Below the pieces are notes generated by a model, which searched no databases, had not been told where the DNA came from, and saw only the letters and a program-made list of their open reading frames with translations. Source: a virus (Duplodnaviria > Caudoviricetes). Taken from it: a stretch of 64,000 nucleotides of DNA. Position 1 is the stretch's first letter, and the number at the start of each line of letters is the position of its first letter. The translations under genes were made by a program, and so were the position numbers. Of the stretch, positions 1 through 64,000 are shown in pieces. Location of the stretch: the IMG/VR virus record IMGVR_UViG_3300009868_000002, positions 39,556 through 103,555 of that record; one strand, written 5' to 3'.

Positions 1-1
1 G

Positions 2-496
2 AGTGCTGATGCACTGGCGCGTACTAGCATGCAGCAACAGCAGCTAAAGTCACAGCAGCAAATGGAATATGCCAATACGCTGGACGTGATGGGTCGCCAG
101 CGGGTACAAGCGGAGAATTACGCCGAGCAGCTAACGCAGCAAAGTAAAGCTGGATACCAGATGGGACTACAAAACATTCTGGAAAGCGTAGGCGGTACAG
201 GACAGAAGCTTACCGACTATAGGGCCAACATCGCACAGCAGCGCCTGATTAACTCGGTATTGCAAACAGCTGACTTCAAATTAGGCGACCCCAAGGGACT
301 TATCGAGAAAGCTATTCGGGGACAGGAAGTGGATATCAACGATGCTATACGAATCAATCAGGATATAGCCAGTGGCACTATTACCCCCGAAGAGGGATAT
401 AAGCAGCTGGAAGAGCTGACGGCGGCACACCGACAGCGTACAGGTGCTTTGACGACGCAGGCTTACGGGGGTTGGCTAAAGAAAATGACTAAGTAA
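2..496 (+). CDS. 3' part of a putative virion/cargo protein (starts upstream of the window)
   Basis: The frame of ORF 29..496 is open back to position 2; Gln-rich helical sequence; TAATG overlap with the next cargo gene. Confidence 0.6.
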   Translation, partial: SADALARTSMQQQQLKSQQQMEYANTLDVMGRQRVQAENYAEQLTQQSKAGYQMGLQNILESVGGTGQKLTDYRANIAQQRLINSVLQTADFKLGDPKGLIEKAIRGQEVDINDAIRINQDIASGTITPEEGYKQLEELTAAHRQRTGALTTQAYGGWLKKMTK

Positions 497-3270
497 TGGC
501 ATTAGCACGAGGAACAATCATAAAGCCGGTAGAGATAAACCTCCCGGTATTGCAGGCCCCCACAGAGCTTATGTATCAGGCCATGATAGGGATGCAATCG
601 GAGAAGGATATGTATAGTGCTCTAGCGTCCACTACCCCTAAAGCACGTACCGTTGATGAGCCTTGGCGTCAGGAGTATACCAAGTACGTGCAGGACTTGA
701 GCGATAGTGTAGCACAGGCTTTTGCCAGTGGCAATACGGAGTACGCCATGAAGTCGCTGCGCAAAGCTAAGACGAATGTACAGGAGTTGTGGAAACCTGG
801 GGGATTGGCTTATGCGTTGGAAGAAGGCGCTATCGCTGAAGCCACTGAAATAGCGCGTATCAAGGAAGCACACGAGAAAGACCCTACAGGTGCTGGTAAT
901 ATGATGTTTGCGCTAAAGCGCTTTAGGCAGGGACAGCAGCCACTAAACTATGATTACGAAACAGGGCAGTACAATAGAGTAGGACAAGCAGACTTATATA
1001 GGCATGTAGTTATCCCTGCTGAATTGCAGGAGCTGGCAAAAGCTACAGTACCCGACTTAACAGAACAGGATTTTGTTACAGGGGCATGGATAGAGAAAAT
1101 TAAGACAAAAAATGTACCGCCGGAGAGGCTGGCAGGACTATTCGATGCTTTTATTGCACGCCCCGATGTACGTAGTCAGCTGGAAGTAGATTACTTTTCT
1201 TCTACCGGCATCGATTTAGCAGACTATGACTTCAAGGGTATGGACTTATCGACTCCTGAAGGTGCCAAGAAATTCGAGTTTGTAGCTATCACTAAAAATG
1301 CGCTGGATAAGAATTATAAAACTACTAAAGATGTATATACTGCGATGTCGGATACCGACAAGCAGAAATATCTTAAGGAGTTAGGATACTATAAGGGAAA
1401 GATTGACGGTGCGTTTGGAAAACTCAGTAAGGAAGCTGAAGAAGCTTACCTTACGCAGCTGGAAAAGAGCTATACGAATAATGTTACCTCCCTCTTGGAA
1501 AATCCCAGAAGGTATCTTATTGAAGATGTTGCTGCAGCAGGGCACCGCCAGATGTTCTTTAACTTATTTGGCAAGGAGTACAGCCATACGCTGAAGGAAA
1601 ATCCCTACTACTTGGAGAATCTGCGATTTTCCCATCGCAAGGCATTGCAAAAGAACTGGTACGATTTAAAGCAGCAATATGTTTTGCCACAAACAGATAC
1701 TACTACTGTTGCTCCTGGTCCTGCCATAGACTTCGATACTACACTGCAAAACATGATTGATACTGCTACTGGCAGGGAGAAAGCTGCTAATAATATGCTC
1801 GGCAATATCATGAAGCAGCCTGATGTCGTAGCAGTATTAGGCACTAAAGGACTGGGGAAAGAAGACGTTATCAAGCTTACAGAGCTTTGGGAGAAAGCAC
1901 AAGGTATGGCAAATCCCAAGCAATATTTCAATAGCCAGGCTTATGGAATTATTCCTGTAGGTGCCAATCTGGAGAAGATGTACGACTTCATAGGTACCAA
2001 AGGAGGAGAACTTGGTAGTATCGTTAACGATATGGAGTCTGCTGCTATTGAACGTAGTAGGCTACAAAAAGTAGAGTCTGAAATAGTCATAGAAACAGGA
2101 GCATTAAATGATAGTTATAGTCAGTTAAAAGACAAGTTACCGGAAGGAACTACTATACAGCAGTTTGCTGATATGGTACAGCGTGCATCAAAGATGACGG
2201 TAGATGAAATACGCGCTAATCGAGAACTTGCTATATTCGCCTCAAAGAAATCATCGCATCCTGAAGCTATAGAATGGGAGAATGAAGCTACACAGCTTTG
2301 GAGAAAAACTAAAAAAGAAGTAACAAAAACAATCAAGCAGACAGGCAAAGTACCTCAAGCCTTGACTTCTTTAGTACTGCATGCTACCAGTCCTAAAGAC
2401 CCTATAGCTATAGCTAATAAGCAAATGTCCGGGATGCTGAATGCCAATAAGCATGTCTTTGTTGATGCTGCCACGGGAGTCACTGGAGAGCTTACTGCTA
2501 TAGGAGACAGTAAGGCTGTTAACGTAGATGCTATTGATATGAGCAAGGCTACTGCCGCCATGACTACTATTGCCGGTAAGCCTGTAATTCAAATCACTAC
2601 TCCTGCAAATAGCAAGGGAGATAGCAAAGTATATCAAGTAGAAGTTCCTTCGCAGAATAGCAACATGCGGGATATTGCTCTTGGAGCAATACGCCAGAAA
2701 GTAGCTATGGCACTGAATAACGGAGATACCAAAATGCTGCTGCACTATTCCAGCATCCTTAGTCAGGTAGGACTTACTGATACTGATATGGGGTATAGGG
2801 CTATAGAGGTTAACAACCGTATAGCGATAGACCCTGATGAAGCTCCCGTTACTACTGCCAGTGGAGGAAAGCTGTCATCTGCCTATACTCCTGTCAAGTC
2901 CGTATCTATGCAAGACAGAGTAGGAAACGAATACACTTATAACATTATCACCTGGGGCAACGATAATGGCAAGCGTTGGGGCATTACATTTGGCAATACG
3001 CTGCTGGGCCCAGTGCAAATAGCCGATACAGAAGCAGGTCTAGGCGTAACGTTTGATAATACCAGAAGTGTCTCCGATTCTGGCTATACCAGGTATGAAG
3101 ATGTGCTTACAGCATTGGAAGCAGTAAACCAGGGCATGAACCTTCCTGTAGAAGAAGAATTGAAAAAAGCTGCTGCTGGCGCTGCAATGCAAACGGGAGA
3201 ATCCGAATCAGTAGAAATGAATATTCCTGCCTACATGTTTCAGGACATGGGAATAGGAGAAGAAGAATAA
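496..3270 (+). CDS. Putative virion cargo/ejection protein (924 aa) with a peptidoglycan-binding-like segment
   Basis: Long ORF upstream of the giant RNAP block as in crAss-like phages; internal KQKYLKELGYYKGKIDGAFGKLSKEA resembles PG_binding_1. Confidence 0.6.
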   Translation: MALARGTIIKPVEINLPVLQAPTELMYQAMIGMQSEKDMYSALASTTPKARTVDEPWRQEYTKYVQDLSDSVAQAFASGNTEYAMKSLRKAKTNVQELWKPGGLAYALEEGAIAEATEIARIKEAHEKDPTGAGNMMFALKRFRQGQQPLNYDYETGQYNRVGQADLYRHVVIPAELQELAKATVPDLTEQDFVTGAWIEKIKTKNVPPERLAGLFDAFIARPDVRSQLEVDYFSSTGIDLADYDFKGMDLSTPEGAKKFEFVAITKNALDKNYKTTKDVYTAMSDTDKQKYLKELGYYKGKIDGAFGKLSKEAEEAYLTQLEKSYTNNVTSLLENPRRYLIEDVAAAGHRQMFFNLFGKEYSHTLKENPYYLENLRFSHRKALQKNWYDLKQQYVLPQTDTTTVAPGPAIDFDTTLQNMIDTATGREKAANNMLGNIMKQPDVVAVLGTKGLGKEDVIKLTELWEKAQGMANPKQYFNSQAYGIIPVGANLEKMYDFIGTKGGELGSIVNDMESAAIERSRLQKVESEIVIETGALNDSYSQLKDKLPEGTTIQQFADMVQRASKMTVDEIRANRELAIFASKKSSHPEAIEWENEATQLWRKTKKEVTKTIKQTGKVPQALTSLVLHATSPKDPIAIANKQMSGMLNANKHVFVDAATGVTGELTAIGDSKAVNVDAIDMSKATAAMTTIAGKPVIQITTPANSKGDSKVYQVEVPSQNSNMRDIALGAIRQKVAMALNNGDTKMLLHYSSILSQVGLTDTDMGYRAIEVNNRIAIDPDEAPVTTASGGKLSSAYTPVKSVSMQDRVGNEYTYNIITWGNDNGKRWGITFGNTLLGPVQIADTEAGLGVTFDNTRSVSDSGYTRYEDVLTALEAVNQGMNLPVEEELKKAAAGAAMQTGESESVEMNIPAYMFQDMGIGEEE

Positions 3271-3271
3271 T

Positions 3272-6200
3272 ATGGCTAAAGTAACCAGACCAATCGCTAA
3301 TCTCAATCCTATTACAGGACAGCCTATACTTCCCCCTGCTGATGCAGGATATAAGTTTGGACAAGTGCAGGCAGGAGGAGGCTTTGCACCTTGGAGTGAT
3401 ATAGACTTATCGGAGTTCAGGCGGCTGGTTCCTATTCCAGTACTCACTGGAGATGAAGCTGTTGACTACGCACGGCTAACTGAAGAGAGGGCGCAAAATC
3501 AGTCTACCTTTGAGCAATATCGCAATGGCGTAATAAAGTGGGCTGGTAAGACGGCAACAGCACTCATTGGTGGCTTAGCGACTGTCCCTTATACTATCGG
3601 TGTAGCAGGACTGCAGCTTGCCGACATCGCTATCCCCGGCAACGTGGTAAAGTGGAGCGACATCTATAACAACGCTTTTCAGCGCTCTTTGGATAGTGCT
3701 AACCAGTGGATGGACAAAAACCTGCCTAACTACTATACCAAGGCACAGCAGGAGATGGGACTGGGTAGGCAGATGCTTACTGCCAACTTCTGGGCTAACG
3801 ATTTCCTCGGTGGCATGTCATTCATGACGGGTGCTATCTTGAGTGAGATTACGGCATCCTATCTTACAGCACTTACCTTTGGTGCTGCTGCTCCTGCGCA
3901 GATGATGATAACGCAGGGTATCCTGGCACGTACCGCCAAGCTAATGAAGATGCTGCAGCGTACTGCTCCCATCGACGACGTCATCAAGGGATATGCAGCA
4001 CTTGGTAAGTCGGGAGCAGCATTTCAGAATATACAAGGACTGCGCAGCATCATTACGGGTGCCGGATATGAAGCGGGCGTCGAAGCACGCCACTTTATCG
4101 ATGAAGCAGAACGTGATATGATTAGCAGCTTTGTCGACGCTGAAGGCAGGGAGCCTACAGCAGAAGAGCATGCTTCGATGATGGATAGGATAACCAGGCA
4201 GGCTAATGGCGTCTTCGCTACCAACCTGGGACTGGTAGGTGCCTCTAATGCCGCGATTTTTACCAAGACATTTGCTCCCCTACGCAACATGATTGGCAAG
4301 GCGCTGCGTATGGGCCCTGCTCCTATAGCGGGTGGCGTGCTCTCTCCCTTCGTCAAGGAAGGAGAGAAGCTGGCAGCACGGGAGATAGGGAATTGGGAGA
4401 AAGCATTGGTATCTGCCTATAAGCTCGCCAAGAAGCCCTTCATCGAAGGTGTATGGGAAGAAGGTTTGCAGGGCGTAACAAGCTCGGCAGCAGTGGATTA
4501 CGTCATGAAGAAGTACAGCCATGATGGTGGTGATGCTACTTACTCTATGGCAGAAGCTATTACCAAGGGATTTGAGCAGGCTTACGGCACCAAGGAAGGA
4601 CAAAAGGAAGTGCTCATTGGTGCTATCATGGGGTTGATAGGCAGTCCTATTACCCGATTTGAAGGCAGCTCCATCAAAGATGTAGTAAACTACCTACGTC
4701 AGGGCGATGCCAACAAAGCATTCGCTGAACGCTATAATAACGTACAGACGCTACCGACGATACAAGCAGCCGTGAAGTCTACCATTCGTGGCCATGAGCT
4801 GAATCAGGAAATGGATTACGCCATTGACAGGGATGACTTCTTCAAAGCCAAGAACGCTGAAGATGATGGTATCTTTAACCTGCTGCAGATGCGCTACGAT
4901 TCAGGCTATCTCGACCAGGTTGTTGACGACTTCGACGACGCTGTAAGAGATTACTTGGCCAATAGCGAAGAAGACGGCTACAAGAAGATGGCGGCAGACT
5001 TTGGCTTCGACCCCAGCACGTCGGTAACGGAGATGAAGGATAGGCTCAAAGAGGTGAGGGCAGGGCTGGAGATGAAGGTAGAGGCTTTCCGCAAAGCCAA
5101 GCAGAACGCCAAGGATGCTCTTATCCGCCCTGATGCCGACTTGGAAGAAGGGCTGACATATACGCTATATAACATCGGCAGAAAGAGCGAAAGGGAAAAA
5201 GAGGTAGCCAGTGAGATACAGCGCATAGTAGGTGATGTCGATACCAGAGAGTTGGAAGATATACGTAACTCCAACTTGTCGATATTGTTCTCCCGTAACT
5301 GGAAGAAGACGTTTGAGAGTGAGCGTGGCAATCTTCTCGACGAGATGGATACTATGGAGAAGGACTTGGCAGAAGCACGCCAGAATTACGATAAAGCGCA
5401 AAAGAAGTTTGAAGATAAGATAAAGAGACTAGGAAAGCGGCGTACTCCCAAGACAGCAAAGGAGATAGAAGATATCAACAAGCTGCCAGAAGAGCAGCGT
5501 GAGCTATTGCGCTATCAGGAAACAGGTTATACACAGGAGCTGCTGGATATCGAGTCTTCTATTACTAAGCTAGAAGATAATATCGAGAAGCAGCGTAAGA
5601 AAATCGCCGCCAAAGTAGCTAAGGAATACCAGGACCGCAACAATACGTCTATTCCCTACGACATGGATTCTGTGGAATTTGAGAATCTCGTCGACAGGGC
5701 ACTAGCGCTGCGTAAGAAGCTGGAAGTACACTACAAAAGCAATCCTGTAAATAAGAAGAAGCTAAAGCTCCTATTCGACGACTTGCATAGGCTTTCTGCT
5801 TATCGTCAGCGCCAGATTATGGAATATAACATGCTGGTTAGCCAGCCAGGTGCCGAAAACTTTCTGGAGAACGTCGCTGAGTTACGCTCTCTTATCGAGC
5901 AGGAGATTAATAGTGGTGCAGAAGCACAGCTAAAGAGAGCCGATAAGCTGTTTGCTAACAAGGCACGCGTCAAGAAGCTTATCGCCAGATACTATAGCGA
6001 CGTAAGCCCTGAAACCAAAGATGCGCTGCTGGAGACATTCAAAAGCTATGTCCCTACCGCCGATGAGATGGCGGTGGAAGCAGCAACAAGACAAGGCCCT
6101 GATGCACTCAATGCCCTCATCGAAGGTGCTACGAAGGTATCGGCAGGGCATCAGTATGTAAGCAACCTATTTCGTACGATGCCCCAGTGGATGCGTGCTG

Positions 6201-9200
6201 GTAACGCCGCCATGCAGGCAGAGAAGCAGGCAGCAGAGCAAGCAGTCCAGCAACAGCAGGAAGAACCTAAAGAAGAAGGTGGCATTCCTGTGCCTCCTGG
6301 CAGCTTTAAGAAGCAAGAAGGTGCAGCACCTATATCCCCGTCGACGACTACCGAAGGGGCAGTGAAACCGCCTGCAGGATTTACAGCACCAGGAGCTGCC
6401 AAGTCTTTTGTTGCAGAAGTAACAGAAGGGGAAAAGCCGCCAGAGGGATTTACCGCTGCTCCACCTACTGCTCCCCCTGCTGGATTTACAGCACCTACAG
6501 CGACGCCGCCACCTAAAGGATTTACAGCAGGAGAGCCAGAGACTAAGGGAGGTAGGCAAGTAGCGGTAACTAACCCCAATGAGCTGCTATGGATATGGAA
6601 TGACTATCCCGAAGCACGCAATCAGGAATTATGGGAAGAATCTTTCGATGAAGCTACAGGCAGAGGTATACGCGAGTACCCCGATGCCACCAAGAAGGCG
6701 ATGCGGGCATATACCGCCAAGCCAAAGGCATCGAATCTACAGCTACGTATCGAAGAGTGGAATCCTGCTGCAGAGAATCTGGAGCCCGAAGTACGCATTA
6801 CCGACGATGTGGTGATGATGCGTACTTATCTGCGTGGTGGCAAGCATTGGAGAGCACGTCTCTTTGTGCGGGAAGATGCTAACGATGAATGGCATGAGGT
6901 GGGCAGCTTGCTCAACCCCAAGCGCTATGTCAATAACGATGGAGTGCCTTTCGACTTGACGGACCCCGAGCAGCGCTCCACCCTTAATCCTGCCTTTAAA
7001 GAAGGCGAGCAGGGTGAGAAGCTTTCTACGATGTATGAGAAGCTGACGAAGGAAGAATCGCTATGGAGCTGGATAGACAGCCAGATTGATAAAGGAGGCG
7101 CCACTGTTACGGGGACTCCCTTGCAGGTGGTATTTGGCAAGTCCGATGTGCACGTGAAGATGTTTAACTTCAGCATCAACCACGGTGGTACCGTGATGCG
7201 CTGGCAGGAAAAGCACGGTGGACAGTCTATTGAAGAGAAGTTTCCCCCCGATATCTATGGACGTGAAGTTACCATCAAGGGTAAGAAAACCAAGGCGATA
7301 ATCTATATCGACAAGAAGACGAATACCGCTACCGGAGAGACTAAATTTAACTACACTTTCCTGCATTACGACGAGGACGGCAACAGGATGTATAGCGAAC
7401 CAACGCCGGAGCAGTCACAGGAAATCTACGCTGAAGATAAGGCATTACGAGAGAATAAGCAGAATAAGGCTTACCGTGTGCAGGATAAGATTATACTGTT
7501 TGAATACGATGGCCACAAAGAATGGAGTGGTGTCATGAATCCTCCTGTTGATGCAGAGGCTGTTAAAGCTGTAGATGCAGAGTTGGAGCGCATCTTCACC
7601 AAAGATGAAGAGGGACTATACCCCCATCAGCGGGAAGAGGAATTCGAGGAAGGCAAGGGACGACAGGTAGCGCTGCTTCCCAAGGATGAAGACAGGTATA
7701 TTTCGGTGCTGGCGTATGATAATGCCAGTGGTAAGGGCAACCTGCTCAAGGGCATACATATCAGCCTACAGATGTGGGTGAATAAGCTCAAGAATGCCGA
7801 TGCTTCCAAGCTGCTGGGAGGTCCTACTTCCTACTTCAACGTAGAGTTAGGCATCGAGATGAATGATACCTGGGTGAACTTCATCGTCAGCCGTACAGAA
7901 GACGGTGTTTTCTACATGGAGCCCAAGGATAGCAGGGGCGTAAAGTATCGTACCTACATCGGCCCTAACATAACGATGGAAGGCATCCTCAATGCGCTCC
8001 ATACAGAAGAGTATATGAAGAGTGCTCCTACCAAGTCGAAGATTGCCAACTACCTGGAAGGCAAAGCAAAAGCTTGGGGAGTACCTGGATTTTACATCAA
8101 AGGCACTGGATACAGACAGGGCAACCAGCAAGGCAGGTCAGTCGCAGCATTCGATGCACTAGCGCTGATGTCTCCCAATCCTTCTGCTTTTCTGGATATG
8201 GACTTGAAAGAAGAAGAGGAGATAGGTGCTGTGCAGGAATTTCTGGAAGGACAGGAGCAGAAAGAAGCTGAGGAAGAAAAGAAAGAAGAGGTACCTGCAA
8301 AAACAGAAGCTCCTGCAACAAAAGGATTTACAGTAAACCTGCAATCTACCCGTGGCGAGGATGATGATGTTCCCTTCAAGATTGTCCCTAACGTTTCCGA
8401 CAAGGAGCTTACTACCTTCGATGAGGCTAAAGCTAATATACAGTCTATCCTCAATATCGACGTCAAGGATATAGATACCGTCGTCGGCAACATCGCTAAC
8501 AAGGGCATCACGGTAGGCGCCTTTATGTCGAACGTCGTCTACCTATCCAAGAAAGCATTACCCAAAGGTACAGAGTGGCATGAAGCTTTTCACGTCGTCT
8601 TCCGTACCTTCCTTAGCAACTCACAGATTAGCCACTACCTGGGATTGGCAAGAGAGCGCTATACGCTGCCCAGCAAGGAAGCATTAGAGAAATTCAGGGA
8701 GCAGGCTGCCAACCGTAAAGACTTGACGGCTAAGCAGCTGGAAGACTTGTGGCTGGAGGAGAAGATGGCCGATGACTTTGCAGACTTTCAGGCACACCCT
8801 GCCAGCTATACCAGGACGAAGAAACACAATAATGCTTTCGTCAGGCTATGGAATGAGCTGCTGAAATGGTTAGGGCTCTATAGCGAGCATGCCGACGAGA
8901 TTGAAGCGCTCTTTAGCGACATCAGCATTGGCAAGTTCCGTACGGCTACTCCCGTGTATAACATCTTCAGGCTCCGCAAAGAGGCGGCATGGCTCAACTA
9001 TCCTACTATCGAGATAGCGGAGAACGATATCCTTCCTGTCTTCGACGCCAAGACGGTTAGTAGCGACGTACACATGCTTGCTGCATTGGTGTACAGGCAG
9101 CTGACAGCACAGGGCATTGACGGATTTAATAAGTACCACATCTCTGCCATTCTGGATACCATGCGCGACAGGTTCAACCCCGAGCGCTGGGATAAGAGGC

Positions 9201-11761
9201 TTGGTGGTGCTGTCGATGTAGCAGAGGCAGACAGGAATGCACTATATCAGAGGCTGATAGGTATACATAACGCCATCAGCCATCCGGGGCAGACGATATT
9301 TGCGCTGGATAACAATGGAGGCTTTGGCGCCATCAACTTTGAAGGCAACAGCCCTGAAAGCATAGCGGCTTATGATAAGCGCTGGCAGAAGACATACGAT
9401 GCCAACCTGGAAGAGATATTGAAAGACATCAAGCTGATGAGTGTCATCTATCAGCAGGATGAAGTGCTGGCAGAGGATGCCAACCAGGCTGACTATGAAG
9501 AGAGTGAAGAAGATTCTCTCCCCGGCAATGAAAAGAAGGGAGACAGATATGGGGGATTATCCTCTACATCAAAAGCTTTCAGGCAGTACATCCTTACCAC
9601 CTATGGAGAGATGGACTACTTCGAGCTGGGCATAGGTGAAGATATACTCAAAGCTGACGCCAACAAGGAGTTGTTTCTATTCCCTGCCAACCCTGGTATA
9701 CTGTATAACGGTATCTTGGCGGCACTGCGCGATACTCCTATTCAGGAAGTGATGTCCCGCTTTGTGGTATGGAGCAGGGACAACAAGAATAGTAGGCTGC
9801 TGGCAGAGCGTCTGTTTAGCGACATCAAGGCAGAGCTCAAGCAGAATGGGATTGCTGTAAGGGACATCGAAGACTATCTGGCAAATGTCGCCAACGTAGC
9901 AACGCTAATACGCAATAGCAATACATTCAACCTCTTCATCAACAACTTCACCAAGCATAGCAGGGAGTACCTGGACTTGATACTTGACCCCACGAAGACA
10001 CATACCCTCATCAGTCCTATGCACGCTAACCAGCAGGATAGCGACGCCATGCAGGTAAACAGGTGGCGTGCCAAGATGGCGAGGGCCTATGAGAAAGCAC
10101 CGGCAGGTACTCCTTTCTTTGGGCAGAACAACGTATTGCACGGTGTGCTGCAGGACATCCAAGCCAAGTTTGAATTCTTTAGCGGCAAGAATGTCGACAA
10201 GACGGTGAGGGAGATAAAGGCGTTATTTGACAGCATCGGTATAGAGGTGGCACCGGGGTATATACGCTATAGCCTGTATCGCAATAAAGCCAACGAGTTT
10301 GAAGCTTTGGACCCCAACGATGAAACGGCAGATAGCGACTTCATCAAGTTTGGCAGGACGTATGATAGTATCAACGAGCCTACCATCGCTGAAGAGCTGG
10401 GGGGATTGACAGAAGTGGCGCGTGGCGGTACCGTGCAGGTGGTAGGGGATTTCTTCACCAGCGAAAAGGGAGCGCTTAGCAGGCTGATGAAGCTGGCACG
10501 TACCAATACGCTGTTCGACGAGACGCTCTTCCGTACCAGCATACAAAACTCCAATGGCGAGAGGGTATTTCCTATATCGTCGCCGTCATTTGTCTCTACG
10601 ATGTCGCTGCTGCTGCGTGACAGGAGAAGGAGAGCTTTCGTTGACGCTATGCGGGTGCTGGCAGCGAATCCTACTAAAGCTAACGACAAGAAAGCATACC
10701 AGGCATTTACCGATAGCATGGGAAGTGAATTAGGATTGGAGCCCTACTTTGCACGGCGCTACTTCGACAACATTAAGAATAACCCGCTGCTGCTGGGGCT
10801 GACGAATGACGGCAGCTATGATAACCGCATCAGCGAAGTATTCCTTAACTACTTCATCGACTATAACTTGTTTGGTGTAAGGCTGGACTTCTTGGAAGAA
10901 GTCGAAGAGACGGGTGAGGTAGTCAGGGAGACATGGAAGCAGGGATATAGGGAGGGCGCCGACTACTCCGACTTGGATGCTTTCAGTAAGCTTGTCGCCA
11001 AGATGTCGTTTTATATTGATAGCACAGGTACTATTAACAGGGCTGCTTCGGAAGCTATCGAAAGCAAGAAGGAAGTGCTAGTGCCTTTCCGCGTCGTCGT
11101 TCCGGCGGTGTTGGAAGCCAAAAAGACGGCTAATGCTTTTGCTGTGCCAGTGCTTAAGTACACCAGAACCGATAAGGAGAAAGGCTTGGTGCTATCAGAT
11201 ATAGGCAAGAAAGTATTTAAAGCACACCTACAGCGGGAAGTGGATAATCTCAACAAGACAAAAGCGGAGATTGCCGCCATCATCAAGGGCGACAAGATAG
11301 AGAATATCGTCGAGAAGTACCACTACATTCCTTATAACGATAGCAAGTATACGTATCAGGACGGCACTTTCTACGAGATTGTGCCAAAGTTTATACGCGA
11401 TGAATATGGTGCTCCCGTCATGGACAGCATGCAAGTTACCGTCGTCACGGATAGCAAATTGATTGAAGATTTGCAGAAGGAACTTCCCAAGCTACGGGGG
11501 CTGCGCTTATTCGATATGCGCATACTTCCTAATGCCGACGAGATAGAAAAGGCAGGCGTCATACCGAAAGACATCGACGACGTAATAGACAGCCACATGC
11601 AGTCGGAATTTCATAAATTTGTACAGCTATTGCGTGTCAAGCACCGTGCTGTTGTTTCCGACTTGCACGGAAAGAAGGGACAGGAGCTATTAGCGATACT
11701 AAACCAGCAGCAGGCATTCAAAGATGCCTGGGCTAAAATAAGCAGATTACCATGCAAATGA
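3272..11761 (+). CDS. Giant virion cargo protein (2829 aa) with zincin-like metallopeptidase motif
   Basis: EWHEAFHVVF (HExxH, ~8579-8593) plus downstream EEKMADDF; N-terminal hydrophobic Gly/Ala-rich helices; Pro-rich linker; position beside the virion RNAP. Confidence 0.75.
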   Translation: MAKVTRPIANLNPITGQPILPPADAGYKFGQVQAGGGFAPWSDIDLSEFRRLVPIPVLTGDEAVDYARLTEERAQNQSTFEQYRNGVIKWAGKTATALIGGLATVPYTIGVAGLQLADIAIPGNVVKWSDIYNNAFQRSLDSANQWMDKNLPNYYTKAQQEMGLGRQMLTANFWANDFLGGMSFMTGAILSEITASYLTALTFGAAAPAQMMITQGILARTAKLMKMLQRTAPIDDVIKGYAALGKSGAAFQNIQGLRSIITGAGYEAGVEARHFIDEAERDMISSFVDAEGREPTAEEHASMMDRITRQANGVFATNLGLVGASNAAIFTKTFAPLRNMIGKALRMGPAPIAGGVLSPFVKEGEKLAAREIGNWEKALVSAYKLAKKPFIEGVWEEGLQGVTSSAAVDYVMKKYSHDGGDATYSMAEAITKGFEQAYGTKEGQKEVLIGAIMGLIGSPITRFEGSSIKDVVNYLRQGDANKAFAERYNNVQTLPTIQAAVKSTIRGHELNQEMDYAIDRDDFFKAKNAEDDGIFNLLQMRYDSGYLDQVVDDFDDAVRDYLANSEEDGYKKMAADFGFDPSTSVTEMKDRLKEVRAGLEMKVEAFRKAKQNAKDALIRPDADLEEGLTYTLYNIGRKSEREKEVASEIQRIVGDVDTRELEDIRNSNLSILFSRNWKKTFESERGNLLDEMDTMEKDLAEARQNYDKAQKKFEDKIKRLGKRRTPKTAKEIEDINKLPEEQRELLRYQETGYTQELLDIESSITKLEDNIEKQRKKIAAKVAKEYQDRNNTSIPYDMDSVEFENLVDRALALRKKLEVHYKSNPVNKKKLKLLFDDLHRLSAYRQRQIMEYNMLVSQPGAENFLENVAELRSLIEQEINSGAEAQLKRADKLFANKARVKKLIARYYSDVSPETKDALLETFKSYVPTADEMAVEAATRQGPDALNALIEGATKVSAGHQYVSNLFRTMPQWMRAGNAAMQAEKQAAEQAVQQQQEEPKEEGGIPVPPGSFKKQEGAAPISPSTTTEGAVKPPAGFTAPGAAKSFVAEVTEGEKPPEGFTAAPPTAPPAGFTAPTATPPPKGFTAGEPETKGGRQVAVTNPNELLWIWNDYPEARNQELWEESFDEATGRGIREYPDATKKAMRAYTAKPKASNLQLRIEEWNPAAENLEPEVRITDDVVMMRTYLRGGKHWRARLFVREDANDEWHEVGSLLNPKRYVNNDGVPFDLTDPEQRSTLNPAFKEGEQGEKLSTMYEKLTKEESLWSWIDSQIDKGGATVTGTPLQVVFGKSDVHVKMFNFSINHGGTVMRWQEKHGGQSIEEKFPPDIYGREVTIKGKKTKAIIYIDKKTNTATGETKFNYTFLHYDEDGNRMYSEPTPEQSQEIYAEDKALRENKQNKAYRVQDKIILFEYDGHKEWSGVMNPPVDAEAVKAVDAELERIFTKDEEGLYPHQREEEFEEGKGRQVALLPKDEDRYISVLAYDNASGKGNLLKGIHISLQMWVNKLKNADASKLLGGPTSYFNVELGIEMNDTWVNFIVSRTEDGVFYMEPKDSRGVKYRTYIGPNITMEGILNALHTEEYMKSAPTKSKIANYLEGKAKAWGVPGFYIKGTGYRQGNQQGRSVAAFDALALMSPNPSAFLDMDLKEEEEIGAVQEFLEGQEQKEAEEEKKEEVPAKTEAPATKGFTVNLQSTRGEDDDVPFKIVPNVSDKELTTFDEAKANIQSILNIDVKDIDTVVGNIANKGITVGAFMSNVVYLSKKALPKGTEWHEAFHVVFRTFLSNSQISHYLGLARERYTLPSKEALEKFREQAANRKDLTAKQLEDLWLEEKMADDFADFQAHPASYTRTKKHNNAFVRLWNELLKWLGLYSEHADEIEALFSDISIGKFRTATPVYNIFRLRKEAAWLNYPTIEIAENDILPVFDAKTVSSDVHMLAALVYRQLTAQGIDGFNKYHISAILDTMRDRFNPERWDKRLGGAVDVAEADRNALYQRLIGIHNAISHPGQTIFALDNNGGFGAINFEGNSPESIAAYDKRWQKTYDANLEEILKDIKLMSVIYQQDEVLAEDANQADYEESEEDSLPGNEKKGDRYGGLSSTSKAFRQYILTTYGEMDYFELGIGEDILKADANKELFLFPANPGILYNGILAALRDTPIQEVMSRFVVWSRDNKNSRLLAERLFSDIKAELKQNGIAVRDIEDYLANVANVATLIRNSNTFNLFINNFTKHSREYLDLILDPTKTHTLISPMHANQQDSDAMQVNRWRAKMARAYEKAPAGTPFFGQNNVLHGVLQDIQAKFEFFSGKNVDKTVREIKALFDSIGIEVAPGYIRYSLYRNKANEFEALDPNDETADSDFIKFGRTYDSINEPTIAEELGGLTEVARGGTVQVVGDFFTSEKGALSRLMKLARTNTLFDETLFRTSIQNSNGERVFPISSPSFVSTMSLLLRDRRRRAFVDAMRVLAANPTKANDKKAYQAFTDSMGSELGLEPYFARRYFDNIKNNPLLLGLTNDGSYDNRISEVFLNYFIDYNLFGVRLDFLEEVEETGEVVRETWKQGYREGADYSDLDAFSKLVAKMSFYIDSTGTINRAASEAIESKKEVLVPFRVVVPAVLEAKKTANAFAVPVLKYTRTDKEKGLVLSDIGKKVFKAHLQREVDNLNKTKAEIAAIIKGDKIENIVEKYHYIPYNDSKYTYQDGTFYEIVPKFIRDEYGAPVMDSMQVTVVTDSKLIEDLQKELPKLRGLRLFDMRILPNADEIEKAGVIPKDIDDVIDSHMQSEFHKFVQLLRVKHRAVVSDLHGKKGQELLAILNQQQAFKDAWAKISRLPCK

Positions 11762-12249
11762 TTTCCAACGAGATGATAGCCTTGCTGAATTACCGCATTC
11801 AGCAGGAAGAGTTAAGCAGCCGCCTCTATTGGGCGATGAGCCAGTGGCTTGACAAGGTAGGCTACATAGGTGCTGCCAAGCTATGGGCCAAGTACAGCAA
11901 GGAAGAAACAGAGCATGCGCATTGGGCGTATGAATTCCTGCAGGACTTGGATATTCTTCCACTGACGCCTGCCCTGGAAGAGCCTCCGCAGTTGTTTGAG
12001 GGGCTCTCTGGTGTCATCGAAGCGACGGTGCTACATGAAGAAGAGGTGACGAGACAGTGTGAGGAGCTGGCACGTGCAGCGATGGCGGAAGGAAGCTTCC
12101 TGGTATACACGCTGGCACATAAATACGTTGCCGAGCAGAGAGAAGAGTTAAAAAAATCTTACCTGCTGAAGGACAGGCTGGAAGAGTTTGGCAATGACTC
12201 TGTTAACATGAGGCTCTTCGATAAGGAATTAGGCGAGATGGCCGGATAA
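11758..12249 (+). CDS. ftnA: Ferritin (non-heme, FtnA-like)
   Basis: LLNYRIQQEELSSRLYWAMSQW, EETEHA, HEEEVT, EQREE ferroxidase pattern; ATG at 11758 forms an ATGA overlap with the upstream stop. Confidence 0.85.
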   Translation: MISNEMIALLNYRIQQEELSSRLYWAMSQWLDKVGYIGAAKLWAKYSKEETEHAHWAYEFLQDLDILPLTPALEEPPQLFEGLSGVIEATVLHEEEVTRQCEELARAAMAEGSFLVYTLAHKYVAEQREELKKSYLLKDRLEEFGNDSVNMRLFDKELGEMAG

Positions 12250-12258
12250 AAATATGCT

Positions 12259-15200
12259 ATGGCTTGTACTTTCAAATATAATTCTCCCCTTGGCAAGGAA
12301 GTGAGCTTCACTGCTGACACCCGTGAGGAGTTGCGTAACCAGCTTGTCCGCTATATCATGCTCAATGAAGCGGAAGTATATGGAGAGCTGAAAAATAACA
12401 TCCTTCCCTATAAGGCAGGCAGTGAAACCAACTTCGTCGATGCCGATAACGACATTAGCAAGGAAGCGCTTTTTAGCTTTTTCGCCAACGACTTCCTCTC
12501 ATCGATGTCGCTGATGAACCTGCTGTATGGCGATGCACGGATGATGCATGAAGACTTCAAGGATGCTACCAAGCGTAATGGCAACCTGATATCTGCTGGT
12601 AGCCAGACGGGTGTAGGTATGACGACGGTAGCTGTCATTGCCGACAAGAAGATAGATTTGGCGGAGAGAAATAGCCTGATAAAAACCAACAATACAAAGA
12701 CGAAGTACGAGCCACAGGATGGCCAGAGCTACACCAGCGTACACTGGTATATGGATAAGTATTTGCCTAGCCTTGCACGCTATAGCAAACCCGTAAAGGA
12801 TGCCTTCATGAAGATTCGTGCAGGCATTCCACTGACTAGTAAAGAAACCAGCCTGTTGAAAGTACAGCATGCCAGCTTCATCGACAGGAAGATGGTAGGC
12901 AAGTCTCTCTTCCAGCTGCTGAAGACTTCCACGCACCTGCAAACCAGGGAGAAAACCAGCTACATAGACTACCAGGGAAGGAATAAGGAAGAAGTACATA
13001 AAAAGCTGCTTGGACTATGGAGGCAGTATGATAATGCTGCCAACGAAATCGAGCAGCGCAAAGTCCTGAAGGAGATACATAGTTACTACAAGCCCCAACG
13101 CCATCGCCAGTACCACCACCAGATGCTCAACGACATGGAGATGCGCTCTACGCATTGGGTGGCTATGGGTACTGCATCAAAGACGGTATCTACCGATGTA
13201 GGCAGGTACAATGAAGCAGAAGGTTTCTTCGAGCTGACGCCACACCTGATGCCAGACACGGGTATTCTGGAGCAGGTAAAGACGGACAACCTGAAGAGCG
13301 AAATCATTCACGGCACACAGCTGCAGGGCTTGGTATGGAGTGAGCAGGCTGGTGATGAGCAGAAAGTAGAAACCCCTTCAGGGATAAAGACTACCGTCGG
13401 TGAGCTGCGTAAAGTATATGCACAGCTGCTTGCCGAGCGTACTATCAGGGGCTTGAATGCCAAGCGCAGTGAGCTCTTTACGGAAGAGGGAGAAGTAAAC
13501 TACGAATTGATACACTCCCGCATCATTAGCGGTATGCAGTCCAGCTCTCCTGATACACAGTTATTGGAGCTGTTATCATTAGACGATAAGGGCAAGCCCA
13601 AGTACAACTGGAACCTTCCCGTGCTGCACAAGAAGCTGCAGAACTTGCTGCTCAACTACTTAAGCAAAGATTCCCTCAAGCACGTCGTCGAAGGGCAGAA
13701 GTACACATTGGTATCGGCGGTAGGACATGAGGTGCTGTTCGATAAGAAGACGGGAAGGGTAGTACCTACGTCGGAGTACCTGCGCAATCCCAGCAAGTAT
13801 GAAGGTGATGCTTATGGCACCAGGGACTTGCAGTTTGGCAGGCTGGAGAATGGAGTGTACTATAGTGAGGCCATCGTGCCGCAGCGGGTGCTTGACAAGT
13901 TTGGCATCAAGGTAGGACAGGAGATTGCCGTCAATGGCAGGATGCTTGCACAGATGGGGGTACGTATCCCTACACAGGATAAGCATTCCATGGTAGTGCT
14001 GAAGATTGTCGACTCGCTACCGGAGCTGTATGAGAATAGCGTCATACTACCTTACGAGGTAGTATTCCTGTCGGGTGCTGACTTCGACATTGACAGCTTA
14101 TTTGCCAGGAACTTCTATAGCTATAAAATTGATAAGAAGGCATACTTCTTTGGGCAGTATCATACTGCAGAGAATCCTGTAGAGCAGGCATATAAGGAAT
14201 GGCAGCATAGCAAGGAAGTAGAGAGGCTCTATAGCAAAGAAATCGCTGAATGGGAAGATAGCGATAACCACCTACAAGATTTACTGCAACGGTTAGCACG
14301 TTTCCAAGTAGCCGGAGAAGTGGCTGTTAGCGTGGAGGGTGAAGACTATAAAGGGCTTACTAAGGTACTCGATGAATTGTATGAAGACGGATTGAAGGAA
14401 GCAATCGCAGAGCAGCGTAGCAAAATACGTGAGGTAGTTTCTTCGCAGAAGATGTCTTTGAAGGAGTTTAGCAAGCAGCATGGCAAGCAGATACTGGTCA
14501 ACGTAGCAGCTTATGAAAAAGGGAGCTTAAGCAAGGTTAAGGCTATCACTAATGAAGAGCTTAACAACTTGCTACTGGAAGCAGAGATAGGGATGTCGTT
14601 TAATGAAGGTAATGCCGCTAACGCTACTACGAAGGCATCGCTGGAAGCATTTGAGAAAGCAGGAGAGCTATTCAAGCAATGGGGCATACTCACTGCCGAT
14701 GAAGTGACGGGGCTGTATAATGCCATGGATAAGTTGCTAGCACAGCAGTCCAACGATACGGGCAAGAAGAATATCGGCCCTGGTGCACTGCACAACATTA
14801 TGTTTCAGCTACTGGCAGAGCGCAAGACGCAACTTATAAAAGAGGTACGCACAAAGGCAGCAGCGAATCACGCAATGAAGTATGCCATGCCTGCAGCAGA
14901 CAACCTTACTGGAGCAGCTACTACTACATTAGAGTTGGCTGAGCAGGGACTTCGTACAGCAACAACAAGAAGCTTTCCTTTAGGTAAAATAGGTGATATT
15001 ATTACTTTTGAAGGAAGGCCGACAAAGTATATTATTACAGGAATCGAAACCTTAACAAAAGAAAATACGTCTAATCCAGAGTGGATAAAGCAGTGGAGCC
15101 AAAAAGAGCAATGGACAGAAAAGCACTTTAAGGAAATTCTGGGAGGGAAAACAGTACACATAGGGAGTGTTCAAACATCATTTAGGATAGCTACAGAAGA

Positions 15201-17907
15201 AGAACTGCTACAAAGGAGTGACGAGGCTTACTTTGGCAAATACACAGAGTATGGCAGCTTCACCAACAGCAAACGTGAGCGTATCAATGACTTGATTTCT
15301 ACTGTCATCTCTGGTATGACGGATAACGCCAAGCACCTATTTGCTGCACGCTTTGAGCTTACCTTTGAGCAGGTAGGCCCCTTCATGCACATGATAAGCA
15401 TGGGGATGCCGTTCACTGAAGCACTGTTACTAGTACGACAGCCTATCCTGACTATCTACCAGGATATTCTGGAAGACAAGAAGAGGCTAGTGAAGAAGCG
15501 CGGCGTACTGGAGAAGGAGACTATCCAGGGTATCAAGCTGGATAAGATAGCGCAGGAAGCGGCACGCAGGCTTTATGAGAACCTGTTTGGTGACAAGATA
15601 GAAATCAGAGAACCAGGCGAAGAAGAAGGTGTTGAAGAAGAAGCAACTGCTATCGGATTTGATGAAGCTCTTGTCAAGCCACAGCCTTTTGAAGTAGGGG
15701 AAGATAGCCTGATGAAGATGGCGATACAGTACCAGAGTGGTGCTGTTCCTAATCCTGAAGAGTACTTCGCCAAGCAGGTATACCTGCTTAATGACTACAA
15801 ACGTATCGTCGATGATAGCAAGTCACTGATGGCCTTCTCGCAAGTGCTGCAGCTAATCAAAGGATTCAAGACGACGTTTGCAGAGTCCCGCATGGTAACG
15901 CAAGCATTGGAGAATCTAGGGCTGGAGCCTCACTTTGCCAAGCTGAAGGAAGAAGACGCCAAGAAAGTAAAGGATGAAGTAAGCATCATGACGCTAAAGG
16001 ACGGTACGTTAGTGGCTACCTTTGTCGATAAGTCTACTCCCGGCAGTCCTGCAATGAAGTTTTCGCTACGCCCTACCGCTAAGCTGGCAGAGTCCCCTGA
16101 AGACTTTACCGCTATATCTGAAGGGATACGCGACGTCCTCACTACCAACGAAACTGTCTTTGCCCGTATTGCTACAGACCAGATACTACACCGTGATAGC
16201 GCACAGATAGTGATTCGTGAAACAGATACCTATACAGACTTGGTGAAGGAAGTTAATAGCGCTGTAAACCAATTCTACCTGCTCAACAAGGAAGGCATGG
16301 AGAAGGTAGAGACAGCGTTGATTACTTTCCTCAATATGCGTGCTTTTGCTCATTTAAATAAGCAAGCAAAGATAGGGATTAGCGATAAGGATAATGCCCT
16401 GCGCCTTATGGCGATGTTTAAGCTGATGCCCAATAACGATAGCGTATTGCGCTATATCTTCGACAGGCTGCGCACTATAAAGGAGTTTAAGGCAAACAAG
16501 TTTCTCAACTTCATCCGCATGGATGACGTCGAGATAACGGGTAAGTTCAACCCCTTAGCCAACCTGGTGATGGGTAAGATTGTCGGAGATACACGCAGTG
16601 AATATACGCCCGAATACAGGCAGGACGTCGCTAATGACTTGATAGCACTGGGCAGAGCAGGACAGAAATATGGAAACTTATTTGAAGACGAGAATGCGCT
16701 AAACGACTTGCCGGAAGCAATACGGCAGCTGACACCACGGCAGCTCGCCAAGCTAGCCTACGACATGGCGATACACTATAGTATGCTGGTTGATAATATG
16801 CAGTATCGCAATAACGGCATCGCCAAGCTTATTAACCCTGTAGCGTGGAAGCCTGTAGCGGAAGCGCTAAGTGCTGTACAGCATGTGTTCAACAACAAGC
16901 CGGAGCCTTTTGTCTATCGCGGTACAGAGATGAAGCTGCGCAGCTTTGAAGACTTGTTTGGTTTATCCCGGGATGAGCTCATCGTAGAGTTTATGACGCT
17001 GTATTCCCGCAATGTCGCCAACTCCGCTGAAGTACGCTACATCAATGCACCCAAGATGAAGGTGGTGGTGAATAAAGCTGCTGATGGAGAGGTAGTAACT
17101 TTCAGTGGGCAGCCTTCGATTTCTACGCTGAAGGTTAACCTCAACAGGATTAAGGAAGGGCAGTGGGGTGATACTATTAGTAGGCTAGCTACTTTTGGTT
17201 TTGAACCTCGCGGTGAAGGGCTACTCCGCATACCACAGGTAGTAAAGGTAGGTGCCAAGAGAAGCCCTACACGCTTGATGCATCTGAAGAAGCTGTGGTG
17301 GCATGAGGGAGGGGAGGATGGCAAGACGTATGTATATGAAAGAGAGCCTTATCCTGGCGTCGCCGAAGGAGATGTGACGCTGCACCAAGTGGTACGATAT
17401 GAATATCGCCGTGCTACAGAAAAGGAAAAAGGAGGTAGGATAGAATCTACCAAGCAAGTGGTAAGAAACTTTCCACTGGTAGGCAGGGGTGCTGAATACG
17501 AATTGAGTGAATGGATAATTCCCAAGGGAGTGGTAGGGCTAGCGCTGCCTCTGTACTTGGCAGAGTACACTGCTGCCTATGTACGGCAGCTTACCAAGAG
17601 TCCACAGAGAGGTGCCAAGAAAGAAGAAAAAGAAGAAAAAGAAGGTGTACCACGAGGGTTTACTGCTGCTGCAGTGACAGCACGGGATTTCTACAATGCC
17701 TTAGCTAAAGAATATGGAGTAGCAGATGTTGACGGCATGGAGTACTTCACTAATCCTGAAGTCGCTAAGCGGGTAGAAGGATACGAAAAAGAGTATGGCA
17801 GGAAATTCAAAGTAGTAGCTAAAGAGATTAATAACAAGACGTATTACCGCGTCGACATGGTTATTCCCAGCATCGACAAAGTAACTAAAAGATTAGAATG
17901 TGGCTAG
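12259..17907 (+). CDS. crAss-like virion (ejected) DNA-dependent RNA polymerase
   Basis: Catalytic GADFDIDSLF (~14074-14094) preceded by RIPTQDKHSM, typical of crAss-like virion RNAP; 1882 aa. Confidence 0.88.
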   Translation: MACTFKYNSPLGKEVSFTADTREELRNQLVRYIMLNEAEVYGELKNNILPYKAGSETNFVDADNDISKEALFSFFANDFLSSMSLMNLLYGDARMMHEDFKDATKRNGNLISAGSQTGVGMTTVAVIADKKIDLAERNSLIKTNNTKTKYEPQDGQSYTSVHWYMDKYLPSLARYSKPVKDAFMKIRAGIPLTSKETSLLKVQHASFIDRKMVGKSLFQLLKTSTHLQTREKTSYIDYQGRNKEEVHKKLLGLWRQYDNAANEIEQRKVLKEIHSYYKPQRHRQYHHQMLNDMEMRSTHWVAMGTASKTVSTDVGRYNEAEGFFELTPHLMPDTGILEQVKTDNLKSEIIHGTQLQGLVWSEQAGDEQKVETPSGIKTTVGELRKVYAQLLAERTIRGLNAKRSELFTEEGEVNYELIHSRIISGMQSSSPDTQLLELLSLDDKGKPKYNWNLPVLHKKLQNLLLNYLSKDSLKHVVEGQKYTLVSAVGHEVLFDKKTGRVVPTSEYLRNPSKYEGDAYGTRDLQFGRLENGVYYSEAIVPQRVLDKFGIKVGQEIAVNGRMLAQMGVRIPTQDKHSMVVLKIVDSLPELYENSVILPYEVVFLSGADFDIDSLFARNFYSYKIDKKAYFFGQYHTAENPVEQAYKEWQHSKEVERLYSKEIAEWEDSDNHLQDLLQRLARFQVAGEVAVSVEGEDYKGLTKVLDELYEDGLKEAIAEQRSKIREVVSSQKMSLKEFSKQHGKQILVNVAAYEKGSLSKVKAITNEELNNLLLEAEIGMSFNEGNAANATTKASLEAFEKAGELFKQWGILTADEVTGLYNAMDKLLAQQSNDTGKKNIGPGALHNIMFQLLAERKTQLIKEVRTKAAANHAMKYAMPAADNLTGAATTTLELAEQGLRTATTRSFPLGKIGDIITFEGRPTKYIITGIETLTKENTSNPEWIKQWSQKEQWTEKHFKEILGGKTVHIGSVQTSFRIATEEELLQRSDEAYFGKYTEYGSFTNSKRERINDLISTVISGMTDNAKHLFAARFELTFEQVGPFMHMISMGMPFTEALLLVRQPILTIYQDILEDKKRLVKKRGVLEKETIQGIKLDKIAQEAARRLYENLFGDKIEIREPGEEEGVEEEATAIGFDEALVKPQPFEVGEDSLMKMAIQYQSGAVPNPEEYFAKQVYLLNDYKRIVDDSKSLMAFSQVLQLIKGFKTTFAESRMVTQALENLGLEPHFAKLKEEDAKKVKDEVSIMTLKDGTLVATFVDKSTPGSPAMKFSLRPTAKLAESPEDFTAISEGIRDVLTTNETVFARIATDQILHRDSAQIVIRETDTYTDLVKEVNSAVNQFYLLNKEGMEKVETALITFLNMRAFAHLNKQAKIGISDKDNALRLMAMFKLMPNNDSVLRYIFDRLRTIKEFKANKFLNFIRMDDVEITGKFNPLANLVMGKIVGDTRSEYTPEYRQDVANDLIALGRAGQKYGNLFEDENALNDLPEAIRQLTPRQLAKLAYDMAIHYSMLVDNMQYRNNGIAKLINPVAWKPVAEALSAVQHVFNNKPEPFVYRGTEMKLRSFEDLFGLSRDELIVEFMTLYSRNVANSAEVRYINAPKMKVVVNKAADGEVVTFSGQPSISTLKVNLNRIKEGQWGDTISRLATFGFEPRGEGLLRIPQVVKVGAKRSPTRLMHLKKLWWHEGGEDGKTYVYEREPYPGVAEGDVTLHQVVRYEYRRATEKEKGGRIESTKQVVRNFPLVGRGAEYELSEWIIPKGVVGLALPLYLAEYTAAYVRQLTKSPQRGAKKEEKEEKEGVPRGFTAAAVTARDFYNALAKEYGVADVDGMEYFTNPEVAKRVEGYEKEYGRKFKVVAKEINNKTYYRVDMVIPSIDKVTKRLECG

Positions 17908-20900
17908 TTGCACCATAACACGGAATCAGCACGATGAAATCGTCAGCGTAAAAGCTGCTAACGGTAACGACAGTAAGCTCTTCGCCGACATACTGGCACA
18001 CGAGAAAGTCCAGGGCGATAAGGAATTGGCTGTACAGATATATAAAAGTATCTATACCGAAGAGTTTGAGAAAGCTACCAGGGAGACTATCGCCAAGGAG
18101 AAGGTGACTACCGCCGAAACAAAGGATGCCAACGCTGAATATAAGCTGGACTGGCTGGAGAAGCACGCCCTCTTCTTTGTCCCCAAGAGTGCTGAATTGC
18201 GTCATGGCGTATACCAGTCGCAGATGGAAGGCAAGACGAAAGATGCCAAGGATGCCGCTGAGAGGCTGCTACTGATGAATGACGCCGTCACCAAGCCTGT
18301 AAATAAGAACGACAAGTATATCGTCGAAGGTAAGGAGCTAAACCGTGTTACCGAAGAGCTGAAGAAGGATGAATTCTTTGGCTATCGCGGCATCGACGAA
18401 GAAGAAACAGAAGAAGATATACTGCGTCAGGCATGGGGTAATACCGTCGATAAGATTCTCAATGCCGTTGTTGCAGGGGAGGATGTTACGCTGGATAAAG
18501 ACGACAAAATCACACAGGAAGTATTCGACTACCTGAAGAAGTACTTCTCTGACTTGATAGCTAAATACCCTGGGCATATCTTTCTTTCGCAGATGTCGCT
18601 ATTCAATGTCAGCAAAAACATAGCGGGTACCGCTGACGTCGTGATGATAAACCCTGAAGGCGAATTGCGCTTTATAGACTTGAAGACAAGTCTGTATCCA
18701 TTCACGGAAGGCTATAAGACGGATGCAGGATTTGATGCACATTATAACAAAAGAGTTACCCATAAGGAAGGCGACAAGAAAGTAGTCACCGCCAGCCGCA
18801 AGGACAGGCACTCGGCACAGGTAGGTACCTATGCCGCTATGGCGGAAGCTATGGGATTCAAGCTTGCCGAGAAGCCTATACTAATCCTTCCCTTTCAGAT
18901 TACAAAGGTAGATGGCGACAAGATAGCGAGAGTGAAGCATGATACCTATGGTGAGGATGACTTCATTGAGGGGGAGTACTTCCAGACGATACAGGCACGC
19001 TATAACAAGGATACCAGGCTGGAAGGTGCTACTCATGCTATCACTCGTGCGCTGAAGATACTAAAGGAACACGCTATGCTGGCTAGGCAGCGTGGTAAGC
19101 CATCGGGACGTATCGAAGCAATCATCAAGGAGATTGACGAAAGCGTCGATGCAGAGGCAGCGATAAAGTTTATCGACAATGCCTATACTACCTTTGTAGC
19201 TAACATCGCCAAGCAATACAACAAGGAAGTCGACACACTAAAAAAAGCTACTCCCGAGCAGTATGGCGATGCAATCGTCACCTTCCTCAACTTTCTGGAT
19301 GACACCAGAAAGATGATGGACATCTACCATGGTAAAGACTCTATCCTAAAGAGTATCAATAAGCTATATCGCAACATCAAGGATATAGACCCCGGCTACA
19401 GACCCGAAGCAGGCTCACCGCTGGATAAGATAGAGACTACCATTCGCGTCATCGACGACTTACGTACCGATATCGACGACATCCTTCCCGGCATTATGGC
19501 GCGGATACTGGCCAAGCAGGTACACTTGGGAAGCATTGAAGCAATGAAAGCCAAGGAGCAGCATCTGATAAAGAAAGTCAATGCTTCGCCTAAAGACTCC
19601 CGCAATCGTGTCAAGCATGAGAGAGAGCTTGCCGAGCATAGAGAGAAATTCCATATCTCCGAGAGTGGCGACCCCGACATGATTGCGAAGATTGAGCAGG
19701 AGATAAAGCAGGGAGGGTATAAGGATATAGGCGCTATGGACAGGTGGTTTAGCCCTGCTGTAAGCATGGATAACAGCTTTCTGGCGACGTTTGTGCTGAC
19801 GCTAAAGGAAGCTTTCGAGAAAGCCAAGGCACTGGCACGGGACTTTATGTACCAGGCACATGAAGCTTTTGAGGAATATGCCAAAGTGGCTGGTGCTAGC
19901 AGGGATAACCCTAACCAGTTTAATGCTGGCCTCTTCAAGAAGCGCAACATGTTTCTGGATAAGGATACTACTAAAGAAGTGCTAAGCTTTGTAGCCCCCC
20001 TAGACTATGGCCGCTTTGAAGCCGAGCGCACTAAGATGTTCAAGGAAGCGGAGAAGATTAAGGACAGGAATGCGAAGAATAAGTTTGTCGCCGACTGGTA
20101 CGCCGCTAATACGCAGCTACGCCCTCTGGAGCACGTCGAAGGAGTGACGACGTATAACGGCGTCAAGCTGCTGGATTCTGTCAGGGATGTTGCTGCACGC
20201 ATGAAAAAGAATTGGGGTGAGGACTTGACAAATAAGTATATTTCGGAGCACGTCACCTTTACCAACGGTAAGATGACGTCGGCAGACTGGACATCGGGGA
20301 TGCTGATACCCAGCATAAGTAAGTACGCCGATAGCGACTTTGCTGCACTGCGCACTAATGCCGCCAAGTTTAAGTTCTACCTGTTCCTGATGAATAGCTA
20401 CCTGCGCTCACAGTCGCGGCTACCGGCACGCAAGAGTGAGTCACATCGATTTCTGGTGCCCTTCGTGAAGAAGTCGGGAGGAGACAGACTGCGCGAAGGT
20501 AAATTCTGGGATGCTTTCAAGAATAGGTTCTGGGATGAGGCTATGCTGCGCATCGATGAAGACTATCAGACGGAGGGGCTGGAAGATACCAAAACCATTC
20601 CTATCCTCTTCTATAACGATGGACATACCATGGATGCTGCCGATGTGAGCACCGACTTGATGGCAAGCATCCTGAAATTCGAGATTGCCAGCTTACGCTA
20701 TGAGCAGCAAAGCAGGCATAGCAGCCTTGCCGACAACTTGCTGCTTAGCGTTAAGCAAACGGAGCCTGCTGCAACAGACAGCGCTGGCTGGCGTATCTTA
20801 AGTAAGGCGGCGAAGGCAGTAGGCATTACCGAAGGGATGGAGAAATACGTGAAGAAACACGGCAGCAATCAGGTTGCCGCCATGCTGGAAGCATTTATCG

Positions 20901-22270
20901 ACGTTACCATCTATGGGCAGCGCCGCAAAGACCCCACCTTTAAGATAGGCAGCCGAGTGGTGGACTTGGGTAAGGTTGCTGACAGCATCATTAGCTTTAG
21001 TAGCAAAACGCAGATTGCCGCCGACTGGACGCTGGCATTAGCCAACTCCTTGCAGGCACGGGTAAACCAACAAATAGAAGCAGCAGCACGTCAGTATTAT
21101 AATGGCAGAGACTGGATAAAGGCAGAAGTGGAATACGATAAGCACCTGGGGGCAATGGTTGGCGACAGACTTAATCCCGTCACCAAGTCACTCATGGGGC
21201 AGCTGATAGACTTATATGAGCCTATCCAGGGCACCTTCACCGATGAGTTTGGACATCGACTAAGCAAGAGCAAGTTTAAGGCACGGATGAATAGCAGCTT
21301 GCTATACTTCGGCATGAAGTCGGGGGAGCATCATGCACAGGTAAAGAGCATGATAGCGATGATGCTAAGCAAGCAGGTGATGCAGAATGGTAAGCCTATT
21401 CCGCTATATGAAGCTTATGAGCGCGATGCGTCGGGAAAATTAAAGCTTAGGGAGGGTGTTGAAATGACGGAGCTGGTGGATAGGGCATTACAGAATAGGC
21501 TCCATGCCGTCAACAAGCGGCTGCATGGTGTATACAATAGCTTTGATGGAGTAGAGATAGAGCGGCACTGGTATGGCAGGCTGCTAATCATGTACAAGAA
21601 GTGGCTGGCACCGGGACTAAAGAGAAGGTGGAAAGCAGAAGGCTTTGACTATGAACTAGGAGACTTCACCGAAGGGATGTATTCTACCTTCTTCAAGAAG
21701 CTCTTTGGTGAGTTTGGCGAATTCGCCAAGTACGTCACCGGCAAGGAGCATACCTTTTCGCCGATGGAGATAGCGAATATACGCAGGACGCTGTATGAAT
21801 TTAGCGTTATCGCTATCACAGGGACGCTGGCTATCATCCTGTCGGCACTGGGCAGTGGCGCCGATACCGATAAGAAGTGGAAGTACCAATGGCCGCTGTA
21901 TTTCCTGATGAGGTTGAATGCCGAGATATCGATATATGGAGGCTTGGGCGACCCTAGCAGCTTATTCCTTCCCAACTTACGGGAAGTGATTAGCCCCTAT
22001 AGGAGCATTCCTGTGATGACGGTATTGCAGAAAGTTACTAACTTATATTCTTCGGCATCGGGGGATGTCATTAATCTGATGCTTGGACAGGATATAAATA
22101 GATACCAAAATAATACAGGCATTTTTGACGCTGGCACCAGTAAGACATGGGCTAATGCCGTCAAGGTGTGGGGTATTTCCGGCAAGTCGATGGATTCTGA
22201 CTTGGCGTTAGACATACTACTACTACAGAAAGGTAGCAATGTTGCTGTAGTAGGTAAGACGAGAGAGTAA
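17900..22270 (+). CDS. Large virion cargo protein (1456 aa) with PD-(D/E)xK nuclease domain and a C-terminal hydrophobic segment
   Basis: IAGTADVVMINPEGELRFIDLKTS and HSAQVGTY motifs; FSVIAITGTLAIILSALG TM-like stretch; follows the RNAP. Confidence 0.7.
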   Translation: MASCTITRNQHDEIVSVKAANGNDSKLFADILAHEKVQGDKELAVQIYKSIYTEEFEKATRETIAKEKVTTAETKDANAEYKLDWLEKHALFFVPKSAELRHGVYQSQMEGKTKDAKDAAERLLLMNDAVTKPVNKNDKYIVEGKELNRVTEELKKDEFFGYRGIDEEETEEDILRQAWGNTVDKILNAVVAGEDVTLDKDDKITQEVFDYLKKYFSDLIAKYPGHIFLSQMSLFNVSKNIAGTADVVMINPEGELRFIDLKTSLYPFTEGYKTDAGFDAHYNKRVTHKEGDKKVVTASRKDRHSAQVGTYAAMAEAMGFKLAEKPILILPFQITKVDGDKIARVKHDTYGEDDFIEGEYFQTIQARYNKDTRLEGATHAITRALKILKEHAMLARQRGKPSGRIEAIIKEIDESVDAEAAIKFIDNAYTTFVANIAKQYNKEVDTLKKATPEQYGDAIVTFLNFLDDTRKMMDIYHGKDSILKSINKLYRNIKDIDPGYRPEAGSPLDKIETTIRVIDDLRTDIDDILPGIMARILAKQVHLGSIEAMKAKEQHLIKKVNASPKDSRNRVKHERELAEHREKFHISESGDPDMIAKIEQEIKQGGYKDIGAMDRWFSPAVSMDNSFLATFVLTLKEAFEKAKALARDFMYQAHEAFEEYAKVAGASRDNPNQFNAGLFKKRNMFLDKDTTKEVLSFVAPLDYGRFEAERTKMFKEAEKIKDRNAKNKFVADWYAANTQLRPLEHVEGVTTYNGVKLLDSVRDVAARMKKNWGEDLTNKYISEHVTFTNGKMTSADWTSGMLIPSISKYADSDFAALRTNAAKFKFYLFLMNSYLRSQSRLPARKSESHRFLVPFVKKSGGDRLREGKFWDAFKNRFWDEAMLRIDEDYQTEGLEDTKTIPILFYNDGHTMDAADVSTDLMASILKFEIASLRYEQQSRHSSLADNLLLSVKQTEPAATDSAGWRILSKAAKAVGITEGMEKYVKKHGSNQVAAMLEAFIDVTIYGQRRKDPTFKIGSRVVDLGKVADSIISFSSKTQIAADWTLALANSLQARVNQQIEAAARQYYNGRDWIKAEVEYDKHLGAMVGDRLNPVTKSLMGQLIDLYEPIQGTFTDEFGHRLSKSKFKARMNSSLLYFGMKSGEHHAQVKSMIAMMLSKQVMQNGKPIPLYEAYERDASGKLKLREGVEMTELVDRALQNRLHAVNKRLHGVYNSFDGVEIERHWYGRLLIMYKKWLAPGLKRRWKAEGFDYELGDFTEGMYSTFFKKLFGEFGEFAKYVTGKEHTFSPMEIANIRRTLYEFSVIAITGTLAIILSALGSGADTDKKWKYQWPLYFLMRLNAEISIYGGLGDPSSLFLPNLREVISPYRSIPVMTVLQKVTNLYSSASGDVINLMLGQDINRYQNNTGIFDAGTSKTWANAVKVWGISGKSMDSDLALDILLLQKGSNVAVVGKTRE

Positions 22271-22359
22271 TTTAGTAACTAAATTTATTCCCATGACGAC
22301 AGAGCAACAGCCGGGAGGCTGCATTCGCTTAATCCACTCTTTAGAAGAAATTAAAGCTT

Positions 22360-22387
22360 AGGTAGGGTAGGTTTCCCTACCCCACCT
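22360..22387. terminator. Hairpin between the convergent virion and replication arms
   Basis: gggtagg-tttc-cctaccc stem-loop in the 22271-22445 convergent gap. Confidence 0.5.
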
Positions 22388-22445
22388 GCCTATCTGCAAT
22401 TAAAGGTGAAGATTAGTTAAAAAGGTTAACAAATAAAACTTCATC

Positions 22446-22847
22446 TTACTCTTTATTAGCGTTTAAAAAATACTGGTTATAGCATTCCTCCAGTTTCTTC
22501 CAGATTCCATCGGAGCCTTCTTTTACTAGTATGTCGAACACTTCCTGTGCAGCAAGGGTAGAGCCGTCATAGTAGCAGGGCCTGCCATCGAAGTGCCTAC
22601 AGCTTTTGCTGCGCCATTGTCCTTCATAGCGAGGAGAGATAGAGTGATAGCCCACATCAGCAGGAAAGGGCTTGTCTAAGGCCGCTGTATTTTCAGGTAG
22701 ATACCATCCTGTGAATAGCACAAACTCTACTACTCCTAATTCTCCCTGCACCGACATGATTATCTCGGCGCAGTGAATACCATAGTTTTTATTAGGGTCG
22801 CTATCCCTTTTATCCCATGCTGGTGTTATTACTATCTTATGCTCCAT
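22446..22847 (-). CDS. Hypothetical phage protein
   Basis: 133-aa ORF, coupled to the upstream gene. Confidence 0.65.
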   Translation of the reverse strand: MEHKIVITPAWDKRDSDPNKNYGIHCAEIIMSVQGELGVVEFVLFTGWYLPENTAALDKPFPADVGYHSISPRYEGQWRSKSCRHFDGRPCYYDGSTLAAQEVFDILVKEGSDGIWKKLEECYNQYFLNANKE

Positions 22848-23233
22848 TATTGGAAAGTAACCATACCATAAATCTCTCTAACATAAGCGTCCTTCTTGAT
22901 AGTTCCGCTGCGCTTCATCTGATAGAGTCGTGATTTTGCTTCTTCCAGAGTATCATAGAATTCCCATTTCCTATAGTAAGCGTATCTTCCATTGCCTATC
23001 GGCATGGCGACATACTTACGTCCGGCATTGATGAGTCGGGAGTAGACGGCTTCACAGATGCCATACATGCACACAGGGACGGTATTTTCTTCGATGTCGG
23101 TACCGGGGCTGCCTTTGCCGCCTAATACGGTGTTGTAGGAATCGGGTACATCATCGGGACACAGCAAGCAGGGATACTGCGCTATGGCGATGTTGGAGAG
23201 CAGCAATGCCACTATAACAATGAGTTGTTTCAT
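22847..23233 (-). CDS. Secreted protein, possible SPOR-like C-terminus
   Basis: Signal peptide MKQLIVIVALLLSNIAIA; FYDTLEEAKSRLYQMKRSG..DAYV resembles the end of a SPOR domain. Confidence 0.5.
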   Translation of the reverse strand: MKQLIVIVALLLSNIAIAQYPCLLCPDDVPDSYNTVLGGKGSPGTDIEENTVPVCMYGICEAVYSRLINAGRKYVAMPIGNGRYAYYRKWEFYDTLEEAKSRLYQMKRSGTIKKDAYVREIYGMVTFQ

Positions 23234-23338
23234 TTTAGAACATTTTACTAATTAAAAGAAGAAGCTCCACACGGTACCATCGAAATAACTTCCACTAAAA
23301 TTATTCCTTTATGCTGGTGGAGCTTCTGTTAGTTAAAG

Positions 23339-23608
23339 CTAGTTTGCACGTTCGTCACTAGGTGGAGTGCTCCTAAAAATAGCATCGAGTACAGCACCGA
23401 TAAGCCTGAAAGGTAAGCCGAAGAGCATCATGAATCCACCGGGATTACCTGTAGCACTACGAGCACCAGCGAGGGTGTTCTTGGGCGTTGGGCGAGCACG
23501 GTATTTGCGTGTTTTCGCCGTCTCGTGAGTGGCATACTTGTCACCGTATACCTTGCCTGCTGCACGACGCAGCTTGCGAGCTTGTCTGATAGATTTCTTT
23601 TTGTCCAT
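23339..23608 (-). CDS. Small basic hypothetical protein
   Basis: 89-aa ORF with AT-rich leader. Confidence 0.55.
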   Translation of the reverse strand: MDKKKSIRQARKLRRAAGKVYGDKYATHETAKTRKYRARPTPKNTLAGARSATGNPGGFMMLFGLPFRLIGAVLDAIFRSTPPSDERAN

Positions 23609-24207
23609 CGTACTTATTTTAGTGAGTTAAAAAATGCTTTCTCAAAGTATGCTCTCACTAAAAAGAGGAAGCCCTGCACGTGAAAATCCCATGAAGAAAT
23701 ATACTGAAAACCATGTGGCAGGGCTCCTGTGTTACTTGCGTAGCTGTAGCCAGCTTTTTATCTTAGTAGGTATATCCTTACGCTTGCATCGTATCTCGTC
23801 AGGCAGACACTCCGTAAGTGGGCTGCACTGATTCTTTATGCGGTAGATTTCAATACACTGCTTCAGTGGATTGTATTTGCCTATCGTACCCATGCCCTTG
23901 ACGGTAATCTCGGGGGCAATAGCGTCTCCCAGAAAAGAAACCTCAACGTCATTTCTGTCCATCACTAAGCAAGTTTAGCACTAGCCAGTACTTCTTACGA
24001 TTTTCTATAATGCCGGGAGGATGTATCTTGCCAAAGAGGCGACGCCAGAACGACTTTCTTATTTTTGCTATCATCGAAGTAAGTTTTAGTGGAATTCAGA
24101 TTCTGACTGCCAGCTATCTCCCTGACAGTTACGTATGTTGTTATAGCGTGTAGTGCTCTTGGGAGAGAGCCAGCAGAAAAGTTTTGCAATGATGTATTTA
24201 AGCAGCT

Positions 24208-24411
24208 TCATGACTTGTCAATTAAGGTGTAGTCGATATAGATATATGCAGTACCTTCATAGTGCTTTAGAAAAGCATCTTTCAGGACTTTCGCCTGATA
24301 ACGCAAAAGAGGAGAAGTCTTCTGGCTAGGCCCTTCTTTCATTTGCAGGCGTGCCCTCCAATAGGGATAGCCTAAGAACATAGCTTTAAACCAATGTTTG
24401 ATAAATTTCAT
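24208..24411 (-). CDS. Hypothetical protein, paralog of 24408..24608
   Basis: HWFKAMFLGYPYWR...IDY shared with the neighbour. Confidence 0.7.
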   Translation of the reverse strand: MKFIKHWFKAMFLGYPYWRARLQMKEGPSQKTSPLLRYQAKVLKDAFLKHYEGTAYIYIDYTLIDKS

Positions 24412-24608
24412 CGCCCGATAAGTTTATAGTCGATACGTATTGTTGCTATTCCTCTTTCTTGAGACATTAGTGTGCGTGCCATCTTCTTTGCTCTCTTGTA
24501 GTGTAAAGGTACGCTTCTAAAGCTATTACCTCTTTTAGTATCATAGCGAACTCTCCAGTAGGGGTAATCTAAAAACATTGCCTTATACCAGTGCAGCAAG
24601 TAGCGCAT
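24408..24608 (-). CDS. Hypothetical protein, paralog of 24208..24411
   Basis: HWYKAMFLDYPYWR...IDY; ATGA overlap. Confidence 0.7.
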   Translation of the reverse strand: MRYLLHWYKAMFLDYPYWRVRYDTKRGNSFRSVPLHYKRAKKMARTLMSQERGIATIRIDYKLIGR

Positions 24609-24613
24609 AATAC

Positions 24614-25417
24614 TTAGTTTTCAAAGTACGAGAATGCTTTTTGCACCAAGTCAGGAGCTTGCATGAAGTCTGCCTTTTCAGTGATATTGGCGGTGAGTGC
24701 ATTCCAGATGTTGTACCTGGTATGCCTACCGTCCCGCTGATAGTATAGGTTCTTGATTCCTCCATAGTCGCTATTGTTAAATAGCAGCTTGATGGCGGCA
24801 TTGAAGTGCGTCGTCATCGAGTTGGTTTTGCCTACGCACTTGACGGCAAGCTTTCCTAATTCAGTATACAGCTGCTGCCCTTCCAGCATATCCCCTGTAA
24901 GATACTGGATTTTGCTGGCAAATTCAACACGCTCTGTATCAATAGCTTCCAGGTATCCAGGGATGGTATCGTAGATATGGCTGAAGTCTTCATCGGCAAA
25001 GTGACGGTACTGCACAGCATTACGGCTGAAGATGCTCAGGTTGATGCATGCATCCCTCAGTCCTCCGCTATACACTTTGATGATAGGCTTTACCACATCC
25101 AGTGCATATACCATGCCGATGACTTTGCTGTAGCTGTCTTCAGGGTTGGACACCAGCTGGTATTCGTCGTTGAGGACAGCCTGCAGCAATACGCGATGGA
25201 AGCCATTGTCTACAGCAACTTCCGTGAAGTCGCCATGATGTTCCTCTTCTACGGTTTGCACCATTGGCTGGCTGACTTTCACTTTCCACTCACGGGTATA
25301 GGGTTGCAGCTTGCTGATGAAGGGCAGCACGATTTCGCTAGCCCTGGGGAATGTTACGTTACCTCGCTGGATAGCCTTGCCTTCCAGCAGTTGTTCGACG
25401 GTTAAGTCCTTTATCAT
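24614..25417 (-). CDS. DUF932/DUF3871-like conserved phage protein
   Basis: KVYSGGLRDACINLSIF and YNIWNALT motifs. Confidence 0.5.
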   Translation of the reverse strand: MIKDLTVEQLLEGKAIQRGNVTFPRASEIVLPFISKLQPYTREWKVKVSQPMVQTVEEEHHGDFTEVAVDNGFHRVLLQAVLNDEYQLVSNPEDSYSKVIGMVYALDVVKPIIKVYSGGLRDACINLSIFSRNAVQYRHFADEDFSHIYDTIPGYLEAIDTERVEFASKIQYLTGDMLEGQQLYTELGKLAVKCVGKTNSMTTHFNAAIKLLFNNSDYGGIKNLYYQRDGRHTRYNIWNALTANITEKADFMQAPDLVQKAFSYFEN

Positions 25418-25609
25418 AGGAAAAGCTTTTATTCGTTTAAGATATATTGCCAGTACATGCTTACTAAGTCAGGAAATACCGAAAGCCAATTTCTAGATGT
25501 TTCGGCGGAGTAGATTTTCATTTTGTCGAAGTCATAGAAGAAAGCTTCATCAAAATGTATTCCTTTCTTGTAGTGTTGTTCATTTTGGTAAGTTCTTAAT
25601 ACCCAAAGC

Positions 25610-25882
25610 TTAGCTTCTTTTTTCAGAGTCTTCTTTCTCATGGAAGTTAGGTTTTTGAATATCTGCAGCAAAAGCAATAACGATATCATCGTCGTGCAGT
25701 CTACTCCAGCAGGGTTCTCCGCAAGTGTATTCCTGCCAGCTGTTGTTGCTCCAGCGAAGTTGTCGTATCACATCTTCTGTAGCGTGGTTAAATAATACCT
25801 GTACAACATACAGGCTTTCAGTAGGTGGAGTATGCTCGGGATACTTAAGCCATGCGATATATCCTGTGACGAGTGTTTTCAT
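25610..25882 (-). CDS. Hypothetical protein (DUF551-like)
   Basis: WLKYPEHTPP..YVVQV..W pattern. Confidence 0.45.
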   Translation of the reverse strand: MKTLVTGYIAWLKYPEHTPPTESLYVVQVLFNHATEDVIRQLRWSNNSWQEYTCGEPCWSRLHDDDIVIAFAADIQKPNFHEKEDSEKRS

Positions 25883-26085
25883 TCTTTGTAGTTTTTGCCT
25901 ATGAATACTCCAAATGAAAGGCTAAATAGTACGAGTATGATAATGCCTAGGAAATATGTGATTCCCCTAAACATAGAGGGCTCTACTCCGACAAATGCTA
26001 TGCGTATGCATACTATCTGAAAGAATATAAGCCATACTACTATTACTGCTAAATAACCAATCTCTCTTTTATCTTTTGTTTTCAT
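25879..26085 (-). CDS. Small two-TM membrane protein
   Basis: Two hydrophobic segments; ATGA overlaps on both sides. Confidence 0.6.
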   Translation of the reverse strand: MKTKDKREIGYLAVIVVWLIFFQIVCIRIAFVGVEPSMFRGITYFLGIIILVLFSLSFGVFIGKNYKE

Positions 26086-26735
26086 TTCAGCTGATTTTTA
26101 TAAAGCTCTATTCCCTTATCCATTGCTGTTCTTCCATTATAGTGTAGCACCTTGGGAAATGTCATCGTCCAGTTGTTGCGTAGCTTTGTATCCATGTAGG
26201 TAAAGTCTCCTTCCTTCTCGAACGCCATAGACTGAAAAAGCTTGCATTCGTAGTCCAGCCTGATAGGAAAGCCATCACGCTTTGCAGCAAGGTAGCCTAC
26301 GCTCTGCTGACTCTGGCAGTCGTTATTCTCCGCAAAGATGTAGGGAAGGACGTACTTCGTCAGAAACTCTATAGCTAGGTAGGCAGGGCCACACCAGTTG
26401 CCTCCATTGAGATACTTCCACGGTGTATCCCTGTCTTCATAGAGAGGAATGATTTGTGGCAACGGCCAGCATGCCTTTTCAGCAGAATAGAGTAAGTAGT
26501 CGGTGGGTGGCTCGAAGGTATCCAGAAAGATAGTGTCGGCACCATCAGAGTAAATGACGAGCTCACCGTCATCCATGTCCTTCATTGCTCTTACTAATGA
26601 GCGCTCCAGGGTAGGGTTGCCGTAATATTTGCCATCAGTGCAAGTATTAATCAGGGGAAAGAAGCGCTTGCAGCTTGCTTCCATAATCTCTGTGCCTTCA
26701 AAGGGCCTGTAGATATAAGTCAGTACTGTTGCCAT
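26082..26735 (-). CDS. PLOD/LH3-type glycosyltransferase domain protein
   Basis: YSDGADTIF, YSAEKACWP, YLNGGNWCG, IRLDYECKLFQ, VLHYNG match the procollagen galactosyltransferase-like GT-A domain. Confidence 0.75.
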   Translation of the reverse strand: MATVLTYIYRPFEGTEIMEASCKRFFPLINTCTDGKYYGNPTLERSLVRAMKDMDDGELVIYSDGADTIFLDTFEPPTDYLLYSAEKACWPLPQIIPLYEDRDTPWKYLNGGNWCGPAYLAIEFLTKYVLPYIFAENNDCQSQQSVGYLAAKRDGFPIRLDYECKLFQSMAFEKEGDFTYMDTKLRNNWTMTFPKVLHYNGRTAMDKGIELYKNQLK

Positions 26736-27381
26736 CTATGCTTTATTATGTTCTCCTTCGTTTTCTATTAGATAGGTAAGAATCAGTAGTCCATTAGCAG
26801 GAATAGTATCTCCTGCCTTTTGTATTTGTATTTCCATCTGCTCGGGAAGGCTACAAGGAATGCCTACAAAAGTACAATGCTCCGACGAGTAGGCTCCATA
26901 GTTTCCTTCCAGCAGACTGGTAACGATTTTCTCCAGCTGCTCCTCTGCTGTGCCAACAGTAGAAACGGTAATGACACCATTGAGTAGTGCATAATCACGT
27001 GATGCTAGGAAAGCCATGCTATAGGAATTGATTCTCTGGTAATCAGCCAGTAGGCTATAGCCATCGCTGCAAAAGCCAGCGCGACAAGAATAAATAGCCA
27101 GATAGTAGGAGCAGTGAGATATAAGCTTATGCCGCGTAGGAATCCGGCACCAGAGAAGACATGAAGCACACGTGCCCAAATGTTTTGTTTAGCTTTCATG
27201 GTATGTTTGTTTTAGTTCGTCACTCCACTCCAGCGCTAAGTCGCATCTCGCTATCTCTTGCTCCAGCCTTACTTCAACGGAATGATTGCGCTTTTCGGGA
27301 TGCTGCTTCATCAGCTTACGAAGCCTCTTTTCAGCAAATTGCTTGCGGATAGTCCAGTACAGTTTCATAGGCGTAAGGTTT

Positions 27382-27409
27382 AAAAAGCGGGGACATTGCT
27401 GCCCCCGCT
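27382..27409 (-). terminator. Rho-independent terminator-like hairpin
   Basis: agcgggg/ccccgct stem followed by a U-run on the - strand. Confidence 0.55.
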
Positions 27410-27416
27410 AGCGCTA

Positions 27417-27668
27417 CTAACAAGCCGTAATCTCATGGCTAATCTTTAGTTGATACAACATATTCTCACCTAATCCCAGCAGCGTAGTATAAGCTCGTAT
27501 GCTTATCCCTATACGATAGTGCTGGCGCAATTCCTTGTAGATAGCAACGATAAGCTCCTTGTCAGCGTCAATATCTATTTCTACAACACCTTCGTCCTTC
27601 AGCCTCGTCCAAATGATAGCGTGCACCCGTGCCCAGTAGGGAGAGCGCATGTACTCGTCCAGCTTCAT
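27417..27668 (-). CDS. Hypothetical protein
   Basis: 83-aa ORF in the operon. Confidence 0.55.
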   Translation of the reverse strand: MKLDEYMRSPYWARVHAIIWTRLKDEGVVEIDIDADKELIVAIYKELRQHYRIGISIRAYTTLLGLGENMLYQLKISHEITAC

Positions 27669-27693
27669 AGCGATATAAAATTACGAAATTTTG

Positions 27694-28656
27694 TTACACG
27701 AGGCTGGAAAGAATATCCTGCCTCACCTTATTGGCATCATCCAGAAGGAAATGCTTGTTGATAGTATCGACGCTTTTCGCTACCAAGTCATTACGCATCT
27801 TCTCCATGTCTTTGGACTTGGCGGTGATAAGCTTTTCAGGATGGTGGCCTATGCCGGGGAAGTCCCACTCTTCTGCAGCTAGCGATGCAAAGGTAGCGGC
27901 ACCGACAGCGGTAGCTTCAAGCCATGCAATATTAGACTTGCTGCGATTGAAGATGCAGTCTTCCAAAGGATAGAGCAGGAAGTCCAGTGCTGCCTTGCGG
28001 AAGATATACTGAAAGCTAAAGAAGTCGGTAAAGTAGTGATAGTCGTAGTCGATGCTCCATGCTGGCGTCACTCCCATGAAGATGATTTTAAACTTCTTCG
28101 TTTCGTTAAGCCTATGGAATAGGGGGCGCCACTGCTCCAAGTCTCTGCTATGGGTGCTGGTACCGCGCCATCCGATACGTGTCTTGCCGGTATAGTCACC
28201 AGCAATAGCGGGAGAGACTATTTCCAGGGGTGCCCTGACGGCGTTACGAATAACTTCTACGTGCTTGGCGGCACCTCTTAGCTGACGCTTAACCATGTCG
28301 GCCAGTGCTGGCGTAGAGACGGTAACGATATCAGCAAGCTTACAACAGCGGTTAATAGCTTCTATCTTGCCGTCGTATGCCTGCCGTGCAGGATTGGTAT
28401 GGGGTACATTCCAGATGTCGTCGTCGAAGTCCACCCATACGGGAAGTCCTATTTCTTTAGCCAGGTTGATGAGGTTAGCATCGGAAGGCTCATAGGGACG
28501 TGCAGCAAAGAAGACATCGACGGTATACATCGTATTCACACTCATAGCACGAGGCAGCTCGACGATACGCAAGTCTTTGATGGCATGTAGTGGCCCAAAG
28601 CTGCGGTAGTAACTTGAGGCGGTGAATCCTCCAGGTTCGTATATTCCTACAGTCAT
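27694..28656 (-). CDS. Glycosyltransferase (GT-B fold, GT4-like)
   Basis: VWVDFDDDIW, ADIVTVSTPAL, RIGWRG, FNRSKSNIAWLEA. Confidence 0.8.
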   Translation of the reverse strand: MTVGIYEPGGFTASSYYRSFGPLHAIKDLRIVELPRAMSVNTMYTVDVFFAARPYEPSDANLINLAKEIGLPVWVDFDDDIWNVPHTNPARQAYDGKIEAINRCCKLADIVTVSTPALADMVKRQLRGAAKHVEVIRNAVRAPLEIVSPAIAGDYTGKTRIGWRGTSTHSRDLEQWRPLFHRLNETKKFKIIFMGVTPAWSIDYDYHYFTDFFSFQYIFRKAALDFLLYPLEDCIFNRSKSNIAWLEATAVGAATFASLAAEEWDFPGIGHHPEKLITAKSKDMEKMRNDLVAKSVDTINKHFLLDDANKVRQDILSSLV

Positions 28657-28667
28657 AGTAGCTATTT

Positions 28668-28705
28668 AAAAACGCAGGCTGTGGGCAGAACGCCCTACAG
28701 CCCGC
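28668..28705 (-). terminator. Rho-independent terminator-like hairpin
   Basis: ggctgtgggc/gccctacagcc stem with a U-run on the - strand. Confidence 0.55.
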
Positions 28706-28719
28706 TAGAATGCAAAAAT

Positions 28720-29394
28720 CTACACTCGGTTAGTGTCCCAATTTAGTTTCTCGTCTTCCATGCGAAGGGGAAAGTCCAGCTCCCTATCGTCTGCTATTGT
28801 AACATTAGTGTTAAATGTTTCGTTTACTACCGCCTCGAATTGCTTTCTGTATTCCTTGTCTTTGGTGAGGATGCTCCATATAGGATTAGTCTTTCCGTCA
28901 GCACGCTTGGGGGTGATGAATAGAGATTGCAAGTCATCGCTGCTAAACATCTTTGAATAGGCACCTTTTAGAAAATTATCATAGGCACCATGATAGCGCT
29001 TGGGTATAGCGGTAATGACGCAGCATAGATGCTGCTGTGATATCCTGCTACCTTGCTGGAAGCCTGTGAAGTAGTAGTCGTCGATATAGTGTGTGTATTT
29101 GCGGCAGAATTTAAGAAAGCTATTAAACATTGTCCTTCCCAGCAGGGTATCCTTATATTCCCTGCTATTGACGTCAAAGGCGCCATTAATATCATAGAGC
29201 ATAAATAGCGCGTAGTCTACCTGCCTGCCCTTGGCCTTGTCGTATTTTACGTCACCGATAGCGCTGGCCAGCAGCCCCGGGTTGACGTTTCTCCATTGGT
29301 ATTTAAATTCGTTGCTATACGCATCGACGATAGGCAGTATGTATCGTGCCGTCTTATTACGCGCATAGAAACGCCCTAATTCTATTTCAATCAT
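28720..29394 (-). CDS. Conserved hypothetical phage protein
   Basis: 224-aa ORF; FLKGAYSKMF...ELDFP. Confidence 0.65.
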   Translation of the reverse strand: MIEIELGRFYARNKTARYILPIVDAYSNEFKYQWRNVNPGLLASAIGDVKYDKAKGRQVDYALFMLYDINGAFDVNSREYKDTLLGRTMFNSFLKFCRKYTHYIDDYYFTGFQQGSRISQQHLCCVITAIPKRYHGAYDNFLKGAYSKMFSSDDLQSLFITPKRADGKTNPIWSILTKDKEYRKQFEAVVNETFNTNVTIADDRELDFPLRMEDEKLNWDTNRV

Positions 29395-29837
29395 ATAGGT
29401 ACTTCTGTTTTGTGTGTCCTAAATCCTAATACTCTGGATTTGGCGTATGGCGCAATAGTAACGGCGTTGGATTGGTTTCCCCCTAGCACATACACATACT
29501 GGCTATTCTCGCGGATATAGATAGCGACATGTCCTTCCCATGATGCAGGGGAGCCTCTCCAGAAGATGACGATATCGCCAATCTGGGGAGTAGTGGTAAT
29601 CTCTCCATAGCGCAGCCAGGAGCGTGCTGACACATCTACGTCCGGCTCTATGTCTAATGCTGTACGCACTACGTCAGCGACGAAGGCTGAGCACCAGTTG
29701 ATTTCATCTGATGCAGCGTTAGGCATTAGTGAGCGCAGCCAGCGCATGATGCTGGGGGAGTTGGAATGTTTTCCGCTAAATTCTTTAATCCCTATGCGGG
29801 AGAGAGCTTCTGTCAGTACTTTGATGTTTGCATCCAT
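29391..29837 (-). CDS. TIGR02594-family NlpC/P60/CHAP-like peptidoglycan hydrolase
   Basis: WCSAFV (Cys), SARSW, GDIVIF, GHV (His), LGGNQSNAV. Confidence 0.85.
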   Translation of the reverse strand: MDANIKVLTEALSRIGIKEFSGKHSNSPSIMRWLRSLMPNAASDEINWCSAFVADVVRTALDIEPDVDVSARSWLRYGEITTTPQIGDIVIFWRGSPASWEGHVAIYIRENSQYVYVLGGNQSNAVTIAPYAKSRVLGFRTHKTEVPI

Positions 29838-29858
29838 TGCAGCAAAGTTTGCTGCAAG

Positions 29859-30878
29859 TTACAAAATTAACCGAATAGTACTGTCGCTGAATAGAGTAGT
29901 ATCGACGTAGAATGGAACATGAGCTGTACAAGTAATGTAGCGGCTTTCCGAGCCGATTTCCAGGTAGTTACCTAATACGGCGTTATTATTTTTAGTAACT
30001 CTTTGGCATAGCGATATCCAGTGTTGTCCTTGTATTTTCATAGTAGTAGTCTGCAAGTTTGGGCATGGTCAGCAAAAAGCATAAAGACAAATGCAGTACG
30101 CTGTAATGTGCCGGGAGTAAGAAATCTTACCTGTGTAGGGACATAAAGTTTCATAGTATTAGTCTTATAGTGAATTCAGCATTAGGTCTTGTAATCCGGT
30201 AATAGCGAGAAAGAAAGTAAGTCTGGGCAGTAGGAATAACCATCTCTTTGTAGCAGCAAATAACAGCTGGACCAACGTAATGACGATGTAAATTCATAGT
30301 ATTAGTCTTTGTGATACAGAATCGTTTCTACCACCTGGAGTCATTACAAATCCAGGGAATGAGGTAGCAGGAGCAATTATGTGGACTGTTCTATTATAGA
30401 AGGGTAGCTGTACTTTATAGTAATGCAGCTGTCCGCTTAGTCGCGCTATCTTCATAGTATTAGTCTTTGCGAAATTTCTCTTCCTATTACTGCTGTTTCG
30501 TCTCTATTATATCGAGTTATCCATACTGTAGTAGAAATATCCCAAGATAATTTTCCATGTAGCCTGATATAATCAGTTAGAAATCTAATGGTGCACTCTA
30601 TTTTCATAGTAGTAGTCTTTGTGCTATAGTACCATTTAGCCTGGCCTCACTCATTCTCCATACAATATTATGGGTATGATAATAGTAGCCGTACAGTAGT
30701 ATTGTTGCTTCCCTCATTTGATACCATTGTGTAATTAGTCTCATAGCGTTAGTCTTTGTGAAAGTGATTCCAGACGCCAGGTTCCAATAGGGCACATTAG
30801 CCAACTATAGCCAAATGCATAATCGCCCTGTGCTTCTATAACACCAGAGCCGATGTAGTTTCTTTGGATTATGACCAT
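29859..30878 (-). CDS. RLIL mini-ORF array A: 7 coupled ORFs
   Basis: Hand-translated: 30741-30878 (..SQRLTL), 30604-30744 (..AQRLLL), 30452-30607 (..SQRLIL), 30294-30455 (..SQRLIL), 30151-30297 (..TIRLIL), 30038-30154 (..TCRLLL), 29859-30041 (..TIRLIL); ATGA overlaps. Confidence 0.85.
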
Positions 30879-31900
30879 AGCTCCAGCATTTTAGTGCGAT
30901 TATTAAAATAGCTATCCAAGTCGAAGTCTTCAATGCCCAGCCTGACAGCATCCTTGTAGATATCTAGTGCCTGCCTCCACCCATAGATATACTCCTCTTC
31001 CCTGGTGATGTTAAAGTCCTGCTCATTAATCAGCACTGATTTTACCCTGGTAGCGCCATACTCTCCAACGTATAAGTCGGTAGGACTGCAAGGGTATACA
31101 TACGGTGATACAGCAGGATTGGCACTGCCAACCAGAAACGTGAAAGGAAGTACTTTCCATTCAGGATAGTGGAATTTCAGCAATGCCGTATAGAAGCTTG
31201 CCTGTATGTCAGCACGATTTCTGCGTGCCTGATACTTCCACTCCCTTACGGAAGCGCTGGTGACTTTAAAATCGATAGGCTCGATGGTAAAATCCCTTTC
31301 GTTAAAGAGGCATTTGTCAAGTAGCCCTTTACAGTCCACTTCTGATAGCGTGGCATACAGTGGAAACTGGTACTTGGCGCGAAGGATAAAGTTATCCTCG
31401 GCAAAGTACTTATAGGTATTGGGGCTAGACTTGAAGTTTTCTGCAATGCGGGAACAGATGTCCCACTCCTTTTGCAGCACGATAGTTCTGCCTTCAGCCT
31501 CTTGCAAGAAATCCCAGTAGCTGATAGTTTCCTTGATGACGTTATCGACGCGCTGCTGCATCGTCCAGTGTGCATTACCTTTGTATTGCACTTCTTCGAT
31601 AGCACCTTCAATCAAGTCACGCAGCATATACAAGTTAGCTTCGCTACTGGCTTGCTGATAGACACGATTGATGATTTTATCCATCGTCTCACCAGGGCGC
31701 TTTTCTTCCTGTACGATGAGGAACTTATCTTTCCACCACTCTTGTGGCAATGTCAGGATAGCGTCTACGATGCTTCCTGTTTCCATGTATTTATTCCTCC
31801 CCGGCACACGTTCTGGCTCGGGGTCATCGATGTTGATGATACGCTTCAGCAGTGTCTGGTTGACAGCCGGTGAAGCTTCATATTCCAGTATTTCTTTCAT
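30869..31900 (-). CDS. PD-(D/E)xK exonuclease (RecE/ExoVIII-like)
   Basis: CKGLLDK..IDFKVT, IQASFY; likely start ATG 31900 (MKEILEY), overlapping the stop of a mini-ORF. Confidence 0.8.
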   Translation of the reverse strand: MKEILEYEASPAVNQTLLKRIINIDDPEPERVPGRNKYMETGSIVDAILTLPQEWWKDKFLIVQEEKRPGETMDKIINRVYQQASSEANLYMLRDLIEGAIEEVQYKGNAHWTMQQRVDNVIKETISYWDFLQEAEGRTIVLQKEWDICSRIAENFKSSPNTYKYFAEDNFILRAKYQFPLYATLSEVDCKGLLDKCLFNERDFTIEPIDFKVTSASVREWKYQARRNRADIQASFYTALLKFHYPEWKVLPFTFLVGSANPAVSPYVYPCSPTDLYVGEYGATRVKSVLINEQDFNITREEEYIYGWRQALDIYKDAVRLGIEDFDLDSYFNNRTKMLELWS

Positions 31901-32928
31901 AGGTATAGCCGTATAGATACATGCCAATCAGGTCGTGTTATATAAATATCGTTATCGAGAACAACTCGATATCTATAAGTTTCTAAGCTAGAATTCCAAG
32001 AGCCTCCTAATGGTACTGAAGAATTTCGTATTAACTTCATAGCCAGAGTCTTTGTGATGCAGTATGAAGTGGTTCAATGCGCTCTATATATCCCGTAGTA
32101 GCAGTAACAAAGCAGAAGCAGTCAACGTCATAGAAGTCAAAAGGCTCTGTCCAGTAGGTGCCGCCTAAAACACAATGTTTGATTCTCATAGTATTAGCCT
32201 TTGTGATATACGCCTTGAAAAGTAATTAGGAGAGCCCATTGATATTGAGACGGCATTAAAGTTTTGCATGCCTATCGTATAGTTATAGCCCATTATATGC
32301 CAAGCTTCATACAGTTTCATAGTATTATTCTTATGCCTCTAGCTGAAAATATAGCGCCAACATGTACCAAAGTTTCTACGTCGTAGCCAGATAGTCTAAT
32401 GCTGCTTAAGCAATAGCCTGCTTTCTGGTAGCATCCTTTGCTGTGATAAAATTCCTCTTTTCCTATCTTCATAGTATTAGTCTTACTGTAGTTTCCATAT
32501 CACTATAAAAGTGCATACCATAGTGTATTCTGAATCGGTGTGAGGGAGCATAGTATAAGATGCCTAGCCTGTATATTGATATTCCTATAGGATATTCTGT
32601 CATCAGGTTCATAGCCAGAGTCGTTGCGATACAGTATGAAATCTCACTATACGCTCCACATAACCCATAGTAGCAAGCACAAAGGCATGCTCATCAAAGT
32701 CATAGAAGTCAAATGATTCTGTCCAGTAGGTTCCTCCTAAAGCACAATGTTTGATTATCATAGTATTAGTCTTTGTGTTCTACCGCAAGAAAAGGCATCA
32801 CAGTAGTGCATTTTTTGTACTTCATACATCCGGTTTATTGCATCTTTACTGTTGATATAAAAGTATCCTGCTCTGAAAAAGTACCCCGCCTTTTCAAGTG
32901 TAGCGAAAGCTTGTCTTCCAATTCTCAT
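31897..32928 (-). CDS. RLIL mini-ORF array B: 7 coupled ORFs
   Basis: 32758-32928 (..TQRLIL), 32609-32761 (..SQRLWL), 32469-32612 (..TVRLIL), 32317-32472 (..GIRIIL), 32186-32320 (..SQRLIL), 32037-32189 (..SQRLWL), 31897-32040 (LGGSW..SIRLYL). Confidence 0.85.
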
Positions 32929-33335
32929 AGTATCCTGATTATTACTCCAGCATTTTCTTTATCCACCCTGTACCATTGCCCGTCTATCTCTAGTGGGATA
33001 GGTACCATCTCTGTGATGTTATCGTCAGGTATCCACTTGTGGAATACCATTGCATCCTGTGGGCATTGCGTCATATTGTTAAAGTCGAATAATCTCTTAC
33101 TATCTCGGATAAAGAAAAACCCTATTTTCAAGGGTTTTTCCTTACCCTTAATAGCACGCCTAAACTTGGGGGCTAATGCCTTCATCAGCTCCGCTGTATT
33201 CTTTCTCCATCGCTGTGTAAGCTTGTTTGCAACAAAGTGTCCTCCCGAAGTCAGCACACGGCTGTTCTTCGAAGAGGGCACGTTGCCGGGAATAAAAAAC
33301 TCACATTCTACTGTAGACTTCTTGGGCTGCTTCAT
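32925..33335 (-). CDS. RusA-like Holliday junction resolvase
   Basis: IPGNVPSSKN, RLFDFNNM..PQDAM..IPDDN. Confidence 0.75.
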   Translation of the reverse strand: MKQPKKSTVECEFFIPGNVPSSKNSRVLTSGGHFVANKLTQRWRKNTAELMKALAPKFRRAIKGKEKPLKIGFFFIRDSKRLFDFNNMTQCPQDAMVFHKWIPDDNITEMVPIPLEIDGQWYRVDKENAGVIIRIL

Positions 33336-33738
33336 ATACCGCCTTTTCTATCTCCGCTGAATTGCTGAAATCCTTGACTGTAAAGCTATCGGTAATGTAT
33401 GGAAATACATAATCTACAAAGATAGCGTTAATGTCCAAGTATTTCAGCTTGTTAAACAGCTGGGTAGCAAAAGCGGTATGGCGAAGTGCCTCACTTATCA
33501 AAATTGTATAATCATCCTGCCGTGCTGCAACGATGATGCCATCCATGTAGATGGTACACTGCTCGATGTAGTACCATGCTTTGGTGTAGATATCCTTAGC
33601 CTTGGCTTTCGGCATGGGCTGTGGCAGCAGCAATAAGTCCAGCAACGCCGACATAGGCACTGTCCTCACCTTCTTCAGGGAAGAGAGAGAGCACGGTATC
33701 GACGACAGGTGCTGGTACGGTATCTTCAGCGTATTCAT
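33301..33738 (-). CDS. Hypothetical protein (start uncertain)
   Basis: ORF between E1 and RusA; its 5' part overlaps E1. Confidence 0.45.
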   Translation of the reverse strand: MNTLKIPYQHLSSIPCSLSSLKKVRTVPMSALLDLLLLPQPMPKAKAKDIYTKAWYYIEQCTIYMDGIIVAARQDDYTILISEALRHTAFATQLFNKLKYLDINAIFVDYVFPYITDSFTVKDFSNSAEIEKAVYEAAQEVYSRM

Positions 33739-34399
33739 TGATAAACTGGTTTAGCGGTGCAAAGAATTGTACGCGACGTGGCAGCTTGCCACGAACTTCG
33801 CTGCAGTACTGGTTGACTATGCTTACCACTTGCCCGTGGCAGATGCTGGCGATGTGCGCTGTCTGTCGGTAGGTACATGGAGCCTCTTCGATTTCTTCAT
33901 CGGAGTACAGGTACTGGCTATACCACTGTTCGTCTCCTTGCTGCACGAAGTAAATCTCAAATACTTCAGCCAGCAGCCTTACATCGATGAAGAACTGCCT
34001 ATTTTCCTGCTGCAGCCAGTAGTTGAATAGCCTATGTCGCAACGCCATATTATCAGGGCATGCGATAATGTTAGGGCATTGCAGCAAGTGCTCAACACCT
34101 TCCCATTTAGTTGCAAAGGAAGATACCTTACTATCGGAGACAGTGTCCTTGATAGCCTGCACTGTTGCCTTCACCTTATGCTTTCCTACATCGGCACGCT
34201 TGAATCCCTGTGGTACACAGTTATGTATCTCGACGACGTCGAAGTCTACTAATTGAAGCGTATGGTTGCCTTGGATGCCCAGCAGGCGTGCTACGCCAGC
34301 ACCGACACCACCAATGCCGACGATAGTAATATCCAGGTGGGTGTCAATCCAGGGGGCGGCGGCAAACCTAGTCGTTATACCAGTTTGAAAATTGGCCAT
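33596..34399 (-). CDS. ThiF/E1-like ubiquitin-activating enzyme
   Basis: IVGIGGVG, DFDVVEIHN, CPDNMALR, FFIDVR, EAPCT catalytic Cys. Confidence 0.88.
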   Translation of the reverse strand: MANFQTGITTRFAAAPWIDTHLDITIVGIGGVGAGVARLLGIQGNHTLQLVDFDVVEIHNCVPQGFKRADVGKHKVKATVQAIKDTVSDSKVSSFATKWEGVEHLLQCPNIIACPDNMALRHRLFNYWLQQENRQFFIDVRLLAEVFEIYFVQQGDEQWYSQYLYSDEEIEEAPCTYRQTAHIASICHGQVVSIVNQYCSEVRGKLPRRVQFFAPLNQFINEYAEDTVPAPVVDTVLSLFPEEGEDSAYVGVAGLIAAATAHAESQG

Positions 34400-35354
34400 A
34401 TACTGATTGGTTTAATTCGTTAGCAATAGAGTCCAGTAGTAGAACAGCGCCATCATCAGTAGCACCTTGCAACAAAAGATGTGCATTCTGCAATACTTCT
34501 GTACGTTCGTCAGGCAGCAGCACTTCTGTAACACCGAAGAAATACGTAAGCAATCCATCGGCATTGGGAAATTCGCCTTCCCGCAGTGTTTCAGCGATAT
34601 ACTGATTGACATCCTCAATAGAGAGGATGCTATCCTCTTCTTTAGGAAGTTCCAGCTGTAGCTGCTTAGGTTGATATGTCTGTGTTGCCCATTTAGGAGC
34701 AGCTGCTTTTTTCTGCTGCTTGGCTTTTGCTTTCTGAATAGACTCGATACGCGTTTCTATCTCTTCATCCAGCAGGACGGGCCCTAGTACTTCGGCGTCG
34801 GAGAGCAGCACACACTCCATTGAAGTGCCTTTGATAGCGTGTGAAGTACTTAATCCACGTACCTTGCCTTGAGTAAATTGCGCTACCCTGCCTACTTTGC
34901 ATACCATGCTGCCATCGTTGCCAACAACCAGCGAGAAGTAAACGTCTATATGGCGTGAGTTTTCGACTATCTCATTGATGTCAGTGTCAGAATGCCACAC
35001 GCTCATGCTGTGGTGGCTATGTACGGCACCTAGCTTGAGGTTGACGATGTCGGCAGGCTGGAAATGCTGTACCAGGTAGTCAGCCAGGTTGGCATCACCC
35101 AGGAAACTATTCCAGTTGAAGTTGGTATTGGCAGTAGAGCCTATATCCATAAAGCACATGTGCTCTACCAGTATGTGCAGCAGCTGTGTGTTATCTTTCT
35201 GTACGCGATAGATGAGCACTCCTGCCCATTCTCTATCCGATAGCAGTGAGCACGCTGTTAGTATCTGCATTGAGGCTTTCTGTGTTAGTTCCAGAATAAA
35301 TTTCTTGTCGTTGCTTGGTAGCCAATTCAAGGGTAATTCTTTTGTTGAGCTCAT
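34368..35354 (-). CDS. JAB/MPN metalloprotease (deubiquitinase-like)
   Basis: EWAG and HSHHSMSVWHSDTD (HxH-x7-S-x2-D). Confidence 0.85.
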   Translation of the reverse strand: MSSTKELPLNWLPSNDKKFILELTQKASMQILTACSLLSDREWAGVLIYRVQKDNTQLLHILVEHMCFMDIGSTANTNFNWNSFLGDANLADYLVQHFQPADIVNLKLGAVHSHHSMSVWHSDTDINEIVENSRHIDVYFSLVVGNDGSMVCKVGRVAQFTQGKVRGLSTSHAIKGTSMECVLLSDAEVLGPVLLDEEIETRIESIQKAKAKQQKKAAAPKWATQTYQPKQLQLELPKEEDSILSIEDVNQYIAETLREGEFPNADGLLTYFFGVTEVLLPDERTEVLQNAHLLLQGATDDGAVLLLDSIANELNQSVYGQFSNWYND

Positions 35355-36246
35355 TGATTGTTAACTGTTTTATGAGTGGTGGAATAATAGTAAGCTGGTA
35401 TTCATCGAGGATACGTACTCTGTATAACTTTCCCAGATAGGGCACGTGCCAGTTACGAGGGATGTGCGGAAGATTGTCTCTCTCCTTGTAGTACAGCGAA
35501 TCTCCAGACTGATACAGCCTGTTAACATAGGGCTCTTTGGCAAGCCAGCTATCCAGGGCAGCGTCATCTTGTACAGATGCCTCAATGACGCCATTGCCGT
35601 TAACGCTATAGCGTATTGTTAGTGGTGTTATAGGACAGCGCAGGGAAGCAAACCAGAAATTTCTCCTGTTTGCTGTCATCTCGTGTACATAGTAATAAGG
35701 ATGTGTTCCTACCGATTCGATGGCCAGATACTGTGGAAGAATAGCGATGATAGCCTCTATCTTTTCGTAGAAACCTAAGTCACTATGTCTAAAGATATTT
35801 CCAAAGCACGCTGAAGCCCTAAAGTTTACAGGAGTAGAGTATACACTAATGTGGCTATGGATGTACCAGTAAGGCACTTCATCTATAGTAAATGCTGTCT
35901 TTGCAAATGTAGGAACGACAGCACCTGCTATTAGATTATCAATAGATAGCGCGAAAAACACCTCGTGGGAAGTGTGCTTTAAGCGCGTTGTCGTTGTTAT
36001 TTCTATCTGGCTGTACAGATGCACGACATACTTGTTATGTACTACGTCCCAGTCGTCTCCCCACATCTTGGTAAAAATAGTATAAAGCTGGTACGCCATA
36101 TCGGCAGTATGATTTCTGCGTGCTTCAATCAGTTGTCTCACAGATACTGCAGTAAGTTTACCTCTACGGACTTCCCATATCAGCTGTAGTGCATCCAGAT
36201 GCCGCCGCAGCTCGATAGCGTGTGCTAGTTTCTCTAATTGTGTCAT
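35233..36246 (-). CDS. Putative prokaryotic E2-like conjugating enzyme
   Basis: YIHSHIS...SACFGN (His..Cys-x-Gly spacing of E2); lies between Ubl and JAB. Confidence 0.6.
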   Translation of the reverse strand: MTQLEKLAHAIELRRHLDALQLIWEVRRGKLTAVSVRQLIEARRNHTADMAYQLYTIFTKMWGDDWDVVHNKYVVHLYSQIEITTTTRLKHTSHEVFFALSIDNLIAGAVVPTFAKTAFTIDEVPYWYIHSHISVYSTPVNFRASACFGNIFRHSDLGFYEKIEAIIAILPQYLAIESVGTHPYYYVHEMTANRRNFWFASLRCPITPLTIRYSVNGNGVIEASVQDDAALDSWLAKEPYVNRLYQSGDSLYYKERDNLPHIPRNWHVPYLGKLYRVRILDEYQLTIIPPLIKQLTINELNKRITLELATKQRQEIYSGTNTESLNADTNSVLTAIG

Positions 36247-36257
36247 AGGAGTAAGTT

Positions 36258-36288
36258 AAAAGGGGAGAGGTGCAAACCTCTCCCTCTT
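36258..36288 (-). terminator. Rho-independent terminator-like hairpin
   Basis: gggagaggt-gcaa-acctctccc with a U-run on the - strand. Confidence 0.65.
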
Positions 36289-36290
36289 GA

Positions 36291-36818
36291 TTACTTAATC
36301 GCAGCATACTTCTCGGTGAAGTAGGCATCGAATGCCTCTGCGTTGGCGTCATTGCGCATCTGCAGCTGGATTTCTACTGCGAGCAGGCGCTGCTCCAGCG
36401 TGAGTACCCCTGAAGGAGTCTCCGAAGGGGCTTCATCACCCTTTACAGCCAAAGCATGACGTGCAGCATCGTACTTACGCTGCAGCTCCACAGTAGAGCT
36501 TTGCGTATAGTTGCCGATAATGCTACGTACCCACGGATAGGTGGCGTACCACTCCTTCAGCTGTGCTTTGAGCTCTTTGTAGCCCATAGCAGCAGCCTTG
36601 AACTTGGCGGGAGCGACAACGAGGACGAAGTTACCAGCAGGCAGCTGGGCTTCATCGTGCTGGATATTCAAGTTCAACCCTGAAATCAGCACCGTCTTGT
36701 CCCTCATGTTAGCACCTCTGTCTTCGAGCTCAGTACGGAGTACTCCCCATTGCTGGGCTTCACTCTCGACAGAAAAATTGTTGCCCTGCGTCTGCAGGAC
36801 GGTTACGAGTCTTTTCAT
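36291..36818 (-). CDS. Ubiquitin-like (beta-grasp) N-terminal domain fused to a helical C-terminal domain
   Basis: ~76-aa beta-grasp-like pattern ending LPAGNFVLVVAPAKFKAA; first gene before E2-JAB-E1. Confidence 0.6.
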   Translation of the reverse strand: MKRLVTVLQTQGNNFSVESEAQQWGVLRTELEDRGANMRDKTVLISGLNLNIQHDEAQLPAGNFVLVVAPAKFKAAAMGYKELKAQLKEWYATYPWVRSIIGNYTQSSTVELQRKYDAARHALAVKGDEAPSETPSGVLTLEQRLLAVEIQLQMRNDANAEAFDAYFTEKYAAIK

Positions 36819-36866
36819 TACTCATAGGTTTAACGTTAAACGAATATTATGCATGCAAAAATTGCC

Positions 36867-37535
36867 TTAGAAGGGAAGCACCCAGTGGAGCTTACTGCTA
36901 TACAGCTGTTCATACTGTGCAGCTACCTGCTCGAAGGTACTTTTGAATACAGCCTTGTCTATCTTATTGCCATAAGCAAGTGCTGCAGGGTGCGGGCACG
37001 TAATGACGACGTGCTTGGTGTCATCGATGAAAGCAGCAAGCTCTTCAGCGACTTTGCCAAAGAAGACAAAGATTAGCTTGTCTTGTCTGTTTAGCAGCTT
37101 GAATACTTCTACCATAAAGGGGCGCCATAAATCTTCATGGCTACGAGGCTCCTTAACGCGGCAGGTGAGTGCAGCATTTAGTAGCAGCACACCTTGATTC
37201 ATCCACATCTGCAAGGTAGGGTCGAAGTTGCTGTCGGCATCATCTGTTACAGCGTCGGATAGTATTTTCAGGGAAAAGGGATAGTCTTTGTAAAGCCTTT
37301 CCTTCTCTACAGCAAAGGCTACTCCCTTAGCGTCAGCAAGTGTAGGATAGGGGTCTTGCCCCAGCATGATTACTCTAACCTGCTGCAACGGCAATGAAAA
37401 AGCCCTGAAGACGTTACCGTCACCAGGGCAAAGAGAAGGAGAATTGGTCAGCCTTTTATATATCCAGTCCAGTATCGGGCTGGTGTATTCCAGGTGCTCC
37501 CACCATGATGGGTGCATGTGTCTGGGTAGTTGCAT
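36867..37535 (-). CDS. ung: Uracil-DNA glycosylase family 1
   Basis: GQDPYP, GVLLLNAALT, SH, HPAA. Confidence 0.92.
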   Translation of the reverse strand: MQLPRHMHPSWWEHLEYTSPILDWIYKRLTNSPSLCPGDGNVFRAFSLPLQQVRVIMLGQDPYPTLADAKGVAFAVEKERLYKDYPFSLKILSDAVTDDADSNFDPTLQMWMNQGVLLLNAALTCRVKEPRSHEDLWRPFMVEVFKLLNRQDKLIFVFFGKVAEELAAFIDDTKHVVITCPHPAALAYGNKIDKAVFKSTFEQVAAQYEQLYSSKLHWVLPF

Positions 37536-38493
37536 CGTATATTAGTTTTTGCACTGTTTCATAGGCAAAATCATAGCCATACTTTACTATCAACTCGTCG
37601 GGGTCTTTAACATTCAGATGTAGGGGAAGGGAAATCTCTACTGCATTAGGCAGTAGTTGCAGCAGGTTTTTACTTTTCTCTATGCCGGGAGCGTCATTGT
37701 CGTAGAATATAATTATCCTATCATAATCATTATAAGGCGTCAAGTCTGGCACTACCCCTTCAGATTGGAAGGCATGTATATCAAAGTCTGCTACCAGGTT
37801 TTCTAATACTAATACATCTTTTGCCGACTTGCTAAGTAGGCACACATTACTGCCTCTGTCGACTTTCCATATATCTTCTGATGTAGCGGTGCCAAAGAAT
37901 TTCTTTTCGGCAGGGATGTAAATCTTAGTGTGTGCGGTTTGGGGGAAATAGTAGGCGTAGGCAGGATGGATGGGATAATGAATGGCGGAACCTAACCAAT
38001 ATTGCTGTACAGAATACACATTTAGTTTGTGTAGCTGCGCTGATGATACAAAGCGTTTTGTCCAATATGCTTTATCCAGCTCTGTATATGTCGCTTTGCC
38101 GTCCTTGGTGAAGGGCACGAAGTGTACTACTCCTTTGCCTTCATGTGGTGCTCTTATATTGGATAGGACTGTAGGCTGTGCTTGCCCTAACCTGTATTCT
38201 TTCAGCACGTAGATGCTATAGAGCTTTTGTGCTGCCTGCGTAAGGCTGCAGCTGTAGATGTCGGCAACAGCATGGACGCAGGTATATTTGTTATAGCGTG
38301 GATAGGCAAAGTCGGTAAGCAGAATTAGTCCCTTCCATTCTCGAAGGTGGCAGTTAGGGAATTTGTCGGGCCTGAAGGGATTGGTGGTTAGCTGGTACAG
38401 CTGTATCGATGGGTGAAGGATGTCCCTCCATACCTCCAGTTGGTTGATGTGCTGCCAAATGTCCTGGTAGGTAACAGTTATTTCACCATACAT
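37456..38493 (-). CDS. DNA primase (TOPRIM), crAss-type
   Basis: NPFRPD N-terminus, KSAKDV, QSEG, FYDNDAPG, KDPDE. Confidence 0.8.
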   Translation of the reverse strand: MYGEITVTYQDIWQHINQLEVWRDILHPSIQLYQLTTNPFRPDKFPNCHLREWKGLILLTDFAYPRYNKYTCVHAVADIYSCSLTQAAQKLYSIYVLKEYRLGQAQPTVLSNIRAPHEGKGVVHFVPFTKDGKATYTELDKAYWTKRFVSSAQLHKLNVYSVQQYWLGSAIHYPIHPAYAYYFPQTAHTKIYIPAEKKFFGTATSEDIWKVDRGSNVCLLSKSAKDVLVLENLVADFDIHAFQSEGVVPDLTPYNDYDRIIIFYDNDAPGIEKSKNLLQLLPNAVEISLPLHLNVKDPDELIVKYGYDFAYETVQKLIYDATTQTHAPIMVGAPGIHQPDTGLDI

Positions 38494-38579
38494 AATAGGG
38501 GGTTTAATCGCTGGACTAATGACGAGAACGAGCTTACAAGATAATCCTATTATAGTAAAACGGCAAAATACAAATTGTT

Positions 38580-38619
38580 AAAAAGCAGCAAAGGAGCAGA
38601 ATATTTCTGCCCCTCTGCC
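38580..38619 (-). terminator. Terminator-like hairpin
   Basis: gcagaa-tat-ttctgc core with extended pairing and a U-run on the - strand. Confidence 0.45.
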
Positions 38620-38650
38620 ACTAGACAGTTGTCCACAAAACCATTTCAAT

Positions 38651-39262
38651 TTACCACGGTGTTGCCGGGGTAGCTGCGTCACCAGAAGGCTCATCGGCAC
38701 GCTGTACAGGTACCACGTTGTGCTTGTTGAGCACCCGCAGCGTACCATGTTTGCTGCTAACGAAGGGGCCATAGCCTTTACCCTTGAGGTATCGGGGCGT
38801 CCAAAGTGTACCATTGGAAAGGTACACCAGAATCATCTCGACAGGGGTATCGCTATAGTCTTCGGGCAGCAGCGCCAGCACTTTCTTACACCAGTCTTCG
38901 AAGCTATCAGCCCTGCCGACGCCAGCAATCTGCTCGCGGGTAACGCCATAAGCTTCCAGATAGTGAGAGATGCGCGTCGACACTTCACGGGTACGCCGTG
39001 CTACCGCTTCATCCAGCGTTTCGTTGTCGAAATTCTTCACGTCTTCCTTACGCACCGGAATGATGCTATCGACGACTGCCGTAGCACTTTCCTCTCCTGC
39101 ATCATCCTTACGAAACACGCGTACAACAACGCCAGGGCCCTGATAGGGCGGAATGAATTTGTCGCGGCTAACATCTTCCAGCGAAATACGCAAAAGCAGG
39201 TTTGTGTTTACACCCCCAACTAGTACCGGGGGCAACTTATCAAGTTCTCCATACATTGACAT
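38651..39262 (-). CDS. Hypothetical replication-region protein (possibly SSB-like)
   Basis: 203 aa, acidic tail ending PW; close to the Sak4-like ATPase. Confidence 0.5.
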   Translation of the reverse strand: MSMYGELDKLPPVLVGGVNTNLLLRISLEDVSRDKFIPPYQGPGVVVRVFRKDDAGEESATAVVDSIIPVRKEDVKNFDNETLDEAVARRTREVSTRISHYLEAYGVTREQIAGVGRADSFEDWCKKVLALLPEDYSDTPVEMILVYLSNGTLWTPRYLKGKGYGPFVSSKHGTLRVLNKHNVVPVQRADEPSGDAATPATPW

Positions 39263-39296
39263 AAAACTGCAGTTTTTAGTCGTTAAAAAAAGTTAA

Positions 39297-39617
39297 TCAA
39301 AATGTGTCATCGTCATGGTTAGCACCGGCGAAGACTTCTGCTACATTGGCGCTAAATCCTTTAGCGTCAGTAGCAAGGGTGTACCCTTCTCTAATGGCGA
39401 CGCCAGTGTTATCGTCACTAGGAGTGTCGTCTACAAAGACGACGTCGGTACGTTGGGGCTTACGGCGCAAGTCCAGTCCGAAGCTGGCCAGTGCTTTCTC
39501 CAGCCGCTTGGTGGTTACAGTAGTGTGAAAGTCAACGTGGATACGTTCTTTCATCTCGCTCTTAGTGAGGCCCAAGTCATAGAGCCCCACAAGATAACTT
39601 TTTGTGATTTCCTTCAT
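39297..39617 (-). CDS. Hypothetical protein (possible HTH)
   Basis: 106-aa ORF. Confidence 0.55.
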   Translation of the reverse strand: MKEITKSYLVGLYDLGLTKSEMKERIHVDFHTTVTTKRLEKALASFGLDLRRKPQRTDVVFVDDTPSDDNTGVAIREGYTLATDAKGFSANVAEVFAGANHDDDTF

Positions 39618-39620
39618 TTG

Positions 39621-40382
39621 TTAAATAAATATTTTATCCCAATGTGTAATAACCTTCGTACCGTCGTCCTCGCTAATAATAAATTCCTGTCCGCTAAGTC
39701 TGCGTAGTCTGCTGCCTGTTGCTAAATCTGTTTCACTCGTCTTGAAAGAAAGGATGCGTTTGTTTTCTTTAGGGTAGAGGTAGCCAATAGCGTCCATGTC
39801 TGCGCATACCAATATTTTCAGCTTGCCGGTTAATTCTACGTCCGTAGCGGCAAGCTCTTCGCCGCCTTTGGTGATGCTGCTGCGCTTGATATGTGCCAGC
39901 AGTATCAGGCACTTCTTTGCAAACGGACTGATTTTGTTGTACAGGAGCATGTAGGCTTCCCGAAGGTAGCCGTAGCCTGCACCTCGGGGCAGCTGTGTGA
40001 TGTCGTTACCCGTCCAGCCTTTGCCCATGTCGGTACGTTGGTACATGCTGCACGCAATCTCATTGGCGATATCTTCCATCGCTGTAGCTGTATCCAGAAT
40101 GATGTAGTCATACTGCTTTCCTTGCTCATAGCGGGCACGCAGCGCTTCGATGATGAGCTTCATAGCACCAGAGGAAGTAGTTTTCTCTTCCAGTGCTATC
40201 TTGCGTACATCGACGACGACTTCATCGCTATTGAATCCAGAGCCGTCTTCTGTAGCGATAATCAGGTGGTTGGGCAGGTGGGAGACAACCGTTGTCTTAC
40301 CTACCTTGGGTGCCGAGAAGATGAGGAGCTTGCCGGGATTTGTTTTTGTTACACCTTGTGGTGCATCAGGGAGTGTTATCAT
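39621..40382 (-). CDS. AAA ATPase, Sak4/AAA_24-like
   Basis: SAPKVGKTT Walker A, YIILDTAT Walker B, GAGYG, LLAH, DAIGY. Confidence 0.85.
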   Translation of the reverse strand: MITLPDAPQGVTKTNPGKLLIFSAPKVGKTTVVSHLPNHLIIATEDGSGFNSDEVVVDVRKIALEEKTTSSGAMKLIIEALRARYEQGKQYDYIILDTATAMEDIANEIACSMYQRTDMGKGWTGNDITQLPRGAGYGYLREAYMLLYNKISPFAKKCLILLAHIKRSSITKGGEELAATDVELTGKLKILVCADMDAIGYLYPKENKRILSFKTSETDLATGSRLRRLSGQEFIISEDDGTKVITHWDKIFI

Positions 40383-41451
40383 ACTGTTTTACTTTATCAT
40401 AGACTCTAAGCATATTCTCTGTGTCGTTTGGCAGTGGCAGCTCTTTAATGTATCCAGTTTTTCCGTCAAAAAACAGCCCAATTTCTTTATTTACAGGGCC
40501 ATAGCGCTGCTTAACGATATTTATCGTCCTAAAGTAGGAGCTTAGCATACTTAGCTGATATCCATTTTCATCTGGGTAGACTTTATATCCATAGCGGCTA
40601 GGGTCATTAATGCCAAGGATATTCATATAGCGTCTGCCTACCTTTTTGTTATCACCCAATCCCTGTAATGAAACTCTGGTATAGTTTTCCTTCTTATGCT
40701 CTATGTCTTCCTTAGCGGCCATCTGTTGGTGTATTACTAAGCAGTTGTAGTTAAAGCGCTTGGTAACATAGCTTCGCAGGTAGCGCGTCATATTCTCTAT
40801 TGCTGAATCTAGCGTCACTTCTTTATCATCGGGCATTAATTCTCCTACGTGGTCTACGACAGTAATGATGAATTCTTCAGGATTGTGAGGGACATAAGCA
40901 TTCCAATGCTTTACATCGGTAGCGGGTTTGCCATTCATGAATATGTCGCCACGACTAAAGGCAAATTCACGAATGGTATCGTAGATACCAAAAGACTTAT
41001 ACGTTCTATCGTCGACGTTGATATAAGCCTTATACTGCTCAAACATGTCGTCGACACGGTGCTGCTCCAGAATAGTCAGGTACTCTTCGTCGATAGCTTC
41101 AGTAAAGCTTTCAAATTCCCTGATATTCAGGCGTACTGCTGCCAAGCGATAGGCTAGTGCAGAGTATAGCGTATAGTCGAATTGCTCCTCACTTTCTTCC
41201 AATGCAAAATACAAAATTTTCAGGTCTAAGTTATTCTCGATAGCAAAGTCTATAGCATTAATGACGTATAGTTGTTTTGCTATCGTCGTCTTCCCAACAC
41301 TTGAGTTGGAAGATATGCAGTCTAACATACCTTTGATGATGCCGGGAAAGTAGCTAGTAAGTCGTGGTGCGTTTCTGAAGGGAATACATCGCAGTTTCCC
41401 TGCCAGGAAAAGCTCTCTGTTGTGTTTTATTTTATCCAGCATTCTACTCAT
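40366..41451 (-). CDS. DnaB-like replicative helicase
   Basis: SNSSVGKT, FALEE, VVDHVG, IHQQ, KQRYG; likely start 41451 by ATGA coupling. Confidence 0.85.
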   Translation of the reverse strand: MSRMLDKIKHNRELFLAGKLRCIPFRNAPRLTSYFPGIIKGMLDCISSNSSVGKTTIAKQLYVINAIDFAIENNLDLKILYFALEESEEQFDYTLYSALAYRLAAVRLNIREFESFTEAIDEEYLTILEQHRVDDMFEQYKAYINVDDRTYKSFGIYDTIREFAFSRGDIFMNGKPATDVKHWNAYVPHNPEEFIITVVDHVGELMPDDKEVTLDSAIENMTRYLRSYVTKRFNYNCLVIHQQMAAKEDIEHKKENYTRVSLQGLGDNKKVGRRYMNILGINDPSRYGYKVYPDENGYQLSMLSSYFRTINIVKQRYGPVNKEIGLFFDGKTGYIKELPLPNDTENMLRVYDKVKQYDNTP

Positions 41452-42151
41452 AGGCATAGTCTGTATGATGTACTAAATTCTAACGAACTCGTATATAGTA
41501 TATACTTACACAGTGAAGTAGATTCAAGATACATTTGTGTATAGAAAAAGGTGCTGGATACCCGTCCCTGGAGTAGTAGTTTCATAGTATAAGCCGGTGT
41601 GAACCTCCTTCCATTGAAAGTATGCGGTTTGTATAGCTAATCAGAGGTGCTCTATCGATAGTCCGCGCTGAATGATACCATGACCAGGATAGCTGTGCGA
41701 AGCGATTTAGTTTCATAATATAAGTCGTATTGATGGTGCGTTACCGTGAAGAATTCTCCAGTAATAAGTAGGATGATGTCCTAGGAGATACCATTGGTGT
41801 TCTATTGATAGTTTATTTACATCTTCGCCATAGGTATACCACAAGGCAAGCTCGAAGTAAGGTGGTAGTTTCATAGTATCAGCCTTATTGATTTATTCTT
41901 ATCGTCTAGGGAATACTCTATAGCTATAGCTCCACCTATAAGCTGAAGTGTTAGTATTTCATCCATGCTGTCAAAGTAGCAGTATGATGTCCAGCGGAAT
42001 AATAGTTTCATAGTATTAGCCTCGGCGTAATCGGCGTAATGTTAAATCCAAAGTCGTAGTTCTCGTAGAATAATCCTATGATGTCGTCTTCACATACATC
42101 TGTTTCGCTGTAGTTAAACGCACTAGAAACAAAGGCGCAAAATAGTTTCAT
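41448..42151 (-). CDS. RLIL mini-ORF array C: 5 coupled ORFs
   Basis: 42008-42151 (..TPRLIL), 41871-42011 (..SIRLIL), 41713-41874 (..SIRLIL), 41582-41716 (..SHRLIL), 41448-41585 (..SYRLCL); all start MKL. Confidence 0.85.
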
Positions 42152-42669
42152 ATCATTCCTGATTTATTCTCTTCAAAGGTAGCATACATAGCGGGTGCTA
42201 TGCCCGTTAGAAAGTCTGCAAGTTTCTTAGCGTATGTCGTGTTAGCGTAGTAGCTTACCGTTACCGTTGCCAGCCTCTCGATGTCCAGATTCTTAATCTT
42301 CTGTTGCAGGGCAGCAAAAGCATCTTCATCACCAGAGCCTACAATGCTATAGTCTCTGGGATTATTAGGATGGCCATTATGCCGTATGCCTCTGGTTGCC
42401 AGCAGCTTCATGAAGTCTGCGTAGTTTCCCTGGTTTTCGATGATAAACAGAGGATAGCGTAACGCTATCGTATCTGTTTCGGCGTCATGAAAGCACAGGT
42501 TGATGCGATACTTATATTCATTGTCGGGACTGATGATGCCAGAGTTTATTACCAGCCAGTCCAGTGTGCCGTATTGCTGCATTTCGGCAGCGGCGCAGAA
42601 CAGCAGGGCTTCCTCGACGGGGAGCCCTGACTGCTCTATAGTTTTCAGTAAGGTAGGGTTTACCTTCAT
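42148..42669 (-). CDS. Hypothetical protein
   Basis: 173-aa ORF with ATGA overlaps at both ends. Confidence 0.7.
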   Translation of the reverse strand: MKVNPTLLKTIEQSGLPVEEALLFCAAAEMQQYGTLDWLVINSGIISPDNEYKYRINLCFHDAETDTIALRYPLFIIENQGNYADFMKLLATRGIRHNGHPNNPRDYSIVGSGDEDAFAALQQKIKNLDIERLATVTVSYYANTTYAKKLADFLTGIAPAMYATFEENKSGMI

Positions 42670-42916
42670 AAGATAAGCCTTGTCGAGCTATCCAGAAATA
42701 TTATTGCAATAGATATTTTTGAAAACATGCTATCAAATTCGATGAGGGAAGCATAGCTTTCCCCTACTTCGTATCGTTCGTATAGTCTCATAGGTATAAT
42801 CTTGTAGATGTGTCAACAAATGCACTGTGCCAATAGTTAAGTACATACGAGAAGTATGGTGCAAAGGCGTCAGTATAGTGGTAAAATCCTACTTCTGGGC
42901 GTTGTGATAGTTTCAT
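42666..42916 (-). CDS. RLIL mini-ORF array D: 2 coupled ORFs
   Basis: 42788-42916 (MKLSQRPEVG..STRLYL), 42666-42791 (MRLYERYEVG..STRLIL). Confidence 0.82.
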
Positions 42917-44175
42917 GGCAGGTAGGTACAGAATTCATCGTCCAGTTCTCCTAAGAAATCATGCAAGTAGTCTTCATCCCTGGTGTCGGATAGTACATAG
43001 CAATAAATCTCTGGCTCCTCGCCACGCAGGCTCCTGCCTAGTTTCTGTATCGTCATCAGCTTACTTCCATCCAGCTGCACCATGAAGATTTTCTCCAGGT
43101 TAGCCAGATTCATTCCTTCATTCAGCATAGAGACAGCGTACAGCCTATTCACTTCCCCTTCGTTAAACTGCCGCACCAAGTCGGTGTTGTCCTTCTTGCT
43201 TTTGCTGTGTACGCTAACGTGTGTTCCTGCCATAGCGTCACACTGCTCGATAGAGGAAGCAAATACCAGGCAGCGGGAAGTTTCCTGACGTAGTACCGAT
43301 GCTACATGGGCGGCTTTGCAGTCCCCCATGAAGCGCTTACGCTGGCTGCCTAGCTGGCGCCACCGATTCTTTACCCATTCATTCTGCCTGTACCATTCTG
43401 CAACAAAGAATTTACGTGAAGAGTCATTAGCGATGCCTTCAGATTCTGTAAACATCTTGGCGTTATCAGTGAAGTACTTTGACTTCCACCATTCCATCTC
43501 GTCGGTAAGCAGTTGGTAGTATTGCGCCTGTGTGCAGCTGATGTGGTACTGTACTTTGCGGGCCTGATAGCGCAGGCTGTTCCAGTAGCTGGTAAAGTTG
43601 GTATGCTCCACAGGATTTCCCTTGGCACCCTTGATGTACGTCAAGTCGGTAGTAGTAGTATCCAGCTTCAGTCGCTTGACAAAGATACGGGGCTGTGGCA
43701 GGATACCTTTACGGATAGCTTCGGCGAGCCCTACTCTGAACATCTTCAAGTCAGGAGACAGCTGCTTGAGGAGCAGCATCTTCTCGGTAGGCACGGTAGC
43801 AGAAAGATACAGGCGCCTGTTGGTAGCAATCTGCCTGGCGTATTTGATGCTACGCTGTGTTAGGTGGTGACACTCGTCAAAAATGACGATATCATAGTTG
43901 TTTCCTGCTTCCTTGTCGATACCGGCATAGGTACAGAATACTACATCCGTGCTGAAGCCATGCTTTTCCAAGTCAGCAATCCAGTTCTGCTTATGTACCA
44001 GCTGATGGTGTACGATAAGTGTAACCTTATCCTGCATACATAGCCCTGCAGCGCGTGCTTTTCCTACCCCGGTAGCCCATAGCAACAGCAAGTCGTTGTG
44101 CTGCTGGCTTTGGTTGTAGGCTTCTTCCTGTAGGACAGCCTTGCGGCGATTAGCTTCTTCTTGATTGAATATCAT
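42913..44175 (-). CDS. Superfamily 2 DExH helicase
   Basis: ATGVGKA, DECH, LSAT, EGMN, QKLGRSLR. Confidence 0.88.
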   Translation of the reverse strand: MIFNQEEANRRKAVLQEEAYNQSQQHNDLLLLWATGVGKARAAGLCMQDKVTLIVHHQLVHKQNWIADLEKHGFSTDVVFCTYAGIDKEAGNNYDIVIFDECHHLTQRSIKYARQIATNRRLYLSATVPTEKMLLLKQLSPDLKMFRVGLAEAIRKGILPQPRIFVKRLKLDTTTTDLTYIKGAKGNPVEHTNFTSYWNSLRYQARKVQYHISCTQAQYYQLLTDEMEWWKSKYFTDNAKMFTESEGIANDSSRKFFVAEWYRQNEWVKNRWRQLGSQRKRFMGDCKAAHVASVLRQETSRCLVFASSIEQCDAMAGTHVSVHSKSKKDNTDLVRQFNEGEVNRLYAVSMLNEGMNLANLEKIFMVQLDGSKLMTIQKLGRSLRGEEPEIYCYVLSDTRDEDYLHDFLGELDDEFCTYLP

Positions 44176-45128
44176 AGTAGTAATCTATTAGTACGAAAGA
44201 AAAGTTGAGCATTAGCATCGCAGCTAAACAAGAAAGGGCATCTGTAGTTGTCGTATTCCCATACGTGACTATAGTAGTCTGCGCCACGACTAAGCAAGCG
44301 AATTATCATAGTAGTAATCTGCTTGAGTTATAGAGAAAGCCGTGGTAGTAAATTACTGGTATAAAGAAAGGTATTTCTATGTATGCTGCTCTCTCTAAGT
44401 AATACTCTCCTCCGTATTTATACATAGTGATTTTCATAGTATTAGTCTTATTGAGTCTTCAGGTATCCTCATAGTATCAAACCAGATTATTCCCCATGTC
44501 CATACGCATTGTTTCACTTGATGTATTTCAGTTCCATAGCAGAATCCTACATCATCCATTTTATATAGTATCATAGTATTAGTCTTAGTGAGGCGTTATC
44601 TCTATTGTAAAGTGGCATAGTACTAAAGTCTAGGAAGTCAAGCTCTGAAGTATACCACATAGAAACGATAGTGCGGTAGCTACAATAGCCATTTCGGTTA
44701 GGGCGATATATAGAGAGTATCATAGTAGTATTCTTGTACCCATATATCTACGAGATGTTGTATTAGGTGGCCAGCCATAAAGTATGTTTCGATAGCCAAA
44801 ATGAAATATGCTTTCAATGCTATGTCCGCAAACATCTGTAAGTATCCTCATAGTACTATTCTTGTAGTCCAAAACTTGCTTTCTTTGTCTATGCTCCAAT
44901 TATGATGCCTTGCCATAGGTGCCATCTGGGGGCCGTTTTCAATGATAAATATGCGAGTATTCTCGATACACTGGCCAAGGCGTGTGATTTTATATAGTAT
45001 CATAGCATTAGTCTTTGTCCGATGAATCTCTTGTGTATTATGTTTGGGTTCCAGTCGTATAGACTATAGCGGTGGAAATATACTATACTACCAAAGCAGT
45101 GTCCAAAAGCATCTATCGATAAGTTCAT
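44172..45128 (-). CDS. RLIL mini-ORF array E: 7 coupled ORFs
   Basis: 45000-45128 (..GQRLML), 44848-45003 (..TTRIVL), 44720-44851 (..GTRILL), 44571-44723 (..SLRLIL), 44434-44574 (..SIRLIL), 44306-44437 (..SSRLLL), 44172-44309 (..TNRLLL). Confidence 0.85.
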
Positions 45129-45132
45129 AGCG

Positions 45133-47040
45133 TTACTTTTCCCAGCAGTCGGCTATCTTGCAATCTACGACTACTGGTATTGATTTAATGATAATTTCTC
45201 CCGACTCTATCATGATTTGCTGCAGTTTCTCTTTCCATTGTCCTGCAAGCTCTTCTTTACATTCCGAGGCGACTTCGTCATGGATAGGTAAGATTGGTTT
45301 GATGTTGTACTGCAAGCTATTCTCTATTAAGTAGTAGTAGATTTTACCTAGTATACATTTCATCCAGTCTGCGTTGGTGCCTTGCGGTACATGATTGCGC
45401 CCACTACGTTCTGCTTCTCCTCTCTCTGAGAAGTCTGTCCATGGCAGCCATCTTACTCTTCGATATGGAGGTAAAGTAATTGCCTTCTTTGCGTTGACAG
45501 CATAATTACTTATCCTGTCCAGAAAGTTTCTTAATGTAGGTACACTGCTAAGAAAGTTTTCTATGATTTCAGCAGCCTGCTGCTGGCTAATCTCCAGTTT
45601 GCTTGCCAGCTTCTTTGGACCCATGCCGTAGGAAATTCCAAAATTCAGTGTTTTTTGGACTCCTCTATAGCTTTCACCACCATAGGGAGACTTCTTCTTT
45701 ACGTCTTCTATTGGAATGTTGAAGGTACGGGCACACAACTCCCCGTGTAAGTCTTTACCTTCTCTGAAGGCAGACAGCCATACTTCATCCTGGCTAGCCT
45801 CCGCTAGTATCCTTAATTCTGCTCCAGAGATATCACCACCTACTATTTTCCAGCCTTCTTCAGGGATAAAGCAAGACCGTATTTGCTTGCCTATCTCTGT
45901 GCGGCTTGGTATCTGTAAGAGGTTAGGCTTAGTAAAATCCTTTTTCTTCTTTCCTGTCTCGTCTTTCTTTGATTTACTTCCGGCACTAATCCTTCCCGAC
46001 TTGAGGTTTTGCCAGAAGCTGGTGTGTATCCTTCCTGTTATAGGATTGATTGCTTTAGGTAACGGTAAAGCGAAGCCAGAGTACAACTTCAGTGTTTTTA
46101 TATACTCCTGCATCAAGGGTATAATAGGATGTTCCTTCTTAAACCTGTTGAGAGACTGCTCTGAAGTATCTTGTATTAGTGGATTAATTCGCTGTAACAG
46201 CTGTAGTTTCTGCTGTGGGCTAGCCCAATTTATTCCTGTATTCATAGGAGCAAACATGTTAGTCTGGCGTTTTCCAATGCCATCGAAAAGAGGATACTGC
46301 ACTATAACTTCATCAAGCCTATGTTCTAGCTTGATAAGCTCTTCTGCTAAGGCTGCTGTAATAGTACTCCACTTCTCGGTGTGCAGCTTAACGCCATTGT
46401 ACTCCATAAGTCCCAAGCATAGACATGCCCTGTTTTCTATGCCTAGCACGGTGAGCTCATCCTGTGTATCATCACTAGCCATACCCATCTGCTGTAAGGC
46501 ATCTACCTGGTGATACATGATACTGGGTAGACATTCTACATCCTGGGCGGCGTACTTAATCACCCTCTCTGTAAGCCCTTCCCTATGGATGACGCCACGA
46601 ATAGTTTTATCCAATTCCATATTGGCGTACTTCTTCGCCATCGTTGCCAGCGTATAGCTGCCTTCAGGCATATCTTTACCGGCATGGATGAGGCATTCTG
46701 CTACCATGACGTCGTAGATATTACGCAGATAGTATCCTTCCTGAAAGAAGAATTTCATGTCGAACTTGGCGTTCTGCAGTATTTTAGTAGTAGCAGGACT
46801 GGACATTTCAGTGAGGATGCTATCCTTTTCAGCTCTGTCAAGGCTAAACCAGTCTATGACGTACTGTACGTTATTATCGCCTATTTGCAGAGACAGGATT
46901 TGATTCTTTCCATTCCATTCTCCTGTAGTTTCTGTATCTACGCCATAGCAGTCGGTGATTTGCATATAGTATAGAACATCCTGTACTGAAGCAGTTTCAA
47001 AGGGTAGGGAATGCTGCTTGTTGCTGACGAACCTTATCAT
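45133..47040 (-). CDS. polA: Family A DNA polymerase with 3'-5' exonuclease
   Basis: VDTET, NAKFD, YAAQD exonuclease motifs; DISGAELR, KTLNFGISYG, IHDE polymerase motifs. Confidence 0.93.
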   Translation of the reverse strand: MIRFVSNKQHSLPFETASVQDVLYYMQITDCYGVDTETTGEWNGKNQILSLQIGDNNVQYVIDWFSLDRAEKDSILTEMSSPATTKILQNAKFDMKFFFQEGYYLRNIYDVMVAECLIHAGKDMPEGSYTLATMAKKYANMELDKTIRGVIHREGLTERVIKYAAQDVECLPSIMYHQVDALQQMGMASDDTQDELTVLGIENRACLCLGLMEYNGVKLHTEKWSTITAALAEELIKLEHRLDEVIVQYPLFDGIGKRQTNMFAPMNTGINWASPQQKLQLLQRINPLIQDTSEQSLNRFKKEHPIIPLMQEYIKTLKLYSGFALPLPKAINPITGRIHTSFWQNLKSGRISAGSKSKKDETGKKKKDFTKPNLLQIPSRTEIGKQIRSCFIPEEGWKIVGGDISGAELRILAEASQDEVWLSAFREGKDLHGELCARTFNIPIEDVKKKSPYGGESYRGVQKTLNFGISYGMGPKKLASKLEISQQQAAEIIENFLSSVPTLRNFLDRISNYAVNAKKAITLPPYRRVRWLPWTDFSERGEAERSGRNHVPQGTNADWMKCILGKIYYYLIENSLQYNIKPILPIHDEVASECKEELAGQWKEKLQQIMIESGEIIIKSIPVVVDCKIADCWEK

Positions 47041-48055
47041 AATATTAGCCTTGACGATGTATCTGGAAATTCAAATTCTGCTGAGTTATTCCATTGCTGT
47101 ATTATGTACGATACTTTGCTATCGGGAGTTGCTGAAAAGTCTAAATTGAGTAAGTGACAGTTTCTTCCTATTGCATTAATGAAGTATAGTTTCATAGTAA
47201 TAGCCTTGAGGATTCGATAGATATATCAGTTTCAGATTGCCAATCAAGCGAAACAAAGTATCCATATAGCCTGTACGAGCAGTATTTGTTATGTGCTATA
47301 CCATATAGCAGTTTCATAGTATAAGTCTTGTTGAGGTGTCCTCGCATCTAAAACTAGTAGTAAGCTCATACCAAGTATCTACACAAAACGTAGGATATCG
47401 CTCATAGAAGCAGCTTCCTAAAGCGCATATGATGAATAGTTTCATAGTATTAGCCTTATACTTCTTGAGCGAAAGATTGATTGTGTTGATGGATATACGA
47501 CAACCCTGACACACATTTGCGTGGAGTCATGTACATAGTTATATCCATGTCTGATGCAGGTGTAGATTCTCATAGTATAAGTCTTATAGTTTCGCTGTGG
47601 TCATCTATTGTCATAGGAAATACGCCAAAGTATCCATGCAGCTTATATTTATAGAGAGTACAGCTGTGTTCGACGGCAAGTATAAGTTTCATAGTATAAG
47701 TCTTGAGCATCTAGGAAAGAGAGAGAATGAAAGTGGTGCTGAAATAGCCATCAGGGGATTGTACCAAGGTTTGCTGCCTGCACCCAGCCCTATAAATGTA
47801 CCAGATAGTTTCATAGTATAAGTCTTGAGGATTCGGCAGATACATCAGCTTCAGATTGCCAATCGAGTGCAACGAAGTATCCATAAAGTCTGTGCCTGGT
47901 ATTCCAGGTATGTGCTACACCGTATATTAGTTTCATAGTATTAGTCTTGCTGATTTACCTTTAGCTTGAACTGCGCAAGATAGGGTTAGCTGTCGAAGCT
48001 GTGCTAGATAGCCACATCCATATAACCTCCAAAACATAGTTGTGTAGATTTTCAT
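47037..48055 (-). CDS. RLIL mini-ORF array F: 8 coupled ORFs
   Basis: 47933-48055, 47811-47936, 47689-47814, 47570-47692, 47442-47573, 47314-47445, 47192-47317, 47037-47195; seven end RLIL and one RLLL; the last stop overlaps the polA ATG. Confidence 0.88.
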
Positions 48056-48251
48056 AGTAGCAAATTTAAAGTAGGCAGCGAACCCCTCGCGCTCGCTGCC
48101 CTTCCCCATCAATCAGACAAACAAACGGATAGAAATAGCTAGTACCGGCGGGGAGATGCCTAGCCCTCCAATAATTCCTGACCTGTCAAGTACCCTACTT
48201 AGAAAGTGGTAGTAGTATGCAGTATTATGTCGAAGTCTCATTGCTTTAGGT

Positions 48252-48596
48252 TTATCCTATTCTTACTACGCATAGATAAGTACTACCTACGTAGCCTTCG
48301 TAGAATGTCACAGGAAGTCTATTAGAGATAAGTGCTGCTCGGTACATTAGTGCTTTTAACCAACCCTCTCTGTCATCGTCTATTAAGGAGTCTCTTACTG
48401 TTAAGTACGTAATACCTTTGTATGTAAACTGACAGATGTTTTGAGATGAATGTATCCACCTGAATTCTTTGTTGTTAAGAAATGCTGGCGGAGAAGGTAT
48501 CTTTTCAATATCTGTTTTGCTAATTATTTCTTCAGGTACATACTCTACAAGCATATCTCCATCCCAAAGCTGGAAAGCTGGACTTTTCGTTTCCAT
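48252..48596 (-). CDS. Hypothetical protein
   Basis: 114-aa ORF. Confidence 0.55.
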   Translation of the reverse strand: METKSPAFQLWDGDMLVEYVPEEIISKTDIEKIPSPPAFLNNKEFRWIHSSQNICQFTYKGITYLTVRDSLIDDDREGWLKALMYRAALISNRLPVTFYEGYVGSTYLCVVRIG

Positions 48597-48611
48597 TTCT
48601 TTACAAATTTG

Positions 48612-48866
48612 TCAATTTCCAGAAAAGTATGCCAAGCTATCAGCCTGGTACAGCTCCTGCATGGTAGCATCCGCGTTATCAGGTATCTGTGTACCCTTCA
48701 CCCATCCTGCTTTAAATGCCTGCTCCTCTTTCGCTTGTGCTTTGGCACTAGCATTATAATGCCATTCAGCACGCTTTTTGCCTGCGTAATTACCGCACAT
48801 CCCTGCCAGCACAATGAGGCTGATGAGCAGGAATGAAATCCTTTTCATGTCGTTTATGGAAATCAT
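48612..48866 (-). CDS. Small membrane-anchored protein
   Basis: N-terminal hydrophobic helix. Confidence 0.55.
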   Translation of the reverse strand: MISINDMKRISFLLISLIVLAGMCGNYAGKKRAEWHYNASAKAQAKEEQAFKAGWVKGTQIPDNADATMQELYQADSLAYFSGN

Positions 48867-48869
48867 CGT

Positions 48870-49358
48870 TTAAGGTTTATAGCAAAATAGGTGGTCGCCT
48901 ATCTGCTTGTAAGCAAATTGTGAAATGTATTGCACCCATTTGGTGTCAGTACTGATGACTGGATTGTGAAAATATAGCACATTCTCCGGTAGAATATGCT
49001 TGCCTAGTATTGCCAGCCGTGCTGCTTCCTTACAGCTTTCACTAGGTTCTCTGAAGAAATTCTTGGAGTAGATGCCATCAAACCGTCCCTTGTCATAGAT
49101 AGTCCTGGTGATGCTCCATCCCTTGTCGTTTGCTGTATGTAAGACGACGTCTGCCACAGCGTGTTGCCCATCGAAGGGCTGATTTCCAGACTCTGCTGCT
49201 ACCAGTCTTGCCAGCAGTAGCCATTCTTTTCTTAACTGTAAAGGCACTTCCCTCTTTGCAGTGACAATCACTTCAGGAAGCGATGCCTTATACAGGGTTT
49301 CAGGGTGATTGTAGGAAGTGCTCAGAAATACGATTGTTAACAGTTGCCATGTTCTCAT
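48870..49358 (-). CDS. Cell wall hydrolase, SleB/Hydrolase_2 family
   Basis: LARLVAAESGNQPFDGQHAVADVV, LYFHNP, IGDHLF. Confidence 0.85.
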   Translation of the reverse strand: MRTWQLLTIVFLSTSYNHPETLYKASLPEVIVTAKREVPLQLRKEWLLLARLVAAESGNQPFDGQHAVADVVLHTANDKGWSITRTIYDKGRFDGIYSKNFFREPSESCKEAARLAILGKHILPENVLYFHNPVISTDTKWVQYISQFAYKQIGDHLFCYKP

Positions 49359-49381
49359 AAAATGTTAGCTAGTGAGAAAAT

Positions 49382-49415
49382 AGAAGGGTGCCAGCCCTTA
49401 GACTAGCACCCTTCT
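49382..49415. terminator. Terminator-like hairpin
   Basis: agaagggtgc/gcacccttct stem. Confidence 0.55.
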
Positions 49416-49423
49416 TTGTCGGA

Positions 49424-50074
49424 CTAGAAGCCCAGCTTTTCGAGCGATGCGACTTCTTGTACAGCAGGAGCTTCGGCAGTTGCCTTAGCAGCAGGCTGTT
49501 GCAGGCTCGGATTCACCGTCTTGTGGCCGCTGAAGAGGAACTTCACGGAAGTTCCTTCTTCCAGCCAGGTGTGCTGGTAAACCGGCTTGCCATCAAATTC
49601 CACGACGTTGGTGCCGTCCGGTGCCTGTACGGGCTCCTGGGGAGACAGCGTGCGTTCGTTGGCAACGGTGCACCTTTCGATGCAGGCAGCTACGTCGACG
49701 CCGTACAGGTCGGTAGCGGAGATGATTTCATCGGTACCCGTAAAATCCATGGCGTTGTCGCGGCTGGAATCCATCAGGCTGGTGAGGAACTTGTCGGAGA
49801 AGCTGTAGCGGTCGCACAGCGTATCCAGGTTCCAGCTTGCCAATACGGTAAAGTTGAAAGCCCCATCGGGAATGCCGCTGGCGATGCGCACCAAAGCGTT
49901 ACCCGTCTTTGCGCGGTCGCTGGTGAAGAATTCCTTTGGGATGTCCTTGCGATTCGTCCTTCCTGCGAATTGGATGGTAATCTTGTTCTGTTTCGCATTG
50001 GGGTTGTACCACATTTTGCGGACAATCAGTTGCCCTTGTTCCAGGGCGGCGTCGAAAGCTTTCGAGTTAGACAT
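49424..50074 (-). CDS. Putative ssDNA-binding or other highly expressed phage protein
   Basis: 216 aa, strong C-ending codon bias, DGKPVYQHT motif, Ala/Pro/Glu tail ending in F. Confidence 0.45.
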   Translation of the reverse strand: MSNSKAFDAALEQGQLIVRKMWYNPNAKQNKITIQFAGRTNRKDIPKEFFTSDRAKTGNALVRIASGIPDGAFNFTVLASWNLDTLCDRYSFSDKFLTSLMDSSRDNAMDFTGTDEIISATDLYGVDVAACIERCTVANERTLSPQEPVQAPDGTNVVEFDGKPVYQHTWLEEGTSVKFLFSGHKTVNPSLQQPAAKATAEAPAVQEVASLEKLGF

Positions 50075-50125
50075 AAGAAAACAAATTTAAGAAGTTAAAA
50101 AATGTAAAACAATAAAACAAGGCAC

Positions 50126-50479
50126 TCACGTTAGTGCCATCGGCATGCGTGAGTGCACTCTTTTAACGATGTTGTTGGCATTGGTGGTGACAATCAATAC
50201 GTTGTCACCTACCATGATGCCCTTGGCAACGATAGGTGTATCGAAATACACCCAGCTGCCGTCCTTTGCACGCTCGTAGAAGCCATCCAGTTCGATGCTT
50301 ACCCTCTCCCTCCTGTTCCCCCACGTCTCGACTAGCTCTTCTTCGCGAGCATTTGAAATACGCTGGCCTCGGGAGATAAACCCCCACTCATGTTGTCGGT
50401 AAGTACCATCAGCATGAAGTACGGTAAGCACCATTCCTGGCCTGACTTCTGCGCGTGCCTGTCTTACTTGGCCGCACAT
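50126..50479 (-). CDS. SRAP (HMCES/YedK-like) abasic-site protein, minimal form
   Basis: N-terminal MCG, NAR.E, GFYE, TT.AN..V..VHSRMP. Confidence 0.8.
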   Translation of the reverse strand: MCGQVRQARAEVRPGMVLTVLHADGTYRQHEWGFISRGQRISNAREEELVETWGNRRERVSIELDGFYERAKDGSWVYFDTPIVAKGIMVGDNVLIVTTNANNIVKRVHSRMPMALT

Positions 50480-50509
50480 GGTCATTTAGGTTTGGTTGTT
50501 AATAAATAG

Positions 50510-50839
50510 TTACTTCTTTTGCACTTCCACCGTCACGGTATTACCGTAGACGACGGTGCCGGTAAGAGATACCGGGTAAGGAAAGGATACAGTGAATGTC
50601 TGCTTGGTGTCTGGCGTAGCATAGATTACTGCGTTTTTAGGCTTTTCACCTGCTTCGACGATGGGTTTATCGTCAACGACTTTGATGGTGAGCCTTCCCG
50701 TTTTGATGCGCCACAGCACATTATACACTGCAGCTGGCGTACGATTGAGCTGCCTGCCTATAACGGACAAGCTTTTGTGAGAGTCCCAGAGCCTCTTGGC
50801 TTCGTAAATATCCTGGGTTGTCCAGCGTCGCTTTTTCAT
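50510..50839 (-). CDS. HTH DNA-binding protein
   Basis: WT...LW..KSLSVIGRQLNRTPAAV. Confidence 0.65.
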   Translation of the reverse strand: MKKRRWTTQDIYEAKRLWDSHKSLSVIGRQLNRTPAAVYNVLWRIKTGRLTIKVVDDKPIVEAGEKPKNAVIYATPDTKQTFTVSFPYPVSLTGTVVYGNTVTVEVQKK

Positions 50840-50855
50840 TGCGATTGATTTGAGT

Positions 50856-51182
50856 TTAGTTATTTAATTTCTTAGGCCATCTAATAAATTCAACTGCATC
50901 AGGATTTCCATTTTCGTCTTCAAGTATGCGATATTCCATTATATCTAGGCGTAGGTAGCATCCTTCTGGCGTATCTTCAGCGATACAACAGCCATCTCCA
51001 TAAGAGCCCCCATTTACTATTTCAGCAGCTTCCTTGTAGCTTTCTTCAATAGTAAGAAGCATACGCTCATAGTCTTCATCGATGTCGTTCATATCAACTT
51101 TAGTAACAACACCATCTTCAACTTTGATGAGGTTTTTATCGAACGCTAAAGCCATAGCACGGCTATCAAAAACCATCCACAT
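50856..51182 (-). CDS. Hypothetical protein
   Basis: 108-aa acidic ORF. Confidence 0.55.
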   Translation of the reverse strand: MWMVFDSRAMALAFDKNLIKVEDGVVTKVDMNDIDEDYERMLLTIEESYKEAAEIVNGGSYGDGCCIAEDTPEGCYLRLDIMEYRILEDENGNPDAVEFIRWPKKLNN

Positions 51183-51188
51183 ATTAGA

Positions 51189-52451
51189 TTATTTTATTAA
51201 ACATTCTACTTCCGATACGTTAAAGACAGGACACAGATGCTGTACCGATGCACGCTCCGAGAAGCTGTCATCGATAAATATCGCCCTGCCTGTAACAAAG
51301 TCTGCTTTACTCTTATCAGGCGGTACGGCGATGCCTCTGTTGAAGATACCACCTAGCCTATACTGCTGTAGTTTTTCTATCGGCGCGCCATTGCGCGTTA
51401 ACAATACCAGCTCCTTGCCTTCGTTGATACATTGATACAGGAAGGAAACCAACTGGGTATTCACTCTATCGCGTACGATGAGGGTATCGTCCAGGTCTAC
51501 ATATACTATATCGTATTCGACGTCGGTATGGAATCGGCTGGCAATATACCTATCCATACGGATGTTGAAGGTGTTGGGCTTGATTTCTACGTCCATACCT
51601 AGCCTGGTATAGACGGATAGCAGTCCGAAGTTTACTCCCAGGTTGCGGTGCAGCGCCATGCTGCCAGCGATACGTGGTGCTATCTCCATAAGGGTGAGCA
51701 CCCCTTTCTTGCTGCGCTTAAGCTGGAAAAACCATGCTCCCCACAGTTCCAGAGTAGCATTAATCTTTTCAGCGTACTCCCAGAATACAGGATTATCTAC
51801 AGTAAAGGTGTCGCTGGAGATGCCATTGAGGATGCGATTGCGGCGTCTGCCTTTGGCAAAGCGCAACTCCCCTGCTGCATCGGTAAAGCAGTCGATAGTA
51901 TATTCTTCCCCGGGTAGATATTCCAGTACCAGATAGTCCCAGTCAGCGCCATCAGAAGTACGATACGTTAAGTCTTCTTCGTTGTGTGCAATGAAGGTTC
52001 CCTTACTTCCCTGTCCTTTGTCAGGCTTGAGAAATACAGGAAACTCCTGCACGCTGAAGTCGTATACCTGTGGTACTGGAATGATGTCTTGCATCTTCTC
52101 GTAGGTAAGCCGCTTGCTACGGCATATTGTTGCCGTTTCTGCTGCAGAGCCTATTACCTTGGCGTAGATATCAGCGTGGTTATTTGCCAGCACGTCACAC
52201 ACGTCATCGTGTGCAGGAAATATCATGTCGATATGATATTTCTGAATGTAATCATTAAGCCTTTCGATAAAGTCAGGAGATTTCACGTAGGGTAGCTCCT
52301 CGGTGTAGTTTTCAAAGACATACTTACCGGGATTGCTAGGCTCCGTAGAGTCACCGAAGAGGGTAATATCCTTGGCATATTTCAGGCTGCGGTGTATCTC
52401 CAGGGCTATCTCCGAGCCACAGGGAAACACTAGAATGTTCTGGTTTTTCAT
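51189..52451 (-). CDS. ATP-grasp enzyme fused to a C-terminal HAD-like domain
   Basis: FLKPDKGQGSKG, EYLPGEEYTID, EIAPRIAG; HAD motifs DLDDTL, LLTR, FIDDS. Confidence 0.8.
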   Translation of the reverse strand: MKNQNILVFPCGSEIALEIHRSLKYAKDITLFGDSTEPSNPGKYVFENYTEELPYVKSPDFIERLNDYIQKYHIDMIFPAHDDVCDVLANNHADIYAKVIGSAAETATICRSKRLTYEKMQDIIPVPQVYDFSVQEFPVFLKPDKGQGSKGTFIAHNEEDLTYRTSDGADWDYLVLEYLPGEEYTIDCFTDAAGELRFAKGRRRNRILNGISSDTFTVDNPVFWEYAEKINATLELWGAWFFQLKRSKKGVLTLMEIAPRIAGSMALHRNLGVNFGLLSVYTRLGMDVEIKPNTFNIRMDRYIASRFHTDVEYDIVYVDLDDTLIVRDRVNTQLVSFLYQCINEGKELVLLTRNGAPIEKLQQYRLGGIFNRGIAVPPDKSKADFVTGRAIFIDDSFSERASVQHLCPVFNVSEVECLIK

Positions 52452-53008
52452 TTGATGATGTATGCTGTTCTATTGAAAAGGATTCTGTCTGCTCCAAAGA
52501 ATTCGTCTACCGCTTTCTTGGCACCTGGGCAACAAGGACTGCCATAGTCATCGAATACAATGATACCTCCCTCTACCAGCTTTGGATACAAGAGGTCCAG
52601 ACACTGCTGGTAGGACTGGTAGTTATCGACATCCAGATGGATGAAACGAAATGTTTCATCTTCGACGTACTTACCAGTTTGGGTTGGAAAGATGCCCTTA
52701 TGCACAGATACGTTAGGAAATACTGCAAACATGTCTTTAATATGCTCGTAGCTGGCATCTTTAAAGCTGCCTACTTTCCACTCCTTATCCACTCCTTCTG
52801 TGTAGTTAGGCATACCCTCGAAGGTATCAAATAGGTAGAGCCTATCAGTAGTGTGCTGCGCCAGCAGCAGGGCAGAGCCTCCCATGTAGACACCGACTTC
52901 TATTACAGCACCTGACAGGTTATCAGTAGTGTGCAGCAGCTCTACCAGCTTGTTAAGCTTGGCTTGCTCAATGAGGGATTGGCCTTCAGTGATTCCGAAC
53001 TGATTCAT
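52448..53008 (-). CDS. TylF/MycF-family O-methyltransferase
   Basis: IEVGVYMGGS, FDTFEGMP, IHLDVD.Y, GGIIVFDDY. Confidence 0.85.
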   Translation of the reverse strand: MNQFGITEGQSLIEQAKLNKLVELLHTTDNLSGAVIEVGVYMGGSALLLAQHTTDRLYLFDTFEGMPNYTEGVDKEWKVGSFKDASYEHIKDMFAVFPNVSVHKGIFPTQTGKYVEDETFRFIHLDVDNYQSYQQCLDLLYPKLVEGGIIVFDDYGSPCCPGAKKAVDEFFGADRILFNRTAYIIK

Positions 53009-53631
53009 ACTGTGAATGGTTTAAAGGCTGGCTGGATGCTCAAATCTAAGTACTTCAGCGTAATATCAAGGTTATCGTCAGGCAGTGCTGCCAGTAGTTT
53101 TAATCCACTGGCTGCTACCTCTGGGATAAGGTACATCCTATAGCCTACTTCGGTGAGTGTATCAATAAGGTAATCTATCTCGTTACGTCCACTGAATCGC
53201 ATTTTTCTTGCCCACTGATACAATTCCTCGCTATCGGTAAGAATTGCTCCTCCTGTGGCAAGCTTGAGGTGCTTACGGGCGTTAAATGACACACATTGAA
53301 TACGTCCTGGTACGTACATCCCCTTACGGAATGTCAGGGCGCTATCCCAAACTCTGGTACCTCCCAGATTGTACTCCCCTGTTAGATACTCCGATGAAGG
53401 AAGGAAGTGCACACGTAAAGAGTTGTGTATAATCTCACACGGTACACTGGGATAGGTATGAGAGGGAATAGATACAACGTATCCAATCGGTATTTCTTCC
53501 TGCTTTACGCACCACTTTAGTGCTAGGAAGATGGCGTTGCTGCAGCACTGTAAAGTCACTACATAGGGTGCCCCTGTGTATCTGGAAAGCTGCAGCTCAA
53601 ATTCGTTGTTAATATCGTATACGTTTCTCAT
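53005..53631 (-). CDS. DegT/DnrJ/EryC1/StrS-family PLP aminotransferase (short form)
   Basis: FE..L..Y.G, WDSA, SFNARKHL..GGAILT. Confidence 0.8.
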   Translation of the reverse strand: MRNVYDINNEFELQLSRYTGAPYVVTLQCCSNAIFLALKWCVKQEEIPIGYVVSIPSHTYPSVPCEIIHNSLRVHFLPSSEYLTGEYNLGGTRVWDSALTFRKGMYVPGRIQCVSFNARKHLKLATGGAILTDSEELYQWARKMRFSGRNEIDYLIDTLTEVGYRMYLIPEVAASGLKLLAALPDDNLDITLKYLDLSIQPAFKPFTV

Positions 53632-54202
53632 TAGTAGAGTAGTCTTGTAGATAAAGAAGAAAACCTGGAGGTTTTCGTAAGTCTATAATATAGAATTCCT
53701 TCTTTCGATCTTGTTAAAAAATCATGCGAGGAGTTACGATAGCACCATATTCCAAAACATGAAGGTCCTTGTAGTTTCATAGTACGAATCTTAGTGAGGT
53801 ATCAAATCCAAACATTTCGGCATGCTGTGGAATATTATACAGCCAAATAAGAGTTTTTGTACTCATCAATCCCCAGCAATCTATATCATCGTTAAAAGAG
53901 AGCCTCATAGTACAAGTCTTATCGATGTGTCGTGTAAGAATGATACTGCATACATCTGCACATTAGTTAGCTGCCAATTAGCTAAGCCCCAGCAGTCTAT
54001 GCTACATGCCTTTTTATAGTAGAAATTTATCTTCATAGCTAAAGTATTTGCCGTATTACAATGTTAAGCGTATAGAGCGATTGTCAGCCCATTGAGATGG
54101 AAGAAGTATTCCTCCTTTGTTGTCTCTAATCCATCGCACATACAGCTCCAGAGCATGCGCAAAAGTCACTTCGCCAAAGTTTGGCAGCAATCGTAGCTTC
54201 AT
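53631..54202 (-). CDS. RLIL mini-ORF array G: 4 ORFs
   Basis: 54056-54202 (..SIRLTL), 53905-54036 (..SIRLVL), 53777-53908 (..SLRFVL), 53631-53780 (..STRLLY). Confidence 0.82.
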
Positions 54203-54996
54203 CCTATTGTAGGTTTGTCATTAACGTCAAAATAGTAGCTATCTCCCTGTAGTATTGCTCTTCCATGTTCAGCGTATCTGCCTAAGTATTTCCCCGCCAT
54301 CTTTGCCTTCTCTTCTTGATACAGTGTACCACCAGTATCGATGTGGTCGATATTGATAGTAGGCAAAAAGGCATTGCGGAATCCTGCAGCATGGCTGCGC
54401 GTGCAGTACAAACTGTCTTCAAAGCCATAGACGTCAAATTGGTAGAAGCCGCCAATTCTGTCAATAAGCCTTCTGTTATACAGCACACATGTTCCCATGA
54501 TGTGCTTGGCGAATTCGACAAAGTACCAGGGCTCTCCAGCTTTATGTGGTACCATTACCAGCTGACTGCGGAAGTTGGCGTCAGGATGGCTAGGGTTCTC
54601 CCAGCAGTCCTTACGCTTACATCCTAAAATTCCTATCTCCGGCATCTTCTCCATTGCAAACTCCAGCATCTCTATCCAGCCAGGGGTGTTGACGATGACG
54701 TCGTTGTCAATCTTCAGCAGATGCTGCTCAGGCTCCAGTCGTTTAATGCCTTCGTTGAGTCCACCAGCAGTACCCAGGTTTTCTTCCAGCCTTACCAGTG
54801 TAACGTGACTCCACTGTTTTGTCCATTGTTGCAGCAGTTGTGCTGTTTCAGGAAAGCTGGCATTATCAACAATAACCATAGGTTGTCCTGCATCAGCTTC
54901 CCTTTCCAGTCCTTTTAAGGTAGCCTTGGTGTATTTCAGCCTATCGTTTTCTGCTGTATCGTACACACACATACAGAGTAGTACTTTCTTACTCAT
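54199..54996 (-). CDS. Glycosyltransferase family 2
   Basis: IVDNAS, ENLGTAGGLN, KIDND, YGFED. Confidence 0.85.
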   Translation of the reverse strand: MSKKVLLCMCVYDTAENDRLKYTKATLKGLEREADAGQPMVIVDNASFPETAQLLQQWTKQWSHVTLVRLEENLGTAGGLNEGIKRLEPEQHLLKIDNDVIVNTPGWIEMLEFAMEKMPEIGILGCKRKDCWENPSHPDANFRSQLVMVPHKAGEPWYFVEFAKHIMGTCVLYNRRLIDRIGGFYQFDVYGFEDSLYCTRSHAAGFRNAFLPTINIDHIDTGGTLYQEEKAKMAGKYLGRYAEHGRAILQGDSYYFDVNDKPTIG

Positions 54997-55171
54997 GTTT
55001 TTTCAGTTTAGCTGTTTTCTTTTTCAGCTTTCGCTTTACAAAGAAAGCAATAATCTTAAATTCCCAAGAAGGTATAATGTAGCCTAAAGTAATGATCTTT
55101 ACTAGGGCTTCGGCTAAAGCTATCCACGCTGTTAGCCATACTTCCAGAGTATTCCATGTATAAGCTCTCAT
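54989..55171 (-). CDS. Small membrane protein
   Basis: 60 aa, hydrophobic core and basic tail. Confidence 0.5.
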   Translation of the reverse strand: MRAYTWNTLEVWLTAWIALAEALVKIITLGYIIPSWEFKIIAFFVKRKLKKKTAKLKKHE

Positions 55172-55249
55172 AGCTTAGTTTAAGGTGAAGGCACAGCTTA
55201 CACTGTACCTTCAATTAGTAGTAAAGTAATATGATGTAGTTTCATCACC

Positions 55250-55975
55250 TCAGCTTTGTGCCACCATCAGCTTCACGAACTGCTCTCCTGTCAGCGGATA
55301 CGGCGTGCAAGGCTCACTCTTTCCACCAGGGTCATCCTTACGGCTTCTCCTAAAGATGAAGATGTCACCTTGGCGATACATACTCTTGGGATTCGTAATG
55401 GGGCAGAACGTTAGCGACGCCAGTGCATTAAGTGCGCTGTACTTTCCGGGCTGGCAGTGTGGTGACTGTGCTGTAGGACTGCTGACATTGATGTAAAAGA
55501 CATGGCCCGTAGTAGGACACACCACCTTTACAGCGTAGATGTAATCGTTACCTGTATTCCTACGACGGGATGCTTCGGGGAATAACTTACTAGCATGTAC
55601 GCGTACTAGGTGATACACATTTTCTAATGTGCCATCTTCCAATAGTATGCCTTCCCTATTCCATACTTTCTGCTTGGTAATTATCTTGCAGGTATCGACG
55701 ACTTCAGCGTCATCGTACACCAAGTACTGTAGACGTAAGTACTCTAAGATACCCCTACGCTTTTCCAGCGAAGGCTCTTTGAGTACATCGGCCAATGTCA
55801 GTGGCTGGATGTTATCCCATTGCTCGACGAGAAACTCGTCGTTCTTCAGCGGCGGATAGTCTTTTAGCATGTCGTCAAGTCCATCCGTCAAGTACTTCGT
55901 CTTGAGGATACGTACCGACGTGGTATAGTCGATGACGTATCTATCTTTTACGATTTTAAAAGTTCCTGTTGCCAT
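55250..55975 (-). CDS. DUF6745-like protein with C-terminal RQGD motif
   Basis: LEKRR, VKVVCPTTGHVFYINV, YRQGDIF. Confidence 0.55.
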   Translation of the reverse strand: MATGTFKIVKDRYVIDYTTSVRILKTKYLTDGLDDMLKDYPPLKNDEFLVEQWDNIQPLTLADVLKEPSLEKRRGILEYLRLQYLVYDDAEVVDTCKIITKQKVWNREGILLEDGTLENVYHLVRVHASKLFPEASRRRNTGNDYIYAVKVVCPTTGHVFYINVSSPTAQSPHCQPGKYSALNALASLTFCPITNPKSMYRQGDIFIFRRSRKDDPGGKSEPCTPYPLTGEQFVKLMVAQS

Positions 55976-55984
55976 AATTGAGAG

Positions 55985-56125
55985 TTAGTAAATGAGGCGA
56001 AAGTTGAGATCGCTGCCTTGATTTCGTGTTGGATAGATGAAGTGGTATGCAGAGCAGCAGCCCGGTATAATACTACCCCAGCCACCGCCGTAGAGTATTC
56101 GGTTGTCGTTCCAGTGTAGTTTCAT
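55985..56125 (-). CDS. 46-aa diverged FGE C-terminal (VR-like) peptide
   Basis: MKLHWNDNRILYGGGWGSIIPGCCSAYHFIYPTRNQGSDLNFRLIY; ungapped 17/46 identity to 56128..56268. Confidence 0.8.
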   Translation of the reverse strand: MKLHWNDNRILYGGGWGSIIPGCCSAYHFIYPTRNQGSDLNFRLIY

Positions 56126-56127
56126 TG

Positions 56128-56268
56128 CTAATAGATTAGCCGGAAACCGACGGTGACGTAGCGGAACGACGGGTCGAAGTCGTCGAGGTAGGCGGCGCGG
56201 CAGTCCCAGGCGCCAGTGAGCCAGCTGCCGCCGCGCAGCATACGATAATCCTTAATATGTAGTCTCAT
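56128..56268 (-). CDS. 46-aa separately encoded C-terminal segment of the FGE-sulfatase/CLec domain; DGR variable-region-like
   Basis: MRLHIKDYRMLRGGSWLTGAWDCRAAYLDDFDPSFRYVTVGFRLIY; ATGA overlap with the FGE gene stop; 71% GC core. Confidence 0.88.
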   Translation of the reverse strand: MRLHIKDYRMLRGGSWLTGAWDCRAAYLDDFDPSFRYVTVGFRLIY

Positions 56269-57140
56269 TCCTGCGGGAGTACGTTGAAGATGTTTTCAGC
56301 GCTAAAGTCCAGGTACTTAATCTTCGGCCAGTTGGCTTTCCAGATTTCTTCTGTCATTACGGGCGGGAATTCGGGGAGACACATCTCCCATACGTTGCCA
56401 TACAAGTCGTATACGTCGTAGCTGTTGGGCTTGAGCTCACCAACGGGATGTGTCCTTCCATTGGAATTCTCCGAAAACCACGCTACCTCTTTCAGGTTGT
56501 TGCTACCAGGATACTTATACGTTTCGTTTGGACGATTTACTACTGCCAGCCACTGGTCACTGATGGGGATACGCTGATGGCATTTGTATTGCACCAAGTC
56601 GATTTTCTCCTGTACTGACAGCTTGCGATTAAGAGCAACTTCTTGCTCCTTCACCAACTGTCCGCCAGTCTTCTCGCTGTTGGTGCCAGGGTAGTACCAC
56701 AACCAGATGTCCCCAGAGATACGGGCAAGGATGTAGGTACGTCCTAATCCCCGGTACTCGTTAATCCAGTTGCAGTATTCGATGGCGTCGAGGATACTGA
56801 TATTCACTGCAGGACGAGTACCACGCCCCCAATTCTGGTCAGCGGGAAAGCGGCGATTGGTATGCCAGCAATAGGCATCGTACATCTCAAATGTAAGGGT
56901 ATGCTTACCAATGAAGAGGTCGCCTAAATCGGTAACTTTGGTTTTCCATGTTACTTCATCAGTCTGTTTCTCTTCCAAGAATTTTTGGCGCCGTGACTTT
57001 GACATGGAATTAAAGTCAGCAAGACGCTGTTTATACTCCACGCAGGCTACAAGCCCAGGAGTTGCAAGAGACTTTACTTCACCGAGTTGGGTAAAGTCAT
57101 AATCCTTGCCTTGCTTAATGGTGAAAATAGCGTTTGTCAT
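56265..57140 (-). CDS. FGE-sulfatase (SUMF1/CLec-fold) protein lacking its RGGSW...GFR C-terminal segment
   Basis: RPAVNISILDAIEYCNW, RIP, YPGSN.L.EVAWF, THPVGELKPN.Y.VYDLYGNVWEMC, then ends with no RGGSW/GFR. Confidence 0.88.
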   Translation of the reverse strand: MTNAIFTIKQGKDYDFTQLGEVKSLATPGLVACVEYKQRLADFNSMSKSRRQKFLEEKQTDEVTWKTKVTDLGDLFIGKHTLTFEMYDAYCWHTNRRFPADQNWGRGTRPAVNISILDAIEYCNWINEYRGLGRTYILARISGDIWLWYYPGTNSEKTGGQLVKEQEVALNRKLSVQEKIDLVQYKCHQRIPISDQWLAVVNRPNETYKYPGSNNLKEVAWFSENSNGRTHPVGELKPNSYDVYDLYGNVWEMCLPEFPPVMTEEIWKANWPKIKYLDFSAENIFNVLPQE

Positions 57141-57177
57141 TCGTTATTTTGTTATTATAAGGTAATTTGAATGGTTA

Positions 57178-57203
57178 AGGGAGCGGCTGTTACACCGCTC
57201 CCT
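57178..57203 (-). terminator. Terminator-like hairpin
   Basis: agggagcgg/ccgctccct stem. Confidence 0.55.
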
Positions 57204-57210
57204 GTCCTGG

Positions 57211-57474
57211 TTAGTCGTTGTTGTTTTCCAAGATGCCTGTCAGAGGGTTTACCTCCTTCTGGATAGTGGCATCATAGATGTCCTCTTCCAGTACGAGCGT
57301 ACCGTGGATGGTATGCTCGACAGGAGTAGGACTGGTAACAACAAAGCAGACAACACCCTCTGCATGGTCGGCACGGGGCTGGAAGATAGCCCGACGCACG
57401 ACGTGCTTTTCGGTGCTGGTCTGGGAGAGGCACACAGGGGCCTCATCGACGGTTTCAACATCAGGTTTAATCAT
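57211..57474 (-). CDS. Small His-containing beta protein of the type often found beside DUF6745-like genes
   Basis: VEHTIHGTLVL..DIY..IQKEVNP..D; likely start ATG 57474. Confidence 0.55.
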   Translation of the reverse strand: MIKPDVETVDEAPVCLSQTSTEKHVVRRAIFQPRADHAEGVVCFVVTSPTPVEHTIHGTLVLEEDIYDATIQKEVNPLTGILENNND

Positions 57475-57485
57475 GATTAACGCGT

Positions 57486-57763
57486 TTAAAATGTTATTCT
57501 TATACTCCTTGATTTTCCAAATGTCCAAGTTTGTATTATCAGGTACATGCCAACATCGGAGATGTTAAAGCTGCCTCCATGCTGGTTAATGGGTTTGTTT
57601 CCTGTAAGAGTATATATTTTCATCATCAAAGTATTAGTCTGAATCCTCTGTCACGATTAAGTATAGCGTACAGTATCACTTTGGGGGCCATCCAATGTTC
57701 TTCTGTAAATGCTCCACCCATTCGGTAGAGATGGATATCTTCCGGTAGGCTGTATAGTAACAT
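57486..57763 (-). CDS. RLIL mini-ORF array H: 2 ORFs
   Basis: 57626-57763 (..YRMGGAF..RGFRLIL), 57486-57626 (..HGGSF..SIRITF); TGATG overlap. Confidence 0.8.
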
Positions 57764-57767
57764 AGCG

Positions 57768-57971
57768 CTAGTTTTCACAGGCAGCCAGTTCCATCGCCAT
57801 TGTGATGTAGATGACGGCTACCAGATTCTCATTGCCCTCTGCTTTGGCGTACTCTATATCTTCCTTGTACGCCTCAAAACGTCGATGCAGTGGATGAGTA
57901 GCAGGCAAGGCAAGCGTCATTTTTGTTGGCGGCAGCTGCAGGTCAAGCTGTTGAAATTCTATGTATTCCAT
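57768..57971 (-). CDS. Hypothetical protein
   Basis: 67-aa ORF. Confidence 0.55.
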   Translation of the reverse strand: MEYIEFQQLDLQLPPTKMTLALPATHPLHRRFEAYKEDIEYAKAEGNENLVAVIYITMAMELAACEN

Positions 57972-58114
57972 GGTTTATGATTTTAAAGATTGCTCCCGAA
58001 CTTCACGGCTCAGAGTACTATGGCAATATCGCCTTGGGGTTATCGGGAGCGCACTACCCTGTATCAAGTTAGCTACTTTTAGCTAGGGATAATACAGAGA
58101 TGATTGTAGAAGTT

Positions 58115-58143
58115 AAAAGGCAGGGGGCATTACTACCCCCTGC
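58115..58143 (-). terminator. Terminator-like hairpin
   Basis: gcaggggg/ccccctgc with a U-run on the - strand. Confidence 0.6.
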
Positions 58144-58341
58144 ACCAAACAAACTGTAATCTCATGAAAAATTATCTTTCTGCAAAGAATGGCGTAACTA
58201 TCCATTCCCCTTCTGTCTTATGCAGTCGCCCCTGCCCATTACAGATACCGATAGGACAAGTGAAAATCTTTCCTTCTTTAGGAAGGAAGATAGTCACCAT
58301 CTTCAGGCAGTGGGGGCATTTGATACGTATTAGCAGCCCGC

Positions 58342-58527
58342 TCATTCTATTCCATAGTTTGCAATGTACAGATTAATAGCAATCTTGGCTTGCCATAGCC
58401 AGCGATACTCACCGCCAATTCCTACGATGTAGTAGTAACCGTGGACATGTTCCACGGTAAAGCCACGATACGTGGTGAATGTAGAAGTTTCAGTTTTTGC
58501 CATTGCCTTGTTGTTGTAAGAGTGCAT
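58342..58527 (-). CDS. Hypothetical protein
   Basis: Small ORF in the operon; start uncertain. Confidence 0.5.
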   Translation of the reverse strand: MHSYNNKAMAKTETSTFTTYRGFTVEHVHGYYYIVGIGGEYRWLWQAKIAINLYIANYGIE

Positions 58528-58855
58528 TGATAATCTTCTGACTTGATTCCTCGTCGAATTTCAGCCCTCCCTGGTAGGGAGCCATACCTATCTCGATAGC
58601 ACGCTTTTGCCCTACAGCTGCTTCGTATACAGCAGCGGAAAATGTGAAAACATTTCCTTGGCTGCCCTCTTTAAGAATGAAGCCTATCCAGCTGGCGTCA
58701 AAATATTCAGCGCCAGAGTTCCAGCCTTCGTTGTAGCTGTCCATTTGGACAGCATTGATTTCTGTTGCAGTGTAGTAGTGCTTGCTAAGGATGATACTGG
58801 TAGCACCGATAGCGATGCCCAGCATGATAAACAGAAAGTAGGAAAAAGCTTTCAT
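58490..58855 (-). CDS. Membrane-anchored hypothetical protein
   Basis: N-terminal TM helix. Confidence 0.55.
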   Translation of the reverse strand: MKAFSYFLFIMLGIAIGATSIILSKHYYTATEINAVQMDSYNEGWNSGAEYFDASWIGFILKEGSQGNVFTFSAAVYEAAVGQKRAIEIGMAPYQGGLKFDEESSQKIINALLQQQGNGKN

Positions 58856-58958
58856 TGAACTTGTAGTTGATAGTGGAAAAAACTACGCCTGCCTTTGCAT
58901 CAATGATTCGGGCTGTGCGTAGAAAACATTAGGCATGAAAAATTACTCTTAATCTTTA

Positions 58959-59201
58959 TTATCTTTTCTTGTCAGACTCTTGTCTGAGCCAAAGCTCGAA
59001 TAGCTCTCCGATAGAGTAAAGTACTTCCAAATCTCCGAATTTTCCTGTCCAGTAATGTTCATTTTCGTGCATCTGTAAGGAAAATACGGGCTCAGGCTGG
59101 CCATATTCAGGCGTCTTAGGAGTGTTGAGCCATTTGATAAACTCAAACATATCCTTAGTGTTGACTGTATCAGGTGCTGGATGTTTCGTTACAAGTATCA
59201 T
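58959..59201 (-). CDS. Hypothetical protein
   Basis: 80-aa ORF. Confidence 0.5.
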   Translation of the reverse strand: MILVTKHPAPDTVNTKDMFEFIKWLNTPKTPEYGQPEPVFSLQMHENEHYWTGKFGDLEVLYSIGELFELWLRQESDKKR

Positions 59202-59227
59202 TTGTCGTCAATTTTAAGGTTTTTAAT

Positions 59228-59340
59228 TGGTGCCTCGCTGTGGATTTGAACATACCTTTCGGTCACAGTGCCATACAAGCGATAACGTAATGTATGGTCC
59301 CAGGCGATATCATGGGGCTAGCATCCCATCTATCCGAGGC
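59228..59340 (-). ncRNA. Atypical tRNA-like RNA ending in ACCA
   Basis: 5' GCCTCG pairs with 3' CGAGGC-ACCA; GTTCAAATC T-loop 12 nt before the discriminator; two internal hairpins; no canonical 7-nt anticodon loop. Confidence 0.55.
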
Positions 59341-59377
59341 ATAAAATAGAGGCAGTCTGGCTGCCTCGTCGGGGGTG

Positions 59378-59818
59378 CTAGCCCCCAAAAGCCCTGCGCA
59401 ACATTGCCCAAAAGCCCTGCTTCACTGCCGGAGCATTGATGAAAGGCTGTGCATCGCTGGGAAGCTGATGCTTCCTACGGTACTTCCTTTTGGGATGATT
59501 GCGTTGGTACTGCTCGTCGCCGCGCTTAATGGCGGCCTTCTTCCTGTCTTTGTACGTGTCTGCCATTTCTTCGATATTTAATGGTTGTAATCCTGCGAGC
59601 TGCTCTTCATTAAGGGGAATGCTGCTGTAGAGTACTATAGCAGTATCTCCCTTTATATGCAACTCCATGCTCAAAGTTACGCCTTGTGCCTGTAATGTGC
59701 CAGTCCCTGCCAGTACAATTATCAGGATAGCGCCAGCTTTACGGGCACTGCGTATTAGCAGAATACCTGTAATGGCCAAAGCCACTGATGCGATGCCGAT
59801 TGCTGTAAGTAGTATCAT
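59378..59818 (-). CDS. Membrane protein
   Basis: Two N-terminal hydrophobic segments. Confidence 0.55.
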   Translation of the reverse strand: MILLTAIGIASVALAITGILLIRSARKAGAILIIVLAGTGTLQAQGVTLSMELHIKGDTAIVLYSSIPLNEEQLAGLQPLNIEEMADTYKDRKKAAIKRGDEQYQRNHPKRKYRRKHQLPSDAQPFINAPAVKQGFWAMLRRAFGG

Positions 59819-59828
59819 GTCTTAGATT

Positions 59829-60104
59829 TTAGTCGTATCTATTGAAAACCAAAGCTAACCACCATATCGGCCACGCCAAGACTATATGGTAATCCAGTAG
59901 CCATACCCATTGGTATCCTTTCTCAGGAGTCCAACGTGACTTTACATGACTCCATACAATGGAGCGTATTCCTACTCCGTAAGATAGATATAGAAATACC
60001 CATCCCAGGAATGTAGGAGGGCCTAGAAGGCTTTTGTATATGAAATACATTAGCCACGCGGCTCCTGCCGTTACGACTAGTATTATTACGTGTGTATATT
60101 TCAT
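59829..60104 (-). CDS. Small multi-TM membrane protein
   Basis: Three hydrophobic segments. Confidence 0.55.
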   Translation of the reverse strand: MKYTHVIILVVTAGAAWLMYFIYKSLLGPPTFLGWVFLYLSYGVGIRSIVWSHVKSRWTPEKGYQWVWLLDYHIVLAWPIWWLALVFNRYD

Positions 60105-60115
60105 AATAGTTGTTT

Positions 60116-60472
60116 TTAGAGCTCCACATACTCACCCTGCAGCAATCTCTTGTCTACTGCTGTAAGGTGGTAGTTGTAGTCAACAATGAAATAGTCCTCA
60201 TTCAACTGGACGATGTACATTTTACTCCAGTCTTCAGGCTCTGGTACTACATACAGCACATGAACGTCCTGTATGTCTTTTTCGCTGGTGGCATGCATAC
60301 GATTGCCCCAAAGATTGGCAACAGTAGATTCAGCCGTAATGATATCCGAAGCATTTACGCGACGGACTTCCAGGCTGCCATTAAGCTTGAAAAATGCAAG
60401 GTAGCTATTCATAAGTTTGATTTTAAGAAGATACCCTCCACTGCCCCCTTCTGCAAAATCCTTTGCAGCCAC
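60116..60472 (-). CDS. Hypothetical protein (start uncertain)
   Basis: ORF in the small-gene region. Confidence 0.5.
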   Translation of the reverse strand: MAAKDFAEGGSGGYLLKIKLMNSYLAFFKLNGSLEVRRVNASDIITAESTVANLWGNRMHATSEKDIQDVHVLYVVPEPEDWSKMYIVQLNEDYFIVDYNYHLTAVDKRLLQGEYVEL

Positions 60473-60601
60473 GGGACAGATACTAACAGCACACTGTATG
60501 AAAAGGTGTTTACCTCACCTAGGGCGGCAGTGTACTGTAGCGGAGCAGTAAAGAGTATCATGTTTTTCACCCAAAAATCTCCGTGGCACCCTTTTATTCG
60601 G

Positions 60602-60934
60602 TTAAGCTTCCTTGAACTTCTTAAAGATGTGGAATACAAGGTTCTGTATCTCTGGAGTTTTAGCCTTTAAGGCGTACTCAATTCCTCCCTCGAAGAAACC
60701 TTCGAGTGTCTGTCCTTGGCTTTCTGCCACTTCCTGTAAGGCTTTCCTCAACTCTGTGCTTAGCTCTTCCAGCTGCTTATTCTTAGTTACTTGATACACC
60801 ATGTTCTGTTCGATATCAAACAGACTCATTGCCTTCAAGAAACCAGCATTGCTTTCTATGGATTTTGCCATTGCGGCGAACGGAATAGGCACAGCTGCCT
60901 CGTACATAATTGTTGCGATAAATAGCTGTTTCAT
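60602..60934 (-). CDS. Hypothetical protein
   Basis: 110-aa ORF with ATGA overlap. Confidence 0.6.
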   Translation of the reverse strand: MKQLFIATIMYEAAVPIPFAAMAKSIESNAGFLKAMSLFDIEQNMVYQVTKNKQLEELSTELRKALQEVAESQGQTLEGFFEGGIEYALKAKTPEIQNLVFHIFKKFKEA

Positions 60935-61191
60935 ACTTTGATTGTATTATGGTATTCTTCTATAGTCACTATAAGCTCACGAAACTTGTCTACAGCATCA
61001 AATGCACTTGTTGCAGCATAGAGAGCTTTATCTTCCAGCCGCACTTCGTATACACCTACGCCATTTACTCCCAAGGATATTCTTCCCTGCGGCGTTGTAG
61101 TGCTGGCGTATGCTGTAAAGGCTTCTTTTCTGAAGTGGTGTAGCCCCTGCACTGTGATGGAGTCCAGGAACTCTTGTGTAAACTTTTTCAT
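60931..61191 (-). CDS. Hypothetical protein
   Basis: 86-aa ORF. Confidence 0.6.
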   Translation of the reverse strand: MKKFTQEFLDSITVQGLHHFRKEAFTAYASTTTPQGRISLGVNGVGVYEVRLEDKALYAATSAFDAVDKFRELIVTIEEYHNTIKV

Positions 61192-61250
61192 GATTTCAGA
61201 TTTTGGTAAAAGGGGCCACCCGTAGGCAGCCCCCTTAAGCTTATGGGAAT

Positions 61251-61544
61251 TTACATCAGTTTCTCCAGCTGGCTGCGAAGTAGCTCACAGGCATGCTCAA
61301 TCATAGCCTGCTTGTCATATATCCTTAGTGAATACCCATCACTGGAATACTCTCCATCTGTACGTGCTGCATAGCAATGTAGCGAGGCTTCTTTTTGCCT
61401 GTCAGGATTGTAGTCTACTGCTATAAGCAGTGTCCTGCCTTCCGCATTAATGGGAAAAGATGTGACCTGAGCCATATCAGGAATGTAATTCTTGCGTTTT
61501 GCAAGGCGCAGAAGTTCTACGTCATCGTATTGATGCTGTATCAT
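61251..61544 (-). CDS. Hypothetical protein
   Basis: 97-aa ORF followed by a hairpin at 61208-61236. Confidence 0.6.
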   Translation of the reverse strand: MIQHQYDDVELLRLAKRKNYIPDMAQVTSFPINAEGRTLLIAVDYNPDRQKEASLHCYAARTDGEYSSDGYSLRIYDKQAMIEHACELLRSQLEKLM

Positions 61545-61569
61545 AATTAATGATTTTGGTTTCTCTTCC

Positions 61570-61945
61570 TGTAGATTGGGTAGGCAGGGTATTTAGTAAG
61601 CAGAAGGTCAGAGCAGACGGTAAGCCTCGCTGCAATCTAATGCACTGCCCTGTTTTAAGCCGTGCTTATAACTCACACGGCGCCTTCTACTTATTTGTCG
61701 CAGGCCCTACCCCTGCTTGTCTCACCCAGAGAATTGGCATCCATGCGATTTCTCCTCACGGAAAGGCTCGATGGATGGAAGAGCCCAGACCCTCTATACT
61801 ATACTATAGCCATGCATAGTTTATTGACGTATTCCTACGCCAGCTCTATGGCTTGCCCTTCCTAAAAAGGGATAGAGGTTATCTTAAAGTGTAGCCTCAA
61901 CTGCTTTGCAGCGTGAAGACTATTCCCCGGCGAGGCCGGGGCTTA
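61570..61945. ncRNA. Candidate structured ncRNA
   Basis: No sense-strand ORF >=60 aa; long-range pair 61577-61590/61709-61728; several local stems. Confidence 0.35.
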
Positions 61946-61949
61946 GGGG

Positions 61950-62183
61950 TTAGTTCTCGGTTTTCCATGCCACCCCATGTATGGGGGCCGGGTCATATAA
62001 GTGCCACTTCTCCATAGCATCTTTAAGCGTTGCATATTTTTCGGGAGTTGTGGTGAAATCGTCGCTTCCACGTAATGAGCGTGAAAACACACTTACGCGC
62101 CCATTCTTAGCAACAGTGGCAGGGTAAGTGGGGTAGCTATAGCGGAACCGCTCGTTCCGCTCAACTGCTCGTACCTTTTTCAT
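61950..62183 (-). CDS. Hypothetical protein
   Basis: 77-aa ORF with AT-rich leader. Confidence 0.55.
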   Translation of the reverse strand: MKKVRAVERNERFRYSYPTYPATVAKNGRVSVFSRSLRGSDDFTTTPEKYATLKDAMEKWHLYDPAPIHGVAWKTEN

Positions 62184-62382
62184 AATGATATGATTTTTGT
62201 GAAAAATTCAGTTCAACGCCAGCCGGACAAATGTGTTCCCGGCAAAAGTCACGGTATCGTCCTTCCTCATGCGCCGGTAAACAGCGCTGTACTTAGTATT
62301 TAGATGCGGCATAAGCGCATAAGGAACGCCTACACTAAAAGTTAGCCCCGGCCGTGGTTGCCGGGGCTTTTCTGTTACTGCT

Positions 62383-62607
62383 TTAATCAAGGATTTCAAT
62401 AATCTCAGCAGGGCAGGCAAACCAGCCTTTTGGGCTGGTGTCGTGCCAAGTTTCAAAACCGTTGTTATTATAAGCCCATACTTCAGCATGGAAACTCTTT
62501 TGTTTATAGATGGTTGTGGTATCGCCGACAATCGGATCAAGCGCATAACCTTCAAAAATTACCTGACGGTCTGTTCCTTTCCTGCCAATGAATTTTACCC
62601 TTTTCAT
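62383..62607 (-). CDS. Hypothetical protein
   Basis: 74-aa ORF with AT-rich leader. Confidence 0.55.
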   Translation of the reverse strand: MKRVKFIGRKGTDRQVIFEGYALDPIVGDTTTIYKQKSFHAEVWAYNNNGFETWHDTSPKGWFACPAEIIEILD

Positions 62608-62719
62608 CTTAAAAACTTTTAGTGGTTATCAAATAGCGCCCAGCGTTCTTCACGCTGGAGCACGGCGAAGATCAATTCTTTCATCCTCTTTATTGATTTA
62701 AGGATGAATTAATCCTCTC

Positions 62720-63235
62720 AATATCAAGCCCTGAGAGGTTGGGCTCTATGATATCGACAGCTCTCCAGCATCTCTGCCTTCGTCGAGCTTGCGCCTCTGT
62801 CCCCATGCAACAGGATTGTAACTACTATACATAGCTATGCGTGAGCTAACACGCTGCATAGCACTACAACGGACAGTTGCTAAGCTGTCCTAGAGACTTA
62901 TCGATGCGCACAATGCTACCCTTGGTCGGTAGCTACTAGACTAGCATCCCTGCTAGCTAGGCAGTCCTTAAACAGGAGAGCTGGACTGCTGCCATCGCAC
63001 ATCTTGCTCAAGAATGTGCTTATCCCACTTAAGGGCTTTCACCTCTCTCCATGTAGATGGATGAGGTAACTATTTATTTCTCCTGCCGTATTGCATCCCC
63101 ACCTTAGTTTAATTCCTAAACTAAGTAAGTGACAGGAAGGAAAAGAGAGAGCCCTGCTGCTATCTAACTCGCTGATACTCAGCTTTGTAGCGCAGCTATG
63201 CCTATGCATGCTGCCAGCAGTCAGGGCTCTATATT
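62720..63235. ncRNA. Candidate large structured ncRNA
   Basis: ~500 nt with no ORF in the track and at least 8 consecutive hairpins. Confidence 0.45.
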
Positions 63236-63457
63236 TTATGCTGGCATGGACTTAAGCTGTTGGTTAACAGCTTTTGCCAATTCGGCGTCCATGACACAGT
63301 ATTTTTCCCAACCTAATTGGTTGAGTTGAGCACAGATAGTTTCGAGGTTGCTTGGAAAGCCTTCAGCTACAAGCATCCATGCTGGCCACACTTGACCAGT
63401 AGCGATGCTGACTTGCTTACCGTACTTATACAAGCCGGTTTTGTCTTCGCTTTTCAT
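63236..63457 (-). CDS. Hypothetical protein
   Basis: 73-aa ORF. Confidence 0.55.
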   Translation of the reverse strand: MKSEDKTGLYKYGKQVSIATGQVWPAWMLVAEGFPSNLETICAQLNQLGWEKYCVMDAELAKAVNQQLKSMPA

Positions 63458-63533
63458 GCTATTAAGATTTTGGTTGGTTTAAAGGTAAGGCTAGCTACCA
63501 GGTGAGATAGGTAGCTAGCCAAAAGGGTTGAGG

Positions 63534-63818
63534 CTATGCCTCGAACCCTCCGCTGGTGTTGCGCGTTTGCGCCTCTTTCGTCAACCTGATGAAGGTGACT
63601 TCCTTGGCGCCACTGGCGGTGAGCACTGCATCGGCTACGGATTTCGGTGGCACGAACTCTTCCCACTTGGAGAAGTCCGTGTTATCCACGGGTACGAAAT
63701 GCATGTCACCTTCGTGGTTGAAAACGCTGAAGGTTTTGTCTGCCATATACGTGATGACGCGGCAGATTTTGGGAAGGGCTGCACCCTTTTGGGTATACCC
63801 TGATTTCAGTTGTACCAT
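63534..63818 (-). CDS. Hypothetical protein
   Basis: 94-aa ORF with AT-rich leader. Confidence 0.55.
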   Translation of the reverse strand: MVQLKSGYTQKGAALPKICRVITYMADKTFSVFNHEGDMHFVPVDNTDFSKWEEFVPPKSVADAVLTASGAKEVTFIRLTKEAQTRNTSGGFEA

Positions 63819-64000
63819 GTTGTTTGAAATTAATGATAGGGGATATGTTATTTCCGGCGTTAAGAGGGGGAGCCTTGGTGAGTTGCTCTAACGCAGAAAG
63901 CTGCCACAAAAAGTTTCAGGTTCTGAAGGGGGGGGTAGTTTCCATGCTGCTACAACAGGGGGAGGGGCAGTTTCAAAAGAGGTGATTAGGGGAGTGGAAG

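Follow-up and report, generated by a model that had tools for sequence, protein, structure and literature searches.

The question raised by this locus is how a C-type-lectin domain of the FGE type, encoded without its C-terminal end, relates to the several dozen very small genes that accompany it, and whether these genes could supply the missing end. DGR variable proteins are the textbook example of how a fixed C-type-lectin scaffold can carry massive sequence variation, with Mtd of Bordetella phage serving as their general model; in DGR targets of the FGE-type fold, the variable ligand-binding residues lie within the last ~45 residues, between RGGSW and GFRL. To our knowledge, the variation in DGR variable proteins is always contained within one polypeptide. 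Here, in contrast, the variable region has a start codon of its own and is encoded as a separate polypeptide, and its gene is present in dozens of copies (45 paralogues per scaffold), ranging from fresh, DGR-like tips to old and diverged ones, in a layout that is kept across a phage clade. The window, by which we mean the whole 64,000-nt stretch analysed, belongs to a crAss-like phage (~100–140 kb), of which 103.5 kb of genome, estimated to be 72% complete, are available.

The reading that we prefer, and on which we are evenly divided, is that of a split variable lectin, in which the mini-gene peptides would complete one constant scaffold in trans. The FGE-type C-type-lectin scaffold would be made with ~45 residues missing from the end of the fold, which stand-alone mini-genes would supply: a fresh copy directly behind the scaffold and 44 paralogues distributed over eight further clusters among replication genes. 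New copies would be born as DGR-type variable regions, rich in GC and poor in adenine, and would then be duplicated and drift towards the AT-rich composition of the phage. As they age, they would retain an M-[KR]-[LI] start, a Gly-aromatic remnant of RGGSW and the C-terminal strand S-x-R-L-I-L, in register with the canonical GFRL; each peptide would dock through these anchor segments, giving many binding tips on one body.

An FGE domain split between two ORFs

The scaffold gene (56265..57140, minus strand) encodes 291 residues: a helical N-terminal region and, after it, a C-type-lectin domain of the FGE type from which the last ~45 residues are missing. In a search of the whole genome for PF03781, it gave the sole match (56.2 bits, with a cut-off of 23.3; profile positions 76–194 of 255). 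The sequence-only reading had the gene stop after GNVWEMC and lack the RGGSW...GFRL segment: the latter point stands, but the protein in fact runs on for 38 residues past that motif to end in ...NIFNVLPQE, ~10 residues short of RGGSW. The same reading placed the missing segment in the ORF directly behind, and this is what we find. The cognate tip mini-gene (56128..56268, minus strand; 46 aa, MRL..RGGSW..GFRLIY) matches PF03781 positions 213–254 (E 2e-4), has the composition of a DGR variable region and is coupled to the scaffold gene through an ATGA in which the scaffold end overlaps the next start codon by 4 nt. The PF03781 domain is not complete in one polypeptide, its C-terminal segment lying outside the scaffold; the FGE domain is truly split in two ORFs.

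In an AF2 model of the scaffold alone, residues 31–250 are confident, and the tail (252–291) has a pLDDT below 50. The top PDB match in a Foldseek search is TvpA of Treponema denticola (2y3c; E 3.7e-5, with a modest TM of 0.38–0.40), a protein of the same PF03781 fold family, followed by CarF, PvdO and FGE structures.

The same truncation occurs in nine further lineages (P0002–P0005, P0142, P0155, P0223, P0225 and P0269), such that, with the window included, at least 10 scaffold lineages carry the split. The junction between scaffold and tip varies: the two genes overlap by 4 nt in the window and by 1 nt in L081 and L082 and are 127 nt apart in L083, and the L175 and L182 scaffolds have no tip adjacent. 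Because at least 10 lineages carry it with differing junction layouts, the split is not an assembly error; it is kept across relatives. Moreover, mini-genes are present in all five split-scaffold contigs with enough flank and in none of 80 loci with ordinary, unsplit FGE genes, in keeping with the expectation that such arrays accompany a truncated FGE gene.

Inventory and coding status of the mini-genes

Nine clusters contain 45 minus-strand ORFs of 38–60 aa that end in R-[LI]-x-[LY], which bears out the earlier count of 44 with one addition (48113–48241). Cluster A (29859..30878) has seven units; cluster B (31897..32928) also has seven, including the paralogue pair 32037/32609 and a unit with LGGSW (31897–32040) that scores 12 bits on the FGE HMM. 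Clusters C (41448..42151) and D (42666..42916) hold five and two units, respectively. The seven units of cluster E (44172..45128) lie between DNA polymerase and helicase genes, and the nine of cluster F (47037..48241; eight plus the additional ORF) lie upstream of the DNA polymerase A gene and are mostly ATGA-chained. Four units form cluster G (53631..54202), downstream of a GT2 glycosyltransferase gene, and the two of cluster H (57486..57763), upstream of the scaffold, have GGAF/GGSF motifs and end in GFRLIL and SIRITF. The remaining two are adjacent to the FGE gene, namely, the cognate tip and a second FGE-like tip mini-gene of 46 aa (55985..56125; 21.0 bits on the canonical HMM, GC 0.48), which is 37% identical to the cognate tip in amino-acid sequence and is an older duplicate of it. 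All of these are on the minus strand. Across the 103.5-kb genome, there are 46 minus-strand open frames ending in R-[LIF]-x-[LYVF], all within the window, and a single one on the plus strand. The earlier label of receptor for the product is unsupported; the locus lies among replication genes rather than virion genes.

The 43 mini-genes outside the FGE-adjacent pair, hereafter the distal units, are all open in frame, compared with 10% when their middles are shuffled; of the two alternative frames, one is open in 4/43 and the other in 0/43. The codon likelihood is highest in-frame for 39 of them, with phage-like codon use, and no unit lacks an ATG or a stop. Their termini are much as the sequence-only reading described them: the units start M-[KRIN]-[LI], an arginine occupies position −4 in 43/43, and a Gly-aromatic motif is found within residues 6–20, at the canonical position, in 24/43 (13.6 ± 2.9 in shuffles). 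Additionally, the units show enrichment for Tyr, Trp and Phe and depletion of Lys (0.39x). For the variable middles, the pooled pN/pS is 0.65 (p = 3e-4), with values of 0.86–0.89 in two of five pairs. These small ORFs are real, selected coding genes that evolve fast under weak purifying selection.

The junctions between units carry a 19-mer, AGACTAATACTATGAAACT, with 26 occurrences (≤3 mismatches; chance expectation 0.01), all on the minus strand and all direct. At the junctions, the codons AGA CTA ATA CTA vary far less than would be needed to conserve the amino acids alone, and so the conserved termini partly reflect a DNA-level constraint or concerted evolution. In relatives, uncoupled units retain R-L-[TI]-L with other codons, so that constraint acts on the protein sequence of the C-terminal motif. 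The L174 units have a drifted form of this motif, [KI]-x-[SA]-L.

Origin of the tips

On an HMM of the canonical FGE C-terminus, the cognate tip scores 58.8 bits. The proposal that the small peptides share a profile with this segment holds for four units of the window, which beat shuffled controls, and fails for 41 of the 43 distal units, which score at the level of the shuffles. For about two-thirds of the units, similarity to other units is confined to the ends. In L175, by comparison, 19 stand-alone mini-genes are unmistakable FGE C-termini of the form MKL..RGGSW..CR.A.R..P..GFRLxx, and 14 of these exceed 12 bits on the same HMM, with a maximum of 54 bits. The HMM score rises with GC (Spearman 0.57 for 92 units; 0.91 for L175 alone), so that the family forms a single birth-and-decay series. 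Judged by sequence, the mini-genes descend from the C-terminal, variable-region segment of an FGE protein.

The fresh units look, at the sequence level, like DGR variable regions. The cognate tip has a GC of 0.59, an adenine content of 0.17 and 26/47 codons ending in C; likewise, DGR variable proteins have NNC codons and few adenines. Fresh units in general have a GC of 0.59–0.62 within loci of 0.41, again with NNC codons, and a dN/dS of 1.19 with a dS of 0.29 (0.97 for the scaffold); the fresh tips of distant phages have a common nucleotide skeleton. When the cognate tip is compared with the best bacterial template repeat, 67% of adenine sites are changed as against 19% of the others, and over the best templates, all of which are in Bacteroidota MAGs, the corresponding ranges are 50–67% and 11–19%. 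At a Saprospiraceae MAG locus (L229), both the template repeat and the end of the 279-aa target closely resemble the phage tips, including the ...GFRL-x-LS terminus, and this template family differs from the tips mainly at adenines; unlike in the phage, the target in the bacterium is a single, unsplit protein whose gene has RT and template beside it. The L229 template and its own target, a true pair, differ by one non-adenine change, and the 11–19% of non-adenine differences show that the actual donor is not among the templates found.

In contrast to the DGR variable proteins, the phage has no detectable machinery of this kind: there was no PF00078 match for a DGR-type reverse transcriptase and no PF05635 match for Avd in the 103.5-kb genome (estimated 72% complete), a reverse transcriptase was absent among the called genes of L081–L083 and L179, and neither RT nor Avd nor a template repeat turned up in the 103.5 kb of genome or in ~50 kb of relatives. 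The L175 phage, recovered in two samples and assemblies, is identical across all of its mini-genes.

Cellular DGRs diversify short, CLec-only FGE targets that are encoded beside conflict-system genes (Dore et al. 2024, PMC10907252); the L229 locus is our example of such a DGR. As to the agent of the adenine mutagenesis and the target of the binder, both of which we infer, one scheme that we regard as improbable is that a host DGR writes adenine-mutagenised tips into a stand-alone mini-gene and that the phage archives successful tips, giving a heritable library for one scaffold, possibly directed against the host's own DGR-diversified defence sensors. The host would be a member of the Bacteroidota, perhaps of the Saprospiraceae, whose DGR would normally diversify CLec immune sensors, and archiving would consist of duplication into the arrays, yielding a germline-like library of tips. 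The likeness of the fresh tips to cellular DGR templates raises the question whether these phages exploit, or instead counter, host immunity based on hypermutation.

Function of the diverged units

That the peptides bind the scaffold, and which of them would still do so, we infer from their sequences; on the reading of completion in trans, they would also be interchangeable. In most distal units of the window, the Trp, Cys and Pro of the FGE core have been lost, which makes canonical domain completion doubtful for them, and the single scaffold gene for 45 peptides also counts against completion in trans. Further points against the preferred reading are the negative searches for RT, Avd and template in the phage sequences and the identity of the two L175 samples. 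We think it fairly unlikely that only the fresh FGE-like mini-genes (56128–56268 and perhaps 55985–56125) complement the scaffold, and that the AT-rich units, 40-odd in number, have arisen as by-products of repeated tip duplication or retro-copying and are ageing. Such decay would fit the fall of FGE-likeness with GC, the shuffled-level scores of most window units, the relaxed constraint in two of the five pairs and the varying array positions among relatives. Moreover, it would explain open frames through the ATGA chains ahead of the polymerase and helicase genes, as a stop in a unit chained to a downstream replication gene would be polar. Stop avoidance is, however, unlikely to suffice for the pooled pN/pS (an estimate rather than a computed value), and the composition, with its excess of Tyr, Trp and Phe and its shortage of Lys, is not neutral. 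All units keep the arginine at −4, and uncoupled ones encode R-L-x-L with other codons; furthermore, ~6 kb of relics would be odd in an otherwise compact phage genome, and the arrays last in lineages that share only 58% identity in their polymerases.

The loss of core FGE residues, the position in early/middle gene blocks, the rapid evolution (as in many phage–host conflict genes) and the drift of the L174 motif are also what would be seen if the diverged units were small proteins related by descent to the FGE tip that now work independently of the scaffold, perhaps inhibiting host proteins and being produced along with the replication genes. We consider this unlikely: aromatic-rich peptides of 40–50 residues from the interior of a fold would hardly fold alone, the sole feature kept by all units is the strand that pairs back into the domain in FGE proteins, and the truncated scaffold is alongside in every contig examined.

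There is some resemblance to the R64 shufflon (PilV C-termini), pilS/pilE and vls, in each of which one constant part is served by a library of variable segments with conserved flanks. In those systems, however, segments are joined in DNA, by inversion or gene conversion, and the cassettes lack start codons, whereas the phage segments are independent ORFs with direct repeats only. It is accordingly very unlikely that the units are donor cassettes recombined into the expression site behind the scaffold by gene conversion at the ~20-nt junction repeats, as in pilS/pilE or vls. Conserved repeats do flank the variable middles, and the junction version is genome-specific, which points to concerted evolution; yet each unit has an ATG, a stop and coding-type codon use that silent cassettes would not need, the junctions around the expression site match the repeat poorly, and every repeat is direct. 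Additionally, the L175 scaffold has no adjacent tip, and its units are parted by short A-rich spacers rather than by repeats. Finally, although some crAss-like phages recode stop codons (PMC12386605), there is no support for the short ORFs being an artefact of stop-codon reassignment, of a frameshift error or of a known RNA element, which we consider most improbable: reading TGA as Trp (code 4) gives no long ORFs over the arrays, the window has no tRNA genes, an Rfam search gave no matches, consecutive units are in different frames and the split recurs in independent assemblies with different junctions.

Completion in trans would follow a principle like that of LacZ alpha-complementation or of donor-strand complementation in chaperone-usher pili, where a missing strand comes from another chain; we know of no use of strand complementation with a multi-gene library for binding diversity. 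Should the tips indeed fit into the scaffold, binding diversity would be combinatorial, with one body, genome-encoded tips and assembly after translation, a route for which we found no description in phages or bacteria. Literature searches likewise revealed no published account of this split-lectin architecture, in agreement with the sequence-only reading.

Two neighbouring genes may be mentioned. A conserved gene of 241 aa (55250..55975, minus strand), with weak DUF6745-like likeness and no match in Pfam or PHROG, lies downstream of the scaffold or tip in the window and in L081, L082, L083, L175 and L182; its closest Atlas clusters are viral hypothetical proteins. In the L175 phage, a MoxR-type AAA gene is located between mini-gene clusters, a position that we liken to the conflict-gene setting of cellular DGRs.

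The split lectin-fold gene and its neighbour

The truncated FGE-type lectin-fold gene at 56265–57140 (minus strand; 291 aa), here called the scaffold, is the sole FGE gene of the genome, and its match to PF03781 is confined to profile positions 76–194. The missing end of the domain (positions 213–254) is the adjoining ORF, 56128–56268, here called the cognate tip; to this extent the sequence-only reading, which had the C-terminal FGE segment displaced to the next ORF, was borne out. It had also ended the scaffold directly after GNVWEMC, which is incorrect: the protein extends for 38 further residues, to ...NIFNVLPQE, with an ATGA overlap at the next ATG. In the predicted structure of the scaffold alone, residues 31–250 are confident, with disorder beyond 252, and the best match among solved structures is TvpA (2y3c), the variable protein of a diversity-generating retroelement (DGR). 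The four nearest homologues (47–58% identity) are each about 290 aa, and in their contigs the tip is again a separate ORF, joined through a 1-nt overlap (L081 and L082) or set apart by a 127-nt gap (L083). An exhaustive search found five further truncated lineages (P0142, P0155, P0223, P0225 and P0269): all end shortly past a PP-x-MT-x-E-x-W...YLD tail, and RGGSW...GFR is present in none. Judged from these sequences, the split of the FGE domain is evidently real. Given the fold and the conserved split, the lectin fold could presumably form only with the cognate tip provided in trans.

In each of the lineages examined, a gene for a function-unassigned protein of 229–241 aa comes after the truncated scaffold (window 55250–55975, minus strand; L081, 5765–6466; L175, 2585–3274; L182, 914–1189). 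In the L175 and L182 contigs this conserved gene lies directly behind the scaffold, the tip being absent in between. The window and L175 proteins are 40% identical; sequence searches of Pfam, PHROG and the PDB with the 241-aa protein gave no match, and its closest Atlas clusters consist of viral proteins annotated as hypothetical. It could represent a third part of the system. Between this gene and that for a GT2 glycosyltransferase lies a 60-aa ORF (54989–55171, minus strand) whose core is hydrophobic and whose tail is rich in Lys, and which is not a member of the mini-gene family; the same place in L081 and L082 is occupied by an array of 6–8 mini-genes.

Descent and possible role of the distal peptides

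The clusters of small ORFs described in the sequence-only reading were recovered, the count now being 45 (38–60 aa, all on the minus strand) in the same nine clusters; the accompanying claim, that the distal peptides are FGE tips, fared unevenly. Against an HMM of the canonical FGE C-terminus (47 sequences), the cognate tip scores 58.8 bits, the unit at 55985 scores 21 and that at 31897 scores 12, the others lying at the level of shuffled sequences. Moreover, when each of the 45 peptides was searched against Pfam, PF03781 was matched by the cognate only, and in leave-one-out family HMMs the middles resemble other units in only about one-third of the distal units. From the window alone, the case for FGE ancestry is thin.

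The relatives settle the matter. In L175, whose scaffold (P0142) is 48% identical, there are 19 stand-alone mini-genes of 43–58 aa with the pattern MKL..RGGSW..CR.A.R..P..R..GFRLxx, each opening with an ATG of its own, TAA being the usual stop; 14 of these exceed 12 bits on the FGE C-terminus HMM (maximum 54), and additional mini-genes lie farther along the contig. Intermediate units are present in L081, L082 and L083, and HMM score is positively correlated with GC content (Spearman 0.57 for 92 units; 0.91 for L175 alone). A profile search for stand-alone tips among proteins of 22–83 aa gave no matches beyond the window's own protein and those of the L175 phage. Within the window, the C-terminal ends of the units (S/T/G at −6, R at −4 in 43/43, L at −3 and −1) align in the same register as the canonical G-F-R-L, and a Gly-aromatic remnant stands at the RGGSW position in 24 of 43 (vs 13.6 ± 2.9). 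The whole family may be read as a single series of FGE C-terminal modules that arise and then decay.

Mini-genes accompany the truncated scaffold: they occur in each of the five split-scaffold contigs whose flanks are long enough (the window, L081, L082, L083 and L175/L179) vs 0/80 loci with ordinary FGE genes, the latter being unsplit loci from the metagenome scan with a scaffold alignment, used as a control. L174 (286–5848), whose polymerase is 58% identical, has ATGA-chained ORFs of 39–49 aa with an MKL start, on a contig too short to show a scaffold; these end in [KI]-x-[SA]-L, not RLIL. That each genome has its own version of the junction suggests concerted evolution. In polymerase relatives at 49–52% identity, no arrays were found up to 10 kb from that gene.

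As to the role of the 44 other peptides, the earlier hypothesis was that they would likewise complete the scaffold. As a hypothesis it would account for all the findings together (descent from the tip, the kept anchor strand, a start codon in every unit, selection, and occurrence alongside the scaffold), but most window units have lost core residues, which counts against it. Its main rival is that the older units are copies in decay, their frames staying open through translational chaining. The dN/dS values of paralogue and orthologue pairs are 0.28–0.76, and pooled pN/pS for the variable middles alone is 0.65 (p = 3e-4), with 0.03–0.05 in neighbouring genes; the composition of the distal units is also non-neutral, being enriched in Tyr, Trp, Phe, Cys and His, with Lys at 0.39x. 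The junction codons of the window are unusually uniform; units in relatives that are not ATGA-coupled also retain R-L-[TI]-L, via quite different codons, and the motif is therefore constrained at the protein level. Complex prediction for scaffold residues 60–291 with the distal peptide 32037–32189 scored 0.24 (mark 0.32), giving no verdict either way on completion of the scaffold.

Coding status and setting of the arrays

Across the whole genome, open frames with an R-[LIF]-x-[LYVF] end number 46 on the minus strand vs one on the plus, every one inside the window, and the junction 19-mer AGACTAATACTATGAAACT occurs 26 times at ≤3 mismatches, every copy lying on the minus strand, with 0.01 expected. 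Among viral contigs, the exact junction 16-mer gave 80 isolated chance matches and zero arrays. A reading of the peptides as RiPP precursors, prompted by the nearby ATP-grasp gene, was dropped, as a long conserved leader is absent. That the small ORFs are an artefact is rejected, and they are taken to be genuine genes, because the coding frame is open in 43/43 distal units vs 10% of shuffled middles (the other two frames in 4/43 and 0/43) and is the likeliest by the phage's own codon table in 39/43, no long ORFs emerge when TGA is read as Trp, the window has no tRNA genes, and the scanned 29–58.5 kb region has no Rfam matches.

The IMG/VR record, of 103.5 kb (the window being its bases 39556–103555), is estimated to be 72% complete, and the family-A DNA polymerase of the window is 26–28% identical to crAss-like phage enzymes; close relatives of the scaffold or of the polymerase were absent from the viral contigs searched. 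The earlier label 'receptor' found no support, the locus lying among replication genes: the minus-strand block at 29–58 kb encodes PolA, helicases, a Toprim primase-like protein, an exonuclease VIII-like protein, an ATP-grasp protein (ATPgrasp_Ter/PylC-like; 51189–52451, minus strand) and the GT2 glycosyltransferase (54199–54996, minus strand). The latter two genes lie within the arrayed region, and no connection to the peptides was found for either.

DGR signature and template origin

In the window and L081–L083, the cognate tips have a GC content of 59–62% vs 41–42% in the phage loci around them, with 13–18% adenine and C as the last base of over half of the codons; the GC-rich L175 units share a nucleotide skeleton with them. 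For the tip, the comparison of L081 with L082 gives a dN/dS of 1.19 with a dS of just 0.29, the dS of the adjoining scaffold being 0.97. A reverse transcriptase (RT), Avd and a template repeat are absent from the window's genome and the relatives' contigs searched: template-repeat scans of the genome, L081–L083 and L179 found none, and a 20-mer from the 3' end of the variable region in the relatives had no match in viral contigs. A scan for template-like patterns, with one genome per species, gave 47 sites, many from Bacteroidota MAGs. One, in a Saprospiraceae MAG (L229, 860–5937; JBAQQB010000142.1), is a complete cellular DGR, with an RT, an AAC-rich template repeat (~1915–2094), a Roc-COR-LRR-CHAT protein of 954 aa and an FGE target of 279 aa, the variable region of which departs from its own template at adenines, save at one position; loci of this kind have been described by Dore et al. 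(PMC10907252). Between phage tips and the best bacterial templates, 50–67% of adenine sites are changed but only 11–19% of other sites; this pattern implies that the phage tips stem from a related template, which is none of those found. In the literature searched in full text (including PMC12386605, PMC5758913 and PMC10907252), neither a split FGE target nor variable-region genes that stand alone were found to be described.

The L175 and L181 contigs, two assemblies of the L175 phage from an ENA and a JGI sample, are 100% identical across 12.5 kb, every mini-gene included, the GC-rich ones among them. The window's genome has no AAA_5 match and no MoxR gene; in L175 (6054–8518), a bpMoxR/AAA_5 ATPase gene and a 404-aa gene sit between two mini-gene clusters, an arrangement reminiscent of the MoxR ternary conflict systems that have been linked to DGR targets (PMC10907252).

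Follow-up and report, generated by a model that had tools for sequence, protein, structure and literature searches.

The DNA analyzed (the window) is a 64,000-nucleotide stretch of a 103.5-kb viral record whose source is an activated-sludge metagenome. According to the best overall explanation, which as a whole is considered likely, array F (47037..48055, minus strand) is one of eight clusters of a 45-member mini-gene family in a distant crAss-like phage with a Bacteroidota host, and the joint of ca. 16–20 nt between consecutive units would carry two overlapping messages. Read in the upstream frame, the joint encodes the conserved C-terminus and its TGA stop; shifted by one base, it contains the ATG and the second codon of the next unit; its wobble positions and the first positions of its Arg codon would supply the adenines (−12, −11, −6, −3) preferred by the Bacteroidota ribosome, which works without Shine–Dalgarno (SD) sites. 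Each unit end would launch the next unit, whether by termination–reinitiation or by ribosomes initiating anew at an open, A-rich site; an essential gene, polA in array F, would be launched by the last unit.

Arrangement of the mini-genes

The 45 mini-gene units, distributed over eight clusters, occupy ca. 6 kb of the record; size 38–60 codons (median 46); layout: M-[KR]-[LI] at the start, an interior rich in aromatics and cysteine, [ST]-x-R-L-I-L at the end. An ATGA end at which the next ORF begins was observed in 37 of 43 units and in 8/8 units of array F; ordinary genes of the phage also use the ATGA overlap. All arrays are located in the non-structural, minus-strand part of the genome, and most of them pass via an ATGA overlap into a long gene (polA, helicases, DnaB-like).

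Array F consists of eight intact ORFs of 40–52 codons on the minus strand, chained by ATGA stop/start overlaps: F1 (47933..48055), 40 codons, MKIY...ARLIL, first in the array, its stop overlapping the next ATG; F2 (47811..47936), 41 codons, MKLIYG...SSRLIL, a paralog of F7; F3 (47689..47814), 41 codons, ...CSRLIL; F4 (47570..47692), 40 codons, ...TIRLIL, a more distant paralog of F2 and F7; F5 (47442..47573), 43 codons, ...SIRLIL; F6 (47314..47445), 43 codons, ...STRLIL; F7 (47192..47317), 41 codons, ...SSRLLL; F8 (47037..47195), 52 codons, ...SSRLIL, its TGA overlapping the ATG of the DNA polymerase gene. The latter (DNA polymerase I, PolA; 45133..47040, minus strand, 635 aa) begins at the last ATGA joint of the array, and its N-terminus at the joint ATG (MIRFV...) agrees with those of homologs (MIIFI..., MIYLI...). 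Directly upstream of array F, on the same strand, a terminator-like hairpin of 11 pairs was found (48073..48101); TAAATTTG (48061..48068, minus strand), 5 nt ahead of the first ATG, is a candidate promoter element that fits the Bacteroidota −7 element TAnnTTTG, a motif whose frequency across the window is not above chance. An extra mini-like ORF (48113..48241, minus strand; 42 codons, MRL...SIRLFV, CGT TTG TTT GTC TGA) has no overlapping start.

The remaining clusters, all on the minus strand: array A (29859..30878), 7 units, the last ending IRLIL-TAA in different codons; array B (31897..32928), 7 units including the paralogs m32761/m32189 and the FGE-tip-like m32040, entering a 343-aa gene; array C (41448..42151), 5 units, entering the DnaB-like helicase gene; array D (42666..42916), 2 units between an SF2 helicase gene and a 173-aa gene; array E (44172..45128), 7 units, entering the SF2 helicase gene; array G (53631..54202), 4 units between a glycosyltransferase gene and a DegT-like gene; two units (55985..56268; m56268, m56125) that adjoin the FGE scaffold gene on its downstream side, and two (57486..57763) upstream of it (m57763, ...GFRLIL; m57626, ...SIRITF).

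The motif TCATAGTATTAGTCTT, searched with a tolerance of 3 mismatches, gave 33 sites across the window, against 0.66 expected by chance; 32 of the 33 share a strand, and the sites in array F lie at 47037, 47192, 47314, 47442, 47570, 47689, 47811 and 47933. The spacings recomputed from these sites (155, 122, 128, 128, 119, 122 and 122) are those given in an earlier note on this DNA and are all 3n+2; this follows arithmetically, because every unit stays open between successive ATGAs, and is no evidence beyond the open frames themselves. The reading of the repeat as RLIL-stop on the minus strand was likewise reproduced: the sites have the form AGR-CTN-ATA-CTA-TGA, the stop sharing bases with the following ATG; exact RLIL-stop is found at 22 places on the minus strand and nowhere on the plus strand, and ORFs of 30–66 codons with an R-[LIFMV]-x-[LY] end number 43 and 0, respectively. 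All synonymous codon variants listed in that note were found, as was its terminal unit at 29859–29873 (ATT CGG TTA ATT TTG TAA, I-R-L-I-L-stop).

Coding capacity of the units

No in-frame stop was observed in the 1598 codons of the unit interiors; each of the other five frames contains 77–129. The arrays are fully tiled by intact units, with no decayed units and no gaps. For the two clear paralog pairs, the only testable ones, pN/pS was 0.38 and 0.56 (pooled: pN 0.20, pS 0.44); the interiors of F2 and F7 (pN/pS 0.56) show 64% amino-acid and 76% nucleotide identity. Conservation of the joint is 3-periodic, the information decreasing from codon position 2 through 1 to 3. The units are accordingly supported as coding and kept open by selection. 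This part of the earlier claim, "selected, translated genes, not CRISPR-like spacers", stands; translation of the units, their translational coupling and recombination at the joint we infer.

A CRISPR-like or non-coding repeat was ruled out by the frame statistics and by the lack of any match in an Rfam search: the repeat is ca. 16 nt long (CRISPR, 23–50 nt), and the "spacers" of 103–139 nt are each open in one frame. The array was not detected by Tandem Repeats Finder, because only the joints are alike. A DGR-style NNY codon bias behind the open frames was rejected, since third-position pyrimidines amount to 58% in the units and 55% in long genes.

Codon choice at the joint

At the protein level the joint reads [ST]-x-R-L-I-L, then M-K-L. 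Arg is present in 43/43 units and is followed by L, I or F in 43/43; residue 3 is L or I in all 43, via 8 codons; the [ST] position (−17..−15) is spelled by 9 different codons. G at −10 and T at −7 are invariant. The protein layer described in the earlier note was thus confirmed; its companion statement, that the codons vary synonymously, holds within narrow limits, as synonymous choice is strongly restricted: Arg, AGR in 33/37 (0.41 expected, p = 1e-9); Ile, ATA in 20/21 (0.30 expected, p = 5e-10); CTG in 1/33 (0.38 expected). Wobble A at −12, −9, −6 and −3 amounts to 70–77%, and A at −12 occurs in 33/43 units, even though 13 different amino acids are encoded by the codon that contains it.

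Where no start overlaps the stop, as in four units, the codons are instead CGN, ATT/ATC and TTG (AGR 0/4, Fisher p = 7e-4; pooled wobble A 5/16 vs 113/148 in coupled units, p = 4e-4), and R-L-[IT]-[LY] is retained in these other codons. The restriction of codon choice, lifted in uncoupled units, indicates that the RNA or DNA sequence is also selected or homogenized, i.e., that the joint has a second, nucleotide-level layer, which the earlier note had missed. The four uncoupled units are also terminal or isolated ones, so their codons could reflect escape from array homogenization and not a lost start-signal constraint. The ATGA coupling of first units to long genes does without the AGACTAATACT motif, which is therefore not needed for the overlap as such.

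Adenine frequencies at the joints: 72% (−3), 70% (−6), 81% (−11), 77% (−12), 28% (−13; 12/43, not enriched); ahead of 57 ordinary genes of the phage: 47% (−3), 68% (−11), 79% (−12), 56% (−13). In Flavobacterium johnsoniae, A at −3, −6, −12 and −13 raises initiation (PMC6847099). Judged by base composition, the joint adenines appear to match the ordinary starts of this phage and, in part, the published Bacteroidota Kozak-like signal. The predicted unpaired fraction is 0.53 for the joint and 0.45 for unit interiors (p = 0.002). A start signal placed inside the last codons of the upstream gene would shape the codon choice of that protein (AGR, ATA, CTA). At −3, −6 and −9 the joints have 70–72% A vs 33–47% in ordinary genes; because of this excess, any effect of a start signal must be supplemented by shared ancestry or gene conversion.

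Growth of the arrays

Homology between paralogs begins and ends at the joints, and the top 5 interior paralog pairs all lie within one array (12% expected). Variants of the joint group according to array (permutation p = 2e-4). Duplication has been local and has copied units precisely. The arrays probably grew as entire units were duplicated nearby, the joint providing the homology in common. The junction had been proposed as a site of cassette gain, loss or shuffling: within this genome the proposal is borne out in part, as the homology of paralogs breaks off precisely at the joints; inter-array shuffling is not supported, since no exchange between arrays was seen among the strong paralog pairs of the genome, all of which lie inside one array. 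A structured joint of the PeSL or attC type was rejected (no hairpin and no promoter at the joints); promoter-like sites are below shuffle expectation, and no terminator is found at the joints.

It may be asked whether homogenization by itself accounts for the joint, its identity having arisen through recent duplication and gene conversion, without any start-signal function. The grouping of joint variants by array, the excess of A at −3, −6 and −9 over ordinary starts and the position of the codon-divergent units (array ends or isolated) would all fit. Against it, synonymous sites just outside the core are randomized (the nine Ser/Thr codons at −17..−15), interior pS is 0.37–0.49 already in the youngest pairs, so that the family is old, and the conserved adenines fall at positions where 57 unrelated genes have them too and at determinants tested in F. 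johnsoniae. Homogenization without a start-signal role is, on this evidence, quite improbable, and the dual-message joint is preferred.

Possible function of the mini-proteins

The gene at 56265..57140 (minus strand, 291 aa) encodes a truncated FGE-sulfatase/C-type-lectin-like scaffold that matches positions 76–194 of the 255 of PF03781 and is without the C-terminal tip; the adjoining m56268 matches positions 213–254 (E = 2e-4, 21.4 bits, below the 23.3 cut-off). Four scaffold homologs (47–58% identity, 289–298 aa) stop at the same point; the split is therefore conserved. Full-length FGE proteins end ...GFRLVLEE or ...GFRVVRTC, resembling the unit ends. With a model built from 41 FGE tips and 43 units scored, m56268 gave 55.9 bits, m56125 20.1 and m32040 (array B) 8.8, each above 100/100 shuffles. 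By sequence similarity these three units are recognizable tips of the split FGE-type lectin, and the other units tested are not: no signal was obtained for 40/43 units (mean shuffle rank 0.56), PF03781 matches were found for only 1/43, and profile–profile comparison (hhalign) of 40 units with FGE tips gave E 0.9, equal to the reversed control. Homology of all units to FGE tips was consequently rejected on the hhalign null result. A G-x(0-2)-aromatic motif at residues 5–22 is present in 25/39 units (16.9 in shuffles, p = 0.006), and the median unit length, 46, equals the FGE tip lengths. AlphaFold gave no confident fold (pLDDT: unit 52, scaffold 43).

The best lead is that the mini-proteins may derive from the variable tip detached from the phage's split lectin. 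Pursued further, it suggests, tentatively and with the balance tilted against it, a hard-wired library: the 45 mini-genes would be interchangeable binding tips for one truncated scaffold, the RLIL strand plugging each tip in, and the dual-coded ATGA joint would allow duplication, loss and serial expression. The functional core of this proposal, namely that the mini-proteins serve as alternative C-terminal tips of the 56265..57140 product and that R-L-I-L, as the final beta-strand with which FGE domains end ("GFR-L-x-x"), docks into it, is possible though rather doubtful; in that case the need of all tips to fit a common body would explain the conservation of the joint. The complementary PF03781 matches, the truncation shared by homologs, the similar ends, the three scoring units, the G-aromatic motif and the equal lengths speak for it, as does the absence of both scaffold and arrays from the nearest relatives searched. 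The 40 units without FGE signal, the poor scaffold model and the location of most arrays, 8–27 kb from the scaffold amid replication genes, speak against it. As a proposal on function, it does not conflict with the dual-coded joint.

The mini-proteins might instead be independent small effectors against host defence or for host takeover, unrelated to the lectin, their shared ends being just a family signature. Blocks of short, lineage-restricted genes have been reported in crAss-like phages, and anti-defence roles are suspected for them (Yutin et al. 2021, PMC7886860); the non-structural, minus-strand location of the arrays and the fast divergence of the interiors (median interior identity 22%) agree with such a role. 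Anti-CRISPR proteins could not be predicted in these blocks (PMC7886860); no match was found in Pfam or the ESM Atlas, and a 45-member family whose ends are fixed and whose middle is hypervariable is more like one scaffold with variable loops than distinct effectors, so that this assignment is unlikely. A role as translated spacers, with frames open only so that ribosomes cover the mRNA ahead of essential genes (polarity or dosage) and with functionless peptides, would account for the entry of most arrays into a long gene by ATGA overlap and for the absence of broken units. It is made very improbable by pN/pS well below 1 in both testable pairs, by the C-terminal motif kept in other codons where nothing is coupled downstream, by the enriched interior motif, and by close relatives that express polA without any array.

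Search for relatives: exact and degenerate joint patterns gave only chance-level single matches in IMG/VR and GTDB genomes; searches with PolA, RNAP and the scaffold (IMG/VR, JGI metagenomes, GenBank phages) gave nothing closer than 52% PolA identity. Closer PolA homologs (58–66% identity) and the scaffold homologs (47–58%) were obtained from Logan and ENA assemblies. No arrays were seen in the loci found via PolA, via scaffold alignment or by later pattern scans. A mini-protein profile search of 5.8 billion proteins and 1.84 billion representatives returned only the phage's own units; the mini-proteins had no match in the ESM Atlas. No reverse transcriptase (PF00078) match was found in the 103.5-kb record, estimated 72% complete.

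Significance and comparison with known systems

Here a single short sequence would both encode the end of one protein and signal the start of the next, in a phylum without SD sites, and the non-overlapped units allow these two layers to be told apart within one genome. The arrays provide 45 natural cases on which to test the Bacteroidota Kozak-like signal and termination–reinitiation, and contribute detail on the "blocks of short genes" of crAss-like phages, which are unexplained. Should the lectin-tip reading be true, a new viral way to encode binding diversity would be at hand; a true tip library would, in place of DGR hypermutation, provide diversity encoded in the germline of a phage without reverse transcriptase in its record.

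The crAss-like short-gene blocks (PMC7886860) are similar in their many short genes, the lack of homologs outside the lineage and the crAss-like genome; the shared joint, the ATGA chain, the common C-terminal motif and the FGE-lectin link are features found here and not in the portion of the Yutin et al. description used. PeSL cassettes in the hyperplastic regions of T4-type phages (Arbiol et al. 2010, PMC2839356) likewise place short conserved repeats between small genes, and serve as recombination points for gain and loss of small non-essential genes (PMC2839356); they are non-coding modules of a promoter and a stem-loop terminator, whereas the joint is coding and has neither a hairpin nor a sigma-70-type promoter. 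The tips of FGE-type C-type lectins that are DGR targets (PF03781 C-terminus) share with the units a length of ca. 45 residues, a hydrophobic tail, an invariant Arg 4 residues from the end and, in some units, a Gly-Gly-Ser-Trp-like motif, and three units score as such tips; in contrast, the units are free-standing genes and not the end of a lectin, and 40/43 are without detectable similarity. The Kozak-like signal of Bacteroidota (Baez et al. 2019, PMC6847099) also favours A at −3, −6 and −12 in a region predicted to be weakly structured; here it would lie inside the last codons of the upstream gene, with A enriched at −11 instead of −13. ATGA/TGATG pairs coupled by termination–reinitiation (Huber et al. 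2019, PMC6728339) have the same co-directional ORFs and 4-nt ATGA overlap; in the present arrays up to eight overlaps follow in series between paralogs, the coupling being putative, and the 12 nt ahead of the overlap are conserved as well, in a host phylum without an SD site.

Array F and the repeat

The window contains 33 sites of the repeat of the earlier note, where 0.66 would be expected by chance; one strand carries 32 of the sites. Array F (47037–48055, − strand) holds eight of the sites, at spacings of 155, 122, 128, 128, 119, 122 and 122 nt; all eight read AGR CTN ATA CTA TGA on the − strand, the stop being overlapped by the next ATG. The array consists of eight intact ORFs (40, 41, 41, 40, 43, 43, 41 and 52 codons), the last of which runs into the polA start codon by such an overlap; read from this joint ATG, the PolA N-terminus (MIRFV...) agrees with its homologs (MIIFI..., MIYLI...). 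Repeat, spacings and ATGA overlap were confirmed by the site scan and the − strand reading; the 3n+2 rule claimed for the spacings holds, but is no separate evidence, since it follows arithmetically from open frames linked through ATGA.

Upstream of array F are a terminator-like hairpin and, 5 nt before the first ATG, the motif TAAATTTG; array F may therefore open a transcription unit. TAAATTTG or AAATTTG was observed a few bases upstream of first genes at 48061–48068, 50082–50089 and near 48610 (−), the apparent transcription units behind these sites beginning at 48055, 50074 and 48596 (−), respectively; the sites are candidate Bacteroidota-type −7 promoter elements.

Extent of the family

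ORFs of 38–60 codons ending R-[LIFMV]-x-[LY] were taken as units: 43 on the − strand (1985 codons), none on the + strand; with two looser members the family totals 45 (ca. 6 kb). The units are grouped in eight clusters from 29.9 to 57.8 kb of the window, most of which are linked at their end through ATGA to a long gene (polA, SF2 helicase, DnaB-like helicase, 343-aa, 173-aa, DegT-like). Array G is flanked by genes for a family-2 glycosyltransferase and a DegT/aminotransferase-like protein (53005–54996, −); the arrays therefore extend beyond replication genes. Upstream of array B lies a gene of 136 codons (32925–33335, −; no match in Pfam) that ends I-I-R-I-L (ATA ATC AGG ATA CTA TGA) and overlaps the ATG of the first unit of that array; the tail of the joint is therefore present on a long gene as well. 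An inverted repeat, TTGCAGCAAACTTTGCTGCAA (29838–29858, −), takes up the whole gap that separates the TAA of array A's terminal unit from the start codon of a CHAP-domain gene.

Units as genes and their duplication

In-frame stops were absent from the unit interiors (0 of 1598 codons; 77–129 in each of the other five frames), the arrays are gaplessly tiled and no decayed unit was found; the open frames are not explained by a codon bias of the stop-avoiding NNY type. Two clear paralog pairs gave pN/pS of 0.38 and 0.56 (combined pN 0.20, pS 0.44). In the interiors, Cys, Tyr, Trp, His and Phe are over-represented, and Lys, Gln and Glu under-represented. Taken together, the sequences strongly support that the unit frames are held open by selection, with some constraint at the protein level; the proposal of selected, translated genes is borne out in part, namely for selection on open frames (no stops, no decay, pN/pS <1).

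DNA similarity of ca. 75% within the unit pairs m32761/m32189 and m47936/m47317 (the latter F2 and F7 of array F) is bounded exactly by joints, the flanking units being unrelated. In seven pairs interior similarity exceeded the 99.9th percentile of shuffles; the five highest-ranking are each confined to a single array (expectation 12%), and the two cross-array pairs are at the edge of the null distribution. Joint-bounded similarity and within-array pairing indicate local duplication of whole units; exchange between arrays was not seen. The suggested role of the junction in cassette gain, loss or shuffling is thus supported in part, for local duplication and not for between-array exchange.

Protein and nucleotide layers of the joint

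Information at the joint by codon position decreases in the order 2 > 1 > 3; G at −10 and T at −7 are invariant. Arg is invariant (43/43 units), followed by L/I/F, then I/L/V/T..., then L/Y; 9 codons spell the [ST] residue located two positions ahead of Arg, and 8 spell residue 3, which is L or I in every unit. At the nucleotide layer, AGR serves as the Arg codon in 33 of 37 coupled joints (stop overlapped by the next start), compared with 41% genome-wide (p = 1e-9), and ATA as the Ile codon in 20 of 21, compared with 30% (p = 5e-10); CTG, the commonest Leu codon, occurs at 1 of 33. In 33 of 43 units A stands at the third base of the codon before Arg (−12 from the next ATG), even though 13 different residues are encoded there.

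The one terminal unit with divergent codons, pointed out previously, was extended to four uncoupled units (stop codons beginning at 29861, 54058, 55987 and 56130), which retain R-L-[IT]-[LY] via CGG/CGC, TTA/CTC, ATT/ATC/ACA and TTG/TAY and end in TAA or TAG. AGR was found in 0/4 of these vs 33/37 coupled joints (Fisher p = 7e-4), pooled wobble A in 5/16 vs 113/148 (p = 4e-4). At the level of sequence, these units form a natural control that shows both layers at once.

Origin of the joint sequence

No Shine–Dalgarno motif was found before 57 ordinary genes of this phage; A occurs there at −12 (79%), −11 (68%), −13 (56%) and −3 (47%). In Flavobacterium johnsoniae initiation is raised by A at −3, −6, −12 and −13 (PMC6847099). 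The joint carries A at −12, −11, −9, −6, −5 and −3, and its predicted unpaired fraction exceeds that of unit interiors (0.53 vs 0.45; p = 0.002). From these three lines we take the final four or five codons of a unit to be the probable initiation region of the unit that follows. Homogenisation within arrays contributes to the joint sequence besides this probable start signal: the uncoupled units are array ends as well, A at −13 is not enriched at joints, A at −3, −6 and −9 is commoner at joints than at ordinary starts, and joint variants cluster by array (p = 2e-4). Before the ATG of many genes at 58300–63500 (−), AAAATC or a near variant was observed at −14 to −9; it may represent the A-rich start signal in a strong form, or else an element of its own.

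Lectin scaffold and tips

The 291-aa scaffold gene (56265–57140), a truncated FGE-type/C-type-lectin-like protein, matches PF03781 positions 76–194; a unit of 46 codons, which overlaps the scaffold stop, matches positions 213–254. Four scaffold homologs (P0125–P0128; Logan and ENA assemblies; 47–58% identity, 289–298 aa) have the same truncation point, which shows the split of the lectin to be conserved among uncharacterised relatives. The C-terminus of full-length FGE proteins is ...GFR-[LIV]-x-x, resembling R-L-I-L. When the 43 units were scored in an FGE-tip model built from 41 tips (C-terminal part of the FGE domain), m56268, m56125 and m32040 outscored all shuffles; the other 40 gave no FGE-tip signal. 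The unit m32040 (31897–32040, −; 8.8 bits, equalled by 0/100 shuffles), last in array B, contains ...LGGSWNSS... and is the sole recognisable lectin tip within a regular array. Profile–profile comparison of units with FGE tips was null; a G-x(0-2)-aromatic motif is modestly enriched in units (p = 0.006). Descent of the unit family from a lectin tip is plausible, its chances being roughly even; that the units functionally complement the scaffold is the less likely proposal, and a rather doubtful one. No reverse transcriptase was found in the 103.5-kb record.

Relatives and known systems

The virus record measures 103,555 bases, of which the window makes up the right-hand 64 kb. Three giant + strand ORFs and a family-A DNA polymerase sharing ca. 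26–28% identity with the enzymes of crAss001 and uncultured crAss-like phages mark the source virus as a distant crAss-like phage, presumably with a member of the Bacteroidota as host. The nearest complete relative, of 93.7 kb and with 52% identity in PolA, has neither arrays nor an FGE domain; nearer homologs are present in other assemblies. No similar arrays emerged when IMG/VR, JGI metagenomes, GTDB genomes and GenBank phages were scanned by pattern and by protein, and profile searches for mini-protein homologs returned this phage alone.

Overall, the earlier observation was upheld and its interpretation supported in part. Coupling through ATGA is well established (PMC6728339), and crAss-like phages are known to carry blocks of short orphan genes (PMC7886860). 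Shuffling of small genes via repeats is known from PeSLs (PMC2839356), but these repeats are non-coding and structured, whereas the joint here is coding. New here is a coding joint that probably doubles as an SD-less start signal, together with an internal control separating protein and nucleotide layers and a possible lectin-tip origin.

Follow-up and report, generated by a model that had tools for sequence, protein, structure and literature searches.

A DGR variable region on the separate mini-ORF of a split TvpA-like lectin in a closed phage genome, and the likeness of sister-phage variable regions to Saprospiraceae templates

DGRs have been regarded as self-contained cassettes, and surveys expect the target gene of a phage to travel with the reverse transcriptase (RT) that diversifies it (PMC5758913). 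In the Bordetella phage BPP-1, the whole cassette (mtd-avd-TR-brt) lies beside the target, the tip of a phage receptor-type lectin is diversified at the adenines of the template (TR), and an IMH and a hairpin are needed. TvpA of Treponema denticola (PDB 2Y3C) is the variable protein of a DGR of the HRDC type ('architecture C'), which has seven remote targets, and its variable region (VR) lies within the final ~40 residues of a C-type-lectin fold of the FGE type. It is already known that DGR targets can be remote, that cassettes can be of the HRDC type and that target ORFs may have as few as 44 aa (PMC5758913). According to Guo et al. (2011; PMC3240598, cited in PMC5758913), a TR and an RT supplied in trans were shown experimentally to rewrite a phage without them in the laboratory. 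crAss-like phages with their own DGRs or DGR fragments are also known (PMC7290462, PMC12386605). The DGRs of crAssphage LMMB (PMC7290462) and of the zeta and epsilon groups (PMC12386605, PMC11054128) diversify C-terminal lectin VRs of full-length tail-fibre proteins with the RT and TR in the phage, and cassette fragments without a working RT have been reported.

We analyzed a window of 64,000 nucleotides (positions 39,556 to 103,555 of the IMG/VR record IMGVR_UViG_3300009868_000002), in which a 46-aa mini-gene, m1, carries a DGR variable region (Table 1). The locus resembles that of BPP-1 in that the variable part is the tip of a receptor-type lectin, but there is no cassette beside the target, no hairpin was found, and the target gene is located among early/replication genes instead of tail genes. 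Among solved structures, TvpA gives the best match to each of the two pieces of the protein described below, and the nearest templates found in this study belong to HRDC-RT-TR cassettes with many dispersed targets, a class described in PMC5758913. Nevertheless, TvpA is a single polypeptide of a bacterium that possesses its own RT and TR, whereas the VR studied here is on a separate 46-aa ORF of a phage with neither. The phage belongs to the same broad group as the crAss-like phages mentioned above, but its target is a split FGE-type protein and its closed genome contains no RT. It is unusual for a closed phage genome to hold a fresh-looking VR and yet have neither RT nor TR. On balance, we lean toward the reading that the tip of a split TvpA-like lectin is rewritten in trans by a host-type (Saprospiraceae-like) DGR.

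Table 1. Features of the locus (positions in the 64,000-nt window)
Feature	Position	Strand	Basis or remark
Glycosyltransferase family 2 gene, end of the syntenic block	54199..54996	-	PF00535 in the relatives' genes
Conserved 241-aa neighbour, function unassigned	55250..55975	-	Synteny in relatives; no Pfam match
Mini-gene m2, 46 aa, decayed tandem paralogue of m1, 48% GC	55985..56125	-	Alignment; 50% nucleotide identity to m1
Mini-gene m1, 46 aa	56128..56268	-	ORF list; PF03781; TvpA profile match
GC-rich core of m1 (DGR-written tract), 102 nt	56137..56238	-	CTG CGC GGC GGC AGC TGG to GGT TTC CGG
ATGA overlap of scaffold stop (TGA) and m1 start (ATG); m1 in -1 frame	56265..56268	-	Sequence
Scaffold gene, 291 aa; N-terminal region followed by FGE/C-type-lectin domain without the last strands	56265..57140	-	PF03781, TvpA, orthologues

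A variable region that completes an upstream lectin fold

The initial annotation drew attention to the composition of m1, and a recount gave the same figures. At positions 56141-56240 the GC content reaches 0.71, compared with 0.47 for the 2 kb of flanking DNA, and the 100-nt window with the highest GC content in the entire 103,555-bp record falls on positions 56139-56238 (0.72; the record has a mean of 0.469 and a standard deviation of 0.061). The stretch that encodes RGGSW to GFR has 32 codons; the third base is C in 25 of them, G in 5, T in 2 and A in none. With a base rate of 27.8% C at the third positions of the long ORFs in the record, this excess of C-ending codons has a binomial P of 5e-9, and the maximum in any 32-codon window of the ORFs of at least 100 aa was 22.

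The protein encoded by m1 aligned with positions 213-254 of the 255 positions of PF03781 (FGE-sulfatase) with a score of 21.4 bits, slightly below the cut-off of 23.3. A profile built from m1 and its relatives matched residues 255-290 of TvpA with an E-value of 4e-7, and this stretch is the variable region of TvpA. The motif RGGSW...C.R...GFR, which is located at the C-terminus of the C-type-lectin/FGE fold, is present in m1. At the DNA level, the scaffold-codon pattern of m1 (GGC GGC AGC TGG .. GCC .. TGC CGC .. CCG .. CGC .. GGN TTC CG) was found at 27 metagenome loci and 17 GTDB genome loci, and all of the loci retrieved by this gapped pattern are AAC-rich templates or their variable copies. 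A search of 5.8 billion proteins for relatives of the m1 protein recovered none but m1 itself, and no second sequence of the window lineage was found. The earlier proposal that the segment is a DGR-type variable region is therefore upheld both by the family of TRs and VRs sharing the DNA motif and by the alignment with the TvpA VR. We are confident that m1 represents a true DGR variable region as well as a part of a split lectin.

The second half of this statement departs from the initial annotation, in which m1 was a stand-alone gene and any diversification would be limited to a small peptide. In fact, m1 overlaps the stop codon of an ORF of 291 aa with an FGE domain, and the domain runs on into m1, which supplies the missing C-terminal piece of the upstream lectin fold, comprising its final strands and the variable region. 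The product of the upstream ORF (hereafter the scaffold gene) matched positions 76-194 of PF03781 with 56.2 bits (cut-off 23.3), and its profile matched residues 66-125 and 151-242 of TvpA with an E-value of 4e-12. Both the Pfam and TvpA matches run contiguously across the scaffold ORF and m1. Four homologues of the scaffold protein (47-58% identity; 289-298 aa; the same end point) were identified on five related contigs, L003-L007, while no near relative was found in IMG/VR. In all five contigs, a VR ORF of 44-46 aa directly follows the scaffold gene (the L006 contig ends inside the mini-gene), and in these contigs, as well as in the window, the two parts of the FGE/TvpA-like domain are in different frames or separated by stop codons, so that the domain is never encoded on a single polypeptide. 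The distant FGE homologues P0006, P0007 and P0009 were uninformative for this locus, and the sole protein match to the L005 mini-protein was bacterial and unrelated.

The junction between the scaffold gene and the mini-gene is TGATG in L003 and L004, TTGA in L007, and a 126-nt spacer with four stop codons in L005 and L006. Thus, the junction sequences vary among the relatives but the frame relation is constant. A sequencing frameshift was ruled out by the differing junctions, the constant frame relation, and the spacer that cannot be bridged in one lineage. A programmed frameshift fusing the two ORFs was likewise rejected, as the sequences have no slippery heptamer in common, their junctions are not alike, and the L005/L006 spacer is 126 nt long with four stops. 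As far as can be judged from these sequences, the tip is a separately translated peptide. Translation of m1 on its own would probably be coupled to the scaffold gene by termination and reinitiation at the ATGA overlap, and the resulting peptide is presumed to dock onto the scaffold protein and complete the lectin fold. The predicted complex of scaffold residues 85-291 and m1 scored a median of 0.35, against 0.42 for a control, which speaks neither for nor against binding, and the AlphaFold2 model of the scaffold protein, made from a 5-row alignment, was too poor for use (pLDDT 42.8). We found no description of a VR placed on its own mini-ORF by a conserved split, an arrangement that appears to be new for DGR targets. 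The split suggests fold complementation in trans, which may be of use in engineering modular binders.

The synteny around the split gene is also retained. The order of the FGE gene, the mini-gene, and a gene encoding 228-241 aa is kept in L003, L004 and L007, and the glycosyltransferase gene comes next in L003 and L004. Only the start of the third gene is visible in L005, at the end of the contig.

A closed genome with neither reverse transcriptase nor template

The TerL and portal proteins of the phage are of the crAss type (phrog_6681 and phrog_6547, respectively). The nearest cultured relative in terms of TerL is Cellulophaga phage phi14:2 (30% identity), and all of the named TerL relatives infect Bacteroidota. 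Judging from the TerL and portal types, a genome of ~100 kb, and the Bacteroidota-infecting relatives, the phage is crAss-like (Crassvirales-like). The 103,555-bp record was assigned a completeness of 72% by CheckV and is labelled linear in IMG/VR. Nevertheless, the last 62 nt of the record (103494-103555; positions 63939-64000 of the window) are exactly the same as nt 10-71, and the record is collinear with, and equal in length to, a DTR-bounded relative of 102.9 kb. The 62-nt overlap of the ends indicates that the genome is closed, and both the CheckV estimate and the 'linear' label understate its completeness.

The initial annotation reported no RT or template in the window and placed both elsewhere; the first observation can now be extended to the entire closed record. 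No RT was detected at E <= 1 by a six-frame search with PF00078 that read through stop codons in the whole record, nor was there any match to PF05635 (Avd). Neither BLAST nor an adenine-tolerant scan found a second VR copy or a template repeat in the 103.5-kb record, in agreement with the failure to see a second copy by eye. Two sequences at hand were considered as the template and rejected: m2 shows 45 non-A mismatches to m1, and m1 itself contains only 10% A. Downstream of m1, we found no strong GC-rich hairpin, as the initial annotation had found no obvious one for an IMH. As the genome is closed and these searches found no RT, Avd or TR in it, any writer of the VR would lie outside the phage.

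RT was absent also from three relatives that are 92-100% complete (G001-G003), in which a truncated orthologue of the scaffold gene is kept with no mini-gene behind it. The contigs L003-L007 are 10 kb or less, and a phage-borne DGR of these relatives could lie outside the sequenced part. As a separate observation, the relatives at 52% TerL identity carry an extra full-length FGE-domain gene of 231-233 aa (L061/L065 in G004, L062 in G001 and L063 in G002). The C-terminus of this gene is low in GC and not VR-like, and the gene sits beside the truncated scaffold orthologue without a mini-gene.

Variable regions of the sister phages and templates of Saprospiraceae

The VRs of the sister phages do not follow the relationships of the genes around them. 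L005 and L006, which came from two runs with adjacent accession numbers, differ at a single position in the 3426 nt upstream, at 6 positions in the spacer and at 34 positions in the last 88 nt, which correspond to the VR; identical scaffold genes here carry VRs that are only 67% alike. The reverse was found between L004 and L005, of which the scaffold genes are 64% identical (41% at third positions) but the VRs are 83% identical. L003 and L004 share 86% identity in the scaffold genes and only 70% in the VRs. With such discordance between the scaffold and VR identities, the relatedness of the VRs is decoupled from that of their flanks.

The differences between VRs are also distributed in a particular manner. 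The VRs of L004 and L005 are the same at 34 of 36 third positions, 16 of the 18 differences being at codon positions 1 and 2, and 13 of the 18 involve A (p = 1.5e-4). Between L003 and L006, 19 of 24 differences involve A (p = 4e-5). Such adenine-focused variation was seen among the sister phages, the window lineage being represented by one sequence. Within close lineages, the same locus is occupied alternately by two types of VR, designated A and B. At their 3' ends, L003-L005 have an identical 24-nt tail (with CTG GTC TTG TCT TAA) that could be an IMH-like element. The tail of the window VR (CTA ATC TAT TAG) is unlike this, and a homing signal may therefore be missing from the window phage.

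Scanning GTDB, we identified templates resembling these VRs in a Saprospiraceae MAG, MFD03278_ilm_asm_bin14 (G006). Its contig JBAQQB010000185.1 (locus L081) bears a chromosomal cassette comprising an FGE-type target, HRDC, RT and a template (TR1), flanked by PdxJ and PEPCK. A second RT with another template (TR2) resides on a different contig, and no fewer than seven more VR-like copies are dispersed. The loci examined in this MAG are L081 (G006:C185), L100 (G006:C142) and L102-L108, with one VR adjacent to the cassette and copies over several contigs. Both DGRs are of the HRDC type, and TR1 and TR2 are 86% identical to each other.

Each of the two templates has its counterpart in one of the two VR types alternating among the sister phages. 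TR1 and the type-A VR of L003 show 4 non-A mismatches in 93 nt and share an identical run of 27 bases, while TR2 and the type-B VR of L005 show 6 non-A mismatches in 93 nt. TR2 and type B have in common TCC GCT G.G ..C TGC CGC.CC GCG, CCG CAG, the 5' start AAC CGC GTG and the tail TTG TCT TA. The diagnostic run GCC GAG AAC TGC CGC GTC GCG AAC CGC also belongs to the scaffold that the MAG's templates share with the VR types of the sister phages. These templates are not cognate, however. The MAG's own VRs differ from its own templates by 0-1 non-A mismatches, whereas the numbers are 4-9 for the VRs of the relatives and 12-13 for the window VR (in comparison with TR1, 61 of 93 positions are identical, 20 are A-to-N and 12 are other mismatches). 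Thus, G006 is regarded as a relative of the true donors rather than the donor or the host.

The initial annotation had suggested searching for a near-identical copy of the VR that differs only at A positions. None was found in the phage genome, metagenomes or bacterial genomes, and the best candidates for a TR cognate to the window VR had 10 non-A mismatches (a TR in a JGI metagenome) or 11-12 (GTDB/Saprospiraceae genomes). The gapped scaffold pattern likewise retrieved nothing cognate to the window VR from viral, metagenome and genome contigs, and searches of viral and genome contigs with the shared 24-nt tail and a type-B scaffold 24-mer yielded nothing cognate. The relatives' own contigs contain no cognate template, either. 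TRs located beside the 80 best RT homologues on viral contigs had at least 23 mismatches, and those RTs are no more than 43% identical to the RT of G006. On the other hand, the template family is carried by 50 of the 301 Saprospiraceae genomes sampled. When 20 kb of the window was compared with these 301 genomes, DNA similarity was restricted to two places, the VR tract and portions of the scaffold gene with the FGE domain.

Altogether, we consider a writer of the host type (Bacteroidota, Saprospiraceae-like), rather than one carried by the phage, to be probable. The likeliest account is that the VR came in trans from a DGR of the host type, by writing or by capture. We found no description of a closed phage genome of which the clade's VRs appear to track two templates of a chromosomal DGR in the host family. 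If this is true, a virus can exploit the hypermutation machinery of its host or harvest its products, the diversification of phage and host is coupled, and the matching of VRs to templates can serve as a tool for host assignment.

Origin of the variable region and the mini-ORF family

In the reading we prefer, the core of m1 would have been copied from an adenine-mutagenized DGR template. A multi-target chromosomal DGR of the host would treat the VR of the infecting phage as one more remote target and rewrite it in trans, and the phage would have a hypervariable tip on its lectin while being spared the cost of a retroelement of its own. We infer both the retrohoming in trans and its present-day activity in the window phage. 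The core of m1 without compositional decay, next to m2 that is down to 48% GC, argues for activity; the tail unlike those of the relatives, the lack of a hairpin and the lack of a cognate template argue against it.

The latter observations would equally suit a VR that was written by a DGR, either phage-borne and since lost or residing in a former host, and is now fixed and no longer diversifying. The closed genome without RT or TR and the absence of the cognate TR from every collection searched agree with such a fossil, and m2, like some 35 further mini-ORFs, has the look of a VR in decay. The composition of m1 itself is difficult to reconcile with a fossil, as the third positions of the core remain 94% GC with no drift toward the 47% of the genome, while m2 has already reached 48% overall. 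Furthermore, m1 departs from the family scaffold at three codons (CTC, GGT and CGG), each of which an A in the template would explain, as it does for the fresh VR of L006, and the VRs of the sister phages have been replaced recently. We regard a fossil as rather unlikely.

Alternatively, the phage may have picked up finished, already mutagenized VRs from host targets or other phages by short-homology recombination at the VR ends, with no reverse transcription on the phage DNA. Many dispersed VRs of both types exist in host genomes, conserved sequence of 12-27 nt is available at the ends of the VR, and the uptake of host VRs that have already been mutagenized would also yield adenine-focused differences. 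The six substitutions between L005 and L006 outside the VR cluster in ~70 nt of the spacer upstream of the mini-gene (about 8949-9019 in L005; 3478-3548 in L006), where no template accounts for them, and they probably represent a tract of phage-phage recombination. Thus, the comparison shows that recombination has some part in the L005/L006 difference. Against capture, albeit weakly, the tract replaced in L003-L006 has the same boundaries as the homology to the TR, and identical flanks with VRs that differ by 33% imply a frequency that is high for homologies of 12-27 nt. Retrohoming from the host and capture of finished VRs predict one and the same static pattern, so sequences alone cannot separate the two; we hold capture as the entire explanation to be improbable.

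It is far less likely still that the phage has an RT and TR of its own that were missed because the assembly is wrong, the RT cannot be recognized, or they sit on a satellite or a second replicon. In favor of this, one might point to the completeness of 72% given by CheckV, to the linear label in IMG/VR, and to the stop-codon recoding that makes RT genes difficult to detect in some crAss-like phages (PMC12386605), but the ends overlap by 62 nt, the length matches those of DTR-complete relatives, the six-frame search through stops gave no candidate at E <= 1, and the adenine-tolerant scan gave no TR. Finally, a frameshifted pseudogene or a horizontally acquired GC-rich FGE fragment with coincidental codon bias, for which one could cite the single copy in the window lineage and the m1 Pfam score slightly under the cut-off, is hardly credible in light of the split kept in five assemblies with different junctions, the extreme codon statistics, the scaffold codons common to dozens of TRs at the DNA level, and the adenine-biased VR similarity decoupled from the flanks in the relatives.

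Besides m1 and m2, about 35 mini-ORFs of 38-60 aa, starting with M[KRIN][LI] and ending with RL[IT]L, were detected at positions 29859-54202 of the window (- strand). They form arrays at about 29.9-32.9, 41.6-45.0, 47.0-47.9 and 53.6-54.2 kb between replication genes and are mostly chained by ATGA overlaps. Including m1 and m2, the family has 37 members that conform to the pattern M[KR][LI] ... G..[WY] ... RL[IT]L-stop; they all lie on the - strand, the + strand having no member. Of the 37, m1 and m2 come closest to FGE, and m2 resembles the type-B VR of the relatives, although it has no Pfam match. The family was found in L003-L007 as well, where some members are plainly decayed VRs (GGS[WF]..C..R..FRLIL), but not in the complete relative G003, which has no mini-gene. 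By profile, only m1 matches PF03781, and hhalign aligns only the termini of the array mini-ORFs. The array mini-ORFs look related to the VR on the basis of the shared termini, size, junction DNA and intermediates in the relatives. An extended version of the reading in trans is conceivable, in which the phage clade outsources hypermutation, keeps only the split DGR target, has its tip rewritten by the host DGR during infection, and archives superseded tips as the ~37 MKL...RLIL mini-ORFs, each able to dock on one scaffold, making up a combinatorial lectin library; we put this forward as a speculation that is doubtful as a whole.

Two minor observations concern other parts of the sequences examined. 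A GC peak of 0.65 at positions 57341-57466 of the window, the second highest in the half of the record that holds the window, lies in a 105-aa ORF (57211-57528; - strand) just upstream of the scaffold gene. This ORF has no Pfam match. In the part of the record upstream of the window, GC peaks reach as high as 0.67. On a 100-kb ENA contig (L011), positions 1-10792 contain 12 FGE-sulfatase genes (132-278 aa) in tandem and, after them, genes of the lysis type (SLT/LysM, peptidases); this may be a large phage's DGR array with multiple targets.
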